Source: Escherichia coli (lineage in GTDB: Bacteria; Pseudomonadota; Gammaproteobacteria; Enterobacterales; Enterobacteriaceae). Taken from it: a stretch of 64,000 bases of DNA. The DNA is taken from the NCBI RefSeq assembly GCF_003334815.1, contig NZ_QOWO01000016.1, one strand, 5' to 3'. Both the position numbers and the translations under genes were made by a program. Under the pieces are notes generated by a model. That model was given only the letters and a program-made list of their open reading frames with translations, was not told the origin of the DNA and ran no database searches. Within the stretch, counting starts at the first letter, position 1; every line of letters starts with the position of its first letter. Positions 1-64,000 of the stretch are shown here, piece by piece.

Positions 1-1
1 A

Positions 2-223
2 AAAAATCGGCTCAAACATGAAGAAATGAAATGACTGAGTCAGCCGAGAAGAATTTCCCCGCTTATTCGCACCTTCCCTAAAGTCGGTCGACTGATGGCG
101 GAAGGGAAAATCACTGCTGACATGATGTTAACCCATCGCTATCCGTTCGCCACGCTGGCAGAAACCTACGAGCGCGATGTGATTAACAATCGTGATTTGA
201 TTAAGGGTGTAATTACTTTCTGA
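2..223 (+). CDS. 3' end of an upstream gene (possibly the yjjN/lgoD-like dehydrogenase that precedes opgB in E. coli)
   Basis: Open frame running from the window edge to TGA at 221..223, followed by a GC hairpin and T-run at about 250..290. Identity is inferred from synteny only. Confidence 0.35.
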
Positions 224-359
224 TAAGGCGAGATTATTAAAGTTGCCATGCAGCGTCCGGGGAAGTGTTGGGCGCTGTTTTTTTGTTTCTTAATAATGTG
301 TTGTAAGCCGTAGAAGGTGTGTAGGTCGCACCTTATGCGACCTACACATCAGTCAGGAA

Positions 360-2651
360 TTACCCTTCACGTTCTACCACTTTAATTTCCACCATGCCGA
401 TCCCGAGCTTACGCGGCGAGTGTCCGAGGATATTCCCTTCGTTGGTTGAGACAGGTTCCGGCGGCACAATTACCAGTGTGTCGGCATCGGTTGGGTTATC
501 GAAATGCAGTGTGGTGGTGGTCACTTCATTGCCCAGCACAAGAGTTTGTTCTTCATTGCCTACGCGTACCGGAATAGGACGGCTGGCGTTATTGCCGTAT
601 GCTTTGGCGGTAATCACCAGGTCAAATTTCTTCGGCAGCGGATGCTTGTACTCGATTTTTACTTCATCGCCCAGCTGCGCGTTGGACCAGCGGCCCCACG
701 ACTCCGGACGGGAAATCCCGCTAAACTGTTTCACCTCTTCTGGCGCACCGGCGACGTTAAAGATGAAACTGTCGGCTTTGTAGCGAATATCGTTATCAAC
801 AATCTTCAGCGTATCGACATTGCCTTTGTAACGCGCCATGTCGATGACCGTATCTTTAAATGCCGTTTTGCCCTTCCATGTTGTTTTGTCAACATGCTGA
901 ACAATTTGCTGACCGCCAAGCTGCCCCTGCGAGACACACCAGTCGGTGGAAAGTGCCAGTTCCGGAGCCCAGAGTTGTGCCATCTTGTAGCAACGGTCAA
1001 CCCAGACGAAATTGTCGCGTGGAGCGAAATCGGCCAGCTGGAAACGCAGCGGTGCTGAGTATTCGCTTTCCGGCAGCGGTTCCACGCGTTTGTCTGAAAC
1101 CCGCAACAGCAGCGGCAAACGGAAATGGCTACCCGAGAAGGCAATCATGTTTTTCTGCTGGTCGATGGTGAACTCTTTCATCTCTTTAGGGAATTTCCAC
1201 AGGCGGATGATATCTGGCTTCCACGCCAATGTTTTCTCTTTGATATTGAGGAAGATTTCCGACATCGACTGCCCGGATAAACTGCTACGACCAAGTCCGA
1301 GATAGTTATCGCCACCGAGAATGTCCAGCACCGTCGCGCCGTTATCCATCGTGTTACGCTTCACTGCCAGCGTCTCTTGCTGCGGCTTGTCGCCACGAAT
1401 GACAAAAAACAGGTTATTGCGATCCTGCTTATTGAGGTATTTCCACGCCGTGTTGTTCATCGCTAAATGGTCAGAAGAGACGACGATGACGGTATCTTTA
1501 AACCACGGTGATGCTTTGATTTTGTTGATAAACGTCGCGATGTTCTCCTGGCTGCAACTTACCGCGCTGAATGACTGATTAGGCTTACCGTCAAAATCAT
1601 ATTTTTTGCGGTTACAGGTGCGCGAGATAAAACCATCCGGGTGATGGGTATCGACCGTCAGGGTAAACAGTGAGAATCGCTGACCTGAGCGGGAAAGCTC
1701 TTCAAACTTTTTCCACGCTTCATCGAGAACGGTATCGTCGTAGAATCCCCAGTCGTTGCGATAGTGCGGGTCGGCCACCACGCTTTTCAGCTCTTCTGAG
1801 CCGTATAAGTGGTCGAAGCCGTGCGATTTCAGGAACACATCTTTACCGGCAAAACGCAGATTCGCGCCCTGCACGAAATAGTTCTGATAACCCGAGTTTT
1901 TCAGGATATCGCCCAGACAGATGTTCTGCGGGAAGAAGCTGGAGACAGAGGCGGAGGCGTTGCCTTCAAAGGGGGCAAACAGCGGTATGCCGCACTGAGA
2001 AGCCACCATGCCCGCAATCGTGTAATCCGTTCCTGGCAGCTGCTGCGTGTGGCTGAAATCCAGGCCTTCATTTTTCAACGCGCCCAGTTCAGGCGTGAGA
2101 TCCGGGAAAGCTTCGTTATCAAAATAGGTTCGCTCGAGACTTTCGCCGTAGATATAAACCAGGTTGAGTTTCGGGTCAGGGATAGTTTTCGACGGCTCTT
2201 TATAATAAGCCGCAAAGTCCGGGTCGCCGTCGCGTGACTGGGATTTCACCAGTTCCGTTATCTGACGAAATGCCGGGCTGGCATCCACTGAACCCAGCGC
2301 CAGTAAGAGCGCCAGCAGGCTGTAACCAAAATGGTGCGGATGATGACGACGACGGCGCAGGATCCAGCCCAGCGCACCGAACACCGCTGTCAGCCCCAGC
2401 ACAATGCCGATACCCGGCAGGATGTATTTGCTGACGCCAGCACCGGTCAGGCTGTTGGTTAAGGTATAGAGAACCGCGTCGTTAATACCATCGCCAGTAA
2501 AATAGTCGCTGGCAAACAGGGTGATATTTAAAACGACAAATAGCCCCAGCACCGTTAATGTGGCTGCAAACCACCAGGTGTTACGTCCCGCTTTCCATGC
2601 GTAAATCAGCACAGAGGCGAGAAAAAGGGCGAAAGAGAGTAGTTCTGACAA
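360..2651 (-). CDS. opgB: Phosphoglycerol transferase I (OPG biosynthesis)
   Basis: 763 aa ORF with N-terminal transmembrane segments and a sulfatase-like domain; conserved position before yjjA-dnaC-dnaT. Confidence 0.85.
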
Positions 2652-2904
2652 CGGGCGATCCTCACTAAACCGGGCCGTTTAGCCAACGTTTAAGCTTTTT
2701 GAGAAGCACAATGTAATGGCGTCGCCATATTGCTGCAATTCTAGTGTCAAAAAAATGCGATGTTGTTAGGAATTAGTTTATAAACAGACTTTTTTGATCG
2801 CGGTCGCTTCCCGTGTAACAGGGGGAAAACCGTCCAGGAGCAGGGAAAAGGGCAGGAGAGAGCCGCGTCAGCCGGGTAACAGCTAAAACGCGGCGTTTCG
2901 CGGT

Positions 2905-3402
2905 TCAGGAAATGAAGTTCAGCCCCTGCTTTAACACCAGATCGCAGGCTTTGGTTTTCACCTTTTCTGCCAGCGGAGTCGTTCCGATGTTATCCAGATT
3001 GAGTTGCTGACCATCTTTGGTTTTCAGCAAACCCTGAATACCGTCCAGATAGTTGGTGTCTTCTTTTTGCTCTTCACTGTTCAGGCCCAGCTTTTCCAGC
3101 ACCTGATTCTTGATGTTTTCGGCATCGGTTACCGAAGCCAGCTTTTGCTTCGCGCAGTATTGCAGAATGCCTGCGGCGTTGTTCATGTTATCTGCGCTTA
3201 AGGCCTGGTTCCCGCTGCTAAGCAAGTTAGTTAATGACGCGAGCGACCAACCGCCTTCCTGTGTCGTGCTGTTTTGGTTGCCAAGTTCGCTGGCGGCGCT
3301 GGAGAGCGCATCTTTCCAGGACGCAGCATGCACCCCGGTGGAAATTAATGCGCTGGCGGCAATGGCACAGCACAGAAGATGTTTAACAGTTTTCATCATC
3401 AT
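2905..3402 (-). CDS. yjjA: Secreted protein YjjA (DUF2501)
   Basis: 165 aa ORF with an N-terminal signal peptide (ending VHAAS); synteny next to dnaC. Confidence 0.6.
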   Translation of the reverse strand: MMMKTVKHLLCCAIAASALISTGVHAASWKDALSSAASELGNQNSTTQEGGWSLASLTNLLSSGNQALSADNMNNAAGILQYCAKQKLASVTDAENIKNQVLEKLGLNSEEQKEDTNYLDGIQGLLKTKDGQQLNLDNIGTTPLAEKVKTKACDLVLKQGLNFIS

Positions 3403-3447
3403 TACTCAAGGTGGAATTGTGTCGCAGTATACCGCCAGAAACGGGGA

Positions 3448-4185
3448 TTAATACTCTTTACCTGTTACACGGCTACGGTAGCTATCCCAGTTGAAGATCA
3501 CCCACAAACTGTTACCCAGGCGCATACGGTCCATCACGCGTTCGCCCAGCAACTTGGTCATCTCTTCCATATTACTGTTGGTCAGCATCCCGGTTGGGCG
3601 TTTGGAAGAAGAGCGGCGATCGACGATCTGGTTGATGATCACTTTTTCGTATTTCGATTCGGTCTGCACGCCGATCTCATCGATCACCAGCAGATCAACG
3701 TTGCTCAGATCGTTAAGCAGTTGTTCTTCGCTGGTACCGCTATTCCTGAAGGTATCTTTCATCGCCGACATAATATCGGCCACGGTGATGATCAATACGG
3801 ATTTACCGCGTAGCAGCAGCTCGTTGCAGATTGCCGCCGCCAGATGGTTTTTGCCGGTTCCTGGCTTACCAGAAAAGATGAAGCTGGCGATGTTGCCGTC
3901 AAACTCTTCGACATACTGGCGCGCTTTGCTTAACGCATTCATCTGCCCTTCACACTCAACGCGATAGTTCTCAAAGGAGCAGTTCTGATGCAGTGGACGA
4001 ATACCGGAGCGGTTAAAGGTGCGCTGCATTTTCATCGCCCGATTTTCACGTTCGAGAGCGGCGGAGCGGATCGCCCCTTGTTCTTTCTGCCAGGCCAGTA
4101 GTTCTTCACCCGTTTTAAACGCAGGTTTGATATGGGCAGGCATCATTTTTTGCAGGCGTTGCATCAGGTCGCCAACGTTTTTCAT
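3448..4185 (-). CDS. dnaC: DNA replication helicase loader DnaC
   Basis: 245 aa; Walker A motif GKPGTGKNH; IstB-like AAA+ fold; sits directly upstream of dnaT. Confidence 0.9.
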   Translation of the reverse strand: MKNVGDLMQRLQKMMPAHIKPAFKTGEELLAWQKEQGAIRSAALERENRAMKMQRTFNRSGIRPLHQNCSFENYRVECEGQMNALSKARQYVEEFDGNIASFIFSGKPGTGKNHLAAAICNELLLRGKSVLIITVADIMSAMKDTFRNSGTSEEQLLNDLSNVDLLVIDEIGVQTESKYEKVIINQIVDRRSSSKRPTGMLTNSNMEEMTKLLGERVMDRMRLGNSLWVIFNWDSYRSRVTGKEY

Positions 4186-4187
4186 CG

Positions 4188-4727
4188 TTACCCTCTGAAT
4201 CCTGGTGGAATTTGGCTGTCAGGTTCGCTGACCGTATTCACATCTCGTTTCGGCAGTCCGCCGTTGCTGGCACGGCCGATTTGCAGGCTGCGCGCCAGTT
4301 TTTGTTGCCACTGTACATGGTGAAAGACTTTACCTTCCGCCTGCCAGTAGGCAATGAATGAGGCCAGTTCTTCGGTGGTCACCGGCTCTCTTAGCGCCAC
4401 GCCCCATAGCGCCGCCAGGCGGATAAAGTCGGCATCGGGTTGCCAGTCCGGATACATGGCGAATTTCCCCATGGGTACAGCAACGGGAGCGGCTTGCGGT
4501 TCCTGATAGAGTTGATCGTCCAGAGCGACATCGCTTCCCGGACGCGCCAGCTTTTCTTCCAGCGCCAGCAGTTCAGCCAGGCGTGCAGGCGTGACGGCAT
4601 AAAACGCCGGGGCATTGTTAGCAAATACGGCAACCACACCGCCTTCAGCTTTTGCCAGAACGGTTTGGTGATCGTGTACCAGGGCGTCAATACCAACGAC
4701 GTCCGGGGTCAAAACTCTGGAAGACAT
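4188..4727 (-). CDS. dnaT: Primosomal protein DnaT
   Basis: About 179 aa from the MSSRVLT start; C-terminus ends SQIPPGFRG; forms an operon with dnaC. Confidence 0.8.
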
Positions 4728-4834
4728 ACTGTTTCTCAAATATGGAACGATGAACGAGAAGGGAGATAACTTTTATAGTAACACATGGAGGAGAGGAGGC
4801 TGTCTCTCATCCGTGTGCTTTAAGCGAGGCAATT

Positions 4835-5308
4835 TTATACGCGAGGGCGCTTGCGGTACAACCATAATCCAGGAATGGAAAGACCGATGGATAACGCACC
4901 AACAATCGATGAAGCTGTAAGAAAGTTGGTTAACAGGGTAATCATCAATGACTCGCTGTAACCTAACTGGCTGATTTTTACCGCCGAAATCATTGCGGTA
5001 TAAGCCGATATGCCAGGGAACATAGGGATAACGGCCGCCACGGTAAACACTTTCGGATGCGCCAGATACCAGCGCGACCATTGAATACCAATGGTGCCGA
5101 CCAGCATAGAAGCCATAAAAGTTGACCACTCAATATTCAGCCCGCTGGTCATTAAGATCATTCGTGAACCATGACCAATCGCGCCAAGCAGCGCACACCA
5201 GCGTAACGCCCGAACGGGAACGTTGAACACCATCGCAAAGCCGACCGCTGGAATGGCGGCGAGGATCATATCCTGCGCCAATGTAAACAGAAACTCGATC
5301 ACACCCAT
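4835..5308 (-). CDS. yjjB: Inner membrane protein YjjB (ThrE-family C-terminal half)
   Basis: Hydrophobic ~157 aa ORF, immediately downstream of and overlapping yjjP. Confidence 0.65.
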
Positions 5309-6069
5309 CCGCGTAGCCCCCAAATCGTCAGTGCCATCACCACGCCGACGCAGGTAGCCAGTGTCAGCAGACTGGCGATCGCCCAGCGTGCCAGTCCGGT
5401 ATTGATGTGGCCTTTAAACATATCGGCGACGGCATTAATCAACGGAAAGCCCGGCACCAGCAGCAGAACGCTGGCGGCCATCGCGATGGTGGGGGTATTG
5501 CTGAAAGTAGGGAGTTGCAAAAGCAATCCGGAAATGGTGGTGGCGGCGAAAGCGGTAAGGCAAAAGTTGATCTGTGGATGAAGATGACGTTGTGCCAGCA
5601 GCTGGCGGATATACATCGCGGCCGTACTGGCAAAGAAGGTGATGACGGCACCATCCCAGCCACCTTTATTGAGTTTACAGAAACAGGCGCAGGAAAGGCC
5701 AACCATTAAGGCTACCAGCCATCTTGGGTAACGTAATGGCTGAATTTGGCTAAATCGTTTCTCTACGCCTTTGTAATCCAGCAGATGGTGCTCCGCCAGA
5801 ATCACAATGTGCTGGACTTCAGTCACCACATGCATATTAATGCCGCGATCTTGATTTTTACGTGTCGATGTCAGGCATTGCCCATCTTTAATGGTTGTCA
5901 GCACTATGGCGTTCGAAGAGATAGAACTTTCGACGCTGTCCATCCCCAACGCCCGACCCAGTCGTGAGGAAAGCTCATCAACCAACGCGCTTTCCGCACC
6001 ATGTTGCAAAAGAAATAATCCACACTGGATACAAAGCCGTGTTACGGCTCGCTGTTGCTCAGTTTGCAT
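5299..6069 (-). CDS. yjjP: Inner membrane protein YjjP (ThrE-family)
   Basis: Multi-pass membrane ORF; the likely start is an internal Met of the 277 aa frame; conserved synteny. Confidence 0.65.
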
Positions 6070-6687
6070 AACTCGCCCTTTGTCATAGACGTGCTGCGTA
6101 TTGTTCAGATAATGAGAATCCATTTGTATCATGAAGCACGGTAGTTTTGCGGTAGGTTAAGATCAAAATTGCGCTGATTAATCCTGGTTATCGGGACAAG
6201 CTCGGTGATAAAAAGGGAATTATCTCTCGCCGCAAACAAATTATCACATGAATATTATCACTATAATGAATTTATTCTTTAGCCTTTACGAATCAGGATA
6301 AAAGATAACTGGGCGCGTTTTTTAATTTTTACAAGTTAAAACTATCAGATTTTATTGAACAAATATTGATTGTGTGATTTTGCATTCTGCGGGAAGGGAT
6401 ATCAGTTAATTATAAATTAAATGAATGAGAACTCTGTTTTTCATTAAGTATTTCTAACAACTTAATGTAGATATTTTAAATGTCTCCAGGCTATTTCAAC
6501 AGGTTATCATTTGATGCTAACCTTCTGACACATGCTGTGGAGTTGTTGTGCAGCAGGAGTATGCTGATATGAAAGTGAATGCTAAGGATAATTTATTCGC
6601 TTAATCTATTAATTTGCTGGAAACATTTAAGGAATGAATATCCTGAATAAACCATCATGATTTTTAGACAGTGGATGTGGAGGAAAT

Positions 6688-7413
6688 ATGTTGCCAGGAT
6701 GCTGCAAAAATGGAATTGTTATCAGTAAAATACCTGTTATGCAAGCAGGGTTAAAAGAGGTCATGAGGACTCACTTCCCTGAATATGAAATAATATCCAG
6801 CGCCTCTGCGGAGGACCTTACCTTATTACAATTACGTCGTTCCGGATTAGTCATTGCTGATTTAGCCGGTGAAAGTGAAGATCCACGTTCTGTTTGTGAA
6901 CATTATTATTCTTTAATCTCACAATATCGGGAAATTCACTGGGTTTTCATGGTGTCACGCTCCTGGTATTCCCAGGCAGTAGAACTGCTCATGTGCCCTA
7001 CGGCGACGTTATTGTCTGATGTTGAACCCATTGAGAATCTGGTCAAGACCGTACGTTCCGGCAATACGCACGCAGAGCGTATCAGCGCCATGCTGACCTC
7101 TCCGGCAATGACTGAAACTCATGATTTTAGCTATCGCTCCGTCATTCTCACTCTTTCAGAGCGCAAGGTACTGCGGCTATTAGGTAAAGGATGGGGCATC
7201 AACCAGATAGCTTCATTGCTTAAGAAAAGTAATAAAACTATCAGCGCCCAAAAAAACAGTGCGATGCGTCGACTGGCAATTCACAGCAACGCTGAAATGT
7301 ATGCATGGATAAATAGCGCGCAGGGTGCAAGAGAACTTAACTTGCCTTCTGTTTATGGAGATGCCGCAGAATGGAACACAGCCGAATTAAGAAGAGAAAT
7401 GTCGCACTCATAG
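6688..7413 (+). CDS. yjjQ: LuxR-family transcriptional regulator YjjQ
   Basis: 241 aa with a C-terminal LuxR/FixJ-type HTH; AT-rich upstream region; overlaps bglJ. Confidence 0.75.
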
Positions 7414-8048
7414 AAAAATGCGTCATGAGCAGTATCGGTATTGAGAGTTTATTCAGAAAGTTTGCAGGTAACCCTTATAAGCTCCATACCTATACCAGTC
7501 AGGAGTCATTTCAGGATGCCATGTCGCGGATCTCGTTTGCGGCGGTCATTTTTTCTTTTTCTGCCATGAGAAGTGAACGCAGAGAGGGATTATCTTGCCT
7601 GACTGAACTGGCGATTAAGTTTCCGCGTACCCGACGTTTAGTTATTGCGGATGATGATATTGAAGCTCGGCTGATCGGTTCATTGTCGCCATCACCGCTG
7701 GACGGTGTATTAAGTAAAGCGTCAACGCTGGAGATTTTTCATCAGGAACTCTTTTTGTCATTAAATGGTGTACGTCAGGCGACCGACCGACTGAACAATC
7801 AGTGGTACATTAACCAAAGCCGGACGCTAAGCCCGACGGAGAGAGAAATATTGCGCTTTATGTCGCGTGGCTACTCAATGACACAAATTGCCGAGCAGCT
7901 TAAACGCAATATTAAAACGATCCGTGCACATAAATTTAATGTGATGTCGAAACTGGGCGTCAGTTCTGATGCAGGGTTGTTGGAGGCCGCAGATATTCTG
8001 TTATGTATGCGGCATTGCGAAGCAAGTAATGTGTTGCATCCCTATTAA
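7371..8048 (+). CDS. bglJ: LuxR-family transcriptional activator BglJ
   Basis: 225 aa with a C-terminal LuxR-type HTH ([27 protein letters not shown]); operonic with yjjQ. Confidence 0.75.
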
Positions 8049-8085
8049 TTTGCATGATGCCGGGTTTACTTCCCCGGCAGTGCTT

Positions 8086-8874
8086 TCATTTCAGCGTACA
8101 ATCGCCACATTGCTGCACATCCGGTAAGCGATAACGCTGGCAGCAAGTGCGGCGCACCAGCAGGCCGTCGCGCAGCACCACGGTACGCCAGAGTGGATTA
8201 TCTTCACCGTTCGTGAGCGTTTTCTCAAAAAAGAGGGCATGGCGCAGCGATTCAACCGTCGCCTCGCCGAGCAGCTGTTTCATCTCAGTCAGATACCAGT
8301 TGATCAAATAACCGGTATTGCTCCAGATAAGTTTACCGTTAATCTCTCCCGTTGCTTCTAGTGCCTGCACAACCGGAACAAGCGCCTGGCTGATTAACGT
8401 TTCCATTCGCTGCTGCGGCGAATGTAGTGTTGCGTTTTTATCTTCACACACATCGACCCAGAAACAGGCGGCGCGTCCGGTTTCGTGAAACTCAACGTGG
8501 AAATGTTCCGGCGTCACATCTAATGCTTTTTCCTGCGTCAGCAGCGCCAGCATTAATGGTGGCACCATCAGGCCGATATACCATTGTGCCCACAGTGAGA
8601 TCAGCGGCTTGTTCTCGCGGATCATCGTTGGTTGGTTGCGGTAGATATGATCGGAATAGACCGCCAGTAGGGAACTTAGCGTATTCGGTGATGACCATTG
8701 CGCCAGCGTCATGGCGCGAAGCGGGGCGGGTTCATCCAGACGGATAAACTCCAGCAAATGTTCACGATGTTCGGCGATCGTCGCACGTACGGCTTGTGCA
8801 AGCCCAGCATCCTGTGGCTGGAGATGCGTTCGCCAGATGATATCTTCATAGAGCGGTGCGGAACGATAGGCCAT
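8086..8874 (-). CDS. fhuF: Ferric-siderophore reductase FhuF
   Basis: 262 aa with the unusual C-terminal 2Fe-2S cysteine motif CC-x10-C-x2-C (RRTCCQRYRLPDVQQCGDCTLK). Confidence 0.8.
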   Translation of the reverse strand: MAYRSAPLYEDIIWRTHLQPQDAGLAQAVRATIAEHREHLLEFIRLDEPAPLRAMTLAQWSSPNTLSSLLAVYSDHIYRNQPTMIRENKPLISLWAQWYIGLMVPPLMLALLTQEKALDVTPEHFHVEFHETGRAACFWVDVCEDKNATLHSPQQRMETLISQALVPVVQALEATGEINGKLIWSNTGYLINWYLTEMKQLLGEATVESLRHALFFEKTLTNGEDNPLWRTVVLRDGLLVRRTCCQRYRLPDVQQCGDCTLK

Positions 8875-8889
8875 AATCGGGATAGTAAT

Positions 8890-9000
8890 CTAAATGATAA
8901 TGATTGCTAATCCTAGCGATAGGTTTACCCGATAGCAAGGGATTTCTCTGGCTTGCAAATGATAAAAATTATCATATGATATTGGTTATCATTATCAATG
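8890..9000. promoter_or_regulatory. Divergent fhuF/yjjZ promoter region with Fur-box-like sites
   Basis: Three elements resembling the Fur consensus GATAATGATAATCATTATC: AATGATAATGATTGC, TGATAAAAATTATCA and GGTTATCATTATCAATG. Confidence 0.45.
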
Positions 9001-9014
9001 AAAGAGATGAAACC

Positions 9015-9251
9015 ATGTTGCAACGTATGCTGGGCAGTGGCTGGGGAGTGTTGCTGCCGGGATTGCTGATTGCAGGGCTGATGTATGCGGATTTATCGCC
9101 GGATCAGTGGCGGATTGTCATTCTGATGGGATTAGTATTGACGCCTGTGATGCTGTATCACAAACAGTTGCGGCATTACATTTTGCTACCATCGTGCCTG
9201 GCGCTTATTGCTGGCATCATGCTGATGATAGTGAATTTGAATCAGGGATGA
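9015..9251 (+). CDS. yjjZ: Small membrane protein YjjZ
   Basis: About 78 aa hydrophobic ORF from the internal Met (MLQRMLGSGWGVLLPG...), divergent from fhuF. Confidence 0.5.
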   Translation: MLQRMLGSGWGVLLPGLLIAGLMYADLSPDQWRIVILMGLVLTPVMLYHKQLRHYILLPSCLALIAGIMLMIVNLNQG

Positions 9252-9289
9252 CAAAACAGGGAAGAAACAAGAAAGGAAGTAAAGATAAT

Positions 9290-9376
9290 TGGTGCGAGGG
9301 GGGGGACTTGAACCCCCACGTCCGTAAGGACACTAACACCTGAAGCTAGCGCGTCTACCAATTCCGCCACCTTCGC
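9290..9376 (-). tRNA. tRNA-Leu (anticodon CAG)
   Basis: Reverse complement reads GCGAAGGTGGCGGAATTGGTAGACGCGCTAGCTTCAGGTGTTAGTGTCCTTACGGACGTGGGGGTTCAAGTCCCCCCCCTCGCACCA: a long-variable-arm cloverleaf with CAG anticodon and encoded CCA. Confidence 0.9.
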
Positions 9377-9480
9377 ATACCATCAATTCTTAAAAAGAAT
9401 TGCTACCACGGAGGCGCATTCTAGTGGTTTTCAGCTTTTCGTCAATAGTTAATTATCGCCGGAGGTGTAATTGCTGGAAA

Positions 9481-9676
<196 letters not shown>

Positions 9677-9680
<4 letters not shown>

Positions 9681-10708
9681 CCTTTCTTCGCCTGGCGGGT
9701 CATAATGGCGCGATACACCTTGAAGCGCCCGGTTTGCGCGATCACTTCATGGAAGCCAAATGTCTCATCCAGCACGTCCGGATAAGGCAGGAAGGCGTTC
9801 GCTACAATTCGCAGCTCGCCGCCGCTGTTAAGGTGACGCACCGCGCCGCGAATCAGCGTTTGCGCCGCATCGAGGCTGGTTTGCATCCCATCGTGGAACG
9901 GCGGGTTGGAGATGATCATATCAAAACGACCTTTCACCTCGGAAAAGACGTTACTGGCAAAGACTTCACCTTCAACACCGTTGGCCGCAAGTGTTGCGCG
10001 GCTGGCTTCTACCGCTGGCGCAGAGACATCGCACAGAGTGAGACGAATTTTCGGTGAATGGCGCGCAAAGGCAACCGAAAGCACGCCCGCGCCGCTGCCG
10101 ACATCCAGCACTTTACCTTTCGTGTGCGGAGTTAACGTCGAGAGCAGCAACTGGCTACCGACATCCAGACCGTCGCGGCTAAACACGCCAGGCAGCGTTT
10201 TGACCGTCAGGCCATCGACGCTGTATTCGCCCCAGAATTTATCGGCATCAAATACCGGCTGTTTTTCCAGACGACCAAAATAGAGGCCACAGCGACGGGC
10301 GCTGTCGACTTTATTCAACGGCGCATAATCTGCCAGCATCTGTTCGGCGCTGCGCACGCCGCTGCGGTTCTCGCCAACGACAAAAATATCCGTCCCCACC
10401 GGCAGCAGAGAAAGTAAATTCATCAACTGGAACTGGGCTTCCGGTTTGTTCTTCGGCCAGTAGTAAATCAAAGTATCGCAATCTGCGACGTCATCCGCCG
10501 TGGCGACCAGACTAAAACGGGCGTTATCACCCATCTGGCGGCTTAACACCTGCCAGTGGTGGAATTGCTGGGTATGAGCACGGCTGGCCGCGGTATCTAA
10601 ACGCGCGGGCAGGTCATCCTGTAAGTCTCCGGCAAAAAGAATACGGCTTTGTTCGAAATCATCACTGTGACGCAGCAAGACTTCACTTGCCGGGGTAAAT
10701 GCAGACAT
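9677..10708 (-). CDS. rsmC: 16S rRNA m2G1207 methyltransferase RsmC
   Basis: 343 aa with a SAM-binding motif ([11 protein letters not shown]) and NPPFH catalytic motif. Confidence 0.85.
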
Positions 10709-10810
10709 GGAATGCTCCTCAATTGATACTGGCGGCGATTATAGCCATATGTTGGCGCGGTATCGACGAATTTGCTATATTTGCGCCCCTGACAACAGGA
10801 GCGATTCGCT

Positions 10811-11224
10811 ATGACATCCCGACGAGACTGGCAGTTACAGCAACTGGGCATTACCCAGTGGTCGCTGCGTCGCCCTGGCGCGTTGCAGGGGGAGATTGCC
10901 ATTGCGATCCCGGCACACGTCCGTCTGGTGATGGTGGCAAACGATCTTCCCGCCCTGACTGATCCTTTAGTGAGCGATGTTCTGCGCGCATTAACCGTCA
11001 GCCCCGATCAAGTGCTGCAACTGACGCCAGAAAAAATCGCGATGCTGCCGCAAGGCAGTCGCTGCAACAGCTGGCGGTTGGGTACTGACGAACCGCTATC
11101 ACTGGAAGGCGCTCAGGTGGCATCACCGGCGCTCACCGAATTACGGGCAAACCCAACGGCACGCGCCGCGTTATGGCAACAAATTTGCACATATGAACAC
11201 GATTTCTTCCCTCGAAACGACTGA
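10811..11224 (+). CDS. holD: DNA polymerase III psi subunit
   Basis: 137 aa; conserved holD-rimI overlap arrangement. Confidence 0.8.
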   Translation: MTSRRDWQLQQLGITQWSLRRPGALQGEIAIAIPAHVRLVMVANDLPALTDPLVSDVLRALTVSPDQVLQLTPEKIAMLPQGSRCNSWRLGTDEPLSLEGAQVASPALTELRANPTARAALWQQICTYEHDFFPRND

Positions 11225-11639
11225 TTTACCAGCGGCTTTCCACATTGAACAACGCGCCCACGCCTTTCCGTGGAGTGAAAAAACCTTTGCCAGCAACCAG
11301 GGCGAGCGTTATCTCAACTTTCAGTTAACGCAAAACGGCAAAATGGCGGCGTTTGCGATTACGCAAGTGGTGCTGGATGAAGCTACATTGTTCAATATTG
11401 CGGTCGATCCCGACTATCAGCGTCAGGGACTGGGAAGGGCGCTGCTGGAACATCTGATCGACGAACTGGAAAAACGCGGCGTGGCGACGCTATGGCTGGA
11501 AGTCCGTGCCTCAAACGCTGCCGCCATTGCACTGTACGAAAGTTTAGGCTTTAACGAGGCGACGATTCGCCGCAATTACTACCCCACCACGGACGGTCGC
11601 GAAGACGCCATCATCATGGCGTTGCCAATCAGTATGTAA
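11193..11639 (+). CDS. rimI: Ribosomal protein S18 alanine N-acetyltransferase
   Basis: 148 aa GNAT fold ([13 protein letters not shown] acetyl-CoA motif). Confidence 0.85.
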
Positions 11640-11653
11640 GACAAGGTGGAATA

Positions 11654-12331
11654 ATGAAGTGGGACTGGATTTTCTTTGATGCCGATGAAACGCTGTTTAC
11701 CTTTGACTCATTCACCGGCCTGCAGCGGATGTTTCTTGATTACAGCGTCACCTTTACCGCTGAAGATTTTCAGGACTATCAGGCCGTTAACAAGCCACTG
11801 TGGGTGGATTATCAAAACGGCGCGATCACTTCATTACAGCTTCAGCACGGGCGGTTTGAGAGCTGGGCCGAACGGCTGAACGTCGAGCCGGGTAAACTCA
11901 ACGAAGCCTTTATTAATGCGATGGCGGAAATCTGTACGCCGCTGCCGGGAGCGGTTTCTCTGCTTAACGCCATTCGTGGCAACGCCAAAATCGGCATCAT
12001 CACCAACGGTTTTAGCGCCTTGCAACAGGTGCGTCTGGAACGCACGGGCCTGCGTGATTACTTCGATTTGCTGGTGATTTCCGAAGAAGTTGGCGTTGCT
12101 AAACCGAATAAGAAAATTTTCGATTATGCGCTGGAACAGGCGGGCAATCCTGACCGTTCACGCGTGCTGATGGTTGGCGACACTGCCGAGTCCGATATTC
12201 TCGGTGGCATCAACGCCGGGCTTGCGACCTGCTGGCTGAATGCGCACAATCGCGAGCAACCAGAAGGCATCGCGCCCACCTGGACCGTTTCTTCGTTGCA
12301 CGAACTGGAGCAGCTCCTGTGTAAACACTGA
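11654..12331 (+). CDS. yjjG: HAD-family pyrimidine 5'-nucleotidase YjjG
   Basis: 225 aa with the HAD motif [10 protein letters not shown] at the N-terminus. Confidence 0.8.
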
Positions 12332-12421
12332 TTGCCTCCCCCCCGTTGATGGGTAAAATAGCCGCAATTTTTCGTTTTCAACAAGCGCGGCGCGATGCCG
12401 CTTACTCAAGAAGAAAGAATT

Positions 12422-12496
12422 ATGACGTTGTCTCCTTATTTGCAAGAGGTGGCGAAGCGCCGCACTTTTGCCATTATTTCTCACCCCAATAATTAA
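12422..12496 (+). pseudogene. prfC: Displaced native 5' end of prfC (24 codons) left at attL
   Basis: Encodes [22 protein letters not shown] then NN-stop; the first 22 residues match the RF3 N-terminus as I recall it, and the frame breaks exactly at the att core. Confidence 0.7.
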
Positions 12497-12716
12497 GCCC
12501 AAATTAAAGCTCTTTTACTCTTTCAAAATCCTTTCAGTTAATTGAGGTTGAGCTATATAACTCATTTAAATACATTTGGTTATGTAGCTTCTTTAATTGA
12601 AAATTCTTTCATGTAACTTTAAATCGATCAGTTTGCTTTCATCAAAAATCTGTACATATGCTTGTACATAATGTACAAAACAGCAGAGGTGTTTTGCGAT
12701 TTGTACAAGGTGAGTA

Positions 12717-13940
12717 ATGGCGCTGTCTGATGCGTGGTTGCGTTCAGTCGTTGGAAAGGAACGTGATAAGGTTTTGGTTAAATCCGATCGTGATGGTCTG
12801 TCTGTCAGAGTATCACCGAAAGGTCGCGTAGTGTTCCAATATCGTTATCAATGGGCAGGGAAAGGTGAGCGTCTTGATATCGGAACTTACCCGGCAACTG
12901 GATTAAAAGAGGCCAGAGAAGAAGTTATCCGTCTCCGTGGTGAACTTGAGTCAAACCGTAATCCACGATTGGTCAAGCAGGCTGAAAAACGAAAAGCTAC
13001 TGAAGCCATGACGGTAGAGTCTGTGATCCGTGCCTGGTATGAAGCATATTGTGTAAAAAATAAAAAAGGTTCTGAACAGATACTCCGCTCGTTTGAGCTG
13101 CACCTGTTCTCTAAAATCGGGAATATCCCTCACGATGCAGCTACATTGCATGATTGGTTAGAAGTCCTGGAGCCTCTTAGCACTAAGACTCCAGCAATAG
13201 CAGACCGATTGCTAATTAACGCAAAGCAGGCCCATGTCTGGGCGTATAAGAGAAAGCTCATTGAAACTCGCCCGCTGTCGGATATCACGGGTAAAGATAT
13301 GGATATCCGTAAAGGTCAGAAGAAACGGTTTCTGACACATGATGAAATTAAAATCCTTTATGCTGCGATCGATGGTTCTCGAATGGTTCCTAAATACCGG
13401 GCCTTCATTAAGCTATTGCTGCATTTTGGCTGCCGTAGTTCAGAGCTAATTACTGCCAGGGTGGACGATTTTGATTTCATTAATAAGGTATGGACTGTAC
13501 CACCAGAACGACATAAGACTGGAGAGATAACAGGCGAACCGCTAAAGAGGCCCATTATTGAACCGGTGGAGGAGCTTATAAAGAACGCTATCTCTATGAA
13601 CAATGGTTCCGATATGCTTTTTACTAAGGAAGGAAGCAGGGAACCCGTTGGTCGAACATCATTGCAGTCGCTGCCTTACAATTTAATGCAGTACGCATGG
13701 AGGCGTTTGGGGCATCAATTCCCTCATTGGTCTCTTCATGATTTGAGGCGAACAGCACGAACAAACTTTTCTGATCTTACTGCTCCTCATATTGCAGAAA
13801 TAATGCTCGGCCATAAACTGCCAGGGGTTTGGCAGGTTTATGACAAGAGCGATTATCTAGAAGAACAGCGTAAAGCATATCAGGCATGGTGGGAGAGAGT
13901 TGAATCGATCGTTACTTGTACTGGCCCAGAATCTACCTGA
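12717..13940 (+). CDS. Tyrosine integrase (P4-type, DUF4102 arm-binding N-domain)
   Basis: 407 aa; ATG with upstream AAGGTGAG; catalytic-domain residues (R...HDLRRT...Y); adjacent to attL. Confidence 0.85.
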   Translation: MALSDAWLRSVVGKERDKVLVKSDRDGLSVRVSPKGRVVFQYRYQWAGKGERLDIGTYPATGLKEAREEVIRLRGELESNRNPRLVKQAEKRKATEAMTVESVIRAWYEAYCVKNKKGSEQILRSFELHLFSKIGNIPHDAATLHDWLEVLEPLSTKTPAIADRLLINAKQAHVWAYKRKLIETRPLSDITGKDMDIRKGQKKRFLTHDEIKILYAAIDGSRMVPKYRAFIKLLLHFGCRSSELITARVDDFDFINKVWTVPPERHKTGEITGEPLKRPIIEPVEELIKNAISMNNGSDMLFTKEGSREPVGRTSLQSLPYNLMQYAWRRLGHQFPHWSLHDLRRTARTNFSDLTAPHIAEIMLGHKLPGVWQVYDKSDYLEEQRKAYQAWWERVESIVTCTGPEST

Positions 13941-14190
13941 CAGCTTGCGTAGCCCTGACAGTCTGTTTTGAGCGAACAGTGGACATTTTCAATGGCATTC
14001 TTGAGTAGGTTACGCTTAGACCAGAAGTAAGAGGTGATAGAATTATCAACAATACATAAAACATAGGGGATCCTTATTGATTTATTGATCTTGACCAACT
14101 TATGTGATGCAGTATGTCTTTAACTTGTATTACTATTATCTTTATCTTGTTGTTTCTAATAAACTTATCTTATTTCAGAAAGGAGTTTTT

Positions 14191-15891
14191 ATGCATTTAG
14201 TCACGAAATCTTATTTCGATGCCTTTTGCAAAGCATTCGCTGCGCCCTATGAGGAGACCAAAAATTTTGAGGCGTTTGTGAACTATTGTGCTTTTTCAAA
14301 ATACTCAGGCGACAAAGTTGAGGTCAGTGATCTTGTGTATGAAGGCCCGGACCCTGGTATTGATGGCGCATTTTTATTTTTAGACGACAGAGCAATTTTT
14401 TCAACTGAAGAACTTCAGGAGATTTTCCAAAACTCACGTCGCGAGTTTCAAGTTTCATTAATATTCACGCAAGCTAAGTCATCGGAGAAGTGGAGCAAAC
14501 AGGAAATAGACTCTTACATTGCGTCAATAAGAGATTATCTTTCACCAGCGCCACAACAACCCCACAGTGAATATCTAGCGGACTTTAAAAAAATGTTCAA
14601 CTTGATATTTGCTAATATCGGCAGAGTCAAAAATGGCCTTCCAGACTTATACGCATATTTTTTTAGTGCTGCACAAAATACAGAGGCCAGAGAAATAAAA
14701 GCTGCATTTGCATCGGGTGAAAAAAGCTTAAAGTCACTCGGGTTTTCACATGAAACATCCTTCATTATGGCTCACAAAGACATGATTCATGAGCTTTGGC
14801 TTGCTGCGGAAGGTCCAATAGAAGCTAAACTTCCTACAATAGGCTATGCTCCATTCCCAGCGGCCCCTAATATTAATAATGCCTATGTAGCTACAGTCAA
14901 AGCTCGTAGTTTTATTGATTCTATACTTAAAGACAAAAATGGAAACCCTCGAAAAAAATTATTCGAAGAAAATGTTAGAGATTTTCTGGGAATTGATGGT
15001 GACGTAAATTCAGAAATTGCAGGAACACTAGATACTGATGGAAAAAAAGCAAGATTTGGTTTAATGAATAATGGAGTGACAATAGTTGCATCAAGCGTGA
15101 GGCCTGCAGGACAAGAAATTTTTATACGAGATTTTCAAATTGTTAATGGATGTCAAACGTCTAATGTTCTTATATCAAAAGACATTCAAGTAGATGAATC
15201 AGTTAGTTTAATGATTAAATTAATTGAAACCGATGAGCCAGCGATCCTTGATGACATTGTACGAGCTACGAATAGACAATCTAAAGTTGAAGATGCACAG
15301 TTCATTTCAACGCTAAAAAAATTAAGGGAATTAGAGCATTATTTTAATGCTAAAGGTGCTATTGAAGGAAATAAAATTTATTTTGAGAGAAGAAAGGGGC
15401 AGTATAGTTCAGAAAGTATAGCTCCAGTACGCATATTTGATATCAGAGAAGTTGCGCGAGCATATGCTGCTATTGTTATGATGAGACCAGATTATTCCAG
15501 TCGTTATCCAAATAGGTTAACTGGTGACTTACTTAATGAGGTTTTCTCTTCCGATGCCCTCGAGGATGATTATTATATATCTTGCTATTGCTTGTATAGG
15601 CTAAAGGCTCTTATCTCAAATAAGAGGTTTGATGGGAAGTATTCAAAATTACGCTGGCATATTCTAACTGCTGCGTCAAAATACTGTGGTAATAATTATA
15701 AGGTTTGGGGGTTCAAAAATAAAAATGAAGCTCTTCATAACTTATTCTCAATGAATGATGGGGAGTGGTTTGAAAAACTTGAGAGTTTAGTAAAAATAGC
15801 TATACCAGATCCGGATATTTCTCGAGACTTACTAAAGTCGCAGCCTTTAACATCAACGATTCTCAAAAGTGTTGATAGCGTACCTAAATAA
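14191..15891 (+). CDS. Large AT-rich cargo protein, possibly AIPR-like abortive-infection family
   Basis: 566 aa from the ATG preceded by AAAGGAG; visibly AT-rich; followed by hairpin GGGAAGCTTATTGCTTCCC. Family assignment is tentative and unverified. Confidence 0.4.
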   Translation: MHLVTKSYFDAFCKAFAAPYEETKNFEAFVNYCAFSKYSGDKVEVSDLVYEGPDPGIDGAFLFLDDRAIFSTEELQEIFQNSRREFQVSLIFTQAKSSEKWSKQEIDSYIASIRDYLSPAPQQPHSEYLADFKKMFNLIFANIGRVKNGLPDLYAYFFSAAQNTEAREIKAAFASGEKSLKSLGFSHETSFIMAHKDMIHELWLAAEGPIEAKLPTIGYAPFPAAPNINNAYVATVKARSFIDSILKDKNGNPRKKLFEENVRDFLGIDGDVNSEIAGTLDTDGKKARFGLMNNGVTIVASSVRPAGQEIFIRDFQIVNGCQTSNVLISKDIQVDESVSLMIKLIETDEPAILDDIVRATNRQSKVEDAQFISTLKKLRELEHYFNAKGAIEGNKIYFERRKGQYSSESIAPVRIFDIREVARAYAAIVMMRPDYSSRYPNRLTGDLLNEVFSSDALEDDYYISCYCLYRLKALISNKRFDGKYSKLRWHILTAASKYCGNNYKVWGFKNKNEALHNLFSMNDGEWFEKLESLVKIAIPDPDISRDLLKSQPLTSTILKSVDSVPK

Positions 15892-16129
15892 AGAGAAGGG
15901 AAGCTTATTGCTTCCCAATAAATTAACACACTTATAGAACCCTTGACTTAAACTTTTTACTGGTTCTCTCAGATATCGATAATTTTATAGGTTGTATCAT
16001 AGCGTGATCGTCTTCAAGAGAAACAACTTAACATTAAATTAGCAACGTTTGCTCTTGGCACAGACTTGACTGTCAGATTAGTTTGGTCTGTGCCATAGAT
16101 ATGTCAGCTCCCATCTGAGATAATACACG

Positions 16130-16324
16130 TTACTCAATAACTCCAGCAAATCTGTATATCTTGCATGATGCCCATTTATTTGGGCAGGATTTAATATCAG
16201 GATCTGGAAAGTCAGGCCTGTATTTCTGGCCAGTTCTCCTGTTTACGCTGTTCCAGCGAAGAACAGTCGATACTGAAACGCCACAGAAGTCGGCGACTTG
16301 TTTAGTTGTCATTAAGTTGTTCAT
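16130..16324 (-). CDS. AlpA-family HTH regulator / excisionase-like protein
   Basis: 64 aa with an MerR/AlpA-like HTH (TTKQVADFCGVSVSTVLRW). Confidence 0.6.
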   Translation of the reverse strand: MNNLMTTKQVADFCGVSVSTVLRWNSVNRRTGQKYRPDFPDPDIKSCPNKWASCKIYRFAGVIE

Positions 16325-16944
16325 TACTTCACCTCCTGCGGCGGCTCCGGTAGCGGCATCCAGTGGGTTACTTTCGATGCCGGTTCTTCCCCATCGTCAG
16401 TAACTGCCCACCATTTGTTTCTCGACCAATCGTAATACCCTTCGAAGGTATCGCACTCAGTCCAGCCGTAAGGCTTCCCCCAACACCAAACATACTGTTT
16501 ATCGTTCGGCATTCGCTCACTACAGCTTATCCAACCATCCGGAGTTACCGGAGAGTTGCCCGACAGCTTGTTCAACTTGTAAGTCTGGCTTACAGGTTCG
16601 GCACCATGAAGCATGGCGGCGCGGCAGGCGTTCCAGCCTTCATTAAAACCGACTATGCCATTATTTAAAGACGGACGAGCATCTGGCACCACCGGCACTG
16701 GCTTGGCTATATATAGCGGCTGAACATACCAGCCCTTTGATAACCAACTGTCAGCAATGTTTTTACTCCTCGTTATTGCCGGAATACCTAAGCCATTTTC
16801 TGAATGCAGCCATGCCACCGGCTCCTCTTCTAGCGATGCCAGAGCAATTTCATAAGCACGGCGCTCAATATCGTCTCGAACCTCTAGGCTGCTGATTCGT
16901 TCTTTGATTTCTTTAATCAGTTCTTTATTGGTAAATGTGGTCAT
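16324..16944 (-). CDS. DUF551 phage protein
   Basis: 206 aa with C-terminal signature ...KVTHWMPLPEPP typical of DUF551. Confidence 0.5.
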   Translation of the reverse strand: MTTFTNKELIKEIKERISSLEVRDDIERRAYEIALASLEEEPVAWLHSENGLGIPAITRSKNIADSWLSKGWYVQPLYIAKPVPVVPDARPSLNNGIVGFNEGWNACRAAMLHGAEPVSQTYKLNKLSGNSPVTPDGWISCSERMPNDKQYVWCWGKPYGWTECDTFEGYYDWSRNKWWAVTDDGEEPASKVTHWMPLPEPPQEVK

Positions 16945-17306
16945 TATGCTCCAGCCTCCGGTGCTTTTGGCATTACTGCCCAGTGAGTGATATTGACGTT
17001 TTCAAGGTCCCCGACCTGAAATGTCCACTGCCATTCTCCGGTTTCTTTTTGTCCCCAGGTGTACCATAGAGAACGCCAGCCAATCAGCCAGCCTTCTCCA
17101 TTAGCATCAAATAACAGAACACTTTCATTTGCTGGTGGCAGTTCAGCTGACACTGGTATTATTTTGTTTTCCAGTGCCGCACATTTAGCTTCAAGCGCGT
17201 CGAATTTACGTACCAGGTACTCAGCATTTGTTTCGTTCACTTTCAGATCTCGCGGTACACATTTCCCGCGAAGAAACCCTTCCATTTCGAAAACATTCAT
17301 GCGCAT
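16944..17306 (-). CDS. Phage hypothetical protein (DUF551-like C-terminus)
   Basis: 120 aa; C-terminal ITHWAVMPKAPE; start overlaps the stop of the upstream gene. Confidence 0.4.
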   Translation of the reverse strand: MRMNVFEMEGFLRGKCVPRDLKVNETNAEYLVRKFDALEAKCAALENKIIPVSAELPPANESVLLFDANGEGWLIGWRSLWYTWGQKETGEWQWTFQVGDLENVNITHWAVMPKAPEAGA

Positions 17307-17833
17307 TTGCGTAACTCCGATAAATCGTTAAAACGTTCCATAAACATCCCGTAGGCATGACCCGGTGCCAGTGGAATCACGTTGAACATCTCTGTTGCCG
17401 GGATGCCTTCCAGTACAGGCCAGAAAGAGCCATCATCAAGCCCGAGATCGCGGCGTTCGGTTGCCAGCATGATGAGATCGGCATATTTCACAGGCGTACT
17501 CATAACTGGGGGTAACCCGTATTTCTCACGGATTACGGCGTCTATTTTTTCTTCCATCCGTTTATAGTCAGGAAGAAGTCGTTTCAGTGGTGCGGGGATG
17601 TCCTGGCAATATGCTTCTGTTGCATCATGCATTAACGCTTCAAAAGCAAATTCCTGCGGTACCAGCTGGCTGCAAAGCACCGCATGTTGGGCGACGCTGT
17701 AGAAGTGTGAAAGATGCCCTGCAAAGCGACAGATATTTGAAAGGGAAACCGCGATATCGTTAATAACGATGTCGTCTTTATTTATCTTGTCATAATAAAA
17801 ATGCTTCCCGGAAAAAGTTTTAATAAATGACAT
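17297..17833 (-). CDS. HD-domain phosphohydrolase (YfdR-like 5'-deoxynucleotidase)
   Basis: About 178 aa from MSFIKTF; HD motif region (HD...SVAQHAV...D). Confidence 0.6.
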   Translation of the reverse strand: MSFIKTFSGKHFYYDKINKDDIVINDIAVSLSNICRFAGHLSHFYSVAQHAVLCSQLVPQEFAFEALMHDATEAYCQDIPAPLKRLLPDYKRMEEKIDAVIREKYGLPPVMSTPVKYADLIMLATERRDLGLDDGSFWPVLEGIPATEMFNVIPLAPGHAYGMFMERFNDLSELRKCA

Positions 17834-17961
17834 TTTGTTCTCCACGTTATGTGCGCTGCACCGCACTGAATTTTGGTAAAAAGAAGCCCTTACCATCCGG
17901 CGATTATTGAGTTAATTACGTTTCCATAAATGCCCCCGCAGGGGCATTTGCAGTAATGAAA

Positions 17962-18786
17962 TCAGGCGGTGAAAGTACCAATAAAGGTTTCTACTTTGCT
18001 GTCTTTGAATTTCTCAACAAGCAGATCACGAAATTCGTTAGCCATTTCTTCCTGGACTGCTTCCAACTGAATAATGCGCAGAACCAGTACAGGACGATCG
18101 CCAGTGATAATGCTGAGGCGTAATTTAAACGGACGTTCTTTCAGACCTTCAAACGGAACGCATTTAAATTCAAATGCCACTGGCATAATATCTTTGGTTT
18201 TCGCCTCGACAGACTCCATCAGGGAGCGTTTTCCGCTGAAGTCATTATCTTCAAAATCAGCGGTCTGGTTTGCTTCAATCGTGATTTTACGGACAGCCGC
18301 AGCCGCTTTTGTTGCCTGAATAGCGTCACCATTAGCATCAAAGCCTACAAGGTAGTCGGCCCAGTCTTCAATCCATTCTGCCAGTGACTTCTGGGAGTTA
18401 CGCTCGCCGTTAACAGACAACAGAGCAGAGAACGGTGCTGTCTTTTTCAGTTTGAGAGTGGCGGTGTTATCTGCGTGACCTGGTTCATCAATAGTACCCA
18501 GGTTAAGCACACTGACGGCACGCATATTATCAGCATCGATAAAGCAGCGGGTGCCTTCATCTGCAAGATCTTTAGAATAACGGGTAAAGTCATCGATGCT
18601 GGCAGTGGAAAGCGCACCACGGAAACGGAAGCGATTTAAATTAAATTTTTCCAGATCATGAATGCGGAAGTTCTCAGGCAATGCCACAGCATCGGCACCA
18701 ATCTTACTGATAATTTCATTAACACCCTGAGCAGAAATAAGGGCATGGATTTGATTAATTGCGGTTGCGTCTAAGTTCTGAGACAT
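17962..18786 (-). CDS. Phage protein, YfdQ-like (DUF2303)
   Basis: 274 aa; resembles CPS-53-type prophage proteins. Confidence 0.45.
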
Positions 18787-18851
18787 AATAAGTCCTCACT
18801 ATATAAAGATATTCAGTGATGAGATAAATAATCAGTTTATTAAAAACGATA

Positions 18852-19214
18852 TTAACGACCAGCTGCGCGGAGTTTTCCGTCAGGTTCACCGGCAAGAGTC
18901 AGTAATTGTCCCTGGTCTTCCTGCAGAATAGTCAGGCGACCACCGCGATTGACATACATCGGCGTTTCGGTGGTGTCTTCTTCGGAAATTTTCCCGCGGT
19001 TAGTTGGGCGAACATATGAGAGTTTGTGTTTGATTTTCACACGGTTCTCATCAAACGGTTCGATTTCCAGATTGAGTGAGACCTTCCCTTTGGTTTTCGT
19101 GTTCATCACACCGGAAGCGACTTCACTTAGAACTGCGCCGATTTTGGTTTCAAATACGCCGCCGTCCAGCTCCCCGATAAATGCCTGCACATCAGTACTG
19201 CGTTCACTAGCCAT
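18852..19214 (-). CDS. Phage hypothetical protein
   Basis: About 120 aa from MASERSTD; the longer annotated frame extends through a structured GC-rich region that is probably non-coding. Confidence 0.45.
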   Translation of the reverse strand: MASERSTDVQAFIGELDGGVFETKIGAVLSEVASGVMNTKTKGKVSLNLEIEPFDENRVKIKHKLSYVRPTNRGKISEEDTTETPMYVNRGGRLTILQEDQGQLLTLAGEPDGKLRAAGR

Positions 19215-19650
19215 TTTGCTGCTCCTCATCATATCGACCCTGCAAGGTCGGTTAGTTTCTCCACAAAACAGAGAAGAACACCTGCGGTGGCAGCCGCCCG
19301 GATGGATTGGGTTATGAGCCCGTCGTCCGATGATGCTCTTCTCTGTTTTGTAAAAAGAGCGGTACCAGCCGGAAGCAAGTGTACAAACTGGTACCGCCAA
19401 GACTACACACAGCATAAAGTTGTGGTGCCGGGTGCCTCCCGGTGCCTGGCGAAGGTTGCACACCAGGCTGGTGGGTATCCACAGAAGGTCGACTGTCAGC
19501 CTCAACCTTATCCCGCGTGCGCTGAGCCGCATTCACCACAACGCTAAGGATTCTCTCTGGTTGAAAATACTTAGCTGTTATGTGCCTGTCTTTTCACCAC
19601 TTCAGGCTCGGTGGTATCCTTTTAAGCCCGTATACATAAAAGGAAAATCA
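19215..19650. ncRNA. Candidate structured non-coding region (putative phage sRNA or regulatory leader)
   Basis: No convincing ORF; several perfect stems, e.g. ACAAAACAGAGAAGA...TCTTCTCTGTTTTGT and GCGGTACCAG...CTGGTACCGC. Confidence 0.25.
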
Positions 19651-19651
19651 A

Positions 19652-19897
19652 ATGACTTTTGATGAAAAAGAACTTGATAATGCAATTAATAAAATCATCG
19701 TAACGTCGCTCTTTTCCTGTCTCAGCGACACTCAGCAAAAACAGTTCTACGAATCGGCTTTCAACATGATCGAGCGTTGTTGTTTCTGCGATGCCGACGA
19801 GTTACCTGAAAAAATCAGGAAACAGTTGGCTGATGCTCTTCGAGTGCGACTTTCTGACCAATTTTCTGAAATGTACTCTCCGAATTTGGACAAATAG
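19652..19897 (+). CDS. Phage hypothetical protein
   Basis: 81 aa preceded by AAAGGAAAA; 3' end overlaps a convergent minus-strand ORF. Confidence 0.35.
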   Translation: MTFDEKELDNAINKIIVTSLFSCLSDTQQKQFYESAFNMIERCCFCDADELPEKIRKQLADALRVRLSDQFSEMYSPNLDK

Positions 19898-20087
19898 AAA
19901 AAGGCCATTTCCATTCAGGGTCTGATGGAAAGACTTCAGCCTGTTCTAAAGCACGGCGTAAAGAGAATACAACTCCAGCCATAATCTGATGTTTCCCATT
20001 GGCCCAGCTATCGCCGCTCTGATCTACATGGGCGGCTATGTCGTATGACCAAACGACTTCACAGTTATTGTTTAAAATCTGGACTTT
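19815..20087 (-). CDS. Phage hypothetical protein
   Basis: About 91 aa from MKVQIL with AGGTG 7 nt upstream; convergent overlap with the 19652..19897 ORF, so one of the two may be spurious. Confidence 0.3.
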   Translation of the reverse strand, partial: KVQILNNNCEVVWSYDIAAHVDQSGDSWANGKHQIMAGVVFSLRRALEQAEVFPSDPEWKWPFSICPNSESTFQKIGQKVALEEHQPTVS

Positions 20088-20296
20088 CATTTCATACACC
20101 TGCTTTAACATGAGTGCCTAGTGGCACAACATGACTCAACGAATCATCCTGGACTTCATATGCCCCAGGCGGCTACTTCGTGGGCGTCCTGCCTGTTCGT
20201 TATCTTTGACATAAAATCTAACTTAACTTAGTTTTTAAGGCAAGAGAAAACACCAAACTTTTCTTAGCTTGGTGCCTTAGTTAGAGAAGGGAGGTA

Positions 20297-20923
20297 CTAG
20301 AGTTCGTATTGAACTCCTTTGACTACACCAATGATCAGGCAATTACCATTGATCGGGATGTTGGGATACCGGGGATTCAATGGTACTAAAAACTTTTGAT
20401 GACCATCGATGACTAATTTTTTTACTGTAGCTTCGTTCGTTCCATCAAGTCGAGCAATGACTATTTTTCCATGACGGGGTTCTGCATCAGGATCTACAAT
20501 CACTGTTGCACCTTCTGGTATTGTTGGGAGGCCATTAGGGTTAGTCATGGAGTCGCCTTTAACTTCTAATGCAAATGAGTTATCACCAATCTTTAAAGAT
20601 GTATCTACCCACTTGTCCACTTCACTAAACACTTCTGCTGCCCTGCACTCAGTAAACTGCCCAGCCTGAACCCACGAAATTACAGGAACTCTGCGCATGT
20701 TTGTGACGAGTTTGCCTTCAAACTCAGCACCATAAAGAATGTAATCTATTGACGTATTAAAGAACTTCGCTAATTTCGAAAGTGCTTCCCCGCCAGGGAC
20801 ATTGATGTCTTTTTCCCAGTACCCCACAGCAACGTCACTTACCCCACAAAATTTACCCAATTCTTTCTGGGACGTTCTGGTAACCCTTCTCAGAGCTTTT
20901 ATACGCTGACCAACCGTTTCCAT
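20297..20923 (-). CDS. CI-like prophage repressor (HTH plus S24 LexA-type peptidase)
   Basis: 208 aa; N-terminal XRE HTH; C-terminal S24 motifs (GDSM ... VKKL); divergent from a cro-like gene. Confidence 0.8.
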   Translation of the reverse strand: METVGQRIKALRRVTRTSQKELGKFCGVSDVAVGYWEKDINVPGGEALSKLAKFFNTSIDYILYGAEFEGKLVTNMRRVPVISWVQAGQFTECRAAEVFSEVDKWVDTSLKIGDNSFALEVKGDSMTNPNGLPTIPEGATVIVDPDAEPRHGKIVIARLDGTNEATVKKLVIDGHQKFLVPLNPRYPNIPINGNCLIIGVVKGVQYEL

Positions 20924-20945
20924 AGGAGCACCATTTCTTGAATTG

Positions 20946-21008
20946 CTAAGTAATCTTAGTTTTTATTGACCTAAGATAGATTGATAATTAACATCTAATA
21001 AAACTTAG
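20946..21008. promoter_or_regulatory. Immunity-region operators between cI and cro
   Basis: Inverted-repeat sites CTAAGtaatCTTAG (20946..20959) and CTAATaaaaCTTAG (20995..21008), plus an additional CTAAG half-site. Confidence 0.45.
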
Positions 21009-21021
21009 TTTTGGAGGGTGT

Positions 21022-21222
21022 ATGACAACTGACGATATCGAAAGCTACTTCGGCAGTATTGAGAAAGTTGCTGATTTTTTCGGCATAACAACTGAAGCCG
21101 TTTATCAGTGGCGAAACCGTCCGGGCCGGTTAATTCCAAAAGGACGTGCAGCAGAAGCTGCATATAGAACTTGCGGACGCTTGCCATTTAAACCTGAGCT
21201 TTATGAAAAATCTAATGGATAA
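21022..21222 (+). CDS. Cro-like small HTH regulator
   Basis: 66 aa; divergent from cI. Confidence 0.6.
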   Translation: MTTDDIESYFGSIEKVADFFGITTEAVYQWRNRPGRLIPKGRAAEAAYRTCGRLPFKPELYEKSNG

Positions 21223-21817
21223 ATCGATTAACAGAAACCACAGAACGATGAGGCTAACCGTGGGTAATCATCACTGGAAAATAGAAAAACAGCCTGTGTG
21301 GTACGTGAAAGCTGTCAGAAAAACTATCGCGGCGTTGCCGGGTGGTTACGCTGAAGCGGCTGACTGGCTCGATGTAACAGAAAACGCTTTATTCAACCGC
21401 CTTCGTGCAGATGGCGATCAGATTTTTCCGCTGGGATGGGCAATGGTTTTACAGCGTGCTGGTGGCACTCACTTCATTGCTGATGCTGTGGCGCAGTCTG
21501 CAAATGGCGTCTTTGTGTCTCTTCCTGACGTCGAGGATGTGGACAACGCCGATATTAACCAGCGTCTGCTGGAAGTCATTGAACAGATCGGCAGTTATTC
21601 AAAACAGATTCGTTCAGCAATCGAAGACGGTGTAGTGGAACCGCATGAGAAGACAGCAATTAACGACGAGCTGTATCTCTCAATTTCGAAGCTGCAGGAG
21701 CATGCAGCACTTGTCTACAAAATTTTTTGCATTTCAGAAAGTAATGACGCCCGCGAGTGTGCAGCTCCGGGCGTCGTGGCGTCGATTGCTTCTGGTTGTG
21801 GAGAAACTAACGCATGA
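21203..21817 (+). CDS. Phage regulatory protein (CII/CP76-like?)
   Basis: About 204 aa; positioned downstream of cro as a CII-equivalent; start uncertain. Confidence 0.35.
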
Positions 21818-22152
21818 ACAGTTTAACAACACACTACCGTCGCTCGCAACTGATTGCGCTTCCTGTACCGGGTGGAAAAGCGAAGGTGGAATATTGCTAT
21901 GCAGTGAATGTACCAGGTGACAGGGAAATTGTAACCCACAGCTTTGCAGAGTGGGCTGTGGGTGATTTCAACCGGCAGAAGGAGACAGTCCTTTGCGACA
22001 AGTTAACCGCTGGTTCAAAGATCACTACGGAGTGCCCGTCAGAGTCATTCGTTGGGAGCCGGAAACACAACGGGTTATCTACCTCCGCGAAGGTTATGAG
22101 CATGACTGCTTCAGTCCGCTCGAACAGTTTCGTCGTAAATTCAGGGAAATAG
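21814..22152 (+). CDS. Phage hypothetical protein
   Basis: 112 aa, translationally coupled to flanking genes. Confidence 0.4.
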
Positions 22153-22161
22153 AGGTCGGTC

Positions 22162-30826: not shown

Positions 30827-31330
30827 GTGCCGCATATGGCTGGAACGGCGGGGCGTTCCGGGCGTCGCCCCAAGCCAACGGCGCGCAAGGCGCTGGCCGG
30901 AAACCCCGGCAAGCGAGCCCTGAACAAAGATGAACCTGTTTTTACGCCCATCAAAGGTGTTGAGCCACCGGAGTGGTTCGCTGAAGAAGATCTCCCTCTC
31001 GCCACGATCATGTGGCAACTGACAACCAAAGAACTCTGCGGTCAGGGCCTGCTGTGCGTGACTGACCTCGCGGTGCTTGAGCGGTGGTGCGTGGCCTATG
31101 AGTTCTGGCGACGTGCTGTGAAAAATATTGCCATACAGGGCAACACCATCACCGGCGCAATGGGCGGCAGGGTCAAAAATCCGGAGCTGACAGCCAAAAA
31201 AGAACAGGAGTCCGAGATGAGCAGCACGGGGGCAATGCTCGGACTCGACCCCAGCAGCCGCCAGCGTCTGATTGGCCTGGCGGGGCAGAAGAAAGCTACT
31301 AACCCGTTTCTGAAAATCATCGAATCATGA
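30827..31330 (+). CDS. Terminase small subunit (P27 family-like)
   Basis: 167 aa; basic N-terminus; overlaps the large subunit start. Confidence 0.6.
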
Positions 31331-33060
31331 GCCGGAAATCTTACCCCAACGTAAATGCTGCCAATCAGTATGCCCGGGATGTCGTTCGCGGAAAGATTGT
31401 GGCCTGCCAGTTTGTGATTCAGGCCTGCCAGCGCCATCTTGATGACCTGATGGAGGAAAAAAGTAAGTCGTTTCGTTACCGCTTCGACAAGGACCTGGCT
31501 GAACGGGCCGCGAAATTTATTCAGCTGTTGCCGCACACCAAGGGTGAGTGGGCATTTAAGAGGATGCCCATCACGCTGGAGCCGTGGCAGCTCTTTGTGA
31601 TCTGCTGCGCGTTTGGCTGGGTCAATAAAGGCTCCCGGCTGCGCCGCTTCCGTGAGGTGTATACCGAAATCCCCCGTAAGAACGGCAAATCGGCAATCTC
31701 TGCCGGTGTCGCCCTGTATTGTTTTGCCTGTGATAACGAGTTCGGCGCGGAAGTGTATTCCGGTGCCACGACGGAGAAACAGGCATGGGAAGTCTTTCGT
31801 CCGGCAAGACTGATGTGTAAACGCACGCCCATGCTGACGGAAGCGTTCGGGATTGAGGTTAACGCCTCAAACATGAACCGTCCGGAGGATGGTGCGCGTT
31901 TTGAACCGCTGATCGGTAACCCCGGTGATGGTTCATCACCCCACTGTGCGGTGGTGGATGAATATCACGAGCACGCCACAGATGCGCTTTACACCACGAT
32001 GCTTACCGGGATGGGGGCGCGACGTCAGCCACTGATGTGGGCTATCACTACCGCCGGGTACAACATTGAGGGGCCGTGCTACGACAAACGGCGGGAAGTC
32101 ATCGAGATGCTCAACGGCTCGGTGCCTAACGATGAACTGTTCGGGATCATCTATACCGTTGATGAAGGTGACGACTGGACCGACCCGCAGGTGCTGGAAA
32201 AAGCCAATCCAAATATTGGCGTGTCGGTTTATCGCGAATTTTTGTTAAGTCAGCAGCAGCGTGCGAAAAATAACGCCCGTCTGGCAAACGTCTTTAAAAC
32301 AAAACACCTCAATATCTGGGTGTCGGCGCGTTCGGCGTATTTCAACCTGGTGAGCTGGCAGAGCTGCGAGGATAAATCACTGACCCTTGAGCAGTTCGAG
32401 GGGCAGCCGTGCATTCTGGCCTTTGACCTGGCGCGTAAGCTGGATATGAACAGCATGGCGCGACTTTATACCCGCGAGATTGACGGTAAAACGCATTACT
32501 ACAGTGTGGCCCCGCGTTTCTGGGTACCGTATGACACGGTGTACAGCGTCGAGAAAAATGAAGATCGACGGACAGCCGAACGCTTTCAGAAATGGGTGGA
32601 AATGGGCGTTCTGACCGTTACCGATGGTGCGGAGGTGGATTATCGCTACATCCTCGAGGAGGCCAAAGCGGCGAACAAAATCAGCCCGGTCAGTGAGTCA
32701 CCCATCGACCCCTTCGGGGCGACCGGGTTGTCACATGACCTTGCTGATGAAGACCTGAACCCCATCACTATCATTCAGAACTACACCAACATGTCCGACC
32801 CGATGAAAGAGCTGGAAGCGGCAATTGAATCGGGGCGCTTTCATCATGATGGCAATCCCATCATGACCTGGTGTATCGGCAACGTGGTCGGCAAAACCAT
32901 TCCGGGTAACGATGATGTGGTGAAGCCCGTCAAAGAGCAGGCGGAAAACAAAATCGATGGTGCAGTTGCGCTGATTATGGCGGTTGGCAGAGCCATGCTG
33001 TACGAGAAAGAAGACACGCTGTCTGACCACATTGAGTCCTATGGGATCCGCTCGCTTTAA
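31327..33060 (+). CDS. Terminase large subunit
   Basis: 577 aa with N-terminal ATPase and C-terminal nuclease architecture. Confidence 0.85.
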
Positions 33061-33253
33061 CTGAGGTAATTATGATCATGCTGATTCTCGCGCCTCTGGT
33101 GGGCGTGCTGGGGGCGCTTTTGCTGGCGTATGGTGCCTGGCTGATTTATCCCCCGGCGGGGTTTGTTGTTGCCGGGGCGTTGTGTCTGTTCTGGTCGTGG
33201 CTGGTGGCGCGATATCTCGACCGTACACAGCCGTCTTTCGGCGGAGGTAAATA

Positions 33254-34495
33254 GTGTTCTTTTCGGGATTATTTCAACGAAAAAGTGACGCACCGATGAC
33301 CACGCCAGCAGAGCTGGCGGAGGCTATCGGGCTATCATATGACACCTATACCGGAAAGCAGATCAGCAGCCAGCGGGCCATGCGACTGACGGCGGTTTTT
33401 TCCTGCGTCAGGGTGCTGGCAGAGTCGGTCGGGATGTTGCCCTGCAATCTGTATCACCTGAACGGCAGCCTGAAACAGAGAGCCACCGGCGAACGTCTGC
33501 ATAAGCTGATCTCCACGCATCCCAATGGCTATATGACGCCGCAGGAGTTCTGGGAGCTGGTGGTCACCTGTCTGTGCCTGAGGGGAAACTTTTACGCCTA
33601 CAAAGTGAAAGCATTTGGCGAAGTGGCTGAACTGCTGCCCGTCGATCCCGGTTGTGTGGTACCGAAGCTTAACAGTAGCTGGGAGCCGGTCTATCAGGTC
33701 ACATTCCCGGACGGCTCCACGGATGTGCTGAGCCAGGAGGATATCTGGCATGTGCGCACGCTGACGCTGGACGGACTGGTGGGGCTGAATCCCGTCGCCT
33801 ATGCCCGCGAGGCAATATCGCTGGCGGCAGCGACTGAAGAGCACGGGGCCAGACTGTTCAGCAATGGTGCGGTGACGTCGGGTGTGTTGCGTACAGAGCA
33901 GACGCTGTCAGATCAGGCTTATGAGCGCCTGAAGAAAGATTTTGAGGAGCGTCACACCGGGCTTGGCAATGCTCACCGCCCGATGATCCTTGAGATGGGG
34001 CTGGACTGGAAGTCGATGGCGCTGAACGCCGAGGACAGCCAGTTCCTGGAAACCCGCAAGTTTCAGCTTGAAGAAATCTGTCGTCTGTTCCGGGTACCGT
34101 TGCACATGGTGCAGAACACCGATCGCGCCACCTTCAACAATATCGAAGAACTGGGGCTCGGATTTATCAACTATTCACTGGTGCCGTATCTGACCCGCAT
34201 CGAACAGCGGATCAACACCGGACTGGTACGAAAAAGTAAGCAGGGCGTTTATTACGCCAAATTTAACGCCGGGGCGTTACTGCGCGGGGATATGAAGTCC
34301 CGTTTTGAAGCCTACGCCACCGGGATTAACTGGGGAATTTACTCTCCCAATGACTGCCGCGACCTGGAAGATATGAATCCGCGTCCCGGTGGGGATGTCT
34401 ATCTCACACCGATGAACATGACCACGAAACCCTCCGATGGCAGTAAAGCCGGTAAGCAGAAGGATAACGCCAATGCAGACGAAACAACGTCTTGA
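33254..34495 (+). CDS. Portal protein (HK97 family)
   Basis: 413 aa; conserved terminase-portal-protease-capsid order; the true start may be an internal ATG. Confidence 0.8.
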   Translation: MFFSGLFQRKSDAPMTTPAELAEAIGLSYDTYTGKQISSQRAMRLTAVFSCVRVLAESVGMLPCNLYHLNGSLKQRATGERLHKLISTHPNGYMTPQEFWELVVTCLCLRGNFYAYKVKAFGEVAELLPVDPGCVVPKLNSSWEPVYQVTFPDGSTDVLSQEDIWHVRTLTLDGLVGLNPVAYAREAISLAAATEEHGARLFSNGAVTSGVLRTEQTLSDQAYERLKKDFEERHTGLGNAHRPMILEMGLDWKSMALNAEDSQFLETRKFQLEEICRLFRVPLHMVQNTDRATFNNIEELGLGFINYSLVPYLTRIEQRINTGLVRKSKQGVYYAKFNAGALLRGDMKSRFEAYATGINWGIYSPNDCRDLEDMNPRPGGDVYLTPMNMTTKPSDGSKAGKQKDNANADETTS

Positions 34496-35123
34496 TGTAC
34501 CGCTGAGTCTGAAATCTGTCAGTGACTCCGGTGAGTTTGAAGGGTATGGCTCCGTCTTTGGTGTAAAGGACAGCCACGATGATGTGGTGATGTCCGGGGC
34601 ATTTGCTGCTTCCCTGCGGGCGTGGAGTGACAGAAAAGCGTTACCTGCGCTGCTCTGGCAGCACCGCATGGATGAGCCCATCGGTGTTTACACCGAAATG
34701 AAGGAAGACGATGTCGGGCTTTACGTCAGGGGGCGGTTGCTCATTGATGATGATCCCCTGGCAAAACGCGCACATGCACACATGAAGGCCGGTTCGTTAA
34801 CCGGCCTTTCTATTGGGTACGTCCTGAAGGACTGGGAATACGACCGGACGAAAGAAGCCTTTCTGCTGAAAGAAATCGACCTCTGGGAAGTCAGTCTGGT
34901 GACGTTTCCGTCTAACGACGAGGCGCGGATCAGCGACGTCAAGAACGCGCTGGCCCGCGGGGAAATCCCCGAACAGAAAAAAATCGAAAGAGTCCTGCGT
35001 GATGTCGGACTCTCCCGTACCCAGGCCAAAGCATTCATGGCCGGGGGCTATAGCGCACTGTCCCTGCGCGACGCTGAGGATGTGGGCTCTGCACTGAATG
35101 CACTGAAAAATCTGAACTTCTAA
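34437..35123 (+). CDS. Prohead protease (HK97 family)
   Basis: 228 aa; located between portal and capsid. Confidence 0.75.
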   Translation: MAVKPVSRRITPMQTKQRLDVPLSLKSVSDSGEFEGYGSVFGVKDSHDDVVMSGAFAASLRAWSDRKALPALLWQHRMDEPIGVYTEMKEDDVGLYVRGRLLIDDDPLAKRAHAHMKAGSLTGLSIGYVLKDWEYDRTKEAFLLKEIDLWEVSLVTFPSNDEARISDVKNALARGEIPEQKKIERVLRDVGLSRTQAKAFMAGGYSALSLRDAEDVGSALNALKNLNF

Positions 35124-35137
35124 TCAGGAGAAATACG

Positions 35138-36343
35138 ATGGCGGTAGATATTAAAGATGTCGAACAGGTCGCGCAGGAGCTGCAGCAGAAGTTTGACGAC
35201 TTCAAAGCAAAGAACGACAAGCGCGTGGATGCGATTGAGCAGGAAAAAGGCAAGCTTGCCGGGCAGGTGGAAACCCTGAACGGGAAACTCAGCGAGCTGG
35301 AAAATCTCAAAAGCGATCTTGAAAAAGAGCTGCTTGAGCTGAAACGTCCGGCAGGTGGCGCGCAAAATAAACTGGCCACCGAGCATAAAGAAGCGTTTGT
35401 GGGCTTTTTGCGTAAAGGCCGTGAAGATGGTCTGCGCGATCTGGAGCGTAAGGCATTGCAGGTGGGCACCGATGAAGACGGTGGCTATGCCGTGCCGGAA
35501 GCGCTGGATCGCAACATTCTCACCCTGCTGAAAGATGAAGTGGTGATGCGCCAGGAAGCCACGGTGATCACCGTTGGCGGTTCCGACTACAAAAAACTGG
35601 TGAATCTGGGCGGCACGGCTTCCGGATGGGTGGGGGAAACGGATACGCGATCCCAGACTGCCACCTCCAGACTGGAGCTGATTGAACCTCTCATGGGGGA
35701 AATCTACGGCAACCCGCAGGCCACCCAGAAAATGCTGGACGATGCCTTCTTCAACGTGGAGGCCTGGATCAACAGCGAGCTGGCAACCGAATTTGCCGAA
35801 CAGGAAGAAATTGCCTTTACCTCAGGCGATGGCACCAAGAAGCCGAAAGGGTTCCTGGCGTATGAATCCACGGATGAAACCGATAAGGTCCGGGCGTTCG
35901 GCAAACTTCAGCATATTGTATCCGGCGAAGCGACTGCGGTGACCGCAGACGCCATTATCAAACTGATTTACACGCTGCGTAAGGCACACCGCACTGGCGC
36001 GAAGTTCATGATGAACAACAACAGCCTGTTTGCCATCCGTCTGCTGAAAGACACCGAGGGTAACTATCTGTGGCGTCCGGGGCTGGAACTGGGGCAGCCG
36101 TCCTCTCTGGCGGGTTACGGTATCGCTGAAAACGAACAGATGCCGGATATCGCCGCTGATGCGAAAGCCATTGCATTTGGTAACTTCAAACGGGGTTACA
36201 CCATCGTTGACCGTATCGGCACCCGCATTCTGCGTGACCCGTACACCAATAAACCGTTTGTCGGTTTTTATACCACCAAGCGCACCGGCGGGATGCTGGT
36301 CGATTCGCAGGCCATCAAACTGCTGAAGATTGCAGCGGCGTAA
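35138..36343 (+). CDS. Major capsid protein (HK97 fold)
   Basis: 401 aa; CAGGAG before ATG; N-terminal coiled-coil delta domain. Confidence 0.8.
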   Translation: MAVDIKDVEQVAQELQQKFDDFKAKNDKRVDAIEQEKGKLAGQVETLNGKLSELENLKSDLEKELLELKRPAGGAQNKLATEHKEAFVGFLRKGREDGLRDLERKALQVGTDEDGGYAVPEALDRNILTLLKDEVVMRQEATVITVGGSDYKKLVNLGGTASGWVGETDTRSQTATSRLELIEPLMGEIYGNPQATQKMLDDAFFNVEAWINSELATEFAEQEEIAFTSGDGTKKPKGFLAYESTDETDKVRAFGKLQHIVSGEATAVTADAIIKLIYTLRKAHRTGAKFMMNNNSLFAIRLLKDTEGNYLWRPGLELGQPSSLAGYGIAENEQMPDIAADAKAIAFGNFKRGYTIVDRIGTRILRDPYTNKPFVGFYTTKRTGGMLVDSQAIKLLKIAAA

Positions 36344-36392
36344 TCATTCAGGGGCGCGGAACCGCGCCCCCTGTTCTGACGGGTGAAGAATC

Positions 36393-36593
36393 ATGATCCT
36401 GAAACAAGATCTGAAATGGTCACCGGACGGTATGCGTGTTGAGGTCATTCGGGCCGGTGAGTATGACGACGGAGCGCTTCCTGCCCGGGTGCAGGAGATT
36501 GCACTTCAGGCCGGGTTAGCTGAGCGCGGAACCAGTGCAAAAAGCAGTAAAGCGGCAAAAGAGAAAAAAGCCACGACCAGTAAAGAGAGCTGA
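36393..36593 (+). CDS. Phage hypothetical protein
   Basis: 66 aa between capsid and connector genes. Confidence 0.3.
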   Translation: MILKQDLKWSPDGMRVEVIRAGEYDDGALPARVQEIALQAGLAERGTSAKSSKAAKEKKATTSKES

Positions 36594-36595
36594 GT

Positions 36596-36919
36596 ATGCT
36601 TCTGACAATGGAAGAGATTAAAGCCCAACTCCGGCTGGATGAGGATTTCGATGCTGATGACCGCCATCTGCAACTGCTGGCCTGTGCGGCGCAAAAGCGG
36701 ACGGAAACGTATCTGAACCGGAAGCTCTATGCACCGGATGAATCCATTCCGGACAGCGATCCGGACGGACTGCACCTGCCGGATGATATTCGTCTGGGGA
36801 TGCTGATGCTTATCAGCCATTTTTACGAAAACCGCTCGTCGGTTACGGAAGTGGAGAAACTCGACATGCCGCAGAGTTTTGGCTGGCTTGTCGGCCCGTA
36901 CAGGTACTTTCCGCAATGA
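36596..36919 (+). CDS. Head-tail connector (gp6-like)
   Basis: 107 aa; position and size. Confidence 0.55.
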   Translation: MLLTMEEIKAQLRLDEDFDADDRHLQLLACAAQKRTETYLNRKLYAPDESIPDSDPDGLHLPDDIRLGMLMLISHFYENRSSVTEVEKLDMPQSFGWLVGPYRYFPQ

Positions 36920-37326
36920 AAATTCGTCAGGCGCAGACCAGCGCAACCTACATTCTGCCGGACCCCGGTGAACTGAATAAACGCGTCCTGATCCGCCTGC
37001 GGGTGGATATGCCCGCGGATAACTTTGGCGTGGAGCCTCAATACCCGGTTACGTTCCGGACATGGGCGAAGGTTATCCAGACCAGTGCCACCACCTGGCA
37101 GGAAACCGCGCAGACAGGGGACGCCATCACCCATTACATCACCATTCGTTATCGCCGGGGGATCACCGCTGATTATGAGGTGGTCTGCGGTGACAGTGTG
37201 TACCGGGTGAAACGTCAGCGCGATCTGAACGGGGCGCGGCGCTTTCTGCTGCTGGAGTGTACGGAGCTGGGCGAATTTACGCAGAGTCACGGAGGCAGCA
37301 ATGGCGACTCCCTTTTTTCACGTTGA
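36916..37326 (+). CDS. Head closure / head-tail adaptor protein
   Basis: 136 aa; position. Confidence 0.5.
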   Translation: MKIRQAQTSATYILPDPGELNKRVLIRLRVDMPADNFGVEPQYPVTFRTWAKVIQTSATTWQETAQTGDAITHYITIRYRRGITADYEVVCGDSVYRVKRQRDLNGARRFLLLECTELGEFTQSHGGSNGDSLFSR

Positions 37327-37798
37327 TGTTCAGCAGCCCGCGGAGATGCGCTTTAACCGCGCCCGTGTCCGGCGGGCGTTTGTCACGATTGGGCAGCGTC
37401 ATATGCGTGATGCCCGTCGGCTGGTGATGCGCCGTGCGCGGTCGGCACCAGGTGAAAACCCCGGTTATCAGACTGGACGCCTGGCTCGTTCGATTGGTTA
37501 CATGGTGCCGGGAGCCAGTAAAAAGCGAGCCGGTTTTATGACACGCATTGCCCCTAACCAGCGCAACGGGAGGGGGAACCGGATGATCTCTGGTGACTTC
37601 TATCCGGCGTTTCTGTTTTTTGGTGTCCGGGGAGGAGCAAAACGTCGTCGCAGTCATCATCGTGGTGCATCCGGTGGCAGCGGCTGGCGACTGGCTCCAC
37701 GTAATAACTTCATGGTGGAAACGCTTGAAAAGAACCGCAGCTGGACACGCTATTTTCTGGCGCGGGAATTGCGTAAATCACTGAAGCCGGAGCGATGA
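37301..37798 (+). CDS. HK97 gp10-like head-tail joining protein
   Basis: 165 aa; position. Confidence 0.45.
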   Translation: MATPFFHVDVQQPAEMRFNRARVRRAFVTIGQRHMRDARRLVMRRARSAPGENPGYQTGRLARSIGYMVPGASKKRAGFMTRIAPNQRNGRGNRMISGDFYPAFLFFGVRGGAKRRRSHHRGASGGSGWRLAPRNNFMVETLEKNRSWTRYFLARELRKSLKPER

Positions 37799-38364
37799 CG
37801 CAGATGAAACTGACGCCTGTTATTGCTGCGCTGCGTGCCCGCTGCCCGTATTTTGAAAACCGGGTGGCAGGTGCGGCACAGTTCAAAAATCTGCCGGAGG
37901 TCGGAAAGCTGAAACTCCCGGCGGCGTATGTGGTACCGGGTGATGACTCTCCTGGAGAAAACAAAAGCCAGACCGACTACTGGCAGGAGCTGAAAGAGGG
38001 CTTCTCCGTGGTTGTCATACTGAGTAACGGGCGTGATGAGCGCGGTCAGTTTGCCTCGTATGATGTGGTGGACGATGTCCGGCAGATGCTCTTTAAGGCC
38101 CTGCTGGGCTGGAACCCGGAAGCGTGCGGTAACCCGATTACCTATGACGGCGGCACGCTGCTGGATCTGAATCGTCATGAGCTGATTTATCAGTTCGATT
38201 TTTCGGTCATCAGCGAGCTGACCGAAGATGATACCCGCCAGCAGGATGATCTGAACAGTCTGGATGAACTGCAAACGCTGGCGATTGATGTTGATTATCT
38301 CGAGCCCGGTAACGGGCCTGACGGCGATATCGAACATCACACCGAAATAACCCTTCCTTCCTGA
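37795..38364 (+). CDS. Tail completion / neck protein (Mu-like)
   Basis: 189 aa; position before the sheath gene. Confidence 0.4.
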   Translation: MTQMKLTPVIAALRARCPYFENRVAGAAQFKNLPEVGKLKLPAAYVVPGDDSPGENKSQTDYWQELKEGFSVVVILSNGRDERGQFASYDVVDDVRQMLFKALLGWNPEACGNPITYDGGTLLDLNRHELIYQFDFSVISELTEDDTRQQDDLNSLDELQTLAIDVDYLEPGNGPDGDIEHHTEITLPS

Positions 38365-38372
38365 GGATCCTC

Positions 38373-38543
38373 ATGTTTGTCAAACCTGTTAAAGGGCGGT
38401 CAGTGCCTGACCCTGCCCGCGGCGACCTTTTGCCCGCCGAAGGGCGAAATGTTGACGAGAACAACTACTGGCTGCGCCGTGAAGCAGCGGGTGATATCCG
38501 GCGCGTGAATAAAAAGGTGAACACCGATGACGATAAGCTTTAA
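38373..38543 (+). CDS. Small phage protein (DUF2635-like)
   Basis: 56 aa frame (MFVKPVKGRSVPDPARGDLL...) immediately upstream of and overlapping the sheath gene start; below the ORF-track size cutoff. Confidence 0.3.
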   Translation: MFVKPVKGRSVPDPARGDLLPAEGRNVDENNYWLRREAAGDIRRVNKKVNTDDDKL

Positions 38544-40023
38544 CTCCATTCCGTCGAATACGCTGGTTCCGCTGTTTTATGCGGAAATGGATAACCAGGC
38601 GGCGAATACTGCACAGGACAGCGGAGCATCGCTGCTGATTGGTCATGCCAGTAACGGTGCAGAGATTGTTGCCAACAGTCTGGTACTGATGCCGTCGGCA
38701 GACTATGCACGCCAGATTTGTGGTGCGGGAAGTCAGCTGGCGCGTATGGTCGAGGCTTATCGCCAGACTGACCCGTTTGGCGAGCTGTATGTGATTGCCG
38801 TTCCTGAATCCACGGGCGCGGCGGCAACGGTTACGCTGACGGTGACCGGGGCGGCAACCGAAACCGGCACGGTGAATGTGTATGTGGGACGTACCCGCGT
38901 GCAGGCACCGGTGACTAACGGCGATAACGTCACGATGATTGCCAGCAGTATCCAGGATGCCATCAATGCCGTTCCGACCCTGCCGTTTACGGCTTCATCT
39001 TCGGCAGGCGTGGTCACACTGACCGCGCGTCATAAGGGGCTTTGCGGGAATGAAATTCCTGTCAGCCTCAATTACTACGGCTTTGGTGGGGGCGAAGTGC
39101 TGCCAGCGGGCGTACAGATTGCCGTGGCGACGGGTACCGCCGGAACGGGTGCTCCGGTTCTCACCGGCGCGGTGGCTGCAATGGCGGATGAGCCGTTTGA
39201 TTATATCGGCCTGCCGTTCAACGACACGGCCTCCGTTAACACGCTGGTGACCGAGATGAACGATACCAGCGGTCGCTGGAGCTATGCGCGTCAGCTGTAT
39301 GGTCATGTGTATACGGCAAAGATCGGCACGCTGTCAGAACTGGTGACCGCAGGTGACCAGTTTAACCAGCAGCACATTACCCTGGCGGGATACGAAAAAG
39401 AGACCCAGACGCCTGCCGACGAGCTGGTGGCAAGCCGTACCGCCCGCGCAGCGGTGTTTATTCGCAACGATCCGGCACGTCCCACGCAGACCGGTGAGCT
39501 GGTGGGTATGCTGCCTGCGCCGAAGGGGAAACGGTTCACGATGACCGAGCAGCAGACCCTGCTGTCTCATGGCGTGGCAACGGCGTATGTCGAAAGCGGG
39601 GTGCTGCGCATTCAGCGTGATGTCACCACGTACAGGAAAAACGCTTACGGTGTTGCGGATAACAGCTACCTCGACAGCGAGACGCTGCATACCAGCGCGT
39701 ATGTGCTGCGCAAACTGAAATCCGTCATTACCAGTAAGTACGGGCGTCACAAGCTTGCCAGCGACGGTACCCGCTTTGGCCCCGGTCAGGCGATTGTCAC
39801 ACCGGCGGTGATCAAAGGGGAACTGCTGGCAACCTACCGTCAGCTTGAGCGTGCGGGGATCGTGGAAAACTACGAACTGTTTAAGCAGTACCTGGTTGTG
39901 GAGCGTGATGCCAGCGATCCGAACCGCCTGAACACGCTGTTCCCGCCTGACTATGTTAACCAGTTGCGTGTCTTTGCCGTGGTTAACCAGTTCCGTCTTC
40001 AGTATTCAGAGGAGTCTGCATAA
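38527..40023 (+). CDS. Contractile tail sheath protein
   Basis: 498 aa; followed by tube, chaperone and tape-measure genes (Mu-like order). Confidence 0.75.
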   Translation: MTISFNSIPSNTLVPLFYAEMDNQAANTAQDSGASLLIGHASNGAEIVANSLVLMPSADYARQICGAGSQLARMVEAYRQTDPFGELYVIAVPESTGAAATVTLTVTGAATETGTVNVYVGRTRVQAPVTNGDNVTMIASSIQDAINAVPTLPFTASSSAGVVTLTARHKGLCGNEIPVSLNYYGFGGGEVLPAGVQIAVATGTAGTGAPVLTGAVAAMADEPFDYIGLPFNDTASVNTLVTEMNDTSGRWSYARQLYGHVYTAKIGTLSELVTAGDQFNQQHITLAGYEKETQTPADELVASRTARAAVFIRNDPARPTQTGELVGMLPAPKGKRFTMTEQQTLLSHGVATAYVESGVLRIQRDVTTYRKNAYGVADNSYLDSETLHTSAYVLRKLKSVITSKYGRHKLASDGTRFGPGQAIVTPAVIKGELLATYRQLERAGIVENYELFKQYLVVERDASDPNRLNTLFPPDYVNQLRVFAVVNQFRLQYSEESA

Positions 40024-40379
40024 TGGCCCGTATCGGGGGAACCTGTTATTTCAAAATTGACGGTCAGCAGCTATCGCTGACCGGCGGCATTGAGGTGCCC
40101 ATGAACAGGACGGTCAATGATGACATCATCGGCCTGGACGGTTCAGTGGACCGCAAGGAAACTCACCGTGCGCCTTATGTCAAAGGGACCTTCAAGGTGC
40201 CGAAGAATTTTCCGGTGAGCAAAATCACCTCGTCTGATGAGATGACCATCACTGCCGAGCTGGCGAACGGTCAGGTCTATGTACTGTCGTCCGCCTGGCT
40301 GCACGGCGAAGCGAACCATAATGCCGAAGAAGGTACGGTTGATCTTGAGTTCCACGGTGAAGAAGGGGATTACCAGTAA
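40023..40379 (+). CDS. Tail tube protein
   Basis: 118 aa; position after sheath. Confidence 0.7.
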   Translation: MARIGGTCYFKIDGQQLSLTGGIEVPMNRTVNDDIIGLDGSVDRKETHRAPYVKGTFKVPKNFPVSKITSSDEMTITAELANGQVYVLSSAWLHGEANHNAEEGTVDLEFHGEEGDYQ

Positions 40380-40648
40380 TGAAAGAGCTTGAGTTAAAGA
40401 AACCGATTACTGCTCATGGCGAGACACTCTCCGTACTGGAGTTTGATGAACCCACCGGGAAGGACGTCCGCGAGCTGGGGTATCCCTACCAGATGAATCA
40501 GGATGAGTCAGTCAGACTTCTGGCGCATGTGGTGTCGAAATACATTGTGCGGCTGGCGAAAGTGCCGCAAAGCTCTGTCGACCAGATGTCTCCGGCAGAC
40601 CTGAATGCAGCGGCGTGGCTTGTGGCCGGTTTTTTCCTCCAGGCCTGA
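40379..40648 (+). CDS. Tail assembly chaperone (short form)
   Basis: 89 aa between tube and tape measure. Confidence 0.6.
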   Translation: MKELELKKPITAHGETLSVLEFDEPTGKDVRELGYPYQMNQDESVRLLAHVVSKYIVRLAKVPQSSVDQMSPADLNAAAWLVAGFFLQA

Positions 40649-40797
40649 CGGCTGAATACCTCACTGATCGCTTCTTTGACTGCGCCAGCTACTGGCGCAT
40701 TAATCCTTTCGAATTGCTGAATATGCCGATCAGTGAAATTCCCTTGCTGGTCAGTCAGGCAAACAGGATAGAGCAGGAGAAACGCACACATGGCTGA
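40379..40797 (+). CDS. Tail assembly chaperone, -1 frameshift fusion product (G/GT-like)
   Basis: Slippery heptamer T TTT TTC at 40630..40636; the -1 frame stays open to 40797 and overlaps the tape-measure start. Confidence 0.45.
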
Positions 40798-51104: not shown

Positions 51105-52042
51105 TTATGTTTGATAAAGAGGTTAACTTAGGAGACAACTCAAACGTAGTAAAAACAGAAGGGAATAACAACACAACAATAATAAATAATTTTGATGAGA
51201 AGTTTATAGGTCACGTTGTAAGATCCATGCTTTATGAAAGTATGCCTTCCTTTCAAGAAGAAGCTAGAAAAAAGATAATTGCGTCAACTGATGAATACAT
51301 TAGAGAGCTAATATCTGAGTTAGTAATTCAAAAAACAGATGCAGATACATTAAACCAAAAACTATCAACGCCTGACGTTCAATACTCTCTTTTTGAATCA
51401 GCTAAATGTTTTGCAAAAAATCCAGAAAGAACAGCAAAATCAACTCTGTTAAATTTAGTTGTAAAAAAAATAAATGAATTGGATGGAGATCATGAAGAGC
51501 TTTCCTCTATCGATCTGGCAATAAACGTCGCTACAAAACTTAGCGTAAAGCAAATAAGGTATATATCTTTAATATACTATATTAAAGATATTGTAAAAAT
51601 ATCACAAGATAGTGCCGGCGCTTATTGCATAATAGATCCTTCAAAAGATACAACAGAAGAAGTTGACGATTTCTTTTTATTCCCAAATGATATAAAAAGG
51701 AACAAGCAGGATGTTTATGATCTTTATATCGATCTATATAACAATCAAATGGATGTTGTATTTAAAGATGAAGAGATTGGCCCAGTTGATTATAGTATGC
51801 TTATAGCATTGGGTTGTATCATTCAACCTGCATTCCCTCAGCGAACATTTGTACAAAATGTAAAGAAAAGAACAGGATTAGATTTAAACGACAGCGAACA
51901 AAAATTAAAGCTATCGACATTCATTGAGAAAATAGAAAAAGCTATAGAGATAGATTCTGTCGATTATATAGTATTAACTACGGTTGGTAGACAAATAGCT
52001 AACGCCTATATATCAACAAGAATGAGATTAGTTAACTTATAA
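51101..52042 (+). CDS. Unknown 313 aa protein (second gene of AT-rich cargo operon; candidate defence/exclusion effector)
   Basis: Translationally coupled to the upstream small gene; N-terminus repeats the GDNSNVV...NNN motif; very AT-rich; no motif I recognise. Confidence 0.5.
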   Translation: MIMFDKEVNLGDNSNVVKTEGNNNTTIINNFDEKFIGHVVRSMLYESMPSFQEEARKKIIASTDEYIRELISELVIQKTDADTLNQKLSTPDVQYSLFESAKCFAKNPERTAKSTLLNLVVKKINELDGDHEELSSIDLAINVATKLSVKQIRYISLIYYIKDIVKISQDSAGAYCIIDPSKDTTEEVDDFFLFPNDIKRNKQDVYDLYIDLYNNQMDVVFKDEEIGPVDYSMLIALGCIIQPAFPQRTFVQNVKKRTGLDLNDSEQKLKLSTFIEKIEKAIEIDSVDYIVLTTVGRQIANAYISTRMRLVNL

Positions 52043-52104
52043 ATATCTCATATTTCTTCATCCAAGGTGGTGGCTTCATCATCCACCGCCTTCTTTTCTG
52101 CTCT

Positions 52105-52215
52105 TAAGAGTAGTGAACAAACCACTCGTCAGCAAACTCCCAAGTATCTTTCAGAGTCTCCTGAACAAAAGCCTTAGCAGAATCCTTATCTGCGGTGTAC
52201 GTAACAGGAAAATCA
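52105..52215 (-). pseudogene. DinI-like 3' fragment
   Basis: Minus-strand translation ...[30 protein letters not shown] matches the DinI C-terminus; no N-terminal part or start. Confidence 0.45.
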
Positions 52216-52445
52216 TCGCTATGGTAGCTTTGACGCTCACCCCCATACCATAAAATATCAAGAGATTACGACTCATTTCCCCATGACTCTTCACCAACCA
52301 ACAGTTCTATCAACATAAGATGTAAACTCATAAACTAAGCAAGATAAAAAAATTAACAGAATTTTGTTGATTTCATGTCTGTGGAGTGTTAACTTAAAAT
52401 GAGACCTGAAGTACTGAAGGTCTTTGACACACTGGAGAAGCAACT

Positions 52446-52805
52446 ATGTTAACGCCGTTTGGTAAGACAGTAAGAAAAATGCGCATAGACTTGGGGCTTA
52501 CGCTTAAAAGCATGGCTGAGGCTATGGGCATGACCTCGTCTTATCTTTCAGCGATCGAAACTGGTAAAAGGGCGGTCACTAAGCCCGTGCTTGATAGCAT
52601 CATTAGCTATTTTAATGCGGATGAAAAACAAAAAGAAAAGCTTATCAGTGCAGCTCGTGACTCTCAGCAGTCAGTAGAGATCAGCTTGTCAGGTAAGAAT
52701 GGCCACGCTCGTGAAGTCGCAATTGCGTTCGCTCGTAGTTTTGATGAATTAAATGAAGAAGACTTCCGTAATTTACGACAGATTTTGAATCGAAAACAGC
52801 AGTAG
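52446..52805 (+). CDS. XRE-family HTH regulator
   Basis: 119 aa with N-terminal HTH (LTLKSMAEAMGMTSSYLSAIETGKR); directly upstream of and coupled to the ImmA-like gene. Confidence 0.65.
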   Translation: MLTPFGKTVRKMRIDLGLTLKSMAEAMGMTSSYLSAIETGKRAVTKPVLDSIISYFNADEKQKEKLISAARDSQQSVEISLSGKNGHAREVAIAFARSFDELNEEDFRNLRQILNRKQQ

Positions 52806-52813
52806 GAGGCGGC

Positions 52814-53335
52814 TTGAGCGGACAAGATTATCGTGTACCTCCGCAGAATCGTGAATCAATACGTTCTATCGTCACATCTCTGCGGAGCGCATTTGGTATT
52901 ACTGGGCTTAAATTCCCTGTAATGGAGGTAATTGAGTTCGCATTGCCTCAGTTGATCCCGGATTTTGAGTTCCACATTGGTGGCATGAAAGAAATGGGAG
53001 AAACGCATGGTCTTACGTACCCACAGGAACATTTATTGATTCTGCGCGAAGACATTTACGAAGGCGCTTTGAATGGGGTAGGGCGAGATAGGATGACTGC
53101 CGCGCATGAATTGGGTCATCTTCTTATGCACAGGAACATCGCATTTGCTCGTTCTGCCCCAGGGGTAAAAATCCGCCCTTTTGAGAGTAGTGAATGGCAA
53201 GCTAAATGTTTTAGTGGTGAGTTATTAGTGCCGGCTATGCATGTCAGTATTTTAAAAGGTATGACGGCTGAGGATGTTGCTAAGGCATGCGGAGTTTCAT
53301 TAGTGGCAGCGCGTTATCAGCTAGACAGAATGTAA
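52814..53335 (+). CDS. ImmA/IrrE-family zinc metallopeptidase
   Basis: 173 aa with HEXXH motif (AAHELGHLLMH); TTG start with AGGAGG 5 nt upstream. Confidence 0.7.
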   Translation: MSGQDYRVPPQNRESIRSIVTSLRSAFGITGLKFPVMEVIEFALPQLIPDFEFHIGGMKEMGETHGLTYPQEHLLILREDIYEGALNGVGRDRMTAAHELGHLLMHRNIAFARSAPGVKIRPFESSEWQAKCFSGELLVPAMHVSILKGMTAEDVAKACGVSLVAARYQLDRM

Positions 53336-53338
53336 AAA

Positions 53339-53374
53339 CCCCTTGCTTGGCGCCAACCAGTGCAAGGGGCTTTA
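53339..53374 (+). terminator. Putative terminator after the HTH-ImmA operon
   Basis: Hairpin CCCCTTGC...GCAAGGGG followed by a short T-run. Confidence 0.4.
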
Positions 53375-53488
53375 GGTGATGAATCCAAGAGGCATCACCA
53401 CCGTGAACAGCTTCGATAGACAGCCTGAAATTAACACCTTCAGGGAAGATGTTCAAGGGAAAAATCTCTCTTGGTAAGGAGGTGTTTT

Positions 53489-53592
53489 ATGAATGGGTTT
53501 GAAATCAATTGCTTCAAAAGCGGCGCCCAAAGGGTTCCGTTGGGTTTTCTGCCGTTACCGCAAGGTGCGTGGGAAATCAAAAAAAGTCCTTG
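53489..53592 (+). CDS. Candidate small ORF (34 aa) with strong SD
   Basis: TAAGGAGGTG 7 nt before ATG; encodes MNGFEINCFKSGAQRVPLGFLPLPQGAWEIKKSP; followed by a strong terminator. Below the ORF-track cutoff; speculative. Confidence 0.25.
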
Positions 53593-53654
53593 ATGCTCAT
53601 GATTACGGGTACGAGGCGTGGGCATTTTTAGTGCGCTGCTAAGGGTTAGTATTT

Positions 53655-53679
53655 AAGGCACCTGCGGGTGCCTTTTTTG
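53655..53679 (+). terminator. Intrinsic terminator
   Basis: AGGCACC-tgcg-GGTGCCT stem followed by TTTTTT. Confidence 0.6.
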
Positions 53680-53880
53680 TATCCTCTGACCCGATTGGTG
53701 TCTTGCTGAGCCTGATAACTACCAATTTTTGTTATTACTATTCTACTATCGCTCAATCATGATTGGCGGGAGTTGAAACCGCAGGCACGTCGTATGCAAG
53801 AACGTGCTGCGGCTGGCTGGTGAACTTCCGATAGTGCGAGTATTGAATGATTTCCAGCCGTTACAGATTTTACGTGCTAA

Positions 53881-54129
53881 TTAGTGAACAAACCACTCGT
53901 CAGCAGACTCCCAGGTATCTTTCAGAGTTTCCTGAACAAAAGTTTTAGCTGAATCTTTATCGGCGGTGCGCGTAACAGAAAGGCCATCGTTGCTGGTGGC
54001 TTTTACGATCACCTCTACATCGTCATAACGCTTACTGATGCGTCGAGTTAATTCTTCCTTTAACGCATCCACAGCACCGTTTGGCATTTTAGTCATTTTC
54101 TCTTTAGCTATGCAGATCTCAATACGCAT
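53881..54129 (-). CDS. dinI: DinI-like protein (RecA coprotease modulator)
   Basis: 82 aa; [11 protein letters not shown] ... [17 protein letters not shown] resembles DinI over its whole length. Confidence 0.75.
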
Positions 54130-54348
54130 AAAAATCCCTCTACACTGTGTTTGTATACAGTGTTATTTTTAACTGTATAAATAAACAGTGTCAATGGAAC
54201 AAAGATTGCTGCATGTACAAATGTTCTTTGGCTACAAATACACCTACTGATCATGTTCTGCTATGCTCTGATACCTCCAAAATGTACAATCAGCGGCATG
54301 AATTTTTCTTTGTACATATGATTGTACATAATTAAAGAGACAACAATT

Positions 54349-55935
54349 ATGACAAGCCTTTTGGCCGCAGAGGTAGCGAAAAGAAGAACCTTTGCAATTA
54401 TTTCTCACCCGGACGCCGGTAAAACTACCATCACCGAGAAGGTGCTGCTGTTCGGACAGGCCATTCAGACCGCCGGTACAGTAAAAGGCCGTGGCTCTAA
54501 CCAGCACGCTAAGTCGGACTGGATGGAGATGGAAAAGCAGCGTGGGATCTCCATTACCACGTCTGTGATGCAGTTTCCGTATCACGACTGCCTGGTTAAC
54601 CTGCTCGACACCCCGGGGCACGAAGACTTCTCGGAAGATACCTATCGTACCCTGACGGCGGTGGACTGCTGCCTGATGGTTATCGACGCTGCAAAAGGTG
54701 TTGAAGATCGTACCCGCAAGCTGATGGAAGTTACCCGTCTGCGCGACACGCCGATCCTCACCTTTATGAACAAACTTGACCGTGATATCCGCGACCCGAT
54801 GGAGCTGCTCGATGAAGTTGAGAACGAGCTGAAAATCGGCTGTGCACCGATCACCTGGCCGATTGGCTGCGGCAAGCTGTTTAAAGGCGTTTACCACCTT
54901 TATAAAGATGAAACCTATCTCTATCAGAGCGGTAAAGGCCACACCATTCAGGAAGTCCGCATTGTTAAAGGGCTGAATAACCCGGATCTCGACGCTGCGG
55001 TTGGTGAAGATCTGGCGCAGCAGCTGCGTGATGAACTGGAGCTGGTGAAAGGCGCGTCTAACGAGTTCGACAAAGAATTGTTCCTTGCGGGCGAAATCAC
55101 TCCGGTATTCTTCGGTACTGCGCTGGGTAACTTCGGCGTTGATCATATGCTGGATGGCCTGGTGGAGTGGGCACCTGCGCCGATGCCGCGTCAGACTGAT
55201 ACCCGTACTGTAGAAGCGAGCGAAGACAAATTTACCGGCTTCGTATTTAAAATTCAGGCCAACATGGACCCGAAACACCGTGACCGCGTGGCGTTTATGC
55301 GCGTGGTATCCGGTAAATATGAAAAAGGCATGAAGCTGCGCCAGGTGCGCACTGCGAAAGATGTGGTGATCTCCGACGCGCTGACCTTTATGGCGGGCGA
55401 CCGTTCGCACGTTGAAGAAGCGTATCCGGGCGATATCCTCGGCCTGCATAACCACGGCACTATTCAGATCGGCGACACCTTTACCCAGGGTGAGATGATG
55501 AAGTTCACTGGTATTCCGAACTTCGCGCCGGAACTGTTCCGTCGTATCCGCCTGAAAGATCCGCTGAAGCAAAAACAGCTGCTCAAAGGGCTGGTACAGC
55601 TTTCCGAAGAGGGCGCGGTGCAGGTGTTCCGTCCGATCTCCAACAACGACCTGATCGTTGGTGCAGTTGGTGTGCTGCAGTTTGATGTGGTGGTATCGCG
55701 CCTGAAGAGCGAATACAACGTTGAAGCAGTGTATGAGTCAGTCAACGTTGCCACTGCCCGCTGGGTAGAATGTGCGGACGCGAAGAAATTCGAAGAGTTC
55801 AAGCGTAAGAACGAAAGCCAACTGGCGCTTGATGGCGGCGATAACCTCGCTTACATCGCTACCAGCATGGTAAACCTGCGCCTGGCGCAGGAACGTTATC
55901 CGGACGTTCAGTTCCACCAGACCCGCGAGCATTAA
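54349..55935 (+). CDS. prfC: Peptide chain release factor 3 (with phage-derived 5' end)
   Basis: 529 aa translational GTPase ([13 protein letters not shown]1 motif); first ~17 codons differ from the attL remnant; att core lies within codons 20-24. Confidence 0.9.
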
Positions 55936-56327
55936 TTCTTGCCTCCAGGGCGCGGTAGCCGCTGCGCCCTGTCAATTTCCCTTCCTTATTAGCCGCTTAC
56001 GGAATGTTCTTAAAACATTCACTTTTGCTTATGTTTTAGCTGATATCCCGAGCGGTTTCAAAATTGTGATCTATATTTAACAAAGTAATGACATTTCTGA
56101 CGGCGTTAAATACCGTTCAATGCGTAGATATCAGTATCTAAAGCCGTCGATTGTCATTCTACCGATATTAATAACTGATTCAGAGGCTGTAATGGTCGTT
56201 ATTCATCACCCATCGCTTTTGTGATGGCGGCCATTGACTTCTGTAGAGGGTGAAGTCTCTCCCTATTCAGCAATGCAACCTCGTGTTGCCAGGCTCAAAT
56301 TATGAGCAAACATACAGGAATAAATCG

Positions 56328-56933
56328 ATGACTATGACAAGACTGAAGATTTCGAAAACTCTGCTGGCTGTAATGTTGACCTCTGCCGTCGCGACCGGCT
56401 CTGCCTACGCGGAAAACAACGCGCAGACTACCAATGAAAGCGCAGGGCAAAAAGTCGATAGCTCTATGAATAAAGTCGGTAATTTCATGGATGACAGCGC
56501 CATCACCGCGAAAGTGAAGGCGGCCCTGGTGGATCATGACAACATCAAGAGCACCGATATCTCTGTCAAAACCGATCAAAAAGTCGTGACCCTGAGCGGT
56601 TTCGTTGAAAGCCAGGCTCAGGCCGAAGAGGCAGTGAAAGTGGCCAAAGGCGTTGAAGGCGTGACCTCTGTCAGCGACAAACTGCACGTTCGCGACGCTA
56701 AAGAAGGCTCTGTGAAGGGCTACGCGGGTGACACCGCCACCACCAGTGAAATCAAAGCCAAACTGCTGGCGGACGATATCGTTCCTTCACGTAAAGTGAA
56801 AGTTGAAACCACCGATGGTGTGGTTCAGCTCTCCGGTACCGTAGATTCTCAGGCACAAAGTGACCGTGCTGAAAGTATCGCCAAAGCGGTAGATGGTGTG
56901 AAAAGCGTTAAAAATGATCTGAAAACTAAGTAA
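56328..56933 (+). CDS. osmY: Osmotically inducible periplasmic protein OsmY
   Basis: About 201 aa from MTMTRLKIS; signal peptide plus two BON domains. Confidence 0.85.
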
Positions 56934-57059
56934 TTCGTCGTAATTCGTCCTCCCGAACTTTGTCGGGAGGCGCGATGTGCACCACACTAAAAATATCGCA
57001 TTGAGTGATTTTCACGCTCATATCAAGCGGTGACATTAACTATGGTAAAGGAGACGCTT

Positions 57060-57221
57060 ATGTTTCGTTGGGGCATCATATTTCTGGTTATCGCGTTAAT
57101 CGCCGCCGCACTTGGGTTTGGTGGTCTGGCCGGTACCGCTGCAGGCGCAGCTAAAATTGTCTTTGTCGTCGGGATTATTCTGTTCCTGGTGAGTTTGTTC
57201 ATGGGCCGAAAACGACCCTAG
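57060..57221 (+). CDS. ytjA: Small membrane protein YtjA (DUF1328)
   Basis: About 53 aa hydrophobic protein ([22 protein letters not shown]...). Confidence 0.6.
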
Positions 57222-57342
57222 ATTTCAGACCATTAAGAAAATTTTATCCAAAGCCAGTCCAGCGGACTGGCTTTTGTGGTTTTAGCGAATAATAAATTGC
57301 GTTACTTTGTCATTCTTTCACAACAAAAACAGGAAGGCAGAG

Positions 57343-58416
57343 GTGGGGCAGCGAATACCTGTAACGCTTGGTAATATTGCGCCGTTGTCGCTAAGGCCGT
57401 TCCAGCCTGGACGAATAGCTCTGGTGTGCGAAGGCGGCGGACAGCGTGGAATTTTCACGGCTGGCGTGCTGGATGAGTTTATGCGCGCGCAGTTTAATCC
57501 TTTCGATCTTTATCTCGGCACATCTGCCGGGGCGCAGAACCTCTCGGCGTTTATCTGCAATCAGCCCGGTTACGCGCGCAAAGTCATCATGCGCTATACC
57601 ACAAAACGCGAATTTTTCGATCCATTGCGCTTTGTCCGTGGAGGAAATCTTATCGATCTCGACTGGCTGGTGGAGGCCACTGCAAGCCAGATGCCGTTGC
57701 AAATGGATACCGCCGCGCGGTTGTTTGACAGCGGCAAATCGTTTTATATGTGCGCCTGTCGTCAGGATGACTACGCGCCGAATTACTTTTTACCAACCAA
57801 ACAAAACTGGCTGGATGTGATTCGCGCCTCCAGTGCGATACCTGGCTTTTATCGTAGCGGAGTGTCGCTGGAAGGCATTAACTACCTGGATGGCGGGATC
57901 AGTGATGCGATTCCGGTTAAAGAGGCGGCAAGGCAGGGTGCTAAAACGTTGGTCGTCATTCGCACTGTGCCGTCACAAATGTACTACACGCCGCAGTGGT
58001 TCAAACGCATGGAACGCTGGCTGGGTGACAGTAGCCTGCAGCCGCTGGTCAATCTGGTGCAGCATCATGAAACCAGCTATCGTGACATTCAGCAATTTAT
58101 TGAGAAACCACCGGGCAAGCTGCGGATATTCGAAATTTATCCACCGAAGCCATTACATAGTATCGCGCTTGGCAGTCGGATTCCGGCGCTGCGTGAAGAC
58201 TATAAACTTGGGCGTTTATGCGGTCGTTATTTCCTCGCCACGGTTGGCAAGCTATTAACTGAAAAAGCGCCGCTTACCCGCCATCTGGTGCCAGTGGTGA
58301 CGCCGGAATCGATTGTCATTCCGCCTGCGCCAGTCGCCAACGATACGCTGGTTGCCGAAGTGATTGACGCTCCGCAGGCGAACGACCCGACATTTAACAA
58401 TGAGGATCTGGCTTGA
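57343..58416 (+). CDS. yjjU: Patatin-like phospholipase YjjU
   Basis: GTG start; patatin motifs GGGQRG and GTSAG. Confidence 0.7.
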   Translation: MGQRIPVTLGNIAPLSLRPFQPGRIALVCEGGGQRGIFTAGVLDEFMRAQFNPFDLYLGTSAGAQNLSAFICNQPGYARKVIMRYTTKREFFDPLRFVRGGNLIDLDWLVEATASQMPLQMDTAARLFDSGKSFYMCACRQDDYAPNYFLPTKQNWLDVIRASSAIPGFYRSGVSLEGINYLDGGISDAIPVKEAARQGAKTLVVIRTVPSQMYYTPQWFKRMERWLGDSSLQPLVNLVQHHETSYRDIQQFIEKPPGKLRIFEIYPPKPLHSIALGSRIPALREDYKLGRLCGRYFLATVGKLLTEKAPLTRHLVPVVTPESIVIPPAPVANDTLVAEVIDAPQANDPTFNNEDLA

Positions 58417-59195
58417 TTTGCCGTTTTATCGACACCCACTGCCATTTTGATTTCCCGCCGTTTAGTGGCGATGAAGAGGCCAGCCTGCAACGCGCGGCAC
58501 AAGCGGGCGTAGGCAAGATCATTGTTCCGGCGACAGAGGCGGAAAATTTTGCCCGTGTGCAGGCGTTAGCGGAAAAATATCAACCGCTGTATGCCGCATT
58601 GGGCTTGCATCCTGGTATGTTGGAAAAACATAGCGATGTGTCTCTTGATCAGCTACAGCAGGCGCTGGAAAGGCGTCCGGCGAAGGTGGTGGCGGTGGGG
58701 GAGATCGGTCTGGATCTCTTCGGCGACGATCCGCAATTTGAGAGGCAGCAGTGGTTACTCGACGAACAACTGAAACTGGCGAAACGCTACGATCTGCCGG
58801 TGATCCTGCATTCACGGCGCACACACGACAAATTGGCGATGCATCTTAAACGCCACGATTTATCGCGCACTGGCGTGGTTCACGGTTTTTCCGGCAGCCT
58901 GCAACAGGCCGAGCGGTTTGTACAGTTGGGCTACAAAATCGGCGTAGGCGGTACTATCACCTATCCACGCGCCAGTAAAACCCGCGATGTCATCGCAAAA
59001 TTACCGCTGGCATCGTTGTTGCTGGAAACCGACGCGCCGGATATGCCGCTCAACGGCTTTCAGGGGCAGCCTAACCGCCCGGAACAGGCTGCACGGGTGT
59101 TTGACGTGCTTTGCGAGTTGCGCCCGGAACCAGAAGATGAGATTGCCGAAGTGTTGCTTAATAATACGTATGCGGTGTTTAGCGTTCGTGGGTAG
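58413..59195 (+). CDS. yjjV: TatD-family metal-dependent hydrolase YjjV
   Basis: 260 aa with TatD motifs (DTHCH ... GEIGLD). Confidence 0.75.
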   Translation: MICRFIDTHCHFDFPPFSGDEEASLQRAAQAGVGKIIVPATEAENFARVQALAEKYQPLYAALGLHPGMLEKHSDVSLDQLQQALERRPAKVVAVGEIGLDLFGDDPQFERQQWLLDEQLKLAKRYDLPVILHSRRTHDKLAMHLKRHDLSRTGVVHGFSGSLQQAERFVQLGYKIGVGGTITYPRASKTRDVIAKLPLASLLLETDAPDMPLNGFQGQPNRPEQAARVFDVLCELRPEPEDEIAEVLLNNTYAVFSVRG

Positions 59196-59199
59196 TTTA

Positions 59200-59600
59200 C
59201 CCTTCGTAGGCAGCATCCGGCAGTCGGCGCATAATGCCTGATGCGACGCTTGTCGCGTCTTATCATGCCTACAGGTTTGTGCCGAACCGTAGGCCGGATA
59301 AGGCGTTCACGCCGCATCCGGCAGTTGGCGCACAATGCCTGATGCGACGCTTGACGCGTCTTATCATGCCTACAAGTCTGTGCCGAACCGTAGGCCGGAT
59401 AAGGCGTTCAGGCCGCATCCGGCAGTTGGCGCACAATGCCTGATGCGACGCTGACGCGTCTTATCATGCCTACAAGTCTGTGCCGAACCGTAGGCCGGAT
59501 AAGGCGTTCACGCCGCATCCGGCAGTCGGCGCATAATGCCTGATGCGACGCTTGTCGCGTCTTATCATGCCTACAAGTCTGTGCCGAACCGTAGGCCGTA
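59200..59600. repeat. REP/BIME cluster (four tandem palindromic units)
   Basis: Four repeats of GCCTGATGCGACGCTTGxCGCGTCTTATCATGCCTACA...GCCGGATAAGGCGTTCACGCCGCATCCGGCAG. Confidence 0.75.
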
Positions 59601-59609
59601 TCCGGCATG

Positions 59610-60473
59610 TCACAAATAGAGCGCCGGAAATATCAACCGGCTCACCCCGCGCACCTTTAACGCATCAGCCAACGGCTCAACGTCTTCCGGCGTGGCGCTC
59701 GCCCAGCTTTGCGCCTCGCCATACACGCCGTGGGCATGAAACGCATTCAGGCGAACCGGAACATCGCCAAGTCTCTTGATAAACGTCGCCAGCTCATCGA
59801 TGTGATGCAAATAATCCACCTGGTCTGGAATTACCAGCAAACGCAGTTCCGCCAGCTTACCGCGCTCTGCCAGCAAACAGATGCTGCGCTTAATCTGCTG
59901 ATTATCGCGTCCGGTTAATTGCTGATGACATTCGCTCCCCCACGCTTTGAGATCGAGCATTGCGCCGTCGCACACCGGGAGTAATTTTTCCCAGCCGGTT
60001 TCGCTCAACATACCGTTACTGTCCACCAGGCAGGTGAGGTGGCGCAGTTGCGGATCGTTTTTGATAGCAGTAAACAGCGCCACTACAAACGGCAGTTGGG
60101 TCGTGGCTTCGCCGCCGCTTACCGTTATCCCTTCAATAAACAGCACCGCTTTGCGGACATGGCTAAGCACTTCGTCCACGCTCATGGATTGCGCCATTGG
60201 CGTGGCATGTTGCGGACACATCTTCAGGCAGGTATCACACTGCTCGCAGACCACAGCGTTCCACAGCACTTTGCCGTCAACAATCTGCAACGCCTGATGC
60301 GGACACTGTGGCACGCACTCTCCGCAATCATTGCAGCGTCCCATCGTCCACGGATTGTGACAGTTTTTGCAGCGCAGATTGCAGCCCTGCAAAAACAGAG
60401 CCAGACGACTGCCTGGCCCGTCAACGCAGGAGAAGGGGATAATCTTACTGACTAAAGCGCATCTGCTGTTCAT
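59610..60473 (-). CDS. yjjW: Glycyl-radical enzyme activating protein YjjW (radical SAM)
   Basis: 287 aa with radical-SAM CxxxCxxC ([10 protein letters not shown]) plus additional ferredoxin-like Cys clusters; overlaps yjjI. Confidence 0.75.

Positions 60474-64000: not shown

Follow-up and report, generated by a model that had tools for sequence, protein, structure and literature searches.

The AT-rich intergenic region between yjjP and yjjQ-bglJ of Escherichia coli and its hypervariable core

BglJ, together with RcsB, activates bgl, leuO and other loci. It is encoded in the yjjQ-bglJ operon; according to the K-12 annotation YjjQ is a transcriptional repressor. The abstract of the 2008 paper by Stratmann reportedly places H-NS binding in the centre of the AT-rich region between yjjP and yjjQ, distal to both promoters, and LeuO sites are said there to lie in this centre, distal to the yjjQ promoters, as well as over the yjjP promoter. 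Four reports, all of which refer to Stratmann et al. (2008), state that H-NS represses yjjQ-bglJ in laboratory culture conditions, and they name LeuO as its only known activator (PMC5025477, PMC3950696, PMC2646131, PMC4264507). The leuO gene itself is silenced by H-NS/StpA (PMC5025477, PMC3950696, PMC2646131, PMC4264507). For K-12, yjjQ-bglJ is stated to be derepressed in mutants of hns (or of hns and stpA) (PMC3950696, PMC5025477). When LeuO activates the native operon, too little BglJ is formed to close a proposed positive feedback loop and H-NS repression dominates (PMC5025477); this shortfall was counted against the explanation which we favour below. For bgl, one report describes an additional H-NS site which is located downstream, inside the coding region (PMC9678765). 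Silencing of yjjQ-bglJ by the region examined here was characterised in 2008 and is already known. Therefore, meeting it again adds nothing to that, and the initial annotation of this DNA rightly called it expected rather than novel.

Position, boundaries and composition of the spacer

The locus was analysed in a window of 64,000 nucleotides from an E. coli contig (NZ_QOWO01000016.1, assembly GCF_003334815.1). Positions 1-12,486 of the window are the E. coli region which extends from opgB via yjjP and yjjQ-bglJ to prfC. The stretch 1210-12,486 was collinear with K-12 MG1655 at about 98% identity (K-12 coordinates 4,599,209-4,609,479), and the corresponding region of strain W5-6 was 99.8% identical to the window. 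In the annotations of W5-6 and K-12 MG1655 the genes are ordered opgB-yjjA-dnaC-dnaT-yjjB-yjjP on one side of the spacer and yjjQ-bglJ-fhuF-yjjZ-tRNA-Leu-rsmC-holD-rimI-yjjG-prfC on the other. Thus, the spacer is flanked by divergent genes, yjjP for an exporter of the ThrE family and yjjQ for a LuxR-type regulator, the latter followed by the overlapping bglJ. The yjjP of the window was 100% identical to that of W5-6 and had 98% protein identity to K-12 b4364. By megablast, 5424 of the 5426 complete E. coli genomes searched contained 6070-6690, with a median copy number of one, and the match was located between the annotated genes yjjP and yjjQ. The identification of the locus as yjjP and yjjQ-bglJ, initially made from the letters alone, was borne out by the annotated RefSeq matches with protein identities of 98-100%.

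The start codon of yjjQ is the ATG at 6688. In an older version, yjjP starts further upstream at an ATG in the same frame (6132), which belongs to the longest ORF (277 aa) and leaves a spacer of 555 bp (6133-6687). A 555-bp intergenic region is reportedly also what the Stratmann paper of 2008 gave. In the cross-genus alignment the segment 6070-6122 contained indels and lacked protein-like conservation. This supports the shorter yjjP of 256 aa, i.e. the DNA upstream of 6069 is non-coding. The spacer of about 550 bp without an ORF, as it was first described, is therefore correct under the older yjjP start, whereas the current annotation gives 618 bp (Table 1). Compared with K-12, the length was unchanged and the identity was 95.8% over the full 618 bp.

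Table 1. Features of the yjjP/yjjQ-bglJ locus in window coordinates.
Feature	Position	Strand	Basis
yjjP CDS, 256 aa, ThrE-family exporter subunit	5299-6069	-	RefSeq start
yjjP/yjjQ divergent intergenic regulatory region, 618 bp, 33.7% GC	6070-6687	.	RefSeq yjjP start
Conserved yjjP-proximal block: TTGATCT (6166-6160), about 32 nt, then TGATACAAA (6131-6123), resembling an extended -10	6123-6166	-	
AT-richest core (about 74% AT), presumed H-NS nucleation/spreading platform; hypervariable up to about 6455	6230-6480	.	
Distal promoter-like site facing yjjP, ATGAAA-17-TTTAAT	6416-6444	-	RpoD SELEX (PMC3946193); exact single match in window
Marbox GCATCAAATGATAAC	6503-6517	-	Exact unique window match to the marbox under the ETEC H10407 MarA peak
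yjjQ sigma-70 promoter-like site CTGATA-17-GATAAT	6564-6592	+	Consensus scan; same hexamers in RpoD SELEX table (PMC3946193)
yjjQ 5' leader (inferred), Shine-Dalgarno GGAGG at 6679-6683	6593-6687	+	
yjjQ (6688-7413) and overlapping bglJ (7371-8048), silenced LuxR-type regulator operon	6688-8048	+	

The GC content was 33.0% for the 555-bp and 33.7% for the 618-bp spacer. The respective values for the window, yjjP, yjjQ and yjjQ plus bglJ were 50.5%, 52.5%, 44.9% and about 45%. Equally AT-rich stretches of 555 bp accounted for 1.8% of all such stretches in the window. On the host side the spacer was the sole place of this kind; the other low-GC stretches, 14.6-15.7 kb and 50.5-51.9 kb, are located within prophage. 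Among the host-side intergenic intervals of 200 bp or more it was the most AT-rich one. It was also the largest non-coding block of the host side, as had been proposed initially (618 bp versus 418 bp for yjjV-yjjW and 392 bp for prfC-osmY; K-12 annotation mapped). AT content was unevenly distributed, with 58% at 6070-6239, about 74% at 6240-6480, a dip to 47-57% at about 6500-6560 and 70-75% at 6560-6660. Therefore, the earlier characterisation of some 550 bp as very AT-rich applies to the overall 33-34% GC, but the very AT-rich part is limited to about 240 bp plus about 100 bp. As expected of an H-NS-silenced region, AT content at and next to the promoter-like sites was far above average for a few hundred bp (33-34% GC against 50.5%; core 74% AT).

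A-tracts, TpA steps and W-runs were in no excess over what the base composition of the spacer predicts. Lang and colleagues reportedly described in 2007 a TCGATAAATT-like 10-mer as a high-affinity nucleation motif of H-NS. In the spacer only two matches to this 10-mer were present, both with two mismatches (6349-6358 on the minus strand and 6605-6614 on the plus strand), i.e. the motif was not enriched. The high-affinity 10-mer is dispensable for H-NS binding. The feature which sets the spacer apart is compositional and not motif-based. That the 10-mer, A-tracts and TpA steps were not enriched was counted against the explanation favoured below.

A variable core between conserved ends

Identity between the window and K-12 was 99.9% in yjjQ, 98.7% in the right third of the spacer (6460-6687), 98.2% at 6070-6239 and 98.2% in yjjP. 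In the core (6240-6459) the identity was as low as 91.3%; this difference from the K-12 core, the one studied before, likewise was counted against the favoured explanation. Nine E. coli alleles were compared. In the core, pi was 0.080 with peaks of 0.10-0.11, and 51 of 222 columns were polymorphic. The respective values were 0.006 and 5 of 228 columns for the right third, 0.006 and 18 of 726 columns for yjjQ (third codon positions 0.017), and 0.019 and 43 of 771 columns for yjjP (third codon positions 0.049).

The nine alleles had been chosen by similarity rank in the core. Hence, the result was checked by sorting all genomes into bands of identity to the window allele. In the core, 220 genomes were at least 99% identical, 485 were in the band of 95-99%, 4209 in that of 90-95% and 503 in that of 80-90%. 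For the right third, 1335 genomes were at least 99% identical, 4083 were at 95-99% and a single one at 90-95%. The genes differed from the core in the same way as in the nine alleles: yjjQ was at least 99% identical in 5063 of 5422 genomes (356 at 95-99%, three at 90-95%), and yjjP was at least 99% identical in 375 genomes, at 95-99% in 5047 and at 90-95% in three. Accordingly, 87% of 5420 genomes were at most 95% identical to the window allele in the core, and the window core is a minority allele (at least 99% identity in only 220 of the 5420). Within the locus, it is clearly the core which varies most. Its alignment was almost free of indels and consisted of scattered SNPs, of which 35 of 51 were transitions and some were multi-allelic; the right-hand boundary at about 6455 was sharp. 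Other host-side spacers which could be mapped cleanly were 97-100% identical to K-12. The spacer has previously been a source of host-informative markers (PMC11267920); therefore, its polymorphism is not wholly new.

Across the promoter-like site of yjjQ (6564-6592) pi was about 0 in the nine E. coli alleles, and its -10 region, AAGGATAA..ATTC, was kept in the alignment of Escherichia, Citrobacter and Salmonella. The GGAGG 5' of the yjjQ ATG was invariant across a 23-species alignment. Genomic SELEX with the RpoD holoenzyme of K-12 lists the spacer with an H-NS flag and with promoters directed toward yjjQ and toward yjjP (PMC3946193). The distal candidate which faces yjjP is 347 nt away from the ATG of this gene, on its upstream side, and thus within the hypervariable core. 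In ETEC H10407, the yjjP/yjjQ spacer gave a strong MarA ChIP-seq peak ('+++'), and gcatcaaatgataac was reported as its marbox (PMC5684230). In the window the marbox is situated in a nearly invariant segment of the spacer, and marbox and promoter hexamers were identical to those of K-12.

At the yjjP end a block was conserved across genera with the consensus TTGATC(T/C), about 32 nt, TGnTA(A/C)AA on the yjjP strand. TTGATC(T/C) was present in 75 of the 75 loci listed, and the exact heptamer TTGATCT (AGATCAA on the plus strand) in 59. The block was also found where pobA/pobR-like genes separate yjjP from yjjQ; the adjoining DNA was unconserved. Two readings of it were tried and rejected. The pair TTGATC-17-TACCGT as -35/-10 of yjjP fits E. 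coli, but this -10 is not conserved in Enterobacter/Klebsiella; therefore, the TGnTAAAA element is the better candidate for the yjjP -10. A half-site for FNR or CRP, considered by eye for the TTGATC block, lacked a second half-site conserved across genera. Judged from its sequence, the block at 6123-6166 is probably the core or proximal promoter of yjjP together with an upstream site.

To cover other genera, one genome per species was scanned for YjjQ relatives and 80 loci were found. They belonged to Escherichia, Citrobacter, Salmonella diarizonae, Klebsiella, Raoultella, Enterobacter, Lelliottia, Leclercia, Kluyvera, Phytobacter, Kosakonia, Trabulsiella, Pseudocitrobacter and others. The divergent arrangement of yjjP and yjjQ-bglJ was observed in 80 of 80 loci holding both genes. 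This synteny across genera indicates an old locus which was not acquired horizontally in recent times. The set which we summarize here consisted of the 71 species-level loci with a full yjjP N-terminus. In 52 of them yjjP and yjjQ were direct neighbours, separated by 387-709 bp (median 442) with 32-44% GC (median 36.5%); GC in yjjP was 50-61%. In 19 of the 71 loci (Klebsiella, Raoultella, Kluyvera, C. amalonaticus/sedlakii and others) about 2.6 kb with ORFs of 394 and 293-297 aa were positioned between yjjP and yjjQ. We take the inserted ORF of 394 aa, which is flavin monooxygenase-like, to be PobA and that of 293-297 aa to be an AraC-type PobR-like regulator. The 250 bp upstream of yjjQ had 25-44% GC in the 71 species, with group medians of 32% and 35%, whatever the upstream gene; in the 19 loci with the pobA/pobR-like insert the range was still 29-40%. 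This indicated that the AT-rich region is old and has accompanied yjjQ.

In 71 species of Enterobacteriaceae yjjQ was thus preceded by a long AT-rich spacer, the sequence of which was unconserved. Sequence conservation across genera was limited to the two ends of the spacer, next to yjjQ and next to yjjP. Even in other Escherichia species the core could not be aligned by blastn; the flanks were 80-88% identical.

A probable shared control region and its alternatives

Very probably the spacer is a shared control region of the divergent yjjP-yjjB and yjjQ-bglJ units, with the AT-rich core as a silencing platform for H-NS. One of the two units encodes an exporter (yjjP-yjjB), the other two LuxR-type regulators (yjjQ-bglJ). 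Each core promoter is predicted near its gene, that of yjjP no more than about 100 nt from the start codon and that of yjjQ about 100-125 nt in front of the start codon. The two are separated by an AT-rich core of about 240 bp, apparently devoid of sequence-specific content. H-NS bound to this AT-rich DNA would keep both promoters off under laboratory conditions, yjjQ-bglJ above all; yjjP would be damped. LeuO, when made, would bind to the same region and relieve repression; a site for MarA is present in the spacer as well. H-NS reads composition and DNA shape, not exact sequence; therefore, the core would be free to change. Hypervariable in E. coli and unalignable between genera, it nevertheless retains its length and AT-richness. 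We infer that the core is the H-NS platform, and on the window allele H-NS occupancy and silencing are presumably the same as in K-12. The initial reading as an H-NS-silenced regulatory region is supported by the literature on the K-12 operon and by the H-NS flag for the spacer (PMC3946193).

Insertions in the spacer have consequences. During evolution in the mouse gut, IS1, IS2 and IS5 insertions arose here repeatedly, were beneficial and increased yjjP expression about two-fold aerobically (PMC5094792). The positions were -111, -185 and -256 from the yjjP ATG (PMC5094792 supplement). Transferred to the window they correspond to about 6180, 6254 and 6325, all upstream of the block at 6123-6166. 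This fits an uncoupling of the proximal yjjP promoter from the AT-rich silencer. Natural disruptions of the spacer in E. coli genomes were rare. In VREC0761 the yjjQ promoter is interrupted by ISSen4 (about 6569); in XH987 a segment of an IncI1 plasmid is joined at about 6298; strain 203740 has IS1B and a deletion which removed the spacer together with the 5' portion of yjjQ and left bglJ intact.

The main rival explanation considers the core as unconstrained filler at an AT-biased mutational equilibrium and H-NS binding as a by-product. It would account for a core pi (0.080) at or above the third-codon diversity of the flanking genes (0.049 and 0.017), for a core which cannot be aligned between Escherichia species or genera, and for motifs and A-tracts which are not enriched. 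However, bacterial genomes have a deletion bias, and the long AT-rich spacer upstream of yjjQ was kept in 71 species from many genera despite it. Further, insertions in the spacer alter fitness and expression (PMC5094792), and silencing of both promoters in an H-NS-dependent manner is reported in the literature (PMC5025477, PMC3950696). Taken together, we consider mere filler quite improbable.

Could the spacer hide an unannotated small RNA or a small-protein gene? For an intergenic region of E. coli, 618 bp is a considerable length, and promoter-like sites are present on both strands. However, an Rfam scan of 5500-7500 at permissive thresholds gave no match better than E = 0.98, and this was to a human lncRNA model. 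A terminator scan of the spacer returned no site. The putative leaders of yjjQ and yjjP folded no better than shuffled sequences (z = +0.78 and +0.72, respectively). The ORFs touching the spacer were only 30, 36 and 45 aa long, unconserved and unannotated in K-12 or the other strains examined; in other Escherichia species an indel of 1 nt interrupts the 30-aa ORF (6480-6572). An AT-rich stretch without ORFs is expected by chance, since stop codons themselves are rich in A and T. Direct and inverted repeats in the spacer were limited to short imperfect two-copy matches, as expected in AT-rich DNA, and the K-12 annotation has no feature within the spacer. A hidden gene is therefore very unlikely. 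We give almost no credence to the spacer as a scar of decayed genes, e.g. a pobA/pobR pair, or of a horizontally acquired island: 19 of 71 loci do carry the two-ORF segment of about 2.6 kb between yjjP and yjjQ, and yjjQ-bglJ is below genome GC with 45%, but tblastn of the pobA/pobR-like ORFs against the window spacer gave a best E of 0.67, ORF fragments were absent from the spacer and the synteny of yjjP and yjjQ across genera marks an old locus.

Within the reading of the spacer as a shared control region, a further proposal concerns the core alleles. The core might be under diversifying or lineage-specific selection such that its alleles set the strength or the trigger of yjjQ-bglJ and yjjP silencing according to host or niche. 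We regard this as rather doubtful. Observations which point in this direction are a core pi above the third-codon diversity of both neighbours, the host-informative alleles (PMC11267920) and the gut-adaptive insertions (PMC5094792). If true, the core would be a natural dial for tuning the silencing, next to a promoter and a gene which hardly vary.

Comparison with known silenced and variable regions

The region controls two regulators as well as an exporter for which higher expression was selected repeatedly during growth in the mouse gut. What is added here is modest and comparative, namely that the presumed silencer is conserved in length and composition, not in sequence. It is among the most polymorphic pieces of an otherwise very conserved E. 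coli locus and may help to distinguish between neutral evolution and tuning of H-NS platforms.

The closest described system is the yjjQ-bglJ/yjjP region of K-12 (Stratmann, Madhusudan and Schnetz 2008, J Bacteriol 190:926). Locus, flanks, 618-bp length, promoter hexamers and marbox are the same. The difference lies in the central 220 bp, for which the window has a minority allele with 91.3% identity, whereas the experiments were done on the K-12 allele. The region is also comparable to bgl, leuO and cas; these share an AT-rich regulatory region, silence under laboratory conditions, relief by LeuO and activation by IS insertion. Unlike in those systems, a single AT-rich block here serves two divergent promoters. 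Hypervariable or 'switched' intergenic regions of E. coli core genes were reportedly described by Oren and colleagues in PNAS in 2014 and by Thorpe and colleagues in 2017-2018. As in 'switched' regions, the alleles of this core-genome spacer diverge far more than the flanking genes. Yet in place of a wholesale swap for unrelated sequence, the yjjP/yjjQ spacer displays a dense scatter of SNPs within a sharply bounded segment of about 230 bp.

Conserved and variable parts of the yjjP-yjjQ interval

On the yjjP side of the spacer a short block on the minus strand reads TTGATC(T/C), followed after approximately 32 nt by TGnTA(A/C)AA. It includes a GATC and is kept in 75 loci of many genera, and the DNA around it is not conserved. 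The older yjjP start codon (6132) sits inside this block, which favours the shorter RefSeq version of yjjP.

The distance between the two genes varies among genera. About 2.6 kb separates yjjP from yjjQ in Klebsiella, Raoultella, Kluyvera, Citrobacter amalonaticus/sedlakii, Intestinirhabdus and others (compared loci L009, L026, L041, L071 and 15 further ones). This interval holds an ORF of 394 aa which is flavin monooxygenase-like (MKTQVAIIGAGPSG...) and which we take to be PobA-like, and a second one of 293-297 aa, presumably AraC/PobR-like. In Pseudocitrobacter the interval measures about 1.8 kb and the 394-aa ORF is the only one present.

E. coli strains show unusually little variation in yjjQ: of 5422 genomes, 5063 carry a copy with 99% or more identity to the gene of the window, and one YjjQ protein accession, WP_000936635.1, recurs in unrelated strains. 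In a sample of nine E. coli alleles, chosen by rank of core similarity, diversity at third codon positions was 0.017 for yjjQ compared with 0.049 for yjjP. A recent sweep, spread by recombination or strong constraint may each account for this uniformity.

The prfC prophage and other features of the window

A prophage of about 41.9 kb is integrated within the 5' part of prfC. Judged from its gene content it is lambdoid: matching annotated prophages of other strains encode a tyrosine integrase, YfdQ/YfdR/YfdP-like proteins, a Rha-family regulator, an antiterminator, lysis genes and terminase. Both ends carry the same 42 bp of prfC (positions 11438-11479 of the K-12 locus, L002), as expected of an att core. 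Among related prophages at the same prfC site the cargo adjacent to the integrase differs (AIPR, Dsr1, dCTP deaminase, CHAT/KAP), which suggests that this position is a hotspot for defence genes. Two internal blocks of 30-35% GC are the sole other places in the window which match the yjjP-yjjQ spacer in AT-richness.

Three tRNA-Leu(CAG) genes stand in tandem in K-12, W5-6, STLEFF_47 and 203740, against one in the window. In K-12 this array is leuV-leuP-leuQ, and the segment with the other two copies is absent from the window. Most simply, the tandem array collapsed by recombination, or it was collapsed in the assembly.

The spacer between yjjV and yjjW comprises 418 bp with 59% GC. Compared with K-12 by blastn it gave several overlapping, offset self-matches with a unit spacing of about 100 bp, a pattern which would fit tandem repeats of the REP/BIME type.

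Natural disruptions of the spacer and yjjQ

In several E. coli strains the spacer or yjjQ is interrupted by mobile DNA (last four rows of the table).

Features of the window and disruptions at the same locus in other strains (L-numbers are handles of compared loci)
Feature	Window position	Strain
Conserved block upstream of yjjP (minus strand)	6123-6166	
yjjQ	6688-7413	
tRNA-Leu(CAG)	9290-9376	
Prophage in prfC	12,486-54,369	
Low-GC blocks in the prophage	14,650-15,700; 50,500-52,200	
yjjV-yjjW spacer	59,192-59,609	
Spacer fused to conjugation genes of IncI1 type	~6298	XH987 (L086)
ISSen4 insertion, within the yjjQ -35/-10 region	~6569	VREC0761 (L087)
IS5 insertion, within yjjQ		NMBU-W12E19 (L094)
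IS1 insertion, within yjjQ		ZH142 (hit H69)

A further disruption was found in E. coli 203740, a human stool isolate (L084, NZ_CP025913.1, locus 6061-7016). There, an IS1B lies 60 bp upstream of yjjP; this strain has lost the entire spacer together with the 5' part of yjjQ but retains an intact bglJ. Laboratory insertions can render bglJ constitutive, as in the bglJC allele (PMC3950696). By its arrangement, the IS1B/deletion of 203740 looks like a natural counterpart of these bglJ-constitutive laboratory insertions.

Follow-up and report, generated by a model that had tools for sequence, protein, structure and literature searches.

A mosaic SfV-like/lambdoid prophage in Escherichia coli prfC that carries a replacement start for RF3

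Results

Architecture of the prfC locus

The window is a 64,000-nt stretch of an Escherichia coli contig (NZ_QOWO01000016.1, assembly GCF_003334815.1). It contains a prophage of 41,924 bp, one core copy included, which interrupts E. coli prfC within codons 17-22; these codons encode the I-I-S-H-P strand directly before the GTPase P-loop of RF3. The features at the two ends are:

12332..12359, + strand: native prfC promoter candidate, TTGCCT-16-TAAAAT (consensus scan; PWM score 11.6)
12422..12496, + strand: native prfC 5ʹ end, cut short at attL after 22 host codons and closed by a phage-derived Asn-Asn-stop
12473..12486, + strand: attL core copy, ATTATTTCTCACCC; empty-site alignments (4,700+ genomes) end exactly at 12486
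12487..12716, + strand: Pʹ arm of attP, with four TGTACA arm-type repeats (12651, 12663, 12672, 12702)
12717..13940, + strand: tyrosine integrase (Int), 407 aa, domains Arm-DNA-bind_3, Phage_int_M and Phage_integrase
54195..54348, + strand: P arm of attP, with four TGTACA arm-type repeats (54214, 54283, 54311, 54323)
54349..54396, + strand: substitute 5ʹ coding segment for prfC, supplied by the phage and recoded with respect to the host gene
54349..55935, + strand: chimeric prfC, encoding a 528-aa RF3; codons 1-16 from phage, the next ~5 in the core, the remainder from host
54397..54410, + strand: attR core copy, an exact repeat

The window contains the 14-bp core ATTATTTCTCACCC at exactly two places, both on the + strand. 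With at most one mismatch tolerated, the chance expectation was 0.03, and none of 100 shuffles yielded two matches. A first-pass annotation of this DNA had placed the core at these two positions, and this and all its other coordinates proved exact. It had also matched the 24-codon remnant at attL to the RF3 N-terminus. Indeed, the remnant is the 5ʹ end of K-12 prfC, identical as far as the core: in the K-12 derivative L001, our reference for the empty attB, the site is contiguous and carries both the native N-terminus and the core.

For attP we used virion-derived phage Ayreon, the circular record of phage cdtI, and a circular 33.7-kb record, p13P484A-1. In each case, the Pʹ arm is contiguous with the P arm, and the predicted attP junction is present. 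The four sites are related as attB = attL-left + attR-right and attP = attR-left + attL-right. Both arms of the prophage are intact and match those of the free phages. This four-way comparison of sequences fits integrase-mediated recombination. Strand exchange probably takes place within TCTCACCC, which in attP lies between two inverted core-type sites, AATTATT and AATAATT. Across the whole window, the only Rfam matches were REP-type naRNA4 elements and the tRNA; none was at an att site.

The integrase and its target

The int region is 96-97% identical in nucleotide sequence to phages cdtI (96.5%) and Ayreon, and the protein is 97-99% identical to the integrases of Ayreon and of the Stx1a/Stx2c phages. 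Homologues with 51-84% identity are found in four other genera, Salmonella, Serratia, Pseudomonas and Vibrio, and each is preceded, at a distance of 200-233 bp, by a prfC remnant that breaks off just after ...FAIISHP. The integrase belongs to the cluster of the IntSXT subgroup that contains the cdtI phage and SXT integrases; the link to SXT comes from Smyshlyaev 2021 (PMC8138268), which places the integrases of the cdt1 phage and SXT in one cluster, with prfC as their common target. The homologue clusters that we examined by name for IntSXT were from Pantoea and Pseudomonas and did not include SXT. More distant integrases differ in location: that of Moraxella phage Mcat15 (41% identity) has no prfC-type (..SHP) remnant upstream of int, and a Klebsiella phage integrase (46% identity) is located at a lepA fragment. 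In an integrase-alignment scan of IMG/VR, the 80 loci listed were all 97-100% identical relatives, and mostly began at int. The same integrase family is also used by ICEs and islands.

Frequency among E. coli genomes

The prfC site is intact in 4,717 of 5,426 complete E. coli genomes. This integrase lies at attL, adjoining yjjG, in 700 of the 5,426, and a phage-type prfC 5ʹ end is present in an equal number, 700; one sequenced strain with this junction is O145:H28 RM13516. Hence, a prfC-site prophage of this kind occurs in ~13% of complete E. coli genomes. Two observations that could have undermined the proposed insertion were looked for, namely prophage-free strains with the MTSLLAAE N-terminus and an empty site without the core; the 4,717 intact-site genomes align with the native K-12 5ʹ end, and the K-12-derived empty site has the core.

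When 24.6 kb of the prophage (12400-37000) was compared with the RefSeq complete E. coli genomes, the best hit covered 80% of this query and no genome exceeded that; on this basis we regard it as a new mosaic. In E. coli, many prophages at the prfC site are shorter than this one or have undergone rearrangement. For example, strain 26561 has ~21.7 kb between its prfC-site junctions, and Z1323CEC0019 has pseudogenes close to attR.

Gene content of the prophage

Comparison with PHROGs and family libraries identified all phage modules, from int through tail fibre and invertase, with long intact ORFs:

14104..15891, + strand: AbiU (AIPR-family) abortive-infection cargo gene (PADLOC E = 3.9e-111; G+C 0.36)
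16130..16324, - strand: candidate excisionase (xis), 64 aa, HTH, called from ORF and sequence; situated where the leftward early operon ends
16324..30147: early, regulatory, replication and lysis modules of lambdoid type, including CII-like protein, O-like replication protein, holin, endolysin and Rz
20297-20923, - strand: CI-like S24 repressor
26796-27548: Q-like antiterminator
30360..48815, + strand: head and contractile-tail module (HNH, TerS, TerL, portal, protease, major capsid protein, sheath, tube, tape measure, baseplate, fibre)
47971..50491: invertible tail-fibre segment, with 20-nt inverted repeats at 47971-47990 and 49856-49875
50850..53335, + strand: right-end cargo of low G+C (small ORF, LPO_1073-family protein, CapH/CapP-like pair)
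51101-52042, + strand: LPO_1073-family protein
52446-53335, + strand: CapH-like HTH and CapP-like metallopeptidase pair
53881..54129, - strand: DinI-like gene, the final phage gene before attR (NCBIfam DinI, E = 3e-20)

AbiU occupies a variable slot between int and xis in which related prophages hold other defence genes, and phage cdtI has an annotated excisionase at the position equivalent to our candidate. The late genes are 97% identical in nucleotide sequence to those of Shigella phages SfII, SfI, SfIV and SfV. Within the invertible segment, alternative fibre genes lie on the - strand and are followed by a serine invertase (49901-50491). A DinI-like gene is annotated at the same end of cdtI, p13P484A-1 and RefSeq lysogens.

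No conjugation genes were found among the prophage ORFs run against family libraries. The transfer genes and SetCD/SetR backbone that define SXT/R391 ICEs were likewise not among them; the element is filled instead with genes for phage heads and tails, for lysis and for lambdoid regulation, and is not an ICE. The region from the end of Q (27548) to the holin gene (28202) is ~650 bp long and holds one 80-aa ORF; there is no stx between Q and the lysis genes and no cdtABC near the right end, as would mark a toxin-converting phage.

The phage-borne start of prfC

The first-pass annotation described the prfC copy at attR as intact but with a phage-borne N-terminus, and we confirmed that 54349-55935 translates to a 528-aa RF3 starting MTSLLAAE. 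The native MTLSPYLQE is thus exchanged for the phage MTSLLAAE, and the chimeric protein is one residue shorter than the native one and changed in residues 3-9 only. The replacement peptide lies inside the natural variation shown by RF3 N-termini in remnants from other genera, e.g. Pseudomonas. A Shine-Dalgarno sequence, AAGAG, lies in the P arm at 54335-54339. The phage attP brings its own Shine-Dalgarno sequence and ATG, followed by about 21 recoded prfC codons, core included (16 of them left of the core), and in the free phage this replacement start reads as a mini-ORF. In one RefSeq lysogen, PGAP annotates the same ATG and an intact prfC (WP_000202564.1).

In the 27 nt adjoining the core, all eight nucleotide differences from the host copy are synonymous; none of 200,000 random sets of eight differences was all-synonymous. 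This pattern points to purifying selection on the phage-borne prfC codons. Alternatively, the synonymous-only divergence could have originated in another host's prfC and not in the phage. The phage-borne segment also contains a tandem pair of rare Arg codons, AGA-AGA, that could lower translation of chimeric prfC.

Signals for transcription of chimeric prfC

Three features bear on how the chimeric gene might be transcribed, in addition to the native promoter candidate listed above:

53655..53684, + strand: intrinsic terminator-like hairpin (53655-53674) and T-run, downstream of the cargo operon
54144..54191: two LexA-box-like palindromes, CTGT-N8-ACAG, overlapping the leftward dinI promoter
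54194-54165, - strand: dinI promoter, TTGACA-18-AAAAAT

A strict σ70 scan gave no + strand match upstream of the chimeric ATG (from dinI onward). The best candidates there have PWM scores of 6.1-7.8, which is chance level for an AT-rich stretch of 220 bp, and these weak sequences in the P arm are the only promoter candidates for chimeric prfC. The native promoter candidate has a score that places it in the top 0.003% of positions in the window. In K-12 it continues without a break into prfC; in the lysogen it is stranded at attL, facing the 24-codon remnant and int. It is conceivable, though improbable, that this orphaned host promoter feeds int transcription; int also has a strong promoter candidate of its own, TTGAGC-17-TACATT, inside the Pʹ arm (12548-12576).

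The first of the two palindromes, which we take to be LexA boxes from their consensus, doubles as a second terminator-like hairpin on the + strand (54142-54163). Given this hairpin and that at 53655-53674, any prfC transcript must begin in the last ~185 bp of phage DNA, and read-through from upstream phage genes is an unlikely source.

Discussion

Our analysis indicates that the locus holds a complete SfV-like/lambdoid mosaic temperate prophage that integrated itself in prfC and rebuilt the start of RF3, a reading to which we give a probability of about 0.9. In the proposed mechanism, the phage's own tyrosine integrase, of the cdtI-phage/SXT cluster, integrated it at the 14-bp core. Integration splits prfC and leaves the host promoter, the ribosome-binding site and the first 22 codons at attL, where the remnant terminates in the phage-encoded Asn-Asn-stop ~220 bp upstream of int. 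At attR, the phage-borne start is joined in frame to the remainder of prfC, giving full-length RF3. A weak promoter in the final ~185 bp of phage DNA would then drive the chimeric gene. The existence of such a phage-borne promoter, which the first-pass annotation had also proposed, is suggested by the two terminator-like hairpins together with the precedent of SXT, and we infer that the chimera keeps RF3 function. The same annotation had described an essential translation factor expressed as a chimeric gene. The gene is chimeric, but it is not essential: ΔprfC strains of E. coli are viable and routinely used (PMC2791158), and prfC is absent from the essential-gene list, according to Ogura 2007 (PMC2323221).

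An alternative explanation accepts the same structure but holds that integration is an effective knock-down or knock-out of prfC, the chimeric ORF being poorly expressed or silent. The lack of a σ70 consensus match, the weak PWM scores and the upstream terminators that prevent read-through are all consistent with this, as is the tolerance of E. coli for loss of RF3. Moreover, the authentic promoter and ribosome-binding site are removed, Ogura 2007 described expression of the chimeric gene as unknown (PMC2323221), and we found no later answer on its expression or promoter in the literature that we searched. A large survey, Bobay 2013, counts prfC among the genes “disrupted” by prophages. Nonetheless, we consider loss of expression unlikely. 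The phage retains a Shine-Dalgarno sequence and an ATG, together with codons that keep both the frame and the amino acids of the last 14 residues ahead of the junction, and the eight exclusively synonymous differences are hard to explain for a segment that is never translated. The junction is kept in 700 genomes, and the gene is annotated as intact in the RefSeq lysogen that we examined. Many real promoters match the consensus poorly, and SXT was shown by experiment to supply a promoter at the same site, as that work is cited in PMC8409611.

Much less likely is a reading of the element as what is left of a defective prophage, or as an island of non-phage origin, e.g. an SXT/R391-type ICE. The shortness or rearrangement of many prfC-site prophages (26561, Z1323CEC0019) and an integrase family common to ICEs and islands could be taken to favour this. 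Here, by contrast, int, the xis candidate, CI, CII, O, Q, the lysis genes, the genes from terminase to fibre and the invertase all have long intact ORFs, both att arms are as intact as those of free phages, and no conjugation gene was among the prophage ORFs searched against family libraries. The suggestion that the 14-bp repeat is a coincidence or local duplication, and MTSLLAAE a natural prfC allele, has nothing but the shortness of the repeat in its favour and is refuted by the shuffles, by the position of the MTSLLAAE segment next to int in free phage genomes, by the equal counts of allele and integrase at attL (700 each), and by the native K-12 5ʹ end of the 4,717 genomes with an uninterrupted site.

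What would a self-integrated phage that rebuilds the prfC start mean for its host? The level of RF3 affects termination and post-peptidyl-transfer quality control. Promoter candidates lie among or next to the TGTACA sites, and the two putative LexA boxes are 160-200 bp upstream, so it is conceivable that the phage, through its 5ʹ region, controls how much RF3 is made, by a coupling to Int occupancy or the SOS response. We regard such coupling as improbable; if it were real, RF3 levels would be tied to Int or SOS in the ~13% of E. coli genomes with such a prophage. In that same fraction of complete genomes, the start of RF3 would be supplied by a phage if, as we infer, the chimera is expressed, and prfC in these lysogens should count as intact in annotation.

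Insertion in prfC is itself already known (Ogura 2007; Hochhut & Waldor 1999; Smyshlyaev 2021). Our observation is real but ordinary, having been published in 2007 and applying to ~13% of complete E. coli genomes; all that is new here is one more mosaic, in which an SfV-like myovirus bears an int-attP module of the cdtI type and, as cargo, AbiU among other genes. The same prfC junction was described for the Stx1 phage of EHEC O103 (Ogura et al. 2007, Genome Biol 8:R138; PMC2323221). That phage and the Stx1a/Stx2c phages of CC119 (Microb Genom 2023, PMC10132054) share the host gene, the integrase and the consequence with our prophage, Int of the Stx1a/Stx2c phages being 97-98% identical in protein sequence. 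Unlike the Stx phages, our prophage has no room for stx in its ~650-bp gap between Q and holin, its late genes are those of an SfV-like myovirus and not of a lambda-like long-tailed phage, and its cargo is AbiU, LPO_1073 and the CapH/P-like pair.

The int-attP module is near-identical (96-97% nucleotide identity) to those of cdtI (Asakura et al. 2007, NC_009514) and Ayreon (MF807953), whose attP sites carry the same mini-ORF. In Ayreon, a C for A just 5ʹ of the core extends the identity with attB to 20 bp. In cdtI, a DinI-like gene is likewise the last before attP, but cdtABC is found where our prophage has other cargo. For both phages, the match in DNA searches is confined to the int module, whereas the late genes of our prophage match SfII/SfV-type phages.

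[quoted passage not shown] Their integrase falls in the same cluster as that of the cdt1 phage (PMC8138268). They are conjugative elements, whereas ours is a tailed phage, and none of its ORFs that were searched proved to be a transfer gene. The SXT core presumably spans the same ATTATTTCTCACCCGGA. The dusA-specific elements (PMC8409611) and phage 21/e14 in icd also hit a conserved housekeeping gene and restore its ORF with a replacement gene end. Their target genes and integrase lineages differ from those of the prfC prophage. Phages in icd replace the 3ʹ end of the gene and therefore face no promoter problem, whereas a phage in prfC replaces the 5ʹ end.

[quoted passage not shown] Allowing up to one mismatch, 0.03 matches are expected, and two copies arose in 0 of 100 shuffles. 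In a four-way att alignment, the K-12 attB corresponds to the left flank of attL and the right flank of attR, and attP to the left side of attR and the right side of attL. The attP sequence came from three independent sources: phage Ayreon (virion-derived), cdtI (circular genome) and p13P484A-1 (a circular 33.7-kb “plasmid” record). With attL as the query, empty-site genomes match only as far as 12486, the final core base. The window is E. coli chromosome, with rsmC-holD-rimI-yjjG to the left of the element and prfC-osmY-yjjU to its right, and a full phage genome lies between the cores.

Gene content of the prophage
12717–13940, tyrosine integrase (Int)
14104–15891, AbiU defence gene (PADLOC E = 3.9e-111)
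16130–16324, minus strand, small HTH excisionase candidate
Early/regulatory: leftward early operon; CI-like S24 repressor, CII-like, O-like and Q-like genes
Lysis: holin, endolysin, Rz
Head: HNH, TerS, TerL, portal, protease, capsid
Tail: contractile tail with baseplate
Right end: low-G+C cargo, DinI-like gene

The att alignment and the phage gene set thus bear out the prophage proposed in the first-pass annotation, whose coordinates and RF3 N-terminus also match the window and the empty site of a K-12 derivative, which encodes the native N-terminus. The element is a mosaic, since its late region is SfV-type (97% identical to Shigella phages SfII, SfI, SfIV and SfV) and its int-attP module is of the cdtI/Ayreon type (96–97% nucleotide identity). 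The integrase protein is 97–98% identical to the Ints of CC119 Stx1a/Stx2c phages. No RefSeq complete E. coli genome covers >80% of the 24.6 kb queried (12400–37000).

In attP, the core lies in the context AATTATT-TCTCACCCC-AATAATT. This 7-bp inverted repeat with a 9-bp spacer suggests core-type Int sites, with strand exchange within TCTCACCC. Eight of the 15 TGTACA hexamers in the window fall inside the two ~250-bp att arms, each of which contains tandem TGTACATATGNTTGTACATAAT; these copies are likely arm-type Int sites. Moraxella phage Mcat15 carries tandem TGTGTACATAAT before int (1400–1500 of its record), close to the arm repeats in the window, TTGTACATAAT. Its integrase is only 41% identical to the window Int, and conservation of the arm-site motif may extend through this integrase subgroup, even among members with another core target. 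In Ayreon attP (2479–2500), the base directly 5ʹ of the core is C rather than the A of other attP copies, lengthening the identity with attB to 20 bp (TTTGCCATTATTTCTCACCC); this could be a footprint of the location of a past exchange, or of mismatch repair.

An in-frame chimeric prfC

At attL, the prfC remnant (12422–12496) translates to 24 residues. At attR, the ORF from ATG 54349 to 55935 encodes a 528-residue RF3; in a RefSeq lysogen, PGAP calls prfC intact from this ATG (WP_000202564.1). Left of the core, attP has an AAGAG Shine-Dalgarno sequence, an ATG and 16 codons; in the free phage, this start, the core and two phage codons form one short reading frame. Integration joins the phage-borne start to host codon 23 onwards. 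Hence, the replacement N-terminus claimed at first pass is confirmed by the restored frame and by the attP of free phages.

The phage and host copies differ at eight positions in the 27 nt adjoining the core. All eight differences are synonymous (GTG>GTA, AAG>AAA, CGC>AGA twice, ACT>ACC and GCC>GCA), an outcome seen in 0 of 200,000 random sets of eight substitutions, showing that the phage-borne segment evolved as translated RF3 sequence. The protein is altered at residues 3–9 only and is one residue shorter. RF3 N-termini in remnants from other genera are equally variable (e.g. MSNTPFLSEVSKRRTF), and loss of RF3 function through the peptide change is therefore unlikely. In one survey (Bobay 2013), prfC counts as “disrupted” by prophages, a misleading label given the restored ORF. 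The description of RF3 as essential was wrong: ΔprfC E. coli recipients are standard in SXT work (PMC2791158), and prfC is absent from the essential-gene list according to Ogura et al. (PMC2323221).

We surveyed 5,426 complete E. coli genomes. The yjjG-prfC junction is uninterrupted in 4,717, and these intact sites carry the native-type 5ʹ end (K-12 query). A window-type integrase directly follows a prfC remnant in 700, the same number as have a phage-type prfC 5ʹ end. There was no sign among the 5,426 of the phage-type allele (MTSLLAAE) without the element, and the MTSLLAAE segment is located within free phage genomes. The two equal counts and the native 5ʹ ends of the intact sites thus run counter to the refuting case named at first pass, prophage-free strains with the MTSLLAAE N-terminus.

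Transcription across the two junctions

Candidate signals (spacing in bp between hexamers)
12332–12359, native prfC promoter, TTGCCT-16-TAAAAT, PWM score 11.6, remaining at attL
12548–12576, int promoter, TTGAGC-17-TACATT, PWM score 12.6 (strong), upstream of TGTACA sites
53655–53674, plus strand, good terminator
54142–54163, plus strand, second hairpin
54262–54290, plus strand, TATGCT-17-TACAAT, score 6.1
54304–54332, plus strand, TTTTCT-17-CATAAT, score 7.8

Because of the upstream terminator and hairpin, any prfC transcript would have to start within the final ~185 bp before attR, on the phage side, making a phage-supplied promoter, as first proposed, a reasonable inference. However, a strict plus-strand scan of the phage side found no promoter, and the two best relaxed candidates score at chance level for such an AT-rich stretch. 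The orphaned host promoter candidate faces int across the 24-codon remnant. Since no terminator was detected in between (12332–12716), int expression in the lysogen may owe something to host transcription. At 54144–54191, two CTGT-N8-ACAG palindromes 28 bp apart overlap the leftward promoter (TTGACA-18-AAAAAT) of the DinI-like gene; they resemble tandem LexA boxes and lie 160–200 bp upstream of the ATG of chimeric prfC. Any expression of chimeric prfC could conceivably be coupled to Int or to SOS.

Variable regions and host features

The int-xis slot is a variable defence-gene site, occupied by AbiU here and by Dsr1, CHAT plus KAP NTPase, an anti-phage dCTP deaminase or an AIPR protein in related prfC prophages. 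In the low-G+C right-end cargo (50850–53335), an 84-aa ORF is accompanied by a protein of the LPO_1073/Vpar_1526 family and by a pair made up of a CapH-like HTH protein and a CapP-like metallopeptidase; regulators of this type are usually attached to CBASS-type defence operons. The equivalent place holds a reverse transcriptase and a TIR protein in p13P484A-1, and cdtABC in cdtI.

Within 47971–50491, alternative fibre and assembly genes lie on the opposite strand between 20-nt inverted repeats (AAACCTTGGTTTGGGAGAAG, 95% complementary; 47971–47990 and 49856–49875), and a Gin/Cin-type serine invertase comes next. The region resembles an invertible tail-fibre segment of the Mu G type.

Outside the prophage, one tRNA-Leu(CAG) gene (9290–9376; K-12 has three, leuQPV, in this neighbourhood) and Rfam naRNA4 matches (REP/BIME-type repeats; 9516–9598 and three tandem copies at 59292–59571) look like ordinary host features.

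Comparison with known systems

An integrative and conjugative element was rejected as an identity for the element: SXT/R391 ICEs share the prfC target, integrating at a 17-bp site in its 5ʹ end (PMC2791158), whereas phage genes are present here and no transfer genes were found among the prophage ORFs compared with family libraries. A toxin-converting phage was also rejected; the prophage has no space for stx and, unlike cdtI with its cdtABC, no cdt.

Besides an intact attP, the p13P484A-1 record (NZ_CP019281.1) has tail-fibre pseudogenes and the same integrase as the window. Instead of a true plasmid, it is probably a prfC-site prophage in excised or episomal form, or something derived from one, that was assembled as a circle.

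Klebsiella phage 5 LV-2017 has an integrase 46% identical to the window Int. Its record (KY271399, 1–30) begins CTTTTCGATCATCGCTCACATCGAT, encoding FSIIAHID, a match to residues 7–14 of LepA/EF4. Hence, a related integrase appears to target paralogous P-loop-proximal codons of another translational GTPase, the compared cut sites following FAIISHP in prfC and FSIIAHID in lepA.

Integrase homologues with 51–84% identity occur in Salmonella, Serratia, Pseudomonas and Vibrio. In every case a prfC remnant lies 200–233 bp upstream of the integrase, cut directly after FAIISHP and with a stop within 2–7 codons. Our homologue survey agrees with Smyshlyaev et al. (2021), who assigned the integrases of cdt1 phage and SXT to a single cluster, with prfC as its defining target (PMC8138268). 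[quoted passage not shown] (2007) described a changed short N-terminus there and reported that the authentic RBS and promoter are lost (PMC2323221). Systems of this kind are known and the exact junction is published; the only novelty of the copy in the window is as a further mosaic that carries the known int-attP module.

Follow-up and report, generated by a model that had tools for sequence, protein, structure and literature searches.

TGTACA repeats on both arms of the attachment site of a prfC-targeting prophage are likely arm-type sites for its SXT-cluster integrase

The arm-type sites of phage lambda Int (P1, P2, and P'1 to P'3) serve a heterobivalent tyrosine integrase; both arms of attP carry copies of a short motif that bears no relation to the core, some of them as adjacent direct repeats. 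In the KplE1 (IntS/TorI) and P4 (Int/Vis) systems, int is the first gene inside attL, reads outward from the core, and has arm-type sites directly upstream; both integrase genes are repressed by their own product (PMC2951348). These two elements use tRNA genes as targets, and P4 Int is a member of the DUF4102 "IntSXT" subgroup (PMC8138268). Integrative and conjugative elements (ICEs) of the SXT/R391 family target the 5' end of prfC and supply a replacement 5' end (PMC8138268; PMC2791158); their int gene lies far from attP, inverted and convergent with xis, and both genes are driven by SetCD (PMC4542580). The integrases of the HPI and HAI7 islands, for which arm-binding domains have been solved (PDB 3jtz and 3ju0), target asn tRNA genes. 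Characterized excisionases, such as Gifsy-1 Xis, use one multipartite site on a single arm (PMC2603039). No earlier description of the arm sites reported here, or of the arm sites of IntSXT integrases, was found in the literature searched, although one may exist.

The whole stretch of DNA that was analyzed (the window; 64,000 nucleotides) contains a prophage of approximately 42 kb in the 5' end of prfC, with the host genes rsmC, holD, rimI, and yjjG on its left and prfC and osmY on its right. The 14-bp identity core of attL (ATTATTTCTCACCC, positions 12473 to 12486, plus strand) closes the native prfC 5' remnant, which begins at the ATG at 12423, and the matching core of attR (54397 to 54410, plus strand) lies inside the functional prfC gene. 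The element brings its own replacement 5' end (54349 to 54396, plus strand), which belongs to the P arm and in phage cdtI is contiguous with left-arm sequence. The rebuilt, full-length prfC starts at a new ATG at 54349, and its first 16 codons differ from those of the native gene. The same 14-bp core is annotated as an insertion duplication in records of Stx2c phages. The layout of attP was verified with phages cdtI (a circular genome), Ayreon, and 2H10, in which the right arm runs straight into the left arm around a single 14-bp core; reading from the P side, R1 to R4 come first, then the replacement prfC 5' end and the core, and, after a further 164 bp, L1 to L4 and int. A core of the form ATnATnTCnCACCC accompanied by an element-supplied replacement 5' end is present here, and the same core form was found in all of the relatives inserted at prfC.

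The first gene of the prophage is int (12717 to 13940, plus strand), which begins 230 bp past the core on the same strand and reads away from it. Its product, a heterobivalent tyrosine integrase that falls in the SXT cluster, has an N-terminal arm-binding domain (PF13356, Arm-DNA-bind_3; residues 3 to 90; E = 5e-16), a central domain (PF22022), and a catalytic domain (PF00589), and it also matches phrog_1. The N terminus matches the solved HPI and HAI7 arm-binding domains, which belong to the same Pfam family and align over 80 to 96 N-terminal residues (E = 1.4e-6 and 2.5e-4, respectively). In a published classification, the integrases of cdtI phage and SXT fall into one prfC-targeting cluster within the DUF4102 IntSXT subgroup (PMC8138268). 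The excisionase (recombination directionality factor) gene xis is at 16130 to 16324 on the minus strand (phrog_1553; E = 3e-34); the protein is annotated as an excisionase in phage 2H10. A gene for a 595-amino-acid AIPR/Abi-like abortive-infection protein (14104 to 15891; phrog_1841; E = 2e-70) lies between int and xis in the window, unlike in relatives, where xis directly abuts the 3' end of int.

The locus shares with lambda a heterobivalent tyrosine integrase and a core-unrelated motif repeated in adjacent copies on both arms, and here too DNA bending would be needed for function, as would an excisionase to run the reaction backward. It differs from lambda in that the motif is TGTACA, with a palindromic center, and in that the N-terminal domain is of the Arm-DNA-bind_3/DUF4102 family; moreover, the P' sites are much farther from the core (164 bp) and int reads away from the core, so that the sites occupy its upstream region. 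The position and direction of int match those of KplE1 and P4, and the target differs; the host promoter upstream, that of native prfC, here points into int. The target, the replacement 5' end, and the integrase cluster are shared with SXT/R391 elements, whose Int is 39% identical and whose int gene is arranged and activated differently.

In a sequence-only reading of this DNA, four TGTACA motifs had been reported inside attL, upstream of int, with a similar set inside attR. Both sets were present and the motif strings quoted in that reading match the sequence, with hexamers starting at 12651, 12663, 12672, and 12702 on the left (L1 to L4; 66, 54, 45, and 15 bp, respectively, upstream of the int ATG at 12717) and at 54214, 54283, 54311, and 54323 on the right (R1 to R4). 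On the P' arm, L1 (12651 to 12656) and L2 (12663 to 12668) form a plus-strand pair, cTGTACAta followed by tTGTACAta, that begins 164 bp past the core. L3 (12672 to 12677) is an extra copy overlapping the flank of L2, and L4 (12702 to 12707, plus strand), 39 bp past L2, abuts the int Shine-Dalgarno sequence (TGTACAAGGTGAG) 15 bp 5' of the ATG. On the P arm, R3 (54311 to 54316) and R4 (54323 to 54328) form a plus-strand pair of two tTGTACAta copies; R2 (54283 to 54288), 28 bp upstream of R3, is an extra copy read on the minus strand as ATTGTACAT, and R1 (54214 to 54219) is the outermost copy. From their flanks, both adjacent pairs are direct repeats of TTGTACATA with a 12-bp period. The proposal that placement was symmetric about the two cores did not hold, since the right-hand pair ends 68 bp from its core and the left-hand pair starts 164 bp from its own.

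The number of TGTACA copies in the whole window was ordinary (15 observed versus 11.2 ± 3.4 expected); their distribution was not, with 8 of the 15 confined to two stretches (12651 to 12707 and 54214 to 54328), four inside 60 bp on the left and four inside 120 bp on the right. Windows simulated with a first-order Markov model (n = 150) never contained more than two copies per 120 bp. A model trained on both AT-rich arms (31% GC) gave a mean of 0.33 copies per 449 bp versus the 8 observed. Native prfC upstream regions, as seen in attL remnants, contained no TGTACA, indicating that the motif belongs to the element.

Conservation was examined in seven Int homologs with their flanks, chosen by protein similarity (51 to 84% identical) and constituting the sole sample unbiased with respect to the motif. 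The homologs were from Salmonella (84%), Pantoea (83%), Xenorhabdus innexi (64%), Serratia (61%), Erwinia (55%), Vibrio (52%), and Morganella (51%), and all except that of Morganella were inserted at prfC. The DNA between core and int was essentially unalignable among these relatives. A perfect TGTACA-N6-TGTACA pair was nevertheless present in six of the seven, with a degenerate pair in Erwinia, so that the motif, which on the sequence-only reading should recur in relatives using the same attachment site, was found in prfC-site relatives. In five of the seven, the perfect pair was accompanied by an additional TGTACA by the ribosome-binding site; this site was lacking in Morganella, whereas Erwinia had a perfect copy of it. 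Five of the seven loci (6 to 7 kb each) had no TGTACA besides these sites, and the Vibrio locus had one further copy. In an alignment of eight P' arms, the invariant columns were the core, the pair, the int-proximal site, the start codon, and a few isolated positions.

Two scans that preselected the motif, and which hence show its breadth and geometry rather than its frequency, extended the range of hosts. A species-level scan (one genome per species) for the 22-mer TGTACA-N6-TGTACATAAT yielded at least 80 loci. Among the 80 listed, at least 12 matches lay within 80 bp upstream of an Int homolog (32 to 63% identity); the hosts of these Int-linked matches, among those listed, were Xenorhabdus, Photorhabdus, Serratia, Marinomonas, five Acinetobacter contigs (four species), an Enterobacteriaceae metagenome-assembled genome (MAG), and E. 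coli. At least three more of the matches listed, in E. coli, X. ehlersii, and Budvicia, were just 5' of a prfC start supplied by the element. Metagenomes were scanned for the pair with ATnATnTCnCACCC in the following 62 to 74 bp, which also gave at least 80 loci; among the 80 listed, at least 76 were attR junctions, with PrfC 53 to 100% identical to the E. coli protein, and at least 2 were attP sequences with the integrase 223 to 224 bp past the core. Viral contigs scanned with integrase alignment provided solely E. coli prophages 97 to 100% identical and hence of no use for footprinting, and pattern scans of viral contigs found no P arms other than those of E. coli type. Another of the metagenome loci listed, on a soil contig (L251; Ga0137410_10002303, 3300 to 9540), was a very small GC-rich element in prfC (approximately 6 kb) for which the contig spans both ends; it encodes a 48% identical integrase and has the complete set of TGTACA sites at attL and attR.

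The distances between sites and core were also retained. On the P arm, E. coli, X. ehlersii, and Budvicia all had 68 bp between the second hexamer and the core, despite a 3-nt shift of the new prfC start codon, and in the metagenome matches this gap was 66 to 71 bp with a mode of 68 to 69 bp (65 of the 81 listed matches at 68 or 69 bp; 62 distinct sequences). On the P' arm, the pair started 163 to 164 bp past the core in six enteric lineages (E. coli, Salmonella, Pantoea, two Xenorhabdus lineages, and Serratia), 154 bp past it in locus L263, 143 bp in the ICE R997, and 132 to 134 bp in Vibrio, Marinomonas, and locus L252; these steps of approximately 10 bp are near whole helical turns. The proximal site trailed the pair by 38 to 40 bp across relatives. 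A logo of 53 distinct P arms showed both members of the pair to be flanked alike, as (T)G-TGTACA-(W)A, which indicated that the two members repeat directly, with a period of 12 bp. An inverted-repeat arrangement, hinted at by some Acinetobacter flanks, was ruled out by the same logo.

Not all eight copies were equally conserved. L4, in the form TGTACA(c)AGGTG at -11 to -37 (mostly -15 to -19) from the start codon, was kept in most relatives (Enterobacterales, Vibrio, Marinomonas, Acinetobacter, L251, and L263) and was missing, with the pair alone retained, in Photorhabdus, the Enterobacteriaceae MAG, and Morganella. L3 was limited to E. coli, Salmonella, and Pantoea; R2 occurred outside E. coli-type P arms only in one near relative (L241), and R1 was confined to E. 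coli-type arms. Within E. coli, 23 distinct P' arms (90 to 99.6% identical) had 52 variable positions, none of them in the four hexamers versus approximately 5 expected by chance. In 12 distinct P arms, there were 20 variable positions, of which 1 was in R1 (54215; 4 of the 12 arms) and none were in R2 to R4. R1 is thus polymorphic and is probably not a functional site. Since R1, R2, and L3 are limited to particular lineages, the conserved set consists of L1, L2, L4, R3, and R4.

Two further elements helped to discriminate between readings. R997 is an SXT/R391 element with an Int 39% identical, in which int is inverted, converges with xis, and is separated from attP by approximately 1.7 kb. 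On its P side, a TGTACA pair is found 69 to 75 bp before the core, directly upstream of the element's prfC start; past the core, the opposite arm has a TGTACA (143 bp) and a one-mismatch AGTACA (156 bp). The sites of R997 flank the core even though int is 1.7 kb away, which indicates that they follow the core and not the int gene. The R997 record (L336/L337; NZ_KY433363, with the junction across the record origin) has a further pair approximately 380 bp past the core, upstream of xis, and an abundant marine metagenome group shares the sequence of the R997 P arm.

The Salmonella phage SW-37 (L004; CP051275, 1193 to 1500) has an Int that is 46% identical and targets lepA (EF4), carrying a mimic of the lepA 5' end (MKNIRNFSIIAHID; 84% identity with E. 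coli lepA across 45 nt). Members of the clade thus insert at the G1-motif codons of translational GTPase genes that are paralogs of one another, and they restore the 5' end of the target. SW-37 keeps the 68- and 134-bp distances and the 12-bp pairs, with the hexamer changed to TGTCCA/TGGACA on both arms. A switch of the hexamer on both arms is what would be predicted if one protein reads both. The SW-37 N-terminal domain departs from that of the TGTACA group at conserved positions (S29W, Q41F, R52K, and D54T), and a tie between these replacements and the hexamer switch, seen in a single lineage, is only suggestive.

These comparisons make it likely that L1, L2, L4, R3, and R4 are arm-type sites for the N-terminal domain of the prophage Int. 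As is characteristic of such sites, the integrase has a separate arm domain, the motif is distinct from the core and lies on both arms of attP, and motif and spacing are conserved together while the arms diverge. The sequence-only reading had left open whether the motifs are integrase or excisionase sites; the integrase alternative is favored for these five copies by the conserved geometry on both arms and by R997 and SW-37, and the excisionase alternative has become less likely. We infer from sequence comparison that Int is the binder and that it would act as a bridge, with the N-terminal domain on an arm site and the C-terminal domains on a core site. Bending of the AT-rich DNA would bring arm and core together in a complex that integrates at prfC and, with Xis, excises. 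No copy of the IHF consensus WATCAANNNNTTR was present in either arm. CTTTCA occurs four times on the same strand in the P' arm between core and L1 (12520, 12531, 12606, and 12636; 30 copies on that strand in the window), and Salmonella, Pantoea, and Xenorhabdus partly retain those at 12606 and 12636; the four copies are candidate accessory sites, for either an excisionase or a protein that bends DNA. Other repeats, of the form CTAAGRCA, occupy the core-to-L1 interval in Acinetobacter, Marinomonas, and Vibrio.

The arms are only 31% GC and the total of TGTACA in the window is not elevated, as might be expected if the clusters were chance repeats in AT-rich intergenic DNA. Clustering of this degree was never reached in the simulations, however, and the sites are kept across genera in otherwise unalignable DNA; the comparative data already refute a chance origin, the probability of which we consider negligible. 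That the repeats bind Xis rather than Int is a more substantial proposal. Xis, as an excisionase, is a DNA-binding protein; the sites of excisionases typically consist of direct repeats set close together (PMC2603039), and a palindromic hexamer would equally suit a dimeric helix-turn-helix protein. A homolog of xis adjoins int in Salmonella, Pantoea, Xenorhabdus, Serratia, and Erwinia, and since the Xis homolog always accompanies Int in the enteric relatives, co-occurrence cannot separate the two binders there. The single multipartite one-arm site used by excisionases of the Gifsy-1 type was not what was found, as the repeats occupy both arms and three places. Xis homologs were detectable only in the enteric relatives, and BLASTP detected none in the Vibrio, Morganella, Acinetobacter, L251, L252, and L263 loci, which have the sites, although fast-diverging excisionases could escape such a search. 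Int is favored as the binder because it is the sole protein recognizably common to all of the site-carrying elements and because known excisionases are one-armed; binding by Xis in its place is improbable.

It was also considered whether the repeats form a purely transcriptional module, an operator or promoter for int and for rebuilt prfC with no role in recombination. Their positions would be appropriate, as L1 to L4 lie within 66 bp of the int ATG and R3 and R4 are 20 to 38 nt before the new prfC ATG, and the offset from the int start is similar in many relatives. In R997, however, TGTACA still surrounds the core with int 1.7 kb away and inverted, three elements with prfC starts that differ by 3 nt all place the P pair exactly 68 bp from the core, and no sigma-70 promoter was predicted. 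We regard an exclusively transcriptional role as at least as improbable as binding by Xis. A LexA box was rejected as an identity for L1-L2, which reads CTGT-N8 followed by TTGT and not ACAG.

An additional effect of Int bound at these sites on transcription of int is a possibility that we rate a little short of even. L1 to L4 fill the last 66 bp before the int start, so that bound Int would probably lower its own expression, as described above for KplE1 IntS and P4 Int, which are likewise arranged. Since int reads away from the core, any promoter of its own must be within the 230-bp P' arm, and a promoter scan of 12400 to 12800 predicted no sigma-70-like promoter for int. The native prfC promoter region, together with a 21-codon prfC remnant that ends in a TAA just past the core (12330 to 12716), is aimed through attL into int, and no terminator was predicted between that promoter and int. 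In a lysogen, int may be transcribed from this host promoter.

At attR, the end of R4 is separated from the phage-supplied ATG by 20 nt and from the core by 68 bp, so that prfC transcription must start at or upstream of R3-R4. These hexamers can reasonably be taken to overlap the promoter of rebuilt prfC, itself putative since the scan found no plausible sigma-70-like promoter on the prfC strand, and from the leader or promoter they could influence prfC. The sites in the rebuilt leader suggest a route by which the element could affect release factor 3 (RF3). A broader proposal, that the arm sites also serve as regulatory switches through which this host translation factor responds to whether the element is free or integrated, appears doubtful. 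If it were true, a P-arm promoter would read through the core into int in the free form, while in the integrated form the P-arm promoter would drive rebuilt prfC and the native prfC promoter would read into int; through R3-R4 and L1-L4, bound Int would then govern RF3 as well as the amount of Int itself, and the same logic would apply across the clade, including the elements that rebuild lepA.

From sequence alone, one hexamer and one geometry appear to be common to an SXT-related clade of phages, ICEs, and small islands in hosts from enterics to soil bacteria, which is notable. The recognition code, approximately KTGTACAWA with a fixed attP geometry, would apply to a large clade, among whose members are the cdt phages, the Stx phages, and the resistance elements of the SXT/R391 family. 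Such a code would allow attP and the ends of elements to be predicted from sequence and would pinpoint the bases to mutate in order to block or retarget integration. SW-37, with TGTCCA and lepA, would represent a natural specificity swap that could be used to map how the arm domain reads DNA.

A dinI-like gene (53881 to 54129, minus strand; NCBIfam DinI, E = 4e-19) was also observed near the right end of the prophage. Two LexA-box-like palindromes, CTGTGTTTGTATACAG and CTGTATAAATAAACAG, are present upstream of it at 54144 to 54191. This gene looks like an SOS-regulated moron by attR, divergent from rebuilt prfC.

What the first reader, a model, noticed from the sequence alone, without database searches (positions are those of the whole stretch)
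14191..15891. Large AT-rich cargo gene between integrase and excisionase-like gene: candidate single-gene abortive-infection protein
A 566 aa ORF with clearly lower GC than its neighbours sits in the int-proximal slot, with its own SD and terminator hairpin. The region around FQIVNGCQTSNVL and its size are reminiscent of AIPR-type abortive-infection proteins, but I cannot verify the family. Placement and composition make it a likely defence payload.
Basis: partly seen in the sequence, partly recalled or inferred. Interest (0 to 1): 0.6.

Follow-up and report, generated by a model that had tools for sequence, protein, structure and literature searches.

The report
Prophage-borne AbiU/AIPR anti-phage gene

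Summary
The ORF at 14191-15891 (+) is real. It is 566 aa, has an AGGAG ribosome-binding site and 36.8% GC, against 49.9% for the prophage.

It matches Pfam AIPR (1.6e-43) and the PADLOC AbiU model end to end (3.7e-111). It aligns with a lactococcal 589-aa AbiU-type protein (24% identity, E 6e-28). RefSeq already calls it "AIPR family protein" in 59 of 5426 complete E. coli genomes.

It is the only gene in a 2.1-kb cassette (about 13954-16037) between integrase and excisionase of a 42-kb prophage inserted in prfC. The same integrase occurs in 700 genomes. In ten sampled prophages the slot also held Dsr1, an IS-split Borvo gene, a DUF4365 protein or unannotated genes, so it is a defence hotspot.

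- an N-terminal FokI/MspJI/Mrr-type nuclease domain with D58 and a Q94-A-K96 motif;
- a central ParB/sulfiredoxin/DUF262-like domain carrying the invariant NGCQT motif;
- a helical C-terminal domain with no structural match.

Most likely it is a single-protein, phage-triggered DNA nuclease gated by the ParB-like module. That mechanism is inferred, not shown. Novelty is low.

The parts
12445..12486 (+). attL: duplicated 5' fragment of prfC at the left prophage end
   Evidence: A 42-nt direct repeat with 54369-54410, 81% identical. RefSeq marks a truncated 23-codon pseudo-CDS here.
12717..13940 (+). Tyrosine integrase (407 aa)
   Evidence: PHROG 1 integrase at 4.8e-76 and NCBIfam integrase-domain hits. 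Present at 95-100% identity in 700 of 5426 complete E. coli genomes.
13954..16037 (.). Swappable cargo cassette (about 2.1 kb, 36% GC) whose only gene is the AIPR gene
   Evidence: blastn against four sister prophages loses homology at 13922-13953 on the left and regains it at 16038-16079 on the right.
14181..14185 (+). Shine-Dalgarno AGGAG, 5 nt before the ATG
   Evidence: Read directly from the sequence.
14191..15891 (+). AbiU/AIPR-family gene (566 aa plus stop)
   Evidence: Pfam AIPR 1.6e-43. PADLOC AbiU 3.7e-111. RefSeq WP_061362269.1 'AIPR family protein'.
14248..14790 (+). N-terminal PD-(D/E)xK nuclease-like domain (about residues 20-200). Candidate catalytic residues are E27 (14269-14271), D58 (14362-14364) and Q94-A-K96 (14470-14478).
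14953..15480 (+). Central ParB/sulfiredoxin/DUF262-like domain (about residues 255-430). Invariant motifs are N261-V-R263 (14971-14979), N293-N-G-x-T297 (15067-15081), Q316-IVNGCQTS-324 (15136-15162), T360-N-x-Q363 (15268-15279) and E399-R-R401 (15385-15393).
15481..15888 (+). C-terminal all-helical domain (about residues 431-566), with no structural match; candidate sensor or oligomerisation module
15898..15916 (.). GC-rich hairpin (7-bp stem) 6 nt after the stop codon; the T-tract is on the - strand only
16130..16324 (-). Excisionase (64 aa), convergent with the AIPR gene; it marks the right edge of the slot
   Evidence: PHROG 1553 excisionase at 3.2e-34 and a weak NCBIfam Xis hit. It is not annotated in RefSeq.
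54369..54410 (+). attR inside the 5' end of intact prfC (ORF listed as 54322-55935)

Best explanation
The gene encodes a stand-alone anti-phage protein of the AbiU/AIPR family. It is carried as swappable cargo in the integrase-excisionase slot of a 42-kb prophage inserted in prfC, and it would benefit the lysogen by blocking superinfecting phages.

Shown here:
- family membership;
- a single-gene cassette with no conserved partner gene;
- a slot that holds other defence systems in sister prophages;
- a three-part predicted architecture: an N-terminal FokI/MspJI/Mrr-type PD-(D/E)xK nuclease fold with D58...Q94-A-K96, a central ParB/sulfiredoxin/DUF262-like fold holding nearly all the invariant residues, and a helical C-terminal domain.

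Inferred:
- The ParB-like module, with the C-terminal domain, acts as the sensor or switch. It may bind a nucleoside triphosphate and/or DNA, as ParB, PadC, KorB and the DUF262 domains of GmrSD/BrxU/SspE do.
- On infection it licenses the N-terminal nuclease to cut DNA. FokI-type domains cut as dimers, so this probably requires oligomerisation.
- Early cleavage of phage DNA would explain the delayed phage transcription reported for lactococcal AbiU.
- Whether the host chromosome is also cut (true abortive infection) or only phage DNA (restriction-like immunity) is open.
For: Family. Pfam AIPR 1.6e-43. PADLOC AbiU 3.7e-111 over the full length. The query aligns with the 589-aa lactococcal plasmid protein, which itself scores 1.2e-177 on the AbiU model, at 24% identity over residues 48-476, E 6e-28. 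That alignment keeps D58, QxK, NVRD, NNG, IVNGxQTS and TNxQ.

Single gene. Cassette limits are 13954-16037. Homologues 70-76% identical sit in unrelated contexts: after the tail and endolysin genes of a P. aeruginosa prophage, on an Aeromonas mobile element beside a restriction-modification pair, and as solitary insertions in Burkholderia and Kosakonia.

Foreign origin. The gene is 36.8% GC in E. coli. In P. aeruginosa it is 42.7% GC beside 66.9% GC phage genes.

Hotspot. The integrase is in 700 genomes and the AIPR gene in 59. Other cargo found in the slot includes Dsr1, Borvo BovA split by IS600 and a DUF4365 protein.

The QxK motif is catalytic in the Mrr/MspJI family: the conserved motif is (Q/E)AK, and D334A and Q355A abolish MspJI activity (PMC2938202).

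Literature.
- AbiUi alone confers resistance, delays phage transcription, and its AlphaFold2 model resembles FokI (PMC13064643).
- AbiU1/AIPR contains a ParB-superfamily domain (PMC3632139).
- A Vibrio AbiU was chosen for experimental validation, and a phage anti-AbiU protein, Surt, was validated against it (bioRxiv 10.1101/2024.06.14.598830).
- AbiU is found in P2 phage and P4 satellite hotspots.
Against: - No phenotype exists for this protein or its 70%-identity subfamily.
- Lactococcal AbiU gives only a 10- to 100-fold drop in plaquing.
- The arginines of the ParB GERR and DUF262 DGQQR nucleotide-binding motifs are not conserved; the motif here is NGCQT. Nucleotide binding is therefore an analogy.
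- The loops carrying N261/R263 and Q363 have pLDDT below 50.
- K96 is replaced in 10 of 60 homologues.
- The D58-Q94 spacing is 35 residues, against 20 in MspJI.
- No promoter was identified, and an AT-rich gene could be silenced in the lysogen.
Confidence: 0.6

Rival explanations
1. It is a restriction-like (Type IV-style) enzyme, not an abortive-infection protein. The ParB/DUF262-like module would recognise a feature of incoming DNA, such as a modification or a structure. The nuclease would then cut only that DNA and the cell would survive. This would be GmrSD/BrxU/SspE with the domain order reversed and a PD-(D/E)xK nuclease in place of the HNH nuclease.
For: Fold similarity to BrxU/GmrSD, SspE and DndI DUF262 domains. 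The best nuclease-domain matches include the modification-dependent enzymes MspJI and AspBHI and the Mrr-like protein AF1548. The family is historically linked to restriction-modification loci, and the Aeromonas homologue sits beside a restriction-modification pair. Delayed phage transcription fits an early attack on DNA.
Against: The family was named from an abortive-infection phenotype. No recognisable modification-reading domain (SRA, PUA or similar) is present. The DGQQR motif is not conserved. Nothing here separates cell survival from cell death.
Confidence: 0.3
2. It is a non-defence ParB-like or DndB-like DNA-binding regulator or maintenance factor of the prophage, with a degenerate nuclease domain.
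For: DndB, a regulator, shares the AIPR-type domain. The invariant residues are concentrated in the ParB-like domain.
Against: The nuclease motif residues are conserved: D58 in 60 of 60, E27 in 59, Q94 in 59 and K96 in 50. The gene is dispensable for the prophage family, being absent from about 640 of 700 carriers of the same integrase. It is replaced there by defence genes. It also occurs alone outside prophages. There are no dnd genes nearby and no NCBIfam DndB hit.
Confidence: 0.05
3. It is an orphan component of a multi-gene system (MZA, or a restriction-modification-linked AIPR) and is inert without its partners.
For: Weak similarity to MzaE: PADLOC 6.5e-09 and NCBIfam 8.8e-10.
Against: The MzaE score is 37.7 bits against a curated cut-off of 1050, and it covers only residues 255-406. 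The AbiU model fits the full length. The cassette holds one gene. Five independent genomic contexts share no partner gene. AbiUi alone suffices in Lactococcus.
Confidence: 0.05

Closest known systems
Lactococcal AbiU (AbiU1/AbiUi; Dai et al. 2001)
   Same: Same family by profile: both proteins match the PADLOC AbiU model over its full length. They have similar length (566 against 589 aa) and the same order of motifs (D...QxK, NVRD, NNG, IVNGxQTS, TNxQ). Both are carried as single effector genes on mobile DNA.
   Different: Identity is only 24%. There is no AbiU2-like downstream gene here. The carrier is a proteobacterial prophage rather than a lactococcal plasmid. E399 is D in the lactococcal protein. 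No phenotype is known for this subfamily.
GmrSD / BrxU / SspE (DUF262 NTPase plus nuclease defence enzymes)
   Different: The domain order is reversed. The nuclease is PD-(D/E)xK rather than DUF1524/HNH. NGCQT replaces DGQQR. There is no Pfam DUF262 hit. NTPase activity is untested.
FokI / MspJI / Mrr-type cleavage domains
   Different: There is no sequence-level hit to Mrr_cat or any restriction-enzyme Pfam family. The D-to-QxK spacing is longer (35 against 20 residues). The domain is fused to a ParB-like module rather than a sequence-reading or SRA domain.
MzaE of the MZA system and DndB
   Same: They share the AIPR/ParB-like core.
   Different: The score is far below the MzaE cut-off. No mzaABCD or dnd genes are present. 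DndB lacks the N-terminal nuclease and is a regulator.

Membership tests
AIPR (Pfam PF10592) | Significant match to the family profile | tested here: met
   E 1.6e-43, residues 258-520 against model positions 1-294 of 308. All 60 diverse homologues also match.
AbiU (PADLOC/DefenseFinder single-gene system) | Full-length match to the AbiU profile | tested here: met
   E 3.7e-111, residues 2-562 against model positions 3-535 of 537.
AbiU | Homology to the lactococcal AbiU1-type protein | tested here: met
   BLASTP E 6e-28, 24% identity over residues 48-476, to a 589-aa L. cremoris plasmid protein that scores 1.2e-177 on the AbiU model. That this protein is AbiU1 itself rests on its length and its 341-aa downstream gene, which I recall from Dai 2001. 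That paper could not be opened.
AbiU | A single gene is sufficient, with no obligatory partner | tested here: inconclusive
   Genomic evidence only: a one-gene cassette and no shared neighbour across five contexts. There is no functional test.
AbiU | Confers phage resistance with an abortive-infection phenotype or delayed phage transcription | not testable with these tools
   Requires phage challenge. Reported only for Lactococcus and for a Vibrio homologue in a preprint.
PD-(D/E)xK nuclease (Mrr/MspJI/FokI type) | Core fold plus the D...(D/E/Q)xK motif | tested here: met
ParB/sulfiredoxin superfamily (including DUF262) | ParB-N fold | tested here: met
ParB/DUF262 | GERR or DGQQR nucleotide-binding motif and NTP binding or hydrolysis | tested here: not met
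   The equivalent position reads N319-G-C-Q-T323 and has no arginine. No Pfam ParBc or DUF262 hit. Nucleotide binding itself cannot be tested here.
MZA system (MzaE) | Score above the NCBIfam cut-off and neighbouring mzaABCD genes | tested here: not met
   37.7 bits against a cut-off of 1050. The cassette holds no other gene.
HEPN RNase (attributed to AIPR proteins in PMC3506569) | Rx4-6H motif | tested here: not met
   No Rx4-6H motif anywhere in the protein. The N-terminal fold is PD-(D/E)xK.

The most novel reading that the evidence does not exclude
This unusually conserved proteobacterial AIPR subfamily (70-76% identity from E. coli to Pseudomonas, Burkholderia and Methylobacterium) might be a nucleotide-gated ParB-type switch fused to an Mrr-like DNase. 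That would be a reverse-order, PD-(D/E)xK version of GmrSD/SspE. It would restrict phage DNA directly rather than kill the host, which would give the first mechanism for the 25-year-old AbiU family in a tractable E. coli system. Separately, the integrase-excisionase slot of the prfC prophages holds several cassettes with no hit in PADLOC or NCBIfam. These could be new defence genes.
Probability: 0.3. Interest if true: 0.5.

Novelty: already known. Interest (0 to 1): 0.2.

Why it matters
The finding adds little. Standard annotation (RefSeq) and defence finders (PADLOC) already label this exact protein AIPR/AbiU, and prophage-borne AbiU next to an integrase has been described in Salmonella and in P2-like phages.

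The residual value is practical. The AbiU mechanism is still unsolved, and this E. coli copy, with clear candidate catalytic residues (D58, Q94/K96) and switch residues (R263, N319/Q322, E399/R400), is a convenient test case.

The more useful by-product is the slot itself. The integrase is in 700 of 5426 complete genomes, and ten sampled prophages held at least nine different cassettes, three of them known defence systems. The slot is therefore a ready source of unannotated candidate defence genes.

Tried and rejected
- phmmer and a profile HMM against PDB sequences gave zero hits at E up to 10.
- A megablast of the locus against the phage collection gave no match. Only protein-level searches found distant phage homologues: Fels-2 at 30% and mycobacteriophages at 26%.
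- The HEPN idea from PMC3506569 was rejected: no Rx4-6H motif and a PD-(D/E)xK fold.
- MzaE and DndB membership were rejected.
- The longer GTG start at 14104 was rejected because homologues begin at MHLVT and the ribosome-binding site precedes 14191.
- The promoter scan found no + strand site between the integrase and the gene, and my manual reading found only weak candidates.
- I first assumed the window was strain L3Cip3. blastn showed that the rest of the prophage is mosaic relative to that strain, so its annotation was used only for the int-AIPR region.
- I recalled AspBHI as having a 'QAK' motif. The paper says DX20EAK. QAK/Q355 applies to MspJI.
- Dai et al. 2001 (PMC93294) is not held in the library.
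- The alternative cargo proteins from strains RM8995-C1, NU14, O103:H2 strain 129, A26 and STEC435 gave no convincing PADLOC hit; the best was E 0.0055 to a 2TM effector model for the NU14 protein. The first three also gave no NCBIfam hit.

Full report
**Observation**

The window holds an ORF at 14104..15891 on the + strand. The ATG at 14191 gives 566 aa and is preceded by AAAGGAG, five bases upstream. Homologues from many genera begin with the same MHLVT, and RefSeq annotates exactly this CDS.

The gene is 36.8% GC (GC3 27.9%). The integrase is 45.4%, the whole prophage 49.9% and the flanking chromosome 50.5-53.1%.

Six bases after the stop codon lies a 7-bp GC-rich hairpin at 15898-15916 (dG -13.3 kcal/mol, z -5.5). 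Its T-rich tail is on the minus strand only. It is more plausibly the terminator of the convergent xis/early operon, or an insulator, than a classical terminator for this gene. No consensus promoter was found in the 250 bp upstream.

**Setting**

The left part of the window is the E. coli fhuF-rsmC-holD-rimI-yjjG region. A 42-nt repeat at 12445-12486 and 54369-54410, which is the 5' end of prfC, brackets a prophage of about 42 kb.

The prophage opens with a tyrosine integrase at 12717-13940 (+), then the AIPR gene, then a convergent excisionase at 16130-16324 (-), which matches PHROG 1553 at 3.2e-34. Early genes of the DUF551/yfdS/yfdR/yfdQ/yfdP type follow.

The AIPR locus is 100% identical to strain L3Cip3. 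The rest of the prophage is mosaic relative to that strain.

**Family**

- Pfam AIPR matches residues 258-520 at 1.6e-43.
- The PADLOC AbiU model matches residues 2-562 against positions 3-535 of 537, at 3.7e-111.
- PHROG 1841, an Abi-type moron family, matches at 1.7e-70.
- MzaE is only a weak, partial match: 37.7 bits against a curated cut-off of 1050.
- A 589-aa L. cremoris plasmid protein is followed by a 341-aa gene, as I recall for abiU1/abiU2. It scores 1.2e-177 on the AbiU model and aligns with the window protein at 24% identity over residues 48-476, E 6e-28. Every key motif is preserved in that alignment.
- The family is large. There are 3556 clusters at 50% identity with E up to 1e-3 and 475 with E up to 1e-30. 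Most align from residue 1 to about 495, so the N-terminal domain belongs to the family architecture.
- The close subfamily is 70-76% identical across Enterobacter, Pseudomonas, Burkholderia, Cupriavidus, Methylobacterium and Aeromonas.

**Single-gene cargo in a hotspot**

blastn against sister prophages shows homology ending at 13922-13953 and resuming at 16038-16079. The cassette is therefore about 2.1 kb and holds one gene.

The integrase occurs at 95-100% identity in 700 of 5426 complete E. coli genomes. The AIPR gene occurs in 59.

In nine sampled sister prophages the slot held the following cargo:

| Strain | Cargo in the slot |
|---|---|
| O121 GTVSS-020 | Borvo BovA, split by IS600 |
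| ETEC6334 | DUF4365 protein, with weak restriction-enzyme-like PADLOC hits |
| O145 RM8995-C1 | two small hypothetical proteins |
| NU14 and MS 200-1 | one 331-aa hypothetical protein |
| O103:H2 strain 129 | 81-aa plus 436-aa hypothetical proteins |
| A26 | 342-aa hypothetical protein |
| STEC435 | 239-aa hypothetical protein |

The hypothetical proteins have no convincing PADLOC hit. Those from RM8995-C1, NU14 and O103:H2 strain 129 were also searched against NCBIfam and gave nothing. Most of the sampled cassettes are AT-rich at 32-36% GC; the Dsr1 cassette is 51%.

Close homologues elsewhere share no neighbour with the E. coli copy:
- In P. aeruginosa the gene follows the tail and endolysin genes at a prophage end. 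It is 42.7% GC there, beside 66.9% GC phage genes.
- In Aeromonas it sits on a mobile element with a relaxase, an integrase fragment and a restriction-modification pair.
- In Burkholderia and Kosakonia it is a solitary insertion.

Distant full-length homologues lie in Salmonella phage Fels-2, between the gpA/DinI region and the portal gene (gpQ), and in mycobacteriophages.

**Architecture**

AlphaFold2 on a 22-sequence alignment gave mean pLDDT 82.5 and pTM 0.42, so the domains are confident but their relative orientation is not. Foldseek found nothing.

A separate model of residues 225-566 (pLDDT 86.3, pTM 0.70) lost all the nuclease hits. Its top four hits were PadC (6.3), a ParB nuclease (5.9), sulfiredoxin (5.7) and BrxU/GmrSD (5.3), with KorB, SspE and DndI below them. 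The nuclease fold therefore lies in residues 1-224 and the ParB-like fold in the centre. The helical C-terminal domain has no match.

In 60 homologues of 23-73% identity, the invariant residues are D58, N261, R263, N273, N293-N294-G295, T297, N319-G320, Q322, N361, Q363 and E399-R400. E27 and Q94 are kept in 59 of 60 and K96 in 50 of 60.

D58...Q94-A-K96 matches the (D/E)...(D/E/Q)xK motif of the Mrr/MspJI family. There the conserved motif is (Q/E)AK, and D334A and Q355A abolish MspJI activity (PMC2938202).

The protein contains no HEPN Rx4-6H motif.

**Mechanism**

Shown: family membership, one-gene mobility, residence in a defence hotspot, and two recognisable folds with conserved motifs.

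Taken from the literature:
- AbiUi alone protects Lactococcus modestly, delays phage transcription, and its model resembles FokI (PMC13064643).
- AIPR contains a ParB-superfamily domain and is often linked to restriction-modification systems (PMC3632139).
- A Vibrio AbiU was chosen for experimental validation, and a phage inhibitor of it, Surt, was validated.

Inferred: the ParB-like module, with the C-terminal domain, senses infection through a nucleotide and/or DNA and licenses the N-terminal nuclease to cut DNA. The nuclease probably acts as a dimer or higher oligomer, as FokI and MspJI do.

The main rival is a restriction-like mode in which the cell survives, rather than abortive infection. 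Nothing here separates the two. The readings as a regulator or as an orphan component are poorly supported.

Weak points:
- The GERR/DGQQR arginines are missing.
- The loops around R263 and Q363 have low confidence.
- K96 is not universal.
- No promoter was identified.
- No experimental data exist for this subfamily.

**Comparison and novelty**

The protein is a member of AbiU/AIPR. It works like, but is not a member of, the GmrSD/BrxU/SspE family: the domain order is reversed, the nuclease is different, and there is no DUF262 profile hit. It is neither MzaE nor DndB.

RefSeq and PADLOC already label it. Prophage-borne AbiU beside integrases has been reported in Salmonella (PMC9958689) and in P2/P4 hotspots. 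I rate it already known, with low interest.

The more useful lead is the variable integrase-excisionase slot of the prfC prophages, with its several unannotated cassettes.

Noticed in passing
window 13954-16037, and the equivalent slot in loci L004-L007 and L020-L024: The integrase-excisionase slot of this prfC-integrating prophage family (700 of 5426 complete E. coli genomes) is a cargo hotspot. Ten sampled prophages held at least nine different cassettes. These included AbiU, Dsr1, IS600-split Borvo, a DUF4365 protein and five unannotated cassettes with no convincing PADLOC hit; the three checked against NCBIfam also gave nothing. The unannotated ones are candidate new defence genes.
   Followed up: partly
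window about 50278-53774 (attR-proximal end of the prophage): A second variable module is absent from strain L3Cip3. It holds an LPO_1073/Vpar_1526-family protein (51101-52042), a CapH-like HTH protein (52446-52805) and a CapP-like ImmA/IrrE peptidase (52814-53335). A serine recombinase lies just upstream (49901-50491). Direct repeats at 50489-50590/53774-53875 and 52111-52218/53882-53989 lie at or within its ends. It resembles a CapH/CapP-type regulator pair with no obvious regulated effector.
   Followed up: partly
window 16130-16324 (-): The 64-aa excisionase (PHROG 1553, 3.2e-34) is not annotated in the RefSeq records inspected. The stretch between the AIPR gene and the DUF551 gene is left empty there.
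   Followed up: yes
window 15898-15916: The hairpin after the AIPR stop codon has its U-tract on the minus strand. It lies inside the swappable cassette, so the cargo seems to bring its own insulator against the convergent leftward early transcript.
   Followed up: partly
L002 (NZ_CP135245.1, 'plasmid pOHT76-1_1', 373 kb): This RefSeq 'plasmid' carries chromosomal core genes (fhuF, three tRNA-Leu genes, rsmC, holD, rimI, yjjG) and this prophage. It is probably a chromosome fragment labelled as a plasmid.
   Followed up: no
window 22450-22572: Six 15-nt-spaced iteron-like repeats (TCAAAATCTGAC-type) lie in the early-right region, probably the prophage replication origin.
   Followed up: no
window 59150-59606: Four tandem copies of a unit of about 101 nt (70-94% identical) lie downstream of prfC/osmY, near the yjjU-yjjV region. 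A gap in the blastn alignment to L3Cip3 (59296/59512) falls here, so copy number may vary between strains.
   Followed up: no
L008-L011 (P. aeruginosa), gene at 6001-7701: A 73%-identical AIPR gene sits at the very end of a P. aeruginosa prophage, after the tail and endolysin genes. It is 42.7% GC in a 67% GC context, which points to recent inter-class transfer of this one-gene module from a low-GC source.
   Followed up: partly

Follow-up and report, generated by a model that had tools for sequence, protein, structure and literature searches.

A divergent STnc100-like RNA domain in the untranslated early-left leader of an SfV-like Escherichia coli prophage

The gap that separates the promoter-proximal part of the early-left (PL) operon from yfdP in an SfV-like lambdoid prophage of Escherichia coli is an untranslated RNA leader composed of several modules; judged by its sequence, the core of this leader is a divergent and unannotated member of the STnc100/PasD family of prophage sRNAs. 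The leader acts as RNA on the minus strand, which is the sense of the PL operon, and its modules follow one another from 5' to 3' as a structured domain (19542-19419), a U-rich linker, an intrinsic terminator, a long hairpin (I1) and a small hairpin with the ribosome-binding site (RBS) of yfdP (Table 1; positions are those of the window, i.e., the whole stretch of 64,000 nucleotides that was analysed). Three helices of the core and a pseudoknot are supported by compensatory changes, the pseudoknot being previously undescribed in the available parts of the literature. As a sub-threshold variant of a known sRNA family, the core represents an annotation gap; the region is found in about half of the complete E. 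coli genomes.

Table 1. Features of the leader and of its surroundings in the window
Feature	Position	Strand	Remarks
Gap under study	19215-19650		436 bp, in an SfV-like lambdoid E. coli prophage
cI-type repressor gene	20297-20923	minus	
PL promoter (putative)	~20212-20245	minus	TTGCCT-17-TAGATT, read from the sequence; operator (CTAAC TTAA CTTAG type) in the spacer
62-nt structured RNA	20139-20200	minus	5' end of the PL transcript; invariant core AGGCAGGACGCCCACGAAGUAGCCG, two helices
Small ORF	19815-20111	minus	between repressor gene and gap
Weak A/U-rich terminator-like hairpin	19632-19664	minus	annotated in SfV
Upstream module	19573-19650	minus	hairpin CCAC-CGAGCCUGAA-GUGG, then UGAAAAGACAGGCACAUAAC
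STnc100-like core domain, sub-family B	19419-19542	minus	124 nt; Rfam match, 22-mer, covariation
Closing helix P1	19534-19542 with 19419-19427	minus	9 bp
Hairpin H1	19515-19530	minus	GCGGC / GC(A)CGC, bulged A
Pseudoknot P2	19503-19509 with 19452-19458	minus	AAGGUUG with CAACCUU
Hairpin P3	19461-19468 with 19444-19451	minus	
Hairpin H5	19428-19442	minus	CCGGG-AGGCA-CCCGG
U-rich single-stranded linker	19399-19418	minus	UUUAUGCUGUGUGUAGUCUU; candidate seed or Hfq / RNase E region
Intrinsic terminator	19350-19398	minus	13-bp stem 19358-19398, -20.7 kcal/mol; tail CUUUUUAC 19350-19357
Long hairpin I1	19263-19351	minus	89 nt; ~20-bp stem including the 15-bp repeat
Small hairpin	19233-19252	minus	precedes the yfdP RBS
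Shine-Dalgarno GAGGAG	19222-19227	minus	conserved; yfdP start codon 19212-19214
yfdP (120 aa)	18852-19214	minus	first gene downstream of the leader

Setting and coding potential of the leader

On the minus strand the repressor gene is followed by the small ORF, by the gap and by yfdP, yfdQ and yfdR, an order which is identical in phage SfV, where the gap is annotated with a 'putative terminator' only. Three operator-like repeats are present (20212-20240, 20940-20968, and 20989-21017); from these, together with the promoter read in the sequence, we infer the position of PL. The sequence of the gap is matched in 2785 of 5426 complete E. coli genomes (in 1814 of them over at least 80% of its length) and also in SfV, SfII, SfIV, and ST64B; the mEp460, cdtI, and Stx2c phages carry only the yfdP-proximal 186 bp. 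Within the upstream module, the segment 19575-19620 is 95% identical in Klebsiella phages and is present in sal3. An RNA annotation of the core domain is absent from the SfV and NRZ14408 records, which have only a 'terminator' feature or a hypothetical-protein CDS, and in a RefSeq E. coli genome the 120-aa YfdP is annotated along with a frameshifted 'hypothetical protein' in the gap.

The gap is non-coding on both strands, as the first-pass annotation had supposed when it found no convincing ORF. In the comparison with ST64B, sal3, and L057 (a relative at 60% identity), the substitutions in 19215-19532 are distributed evenly over the codon phases (21/23/23), as opposed to 27/33/79 in yfdP, where the expected third-position excess is seen; the test does not depend on the strand and so applies to all six frames. 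The indels found in the same segment and comparison (1, 1, 1, 9, and 29 nt) include lengths that are not multiples of three and break the frame. That the gap is a coding or decayed coding sequence, corresponding either to the 226-aa frame that extends yfdP upstream or to the plus-strand ORFs annotated in some phage records, is an explanation that we consider hardly credible: the upstream extension is open for 106 codons in close relatives, some overlapping ORFs have PHROG families (e.g., phrog_3651 for the plus-strand ORF 19287-19547) and the frameshifted protein mentioned above is annotated in one RefSeq genome, but the extension is open only in near-identical copies, being limited to 5 codons in phiNP and to 19 in L057, and an ATG for it was not found in ST64B or sal3. 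The PHROG matches are not independent evidence, because these families derive from deposited annotations of near-identical sequences, and they were judged to be annotation artefacts rather than real genes. The start of yfdP had been placed earlier at 19214 (MASERSTD), with the N-terminal extension of the 226-aa frame regarded as non-coding; both proposals are borne out, given that a Shine-Dalgarno sequence precedes this ATG in every relative compared and that the extension is not kept in divergent relatives.

The folding of the gap points to an RNA-level element. The G+C enrichment reported by the first-pass annotation is real and moderate (0.52-0.55 over 19100-19600 versus 0.37-0.47 in the flanks), and the two perfect inverted repeats are located where that annotation had put them. 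The 15-bp repeat, ACAAAACAGAGAAGA / TCTTCTCTGTTTTGT, occupies 19263-19277 and 19337-19351, with 59 nt between its arms, and extends to 25-nt arms that are 84% complementary; the 10-bp repeat, GCGGTACCAG / CTGGTACCGC, occupies 19359-19368 and 19388-19397, with 19 nt between its arms. What had been missed is that each repeat is part of a module of its own, a separate long hairpin and the terminator, respectively, that a third perfect pair of 9 bp exists (GTTGTGGTG at 19419-19427 and CACCACAAC at 19534-19542), forming a long-range closing helix, and that there is a pseudoknot; the strand of the signal had been missed as well. When 446 nt are folded, the minus strand reaches -180 kcal/mol with z = -7.2 versus shuffles, and the plus strand is weaker on this scale (z = -4.0). 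The earlier idea of a structured element inside the early-left operon is thus upheld by the minus-strand fold and by the covariation of its helices.

Homology and fold of the STnc100-like core

A permissive Rfam scan gives a full-length match to STnc100 (RF02076) at 19350-19572 on the minus strand, with 44.9 bits and E = 4e-8, which remains below the gathering score of 47 bits used by Rfam; the covariance-model search that had been suggested earlier therefore returns the family over its full length and not the score that Rfam asks for. The relatives in SfV, sal3, and ST64B score 39.5, 37.5, and 35.1 bits. The window and the Rfam STnc100 consensus have in common an invariant 22-mer, CACCGGGAGGCACCCGGCACCA, which is found exactly in at least 120 viral contigs of IMG/VR falling into 28 clusters (under 85% identity to one another). 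The conserved core of STnc100 is present in the window, comprising the closing helix, the first hairpin, the last hairpin (CCGGG-AGGCA-CCCGG) and the invariant 3' strand. Copies of the type found in the window, here named sub-family B, are recognizable by GUGGUGAAUGCGGCU(M)AGCGCACGCGG and are missing from the scan at the gathering threshold, where canonical copies carrying the 22-mer score 53-172 bits; our own model, R1, gives 78.9 bits on the window copy, which was itself part of the training set. Taken together, the earlier suggestion of a phage sRNA or a processed leader was the right kind of answer, the element having a sub-threshold STnc100/PasD-type core, an intrinsic terminator and a DicF-like position.

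The canonical clusters, as read in the alignment, have an extended -10-type promoter ~8 nt upstream of the domain, a variable linker and a terminator. A promoter of its own was considered for the window domain and rejected, since neither a consensus scan nor conservation upstream of P1 across the members of the sub-family revealed one. Typical STnc100 copies are described as stand-alone genes of the late region, near Q, stx, esterase, and lysis genes (bioRxiv 10.64898/2026.05.13.724894; PMC12370729). In strain EDL933, eleven STnc100 copies are transcribed, one of them confirmed by Northern blot (PMC5331693); the Hfq-bound sRNA EcOnc27 partly overlaps an STnc100 copy downstream of stx2 (PMC12711010), and PasD, an abundant Hfq-dependent sRNA, has been judged to be related to STnc100 (PMC8550237; bioRxiv 10.64898/2026.05.13.724894).

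The comparative alignment for compensatory changes that had been recommended earlier speaks in favour of the fold throughout, as the three core helices, the pseudoknot and the stem of I1 are all compensated. In an alignment of 33 diverse domains, pairing in P1, H1, and H5 reaches 95.5%, both partners have changed in 11 of the pairs, and none of 500 shuffles does as well; sliding the partner columns by 1-3 positions lowers the pairing to 37-50%. Hairpin H1 reads GCGGC/GC(A)CGC in sub-family B versus CCCCC/GG(A)GGG in canonical copies, i.e., three fully compensated pairs, with the loop and the bulged A kept. In the Rfam alignment the first hairpin is drawn in another register, with non-canonical pairs, and this shift probably explains the low STnc100 score of the window copy.

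The 5' strand of the pseudoknot (5-10 nt, AAGGUUG in the window) lies ~4 nt after the first hairpin and pairs with the loop of the penultimate hairpin, GCCUGGUG[UGCAACCUU]CGCCAGGC. Over the 33 aligned sequences, the complementarity is maintained by more than 20 distinct combinations of strands, such as AAGGCUG/CAGCCUU, CCAGUC/GACUGG, CAGUUAA/UUAACUG, GGCAAA/UUUGCC, and UGCGGC/GCCGCA, and the mean length of the pseudoknot is 6.39 bp versus 4.48 +/- 0.19 when the loops are permuted among the sequences (0 of 2000 permutations as high). The pseudoknot is absent from the Rfam STnc100 consensus structure and goes without mention in the available portion of a 2026 preprint which used RNAalifold (bioRxiv 10.64898/2026.05.13.724894). 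Together with the corrected register of the first hairpin, it provides a structural model that can be put to the test in the whole STnc100/PasD family.

The B domain occupies comparable positions in other phages. In SfV, ST64B, sal3, L057, and several IMG/VR prophages it has the repressor gene on one side and yfdP on the other; in Cronobacter phage phiES15 and Klebsiella phage ST405-OXA48phi1.2, kil takes the place of yfdP. Phage mEp460 has a more divergent copy (28.5 bits with model R1). In the Qin prophage it is separated by 20 nt from dicF upstream and by ~27 nt from dicB downstream, in E. coli K-12 MG1655 at 1,649,454-1,649,581 (73.9 bits with R1), and the dicF-dicB stretch containing it is present in 4633 of 5426 E. 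coli genomes. The domain is not mentioned in the consulted portions of the DicF/dicBF literature on Qin; its presence in K-12 makes experiments easy to set up. An intrinsic terminator after a variable linker, as in STnc100, is found in the window and is absent in L057 and Qin, where the domain is located 25-60 nt ahead of yfdP or dicB.

Modules downstream of the core and an RNA just after PL

The linker is conserved in ST64B, sal3, and Citrobacter phage phiNP, even where the upstream domain differs (in phiNP its place is taken by another structure closed by a helix). When the linker was scanned for duplexes with either strand of the window, the best result was -25 kcal/mol, versus -23 to -30 for shuffled linkers, and thus nothing beyond chance. 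The stem of the terminator includes the 10-bp repeat; in ST64B, the stem is unrelated (GUCGGCGUC / GACGCCGAC) and the U tail is identical, and therefore the comparison of the two sequences argues for a conserved terminator function. A boxA/nut site was also considered at this place, the tail CGCUCUUUUUACAA being near to boxA, but ST64B has CGACCUUUUUACAC there, and the resemblance was dismissed as a by-product of the stem and the U tract.

Hairpin I1 is represented by 74 sequence variants with compensatory changes in the stem (e.g., GAGAAG/CUUCUC to GACAAG/CUUGUC and AAGAGC/GUUCUU to AAGGGC/GCCCUU), in which G.U pairs are possible in the minus sense only. Its apex, GGGCUCAUAACCC (19309-19321), agrees over all of its 13 nt with the anticodon stem-loop of the E. 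coli initiator tRNA, comprising three G-C pairs and the CUCAUAA loop; the sequence of this tRNA was confirmed as tRNA-Met, with four copies per genome, and the apex of ST64B has CUCAUUA. The apex motif was the search pattern for the 74 variants, so that its conservation among them is by construction, and the independent support for it comes from the relatives found by BLAST only. The small hairpin ahead of the RBS is kept with different sequences in three lineages (UGGCGG..CCGCCA in ST64B, UGGCAG..CUGCCA in L057).

A separate RNA of 62 nt, placed right after PL, covaries strongly. The pairing in its helices amounts to 96.7%, both partners having changed in 9 of the 10 pairs; one of its helices occurs, e.g., as CGAA/UUCG, CCACC/GGUGG, and UCAUC/GAUGA, the other as CCUGG/CCAGG, CCGAC/GUCGG, and CCACC/GGUGG. 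It is present in non-coding phage DNA of Escherichia, Salmonella, Klebsiella, Yersinia, Pantoea, Pectobacterium, and Citrobacter, and no Rfam match to it was found. Among 113 loci that have this RNA and at least 2 kb downstream, an STnc100-type motif follows in 50, the I1 apex in 63 and both in 43, within ~0.3-2 kb, counts which are biased because part of the sample was fetched via these same motifs. A search for a second copy downstream of PR gave only a weak match (~22828), judged unconvincing. The putL site of HK022 is likewise in the same position and has a different architecture; homology with put was rejected, the likeness being loose (an ACGAAC 5' end and AGGAUGA), and was kept as a positional analogy.

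Modes of action and relation to known systems

The mode of action to which our analysis gives a slight preference is that of a DicF-style leader, which would yield an sRNA of the Hfq type of ~190 nt together with a read-through yfdPQR mRNA. PL transcripts would partly end at the terminator 19350-19398, and RNase E or RNase III would trim their 5' side, following the example of DicF in Qin; the product would consist of the 124-nt domain, ~20 nt of linker and ~45 nt of terminator, and would act in trans via the linker or a loop. Polymerases that read through would continue into I1, which is probably a site for RNase III or for regulation, and from there into yfdP-yfdQ-yfdR. Because it has no recognisable promoter of its own, the window copy would be made only under derepression of PL. 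This sRNA is opposed by several observations: the window copy scores below the Rfam gathering threshold and is not directly preceded by a promoter, unlike stand-alone canonical STnc100; complementary targets beyond chance were not found in the window; and the domains of L057 and Qin, which are devoid of a terminator, fit a cis-acting role in the 5' UTR better. The latter role, in which the pseudoknotted domain would bind a protein, a small ligand, the ribosome or RNA polymerase and control yfdP, kil, or dicB through terminator read-through, mRNA stability after processing, or translation, with a trans-acting sRNA being unneeded, is a possibility that we hold to be doubtful. The variant without a promoter is always placed upstream of the first early-left genes, directly within the 5' UTR in L057 and Qin, and the invariant 22-mer with the helix-closed pseudoknot resembles the architecture of aptamers or protein-binding sites; on the other hand, the canonical members of the family are sRNAs that stand alone, end at a terminator and associate with Hfq (PMC5331693, PMC8550237, PMC12711010), the stretch separating the domain from the terminator is variable in both length and sequence, and a conserved alternative (anti-terminator) pairing is not seen in the alignment. 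A more specific and less probable version, which we put forward as speculative, is that the aptamer-like core binds a conserved host or phage factor and gates dicB, kil, and yfdP in cis, with I1 and 20200-20139, the latter a put-like candidate element, as two additional unclassified RNA devices in this operon. If this were true, cis gating of host-takeover genes would apply to thousands of E. coli prophages, Qin of K-12 included, and the apex of I1 could serve to titrate or to sense factors that read the anticodon loop of the initiator tRNA, as a decoy or sensor for MetRS, for VapC-type initiator-tRNA nucleases, or for the P site of the 30S subunit with IF3.

It seems improbable that the domain is a processive antitermination element, similar to put of HK022 or to EAR of Bacillus, in which the nascent RNA modifies RNA polymerase for read-through of terminators. 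EAR is likewise intra-operonic, like the window domain; terminators occur inside the operon, and an N-like protein is not seen next to PL, the first ORF (orf33) having no arginine-rich motif when read by eye. Neither the 22-mer nor model R1, however, finds a match in HK022, whose putL and putR are unlike the domain in sequence and architecture, so that homology of the domain with put was discarded; in addition, canonical copies have their own promoter, lie upstream of lysis genes and accumulate in terminated form in uninduced cells (PMC8550237, PMC5331693). A strong antiterminator upstream of lysis genes would presumably be lethal, and such a role is therefore unlikely for the domain; the separate element after PL (20200-20139) is the better candidate and, if it were an antiterminator, the passage of polymerase through the terminator 19350-19398 would be explained. 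More generally, the layout of a 5' element after PL, domain, terminator and long hairpin suggests a form of early-left regulation in seemingly N-less lambdoid phages. As for a DNA-level site (recombination site, origin or protein-binding palindrome), partly contemplated earlier as a recombination or binding site, the presence of perfect inverted repeats would suit it, but the helices tolerate G.U pairs in the minus sense only and covary as RNA helices, the pseudoknot included, the minus strand folds better than the plus strand, and the arms are 19-106 nt apart, unlike the layout of operators; this explanation is accordingly given almost no weight.

The put RNA of HK022 is characterized by suppressing terminators downstream of it with no need of protein factors. 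With put of HK022 and nut of lambda the locus has in common the corresponding early-left stretch, the N-like gene not seen next to PL and the terminators downstream; it differs in that the domain lies ~660 nt from the inferred start of PL instead of adjoining it, and in that the boxA-like string at the tail of the window terminator is unconserved (CGACCUUUUU in ST64B). In the literature on put homologues and on ST64B sRNAs nothing bearing on the window locus was found. The RNase III hairpins of the lambda N leader and of sib are long RNA duplexes ahead of a gene start, and I1 is comparable to them as a nearly perfect ~20-bp duplex in the early-left transcript before a gene start; it is unrelated to them in sequence, its cleavage by RNase III is putative, and the conserved apex resembling the initiator tRNA is found in I1 only.

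The relationship with STnc100/PasD is closer, as it involves the closing helix, the first and last hairpins, the invariant CACCGGGAGGCACCCGGCACCA, the topology of the pseudoknot, a 3' linker with an intrinsic terminator, and the location on a prophage; the window copy departs from STnc100 in its sub-threshold score, in a first hairpin fully compensated to another sequence, in the lack of an extended -10 promoter of its own and in its place within the early-left operon, after the repressor gene and before yfdP. In setting, the leader resembles DicF and the dicBF operon of Qin, both being non-coding stretches of a repressor-proximal operon of the early-left type, ahead of a host-directed gene; in both, the position is untranslated and controlled by the repressor, the 3' end of the sRNA would lie at an intrinsic terminator as it does in DicF, and the 5' arm of the window terminator with its flank shares UUGGCGGUA(C/U)CAGUUU with dicF. 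The match to the DicF family (RF00039), by contrast, amounts to 18.9 bits (E = 0.37, at 19357-19411), where the gathering score is 48, the 5' (seed) portion is unlike that of the dicF sequence, and the order of the modules is reversed: in the window the domain precedes the DicF-like hairpin, whereas in Qin dicF precedes the domain.

The early-left leader and its flank

Directly behind the inferred early-left promoter PL, the prophage carries on the minus strand a 62-nt RNA element (see the table), composed of an invariant core of 25 nt and of two helices with strong covariation. Temperate phages from no fewer than seven enterobacterial genera keep it in their non-coding DNA, and Rfam holds no family for it. 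As a candidate device in the 5' leader of the early-left operon, it may serve antitermination or stability; its position matches that of putL, the put RNA of phage HK022, while its architecture differs.

Two convergent predicted ORFs overlap by 83 nt, and each has a full-length PHROG match to one family (phrog_3311 and phrog_3195); only the minus-strand member of the pair is annotated in RefSeq. A minus-strand hairpin with a T-run is found within the overlap.

Features of the prophage leader, of the window ends and of the Qin prophage (window coordinates unless stated)
Feature	Position	Strand	Remark
tRNA-Leu(CAG) gene	9290-9376	-	
naRNA4/REP-type repeat, one	9516-9598	+	
I1 apex motif GGGCUCAUAACCC	19309-19321	-	matches initiator tRNA
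Predicted ORF, 81 aa	19652-19897	+	good ribosome-binding site
Predicted ORF, orf33 homologue, 91-98 aa	19815-20111	-	annotated in RefSeq
62-nt RNA element	20139-20200	-	directly downstream of inferred PL (20212-20245)
naRNA4/REP-type repeats, three	59292-59571	+	
Sub-family B domain, Qin copy	E. coli K-12 MG1655 1,649,454-1,649,581 (locus L324 1955-2082)	+	R1 73.9 bits

Other copies of the STnc100-like domain

In the Qin prophage, the same variant of the domain as that of the window (sub-family B, scored with R1, our own model) fills the untranslated interval that separates dicF from dicB. Among 5426 complete genomes of E. coli, 4633 contain the stretch from dicF to the domain; in K-12 MG1655 the copy is without annotation. 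In locus L011, a canonical and a sub-family B copy lie on one strand with about 700 nt between them, together with a third, weaker R1 match. Locus L108 holds five canonical STnc100 genes within 3 kb (4984-7937, plus strand); such tandem arrays, adjoining phage tRNA genes, were also observed in L012, L011 and L005.

tRNA-like sequences in the leader

The apex of the long hairpin I1 is identical to the anticodon loop of initiator tRNA with its three G-C pairs. The motif recurs, with a compensated outer stem, in an IMG/VR locus (L262), about 30 nt past a sequence that resembles the 3' terminus of a tRNA gene. An insertion of about 190 nt upstream of the domain was observed in Salmonella phage 118970_sal3, and also in phiNP; the insertion contains GGTTCGATTCCAG, a fragment resembling a tRNA T-arm, and may be an attachment-site remnant.

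Prophage setting and relatives

The tRNA-Leu(CAG) gene and the four naRNA4/REP-type repeats sit toward both window ends, and may mark the host DNA flanking the prophage on either side. In SfV, ST64B and sal3 the early-right operon includes isrK and the C4 antisense RNA (a P1-type immunity module). The window's prophage carries neither RNA at the Rfam threshold, so that, in spite of the early-left leader it shares with these three, it differs from them in the type of its early-right region.

Follow-up and report, generated by a model that had tools for sequence, protein, structure and literature searches.

The DNA analysed here, hereafter the window, is a 64,000-nt stretch of an Escherichia coli contig (NZ_QOWO01000016.1), and it carries a mobile module of four parts in one orientation: an XRE-family HTH gene, an ImmA-type peptidase gene, a structured RNA leader and a conserved gene for a 49-aa basic protein, which is followed by a terminator (Table 1). 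The leader and the small gene are the constant unit of this module. With confidence that stops a little short of even, we favour the explanation that the module is accessory cargo carried by temperate phages of Proteobacteria, namely, an autorepressed operon that would be de-repressed by peptidase cleavage, with the 49-aa protein as its output.

HTH and ImmA pairs are common and are usually dismissed as generic regulators. The pair described here appears to have a single output that is defined, minimal and strongly conserved, namely one 49-aa protein preceded by a conserved leader, and the module thereby provides a compact system to ask what such switches sense and release. The small protein is labelled 'hypothetical', and protein and leader are absent from Pfam and Rfam. 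Should the protein be an effector, it would represent a new small-protein class for phage defence and toxin–antitoxin (TA) biology; if it is a regulator, a new prophage-carried RNA–protein pair.

Table 1 Features of the module (positions in the window)
Feature	Position	Strand	Remarks
Mobile module, full extent	about 52274-53677	+	Homology with 89%-identical copies at a different prophage position
Candidate operator, imperfect palindrome TTAACA-GAATTT-TGTTGA	52353-52370		Overlaps the candidate -35; putative binding site
Candidate promoter, TTGATT-17 nt-TAACTT	52367-52395	+	TG extended -10; read by eye; under the consensus-scan threshold
5' UTR hairpin of HTH gene, AGACCT...AGGTCT	52402-52423	+	Six-bp inverted repeat
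XRE-family HTH repressor gene	52446-52805	+	119 aa; N-terminal HTH and ~55-aa C-terminal domain with conserved AFARxF
ImmA/IrrE-family (M78) zinc metallopeptidase gene	52814-53335	+	173 aa; TTG start; GGAGG 4 nt upstream
Leader RNA	53336-53492	+	~155 nt; between ImmA stop and small-gene start; hairpins supported by compensatory changes
Leader hairpin P1, CCCCTTGC...GCAAGGGG	53339-53369	+	Directly after the ImmA stop codon; loop with GGCGCCAACC
Leader hairpin P2, GGTGATG / CATCACC	53375-53399	+	Compensatory changes
Leader stem P3 around hairpin P4	53401-53458	+	P3, 53401-53414 with 53445-58; P4, 53424-29 with 53439-44
Pyrimidine tract AUCUCU and extended SD UAAGGAGGUG	53464-53484	+	Possible SD-masking hairpin
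SD of small gene, TAAGGAGGTG	53475-53484	+	Strong
Conserved out-of-frame ATG	53489-53491	+	Start in the earlier note; ideally spaced from the SD; in-frame start codon follows 4 nt later
Conserved small gene, 49-aa basic protein MGLKSIASKAAPKGFRWVFCRYRKVRGKSKKVLDAHDYGYEAWAFLVRC	53493-53642	+	Codon-position test, homologues
Intrinsic terminator closing the module	53655-53680	+	Eight-bp GC-rich stem (53655-53674), then T-run; 89%-copy homology ends there

Repressor and peptidase genes

The HTH and peptidase genes lie on the same strand, 8 nt apart; both are intact, and public E. coli genomes already annotate them accordingly. An earlier note on this DNA had described an XRE-type HTH protein coupled to an HEXXH zinc peptidase, and the searches agreed: the first protein matched Pfam HTH_31 (1.5e-10) and HTH_3 (4.3e-10), the second matched Peptidase_M78 (8.5e-09), and the zinc site of the latter (HExxH and E127) is intact. 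Residues H98, E99, H102, E127, Q129 and A130 of the peptidase are invariant among 29 relatives, and its TTG start is supported by the conservation of the MSG N-terminus. In the HTH protein, F95 and R97 are nearly invariant in relatives.

The architecture of a repressor-cleaving switch of the ImmR/ImmA or CapH/CapP kind, also proposed earlier, is consistent with the nearest sequence matches. The PADLOC capH model matched the HTH protein over residues 2-116 (3.6e-10), and the A5 profile matched ClgR, DdrO and CapH 7T5U, the alignment to the last covering the HTH part only. The closest solved relative of the peptidase is CapP 7T5T (4.6e-13, protease core only, residues 81-182 of 291); IrrE 3DTE was also matched (1.5e-4), and RmrA HMMs matched both module proteins partially (1.9e-5 and 1.9e-8). 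The peptidase is a single protease domain without GAF domain; no recognisable sensor domain was found in its 173 aa, and the stretch between H102 and E127 (LLMHRNIAFARSAPGVKIRPFESSE) has no cysteine-switch Cys. One locus (L003) has a nonsense mutation in ImmA (127 aa) and an intact small gene; its tolerance fits ImmA as a trigger rather than as a neutralising antitoxin.

The ATGTT/AACAT palindromes of the earlier note correspond to the imperfect palindrome in Table 1, and the repressor may bind there. The 89%-identical copy L002 keeps the arms and alters the spacer (TCAACA-AAATTC-TGTTGA), and relatives have ATCAACA-N5-8-TGTTGAT upstream of the HTH gene at a similar distance. A scan of the plus strand returned no consensus sigma-70 promoter. 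Both arms of the 5' UTR hairpin are altered in L002 (GACCCA...TGGGGGTC). L002-type copies and L059 have a LexA box ~240 nt ahead of the HTH gene; general LexA control of the module was rejected because these boxes are confined to the L002-type flank and L059.

The small gene and its RNA leader

Downstream of the pair, the earlier note had read a 34-aa ORF (53489-53592) with a near-consensus SD and a strong terminator, as a possible small effector or toxin, or as non-coding sequence. The SD and the terminator are real, and the ORF was in the wrong frame. Compared with L002, 13 of the 16 differences in the 49-aa frame fall at codon position 3 and two amino acids change; in the 34-aa frame the amino acid changes at 8 of 34 codons, and stops interrupt the equivalent frame in 65 of the 99 homologous loci. 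Given the third-position substitutions and these stops, the 49-aa frame, not the 34-aa ORF, is the gene. PGAP annotates it in strain IPCEC31 (L004). Its synonymous sites are unconstrained (13/50 third positions differ), and on these comparisons the gene is judged real and under purifying selection. What stands of the former reading is the effector or toxin, now the leading interpretation, transferred to a 49-aa ORF in the +1 frame with a leader that had gone unseen.

That the downstream element is the 34-aa ORF or is non-coding is very improbable, despite the better SD spacing of the ATG at 53489 and the conservation of an out-of-frame ATG at this place: 42 of 58 unique leaders have one no more than 12 nt ahead of the in-frame start codon (~9% expected); the non-coding version is opposed by the coding-type substitution pattern of the 49-aa frame. 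The out-of-frame ATG possibly yields a translated but unconserved decoy peptide. A strong SD combined with such an ATG can mislead ORF calling.

The first search returned 28 homologues of the 49-aa protein, and clustering at 50% gave 113 representatives, all standalone (41-128 aa). Eleven columns are invariant among 52 sequences. The small protein remains 66-73% identical where ImmA falls to about 30%. Its AF2 model (pLDDT 88.5) consists mostly of beta strands, and the protein has no transmembrane segment. The protein had no Pfam match at E<=10, and the 52 family members gave only weak DUF2880 matches (best 6.7e-3) and none to DUF2188 or DUF3892, small-protein families that have been tied in the literature to HTH–peptidase operons; with no PDB or named AFDB relative either, fold and domain searches supplied no functional handle. 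PADLOC returned no match for it, and no antisense terminator or promoter was found.

The leader is under constraint, since the two E. coli variants differ by 5.0% there, compared with 21-24% in the non-coding sequence around the module and 26-29% at codon position 3. Covariation supports its fold. Helix P2 has compensatory changes in 6/7 pairs in a plain MAFFT alignment and in 7/7 in the model-fitted alignment (100% of cells paired), and RNAalifold predicts it independently. P3 has compensatory changes in 12/12 pairs with 86% of cells paired in the fitted alignment (A8) and in 7/12 in the unfitted one (A7). For the whole leader, the unfitted alignment gave 81.7% paired cells, against 40-55% in slid controls, and 17 compensatory pairs; the fitted alignment gave 89.6% and 24 pairs. 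The P4 loop is AUUAACACC with a near-invariant UA; apart from UA and CAAG, no leader column is near-invariant in a set of 52 divergent leaders.

A stable hairpin of the P1 type is present in 53 of 56 unique relatives, with variable stems and a recurring loop motif. At least five T follow in three of them only; P1 was therefore rejected as an operon terminator, and the rarity of a U-tail fits transcriptional read-through. No HTH-type palindrome recurs inside the leader and no leader promoter is evident. A separate HTH operator or promoter within it was accordingly discarded, and the absence of a recurring palindrome fits a single operator and promoter.

Masking of the SD is possible. Cells of the candidate hairpin are paired at 98-99%, with one-sided changes only, and the SD pairing probability (0.75) was not above that in shuffled controls (0.71); masking as a demonstrable switch was dropped on this account. 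By eye, alternative pairings can be drawn as CAAGGGA/TCTCTTG and as GTTCA/TGAAT across the start codon. Sigma-E-like and -10-like readings of UA/CAAG were set aside, the supposed -35 and -7 bases being unconserved. Rfam had no match in the leader at E<=1 (window) or E<=0.1 (six divergent loci); a known RNA family was therefore rejected for the leader. The only weak matches in the window, to STnc130 and CssrB, lie downstream of the terminator and far under gathering scores.

Mobility, neighbours and partners

A BLAST search with 52300-53760 aligned the 89%-identical copies over query 6-1378, and in the alignment to L002 homology begins near 52274 and stops at the terminator. The 89%-identical copy lies between yejO and a phage integrase, and the three genes travel together between prophage sites. 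In the window, an AT-rich two-gene cargo (84-aa and 313-aa genes) and dinI (53881-54129, minus strand) flank the module, as the earlier note had placed it; the hotspot is bounded by repeats, and an LPO_1073-family gene is the module's neighbour. Identical-type modules (99-99.8% identity) have other neighbours, RT and SLATT in L001 and a GIY-YIG gene in L004/L005. Elsewhere the module adjoins cI-like S24 repressors (L009-L012), occupies a non-phage chromosomal site (L016) or stands at either end of unrelated prophages; the host prophages have their own LexA/cI-type repressors. Its placements include prophage moron and immunity-region positions beside defence genes.

Since the module moves as a unit and its neighbours vary, sequence comparison indicates that it is self-contained and not a regulator of adjacent cargo, which supports the second of the two options left by the earlier note. 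A CapH/CapP-like regulator of the AT-rich genes or of dinI is accordingly quite improbable. The PADLOC capH and capP models are the top named matches and CapP 7T5T the best solved relative, which speaks for that reading; against it, neighbours differ around identical modules, a dinI remnant separates the module from the AT-rich cargo, the module is not divergent from an operon, and the peptidase lacks the GAF domain and covers positions 56-147 of the 242 of the capP model only.

In the first set of 99 loci (window, E. coli and viral/metagenome copies), 80 have an HExxH ORF whose end lies 128-195 nt ahead of the small gene, with order, orientation and spacing fixed, and in 77 an HTH gene precedes that ORF. 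Among 80 species genomes, 37 have HTH and ImmA upstream of the small gene, and 43 have leader and small gene without them. In 16 of these 43 the neighbour is a phrog_2602-like protein, which keeps the ~150-nt spacing to the small gene and has neither a solved-structure relative nor a Pfam match; in 27 the neighbours are unrelated (NrdJ, UmuC, Cas3 etc.). The leader model R1 matched directly upstream of the small gene in four loci without HTH/ImmA (L133, L146, L152, L163). Further genes ahead of the small gene encode an AbiLi-type ATPase (1e-70) and a TIR/PDC-S35 protein. The near-invariant small protein spans Gamma-, Beta- and Alphaproteobacteria. Roughly 0.1% of species-representative genomes encode it, as do thousands of contigs from enterobacteria (E. 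coli, Klebsiella, Citrobacter, Yersinia); ImmA and HTH partners are found in Salmonella as well.

Proposed mechanism and related systems

In the favoured model, the repressor would bind the palindrome over its own promoter and hold expression of the entire operon down. A cue from stress or infection would let the peptidase cut the repressor in its C-terminal domain, presumably close to AFARxF (residues 93-98); transcription would then rise and run through the non-terminator P1 into the leader, which would set the amount of small protein made. The small protein would be the output, most likely an effector on a conserved nucleic-acid or ribosomal target, with a growth-arrest, abortive-infection or TA-like role by analogy to a split Rosmer or an ImmR/ImmA system. 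Several results weigh against this model. In the 43 species genomes above the controller is absent, where a strongly toxic protein would be unexpected; the SD is not masked above chance, the plus-strand scan gave no consensus promoter, the peptidase lacks a sensor domain that can be recognised, and PADLOC and fold or domain relatives offer no functional handle. Moreover, the small protein is soluble and basic, whereas the one RmrT toxin for which a described mechanism was found depolarises membranes.

A doubtful, though serious, competitor is that the leader and the 49-aa gene are autonomous, for instance, a self-regulating RNA-binding or stress protein that is not a toxin and for which HTH/ImmA is just one of the upstream regulators or neighbours that can be acquired. 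The R1 matches and species genomes without the pair, the recurrent phrog_2602-like partner at the same spacing, and a small protein far more conserved than its partners all favour autonomy; the fixed arrangement with ImmA in 80/99 loci, the joint transfer of the three genes between prophage sites and the lack of an evident promoter in the leader argue against it. It is improbable that the module serves prophage induction as an ImmR/ImmA-type lysis–lysogeny accessory, with a switch that senses DNA damage and a small protein that is an antirepressor or induction factor of the resident prophage. The single-domain ImmA of the size seen in ICEBs1 and phage phi105, the adjoining dinI and S24 repressors, and the LexA boxes of L002-type copies and L059 are compatible with such a role. 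Nevertheless, the host prophages carry their own repressors, the placements of the module include either end of unrelated prophages as well as a non-phage site, and near-invariance across three proteobacterial classes poorly suits the partner of a fast-evolving phage repressor.

Returning to the autorepressed operon, no prior description of the HTH–ImmA–49-aa triad was found in the literature searched, and the module resembles several known systems in part. As in ImmR/ImmA of Bacillus ICEBs1 and phage phi105 (PMC2701414, bioRxiv 10.1101/2022.04.27.489752), the genes for the XRE repressor and for the single-domain M78 peptidase (about 170 aa) are separate, adjacent and co-oriented, and the expected logic is that the protease inactivates the repressor. 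Unlike in that system, the putative output is a 49-aa protein behind a structured leader instead of int/xis or transfer genes, the hosts are Proteobacteria, and the module is carried as cargo and is not its element's master switch; the 49-aa ORF is the only constant downstream gene, and control of excision, transfer or lytic functions of the own element by the repressor was not seen. CapH/CapP regulate CBASS and other immune operons (bioRxiv 10.1101/2022.04.27.489752; PMC13228613) and share with the module the best sequence matches, a capH-like HTH protein with C-terminal domain and His, His and Glu ligands. However, CapP comprises peptidase, HTH-like linker and GAF and senses ssDNA in an inter-domain groove, whereas the 173-aa module peptidase lacks the GAF and the cysteine-switch residue (present in about a third of CapPs), and the module is co-directional with its small gene, not divergent upstream of an immune operon. 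DdrO/IrrE of Deinococcus likewise has an M78 repressor-cleaving peptidase (PMC6868357, PMC12828697), but IrrE has a GAF and a chromosomal regulon, and the module has neither. PD-lambda-2, which consists of a HigB-like protein, an Xre–peptidase fusion and a P4 antitoxin-like protein, is similarly a three-part prophage-borne system with Xre HTH and ImmA/IrrE peptidase (PMC9519451); its regulator is fused, its other components differ, and it has no structured leader or 49-aa protein. Type I TA systems combine a small hydrophobic or membrane toxin, with a folded 5' UTR, and an overlapping antisense RNA gene; in contrast, the small protein is basic, mostly beta and without transmembrane segment, synonymous sites of its ORF are unconstrained, and no antisense terminator or promoter was found.

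RosmerTA combines RmrA, an antitoxin with HTH and Zn-peptidase, with variable RmrT toxins (bioRxiv 10.1101/2022.05.11.491447, PMC10440598). Both systems join HTH and ImmA-type peptidase to a small variable partner gene, are phage- and prophage-borne, and, judging from sequence, the module has the adjacent small gene. They differ in that HTH and peptidase are two genes here and one fused polypeptide in RmrA, and in that the partner is a soluble basic beta protein across a 155-nt structured leader. AAA-ATPase and ImmA domains have been described as the two hubs with promiscuous partners in TA and defence systems (PMC10440598). Tentatively, the leader and the 49-aa protein could form an undescribed output cassette that plugs into interchangeable upstream sensors, possibly as a riboregulated effector or as an RNA-binding protein with its own RNA partner. 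If this is true, the cassette would constitute a new family of immunity or TA-like systems that phages carry across Proteobacteria. The sensors in question would be the HTH/ImmA switch, the phrog_2602-type protein, the AbiLi ATPase and the TIR protein.

Reading frame and conservation of the small gene

The conserved gene downstream of the HTH/ImmA pair encodes a 49-aa protein (ATG at 53493), and the trailing 34-aa ORF (ATG at 53489) proposed in the earlier note was rejected as a wrong, overlapping frame. An 89%-identical copy of 52305-53677 is carried by a group of E. coli prophages and by phage Phi06_2987. Within 53493-53642, 16 differences separate the window from this copy; 13 lie at third positions of the 49-aa frame, and two amino acids are changed in total, against 8 of the 34 residues in the other frame. 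Internal stops interrupt the equivalent of the 34-aa frame in 65 of the 99 homologous loci, and PGAP called the 49-aa ORF in strain IPCEC31. The near-consensus SD and the terminator that had been reported downstream of the pair were both found.

The product, MGLKSIASKAAPKGFRWVFCRYRKVRGKSKKVLDAHDYGYEAWAFLVRC, carries a net charge of about +9 and was predicted confidently by AlphaFold as mostly beta strand (pLDDT 88.5). A word-indexed search yielded 28 homologues, and an exhaustive profile search of 1.84 billion cluster representatives extended the family to 113 members, all standalone (41-128 aa), with 11 invariant columns across 52 diverse members. No match was obtained in PHROG, NCBIfam or PADLOC; Pfam returned none for the 49-aa query and weak DUF2880 matches only for the 52 members; and the PDB fold search gave no neighbour. 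The AFDB50 search returned family members only, named 'uncharacterized' or, implausibly, 'Transposase' (AFDB G7ESJ1, U7GVV4, W0Q1G0 and A0A1G5UV65; also GenBank CAM6359921.1). The latter label looks like a propagated misannotation, because the exhaustive search found no larger domain-containing protein. The exact sequence occurs on 873 public contigs, always under the label 'hypothetical protein', and close variants are found on >1000 contigs each in E. coli and Klebsiella, as well as in Citrobacter and Yersinia. Two natural mutants of the small gene were observed: IS1 (IS1A) is inserted at codon 17 in locus L005 (about 9240), and a frameshift in E. coli protein P0028 joins the 34-aa frame to the 49-aa frame.

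The start codon chosen for the 34-aa ORF has equivalents in loci L002-L098. An out-of-frame ATG with ideal SD spacing precedes the in-frame start by 2, 4 or 7 nt in 42 of 58 unique leaders (about 9% expected), where the SD is extended, up to UAAGGAGGUGA. A 4-codon mini-ORF that overlaps the real start begins at this ATG in L075 and L077. The conserved ATG may serve as a decoy start or a structural element, or have another role.

Structured RNA leader

The ImmA stop codon and the small-gene start are separated by a leader of 157 nt. Between two E. coli variants, its P2-to-SD part diverges by 5.0% (6/120), compared with 21-24% in flanking non-coding DNA and 26-29% at third positions of the ImmA and small-gene codons. 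The fold of the window sequence was better than those of its own shuffles (z = -3.1). The structure was defined from this sequence and then scored on alignments. In a plain MAFFT alignment of 17 leaders (A7), 81.7% of cells were paired, against 40-55% in slid controls, with 17 compensatory pairs against 8.4 +/- 1.7 in shuffles; the observed values were reached by 0/500 shuffles. In the corresponding alignment of 52 divergent leaders (A6), 60.6% of cells were paired (41-49% in slid controls), and the percentage paired and the covariation score were again reached by 0/500 shuffles, whereas the 26 compensatory pairs represented no excess (25.8 in shuffles). Alignment A8, which was fitted to covariance model R1 and is thus biased towards the model structure, gave 89.6% paired cells (42-53% in slid controls), 24 compensatory pairs and a covariation score of 0.42 against 0.15 in the shuffle control; on this fitted alignment, compensatory changes covered 7/7 pairs of P2 and 12/12 pairs of P3. 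RNAalifold independently recovered P2.

Searches with R1 detected the leader in 26/53 viral loci and 23/80 genome loci, at the expected place and strand only, and nothing outside that place over about 1 Mb on both strands. No Rfam match to the leader was found. In 53 of 56 unique relatives, hairpin P1 is present just after the upstream gene's stop codon, with the recurrent loop motif GGCGCCAACC and variants. P1 was considered as a terminator and rejected; a tail of at least 5 T occurs in 3 of those 53 relatives only, so P1 is part of the leader. A weak hairpin pairs AUCUCU with the SD. It shows one-sided changes only, and predicted SD pairing (0.75) was no higher than in shuffled controls (0.71); masking of the SD by the leader is therefore offered as a hypothesis only.

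HTH/ImmA pair and its genomic setting

The pair of an HTH protein and an HEXXH zinc peptidase recognised in the earlier note is real but ordinary; RefSeq gives both genes the same annotation in 13 complete E. coli genomes. ImmA starts at a TTG preceded by GGAGG, its N-terminus (MSG...) agrees with the consensus of 29 relatives, and H98, E99, H102, E127, Q129 and A130 are invariant in them. In natural mutant L003 (8513-8896), a nonsense codon shortens ImmA to 127 aa and the small gene is intact.

Features of the module and the surrounding hotspot in the window
Feature	Coordinates	Details
DNA invertase	49901-50491	Pin/Gin type
Direct repeat	50489-50590 = 53774-53875	93% identity; hotspot boundary
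Cargo A gene 1	50850-51104	84-aa membrane protein
Cargo A gene 2	51101-52042	313 aa; LPO_1073/Vpar_1526 family (NCBIfam 3.4e-24; phrog_19542)
dinI 3'-end remnant	52111-52218	108 nt; 87% identity to 53882-53989
Imperfect palindrome	52353-52370	TTAACA-N6-TGTTGA
HTH ORF	52446-52805	119 aa; Pfam HTH_31, HTH_3
ImmA ORF	52814-53335	173 aa; Peptidase_M78
P1	53339-53369
P2	53375-81 with 53393-99
P3	53401-14 with 53445-58
P4	53424-29 with 53439-44
SD	53475-53484	TAAGGAGGTG
Out-of-frame ATG	53489-53491
Terminator	53655-53674	followed by T-run
Weak Rfam matches	53646-53758 (minus) / 53748-53811 (plus)	STnc130, CssrB
dinI	53881-54129	minus strand
prfC	54322-55935

A weak candidate promoter (TTGATT, 17 nt, TG-extended TAACTT) coincides in part with the palindrome; a plus-strand scan found no consensus promoter. 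In the 89%-identical copy L002, the spacer of the palindrome is changed and the arms are not, and in relatives ATCAACA-N5-8-TGTTGAT or a different palindrome occupies a comparable position, with no recurrence in the leader among the relatives compared. The simplest reading of these signals would be a single autoregulated operon. A near-consensus LexA box (CTGTATATGCAAACAG) lies at 7904-7919 of L002, about 240 nt 5' of the HTH gene and just beyond the shared module; the same box occurs in the yejO/int-side copies L003, L006 and L029-L040, an independent one in L059 (about 3443), and none in the window copy.

The prophage end in the window adjoins prfC and osmY, and includes tail-fibre genes and the invertase. 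A repeat-bounded cargo hotspot extends from the invertase to dinI in the order invertase, repeat, cargo A, dinI remnant, module, repeat, dinI. Given these repeats, including the dinI remnant, cargo insertions appear to be stacked in this region; the map agrees with the earlier placement of the module in a hotspot between an AT-rich operon and dinI. That operon, cargo A, is an AT-rich two-gene unit with no PADLOC match, and other genomes with the same HTH/ImmA module carry different genes in its place. Weak Rfam matches 3' of the module terminator (STnc130, 30 bits against a gathering score of 55; CssrB, 23 against 76) rest mostly on terminator-like hairpins and are probably due to chance.

The 89% copy lies at the opposite end of lambdoid prophages, between yejO and the integrase; its homology with the window begins at about 52274 and stops at the terminator. 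Around modules of 99-99.8% identity, the genes upstream of the dinI remnant differ between genomes: cargo A in the window, a reverse transcriptase and an IS1-split SLATT gene in L001 (16912-19588), and a LEM-3-like GIY-YIG gene in L004 (7222-7518) and L005 (6745-7518), the last two sets being defence-type cargo. The DNA 3' of near-identical modules also varies. The module is a unit to which its neighbours do not belong; the suggestion of a self-contained module thus stood, and that of a pair serving the adjacent cargo was ruled out by these variable neighbours.

Upstream partners and known systems

Of 99 loci (the window, E. coli copies, and viral and metagenome contigs), 80 have an HExxH ORF of 150-200 aa whose stop lies 128-195 nt upstream of the small gene; in 77 this ORF is itself preceded by an HTH gene. 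Viral loci that depart from this pattern have, among others, an AbiLi-type ATPase (1e-70) or a TIR/PDC-S35 protein. A relative of the small protein is encoded in 99 of 100,044 species-representative genomes; Gamma- and Betaproteobacteria make up most of these, and the rest are some Alphaproteobacteria and a scatter of other groups. Of the 80 loci kept for the neighbour count, 37 have HTH and ImmA upstream, 16 a phrog_2602-like protein of ~180 aa at the ~150-nt spacing seen for ImmA; in the other 27 the neighbours, NrdJ, UmuC and Cas3 among them, are unrelated or unknown. HTH and ImmA are therefore the commonest but non-obligatory partner, and these varied partners, together with detection of the leader in some loci without the pair, make the leader and small gene the invariant unit.

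The solved structure closest to the ImmA profile is CapP (7T5T, 4.6e-13), followed by IrrE, and the protease core alone aligns. In both CapP and IrrE a linker and a GAF domain accompany the peptidase, and an inter-domain groove is the site at which CapP binds ssDNA (bioRxiv 10.1101/2022.04.27.489752; PMC13228613); at 173 aa the module peptidase cannot have this architecture. It also lacks the cysteine-switch residue, and the module, unlike CapH/CapP, is not divergent from an operon. The module peptidase is ImmA-like in size and gene layout, but the excision or lytic genes of an element are not the output here. RmrA models of the Rosmer TA/defence systems partially match both proteins; RmrA is a fused HTH-peptidase with variable toxin partners (bioRxiv 10.1101/2022.05.11.491447; PMC10440598), whereas the module has two separate genes, partnered by a new protein that is soluble and basic and is encoded downstream of an RNA leader. 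Makarova et al. (PMC2701414) predicted COG2856-Xre-based three-component systems, and PD-lambda-2, a three-gene relative made up of other components, has been shown experimentally to be defensive (PMC9519451). Our literature search found no description of the triad, the small protein or the leader.

We tentatively favour, at slightly below even chances, a switch in which cleavage of the HTH repressor by ImmA would release the 49-aa protein as a small effector. The invariance of the leader and small gene across partners suits an autonomous unit with another function, to which we give about one chance in four, the frequent HTH/ImmA partnership notwithstanding. What is left is shared between a role as an induction accessory, one like that of CapH/CapP, and readings yet to be considered. 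The interest lies in a strongly conserved, uncharacterised protein and a covariation-supported leader as the putative switch's dedicated output.

The small gene lies 3' of nrdJ or umuC in some genomes without HTH/ImmA (L144, L146, L151 and L152, Competibacteraceae; L172 and L174, Neisseria), which, taken with dinI in the window, may point to a loose association with DNA-damage and nucleotide genes. L007, a metagenomic prophage with the triad, carries a C4 antisense RNA, a1/b1 targets and isrK above gathering scores (1413-1646) beside a pRha/ANT antirepressor gene; the C4 locus is a P1/P7-type immunity system. The phrog_2602 partner (~175-195 aa), for which neither Pfam nor the PDB gave a relative, combines an alpha-helical N-terminal part and a variable linker with the conserved C-terminal motif PVPLRxGLxVxIxGLPxDLTxxEAERIAxIIKAYA. 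It occurs in viral loci L079, L081-L082, L087-L090 and L093-L097, and in L110, L115, L120, L126 and others; its enterobacterial loci (the L079-L097 viral set, Atlantibacter L148 and Proteus L162) encode a 54-aa variant of the small protein with the insert RAKAGTPDSERR.
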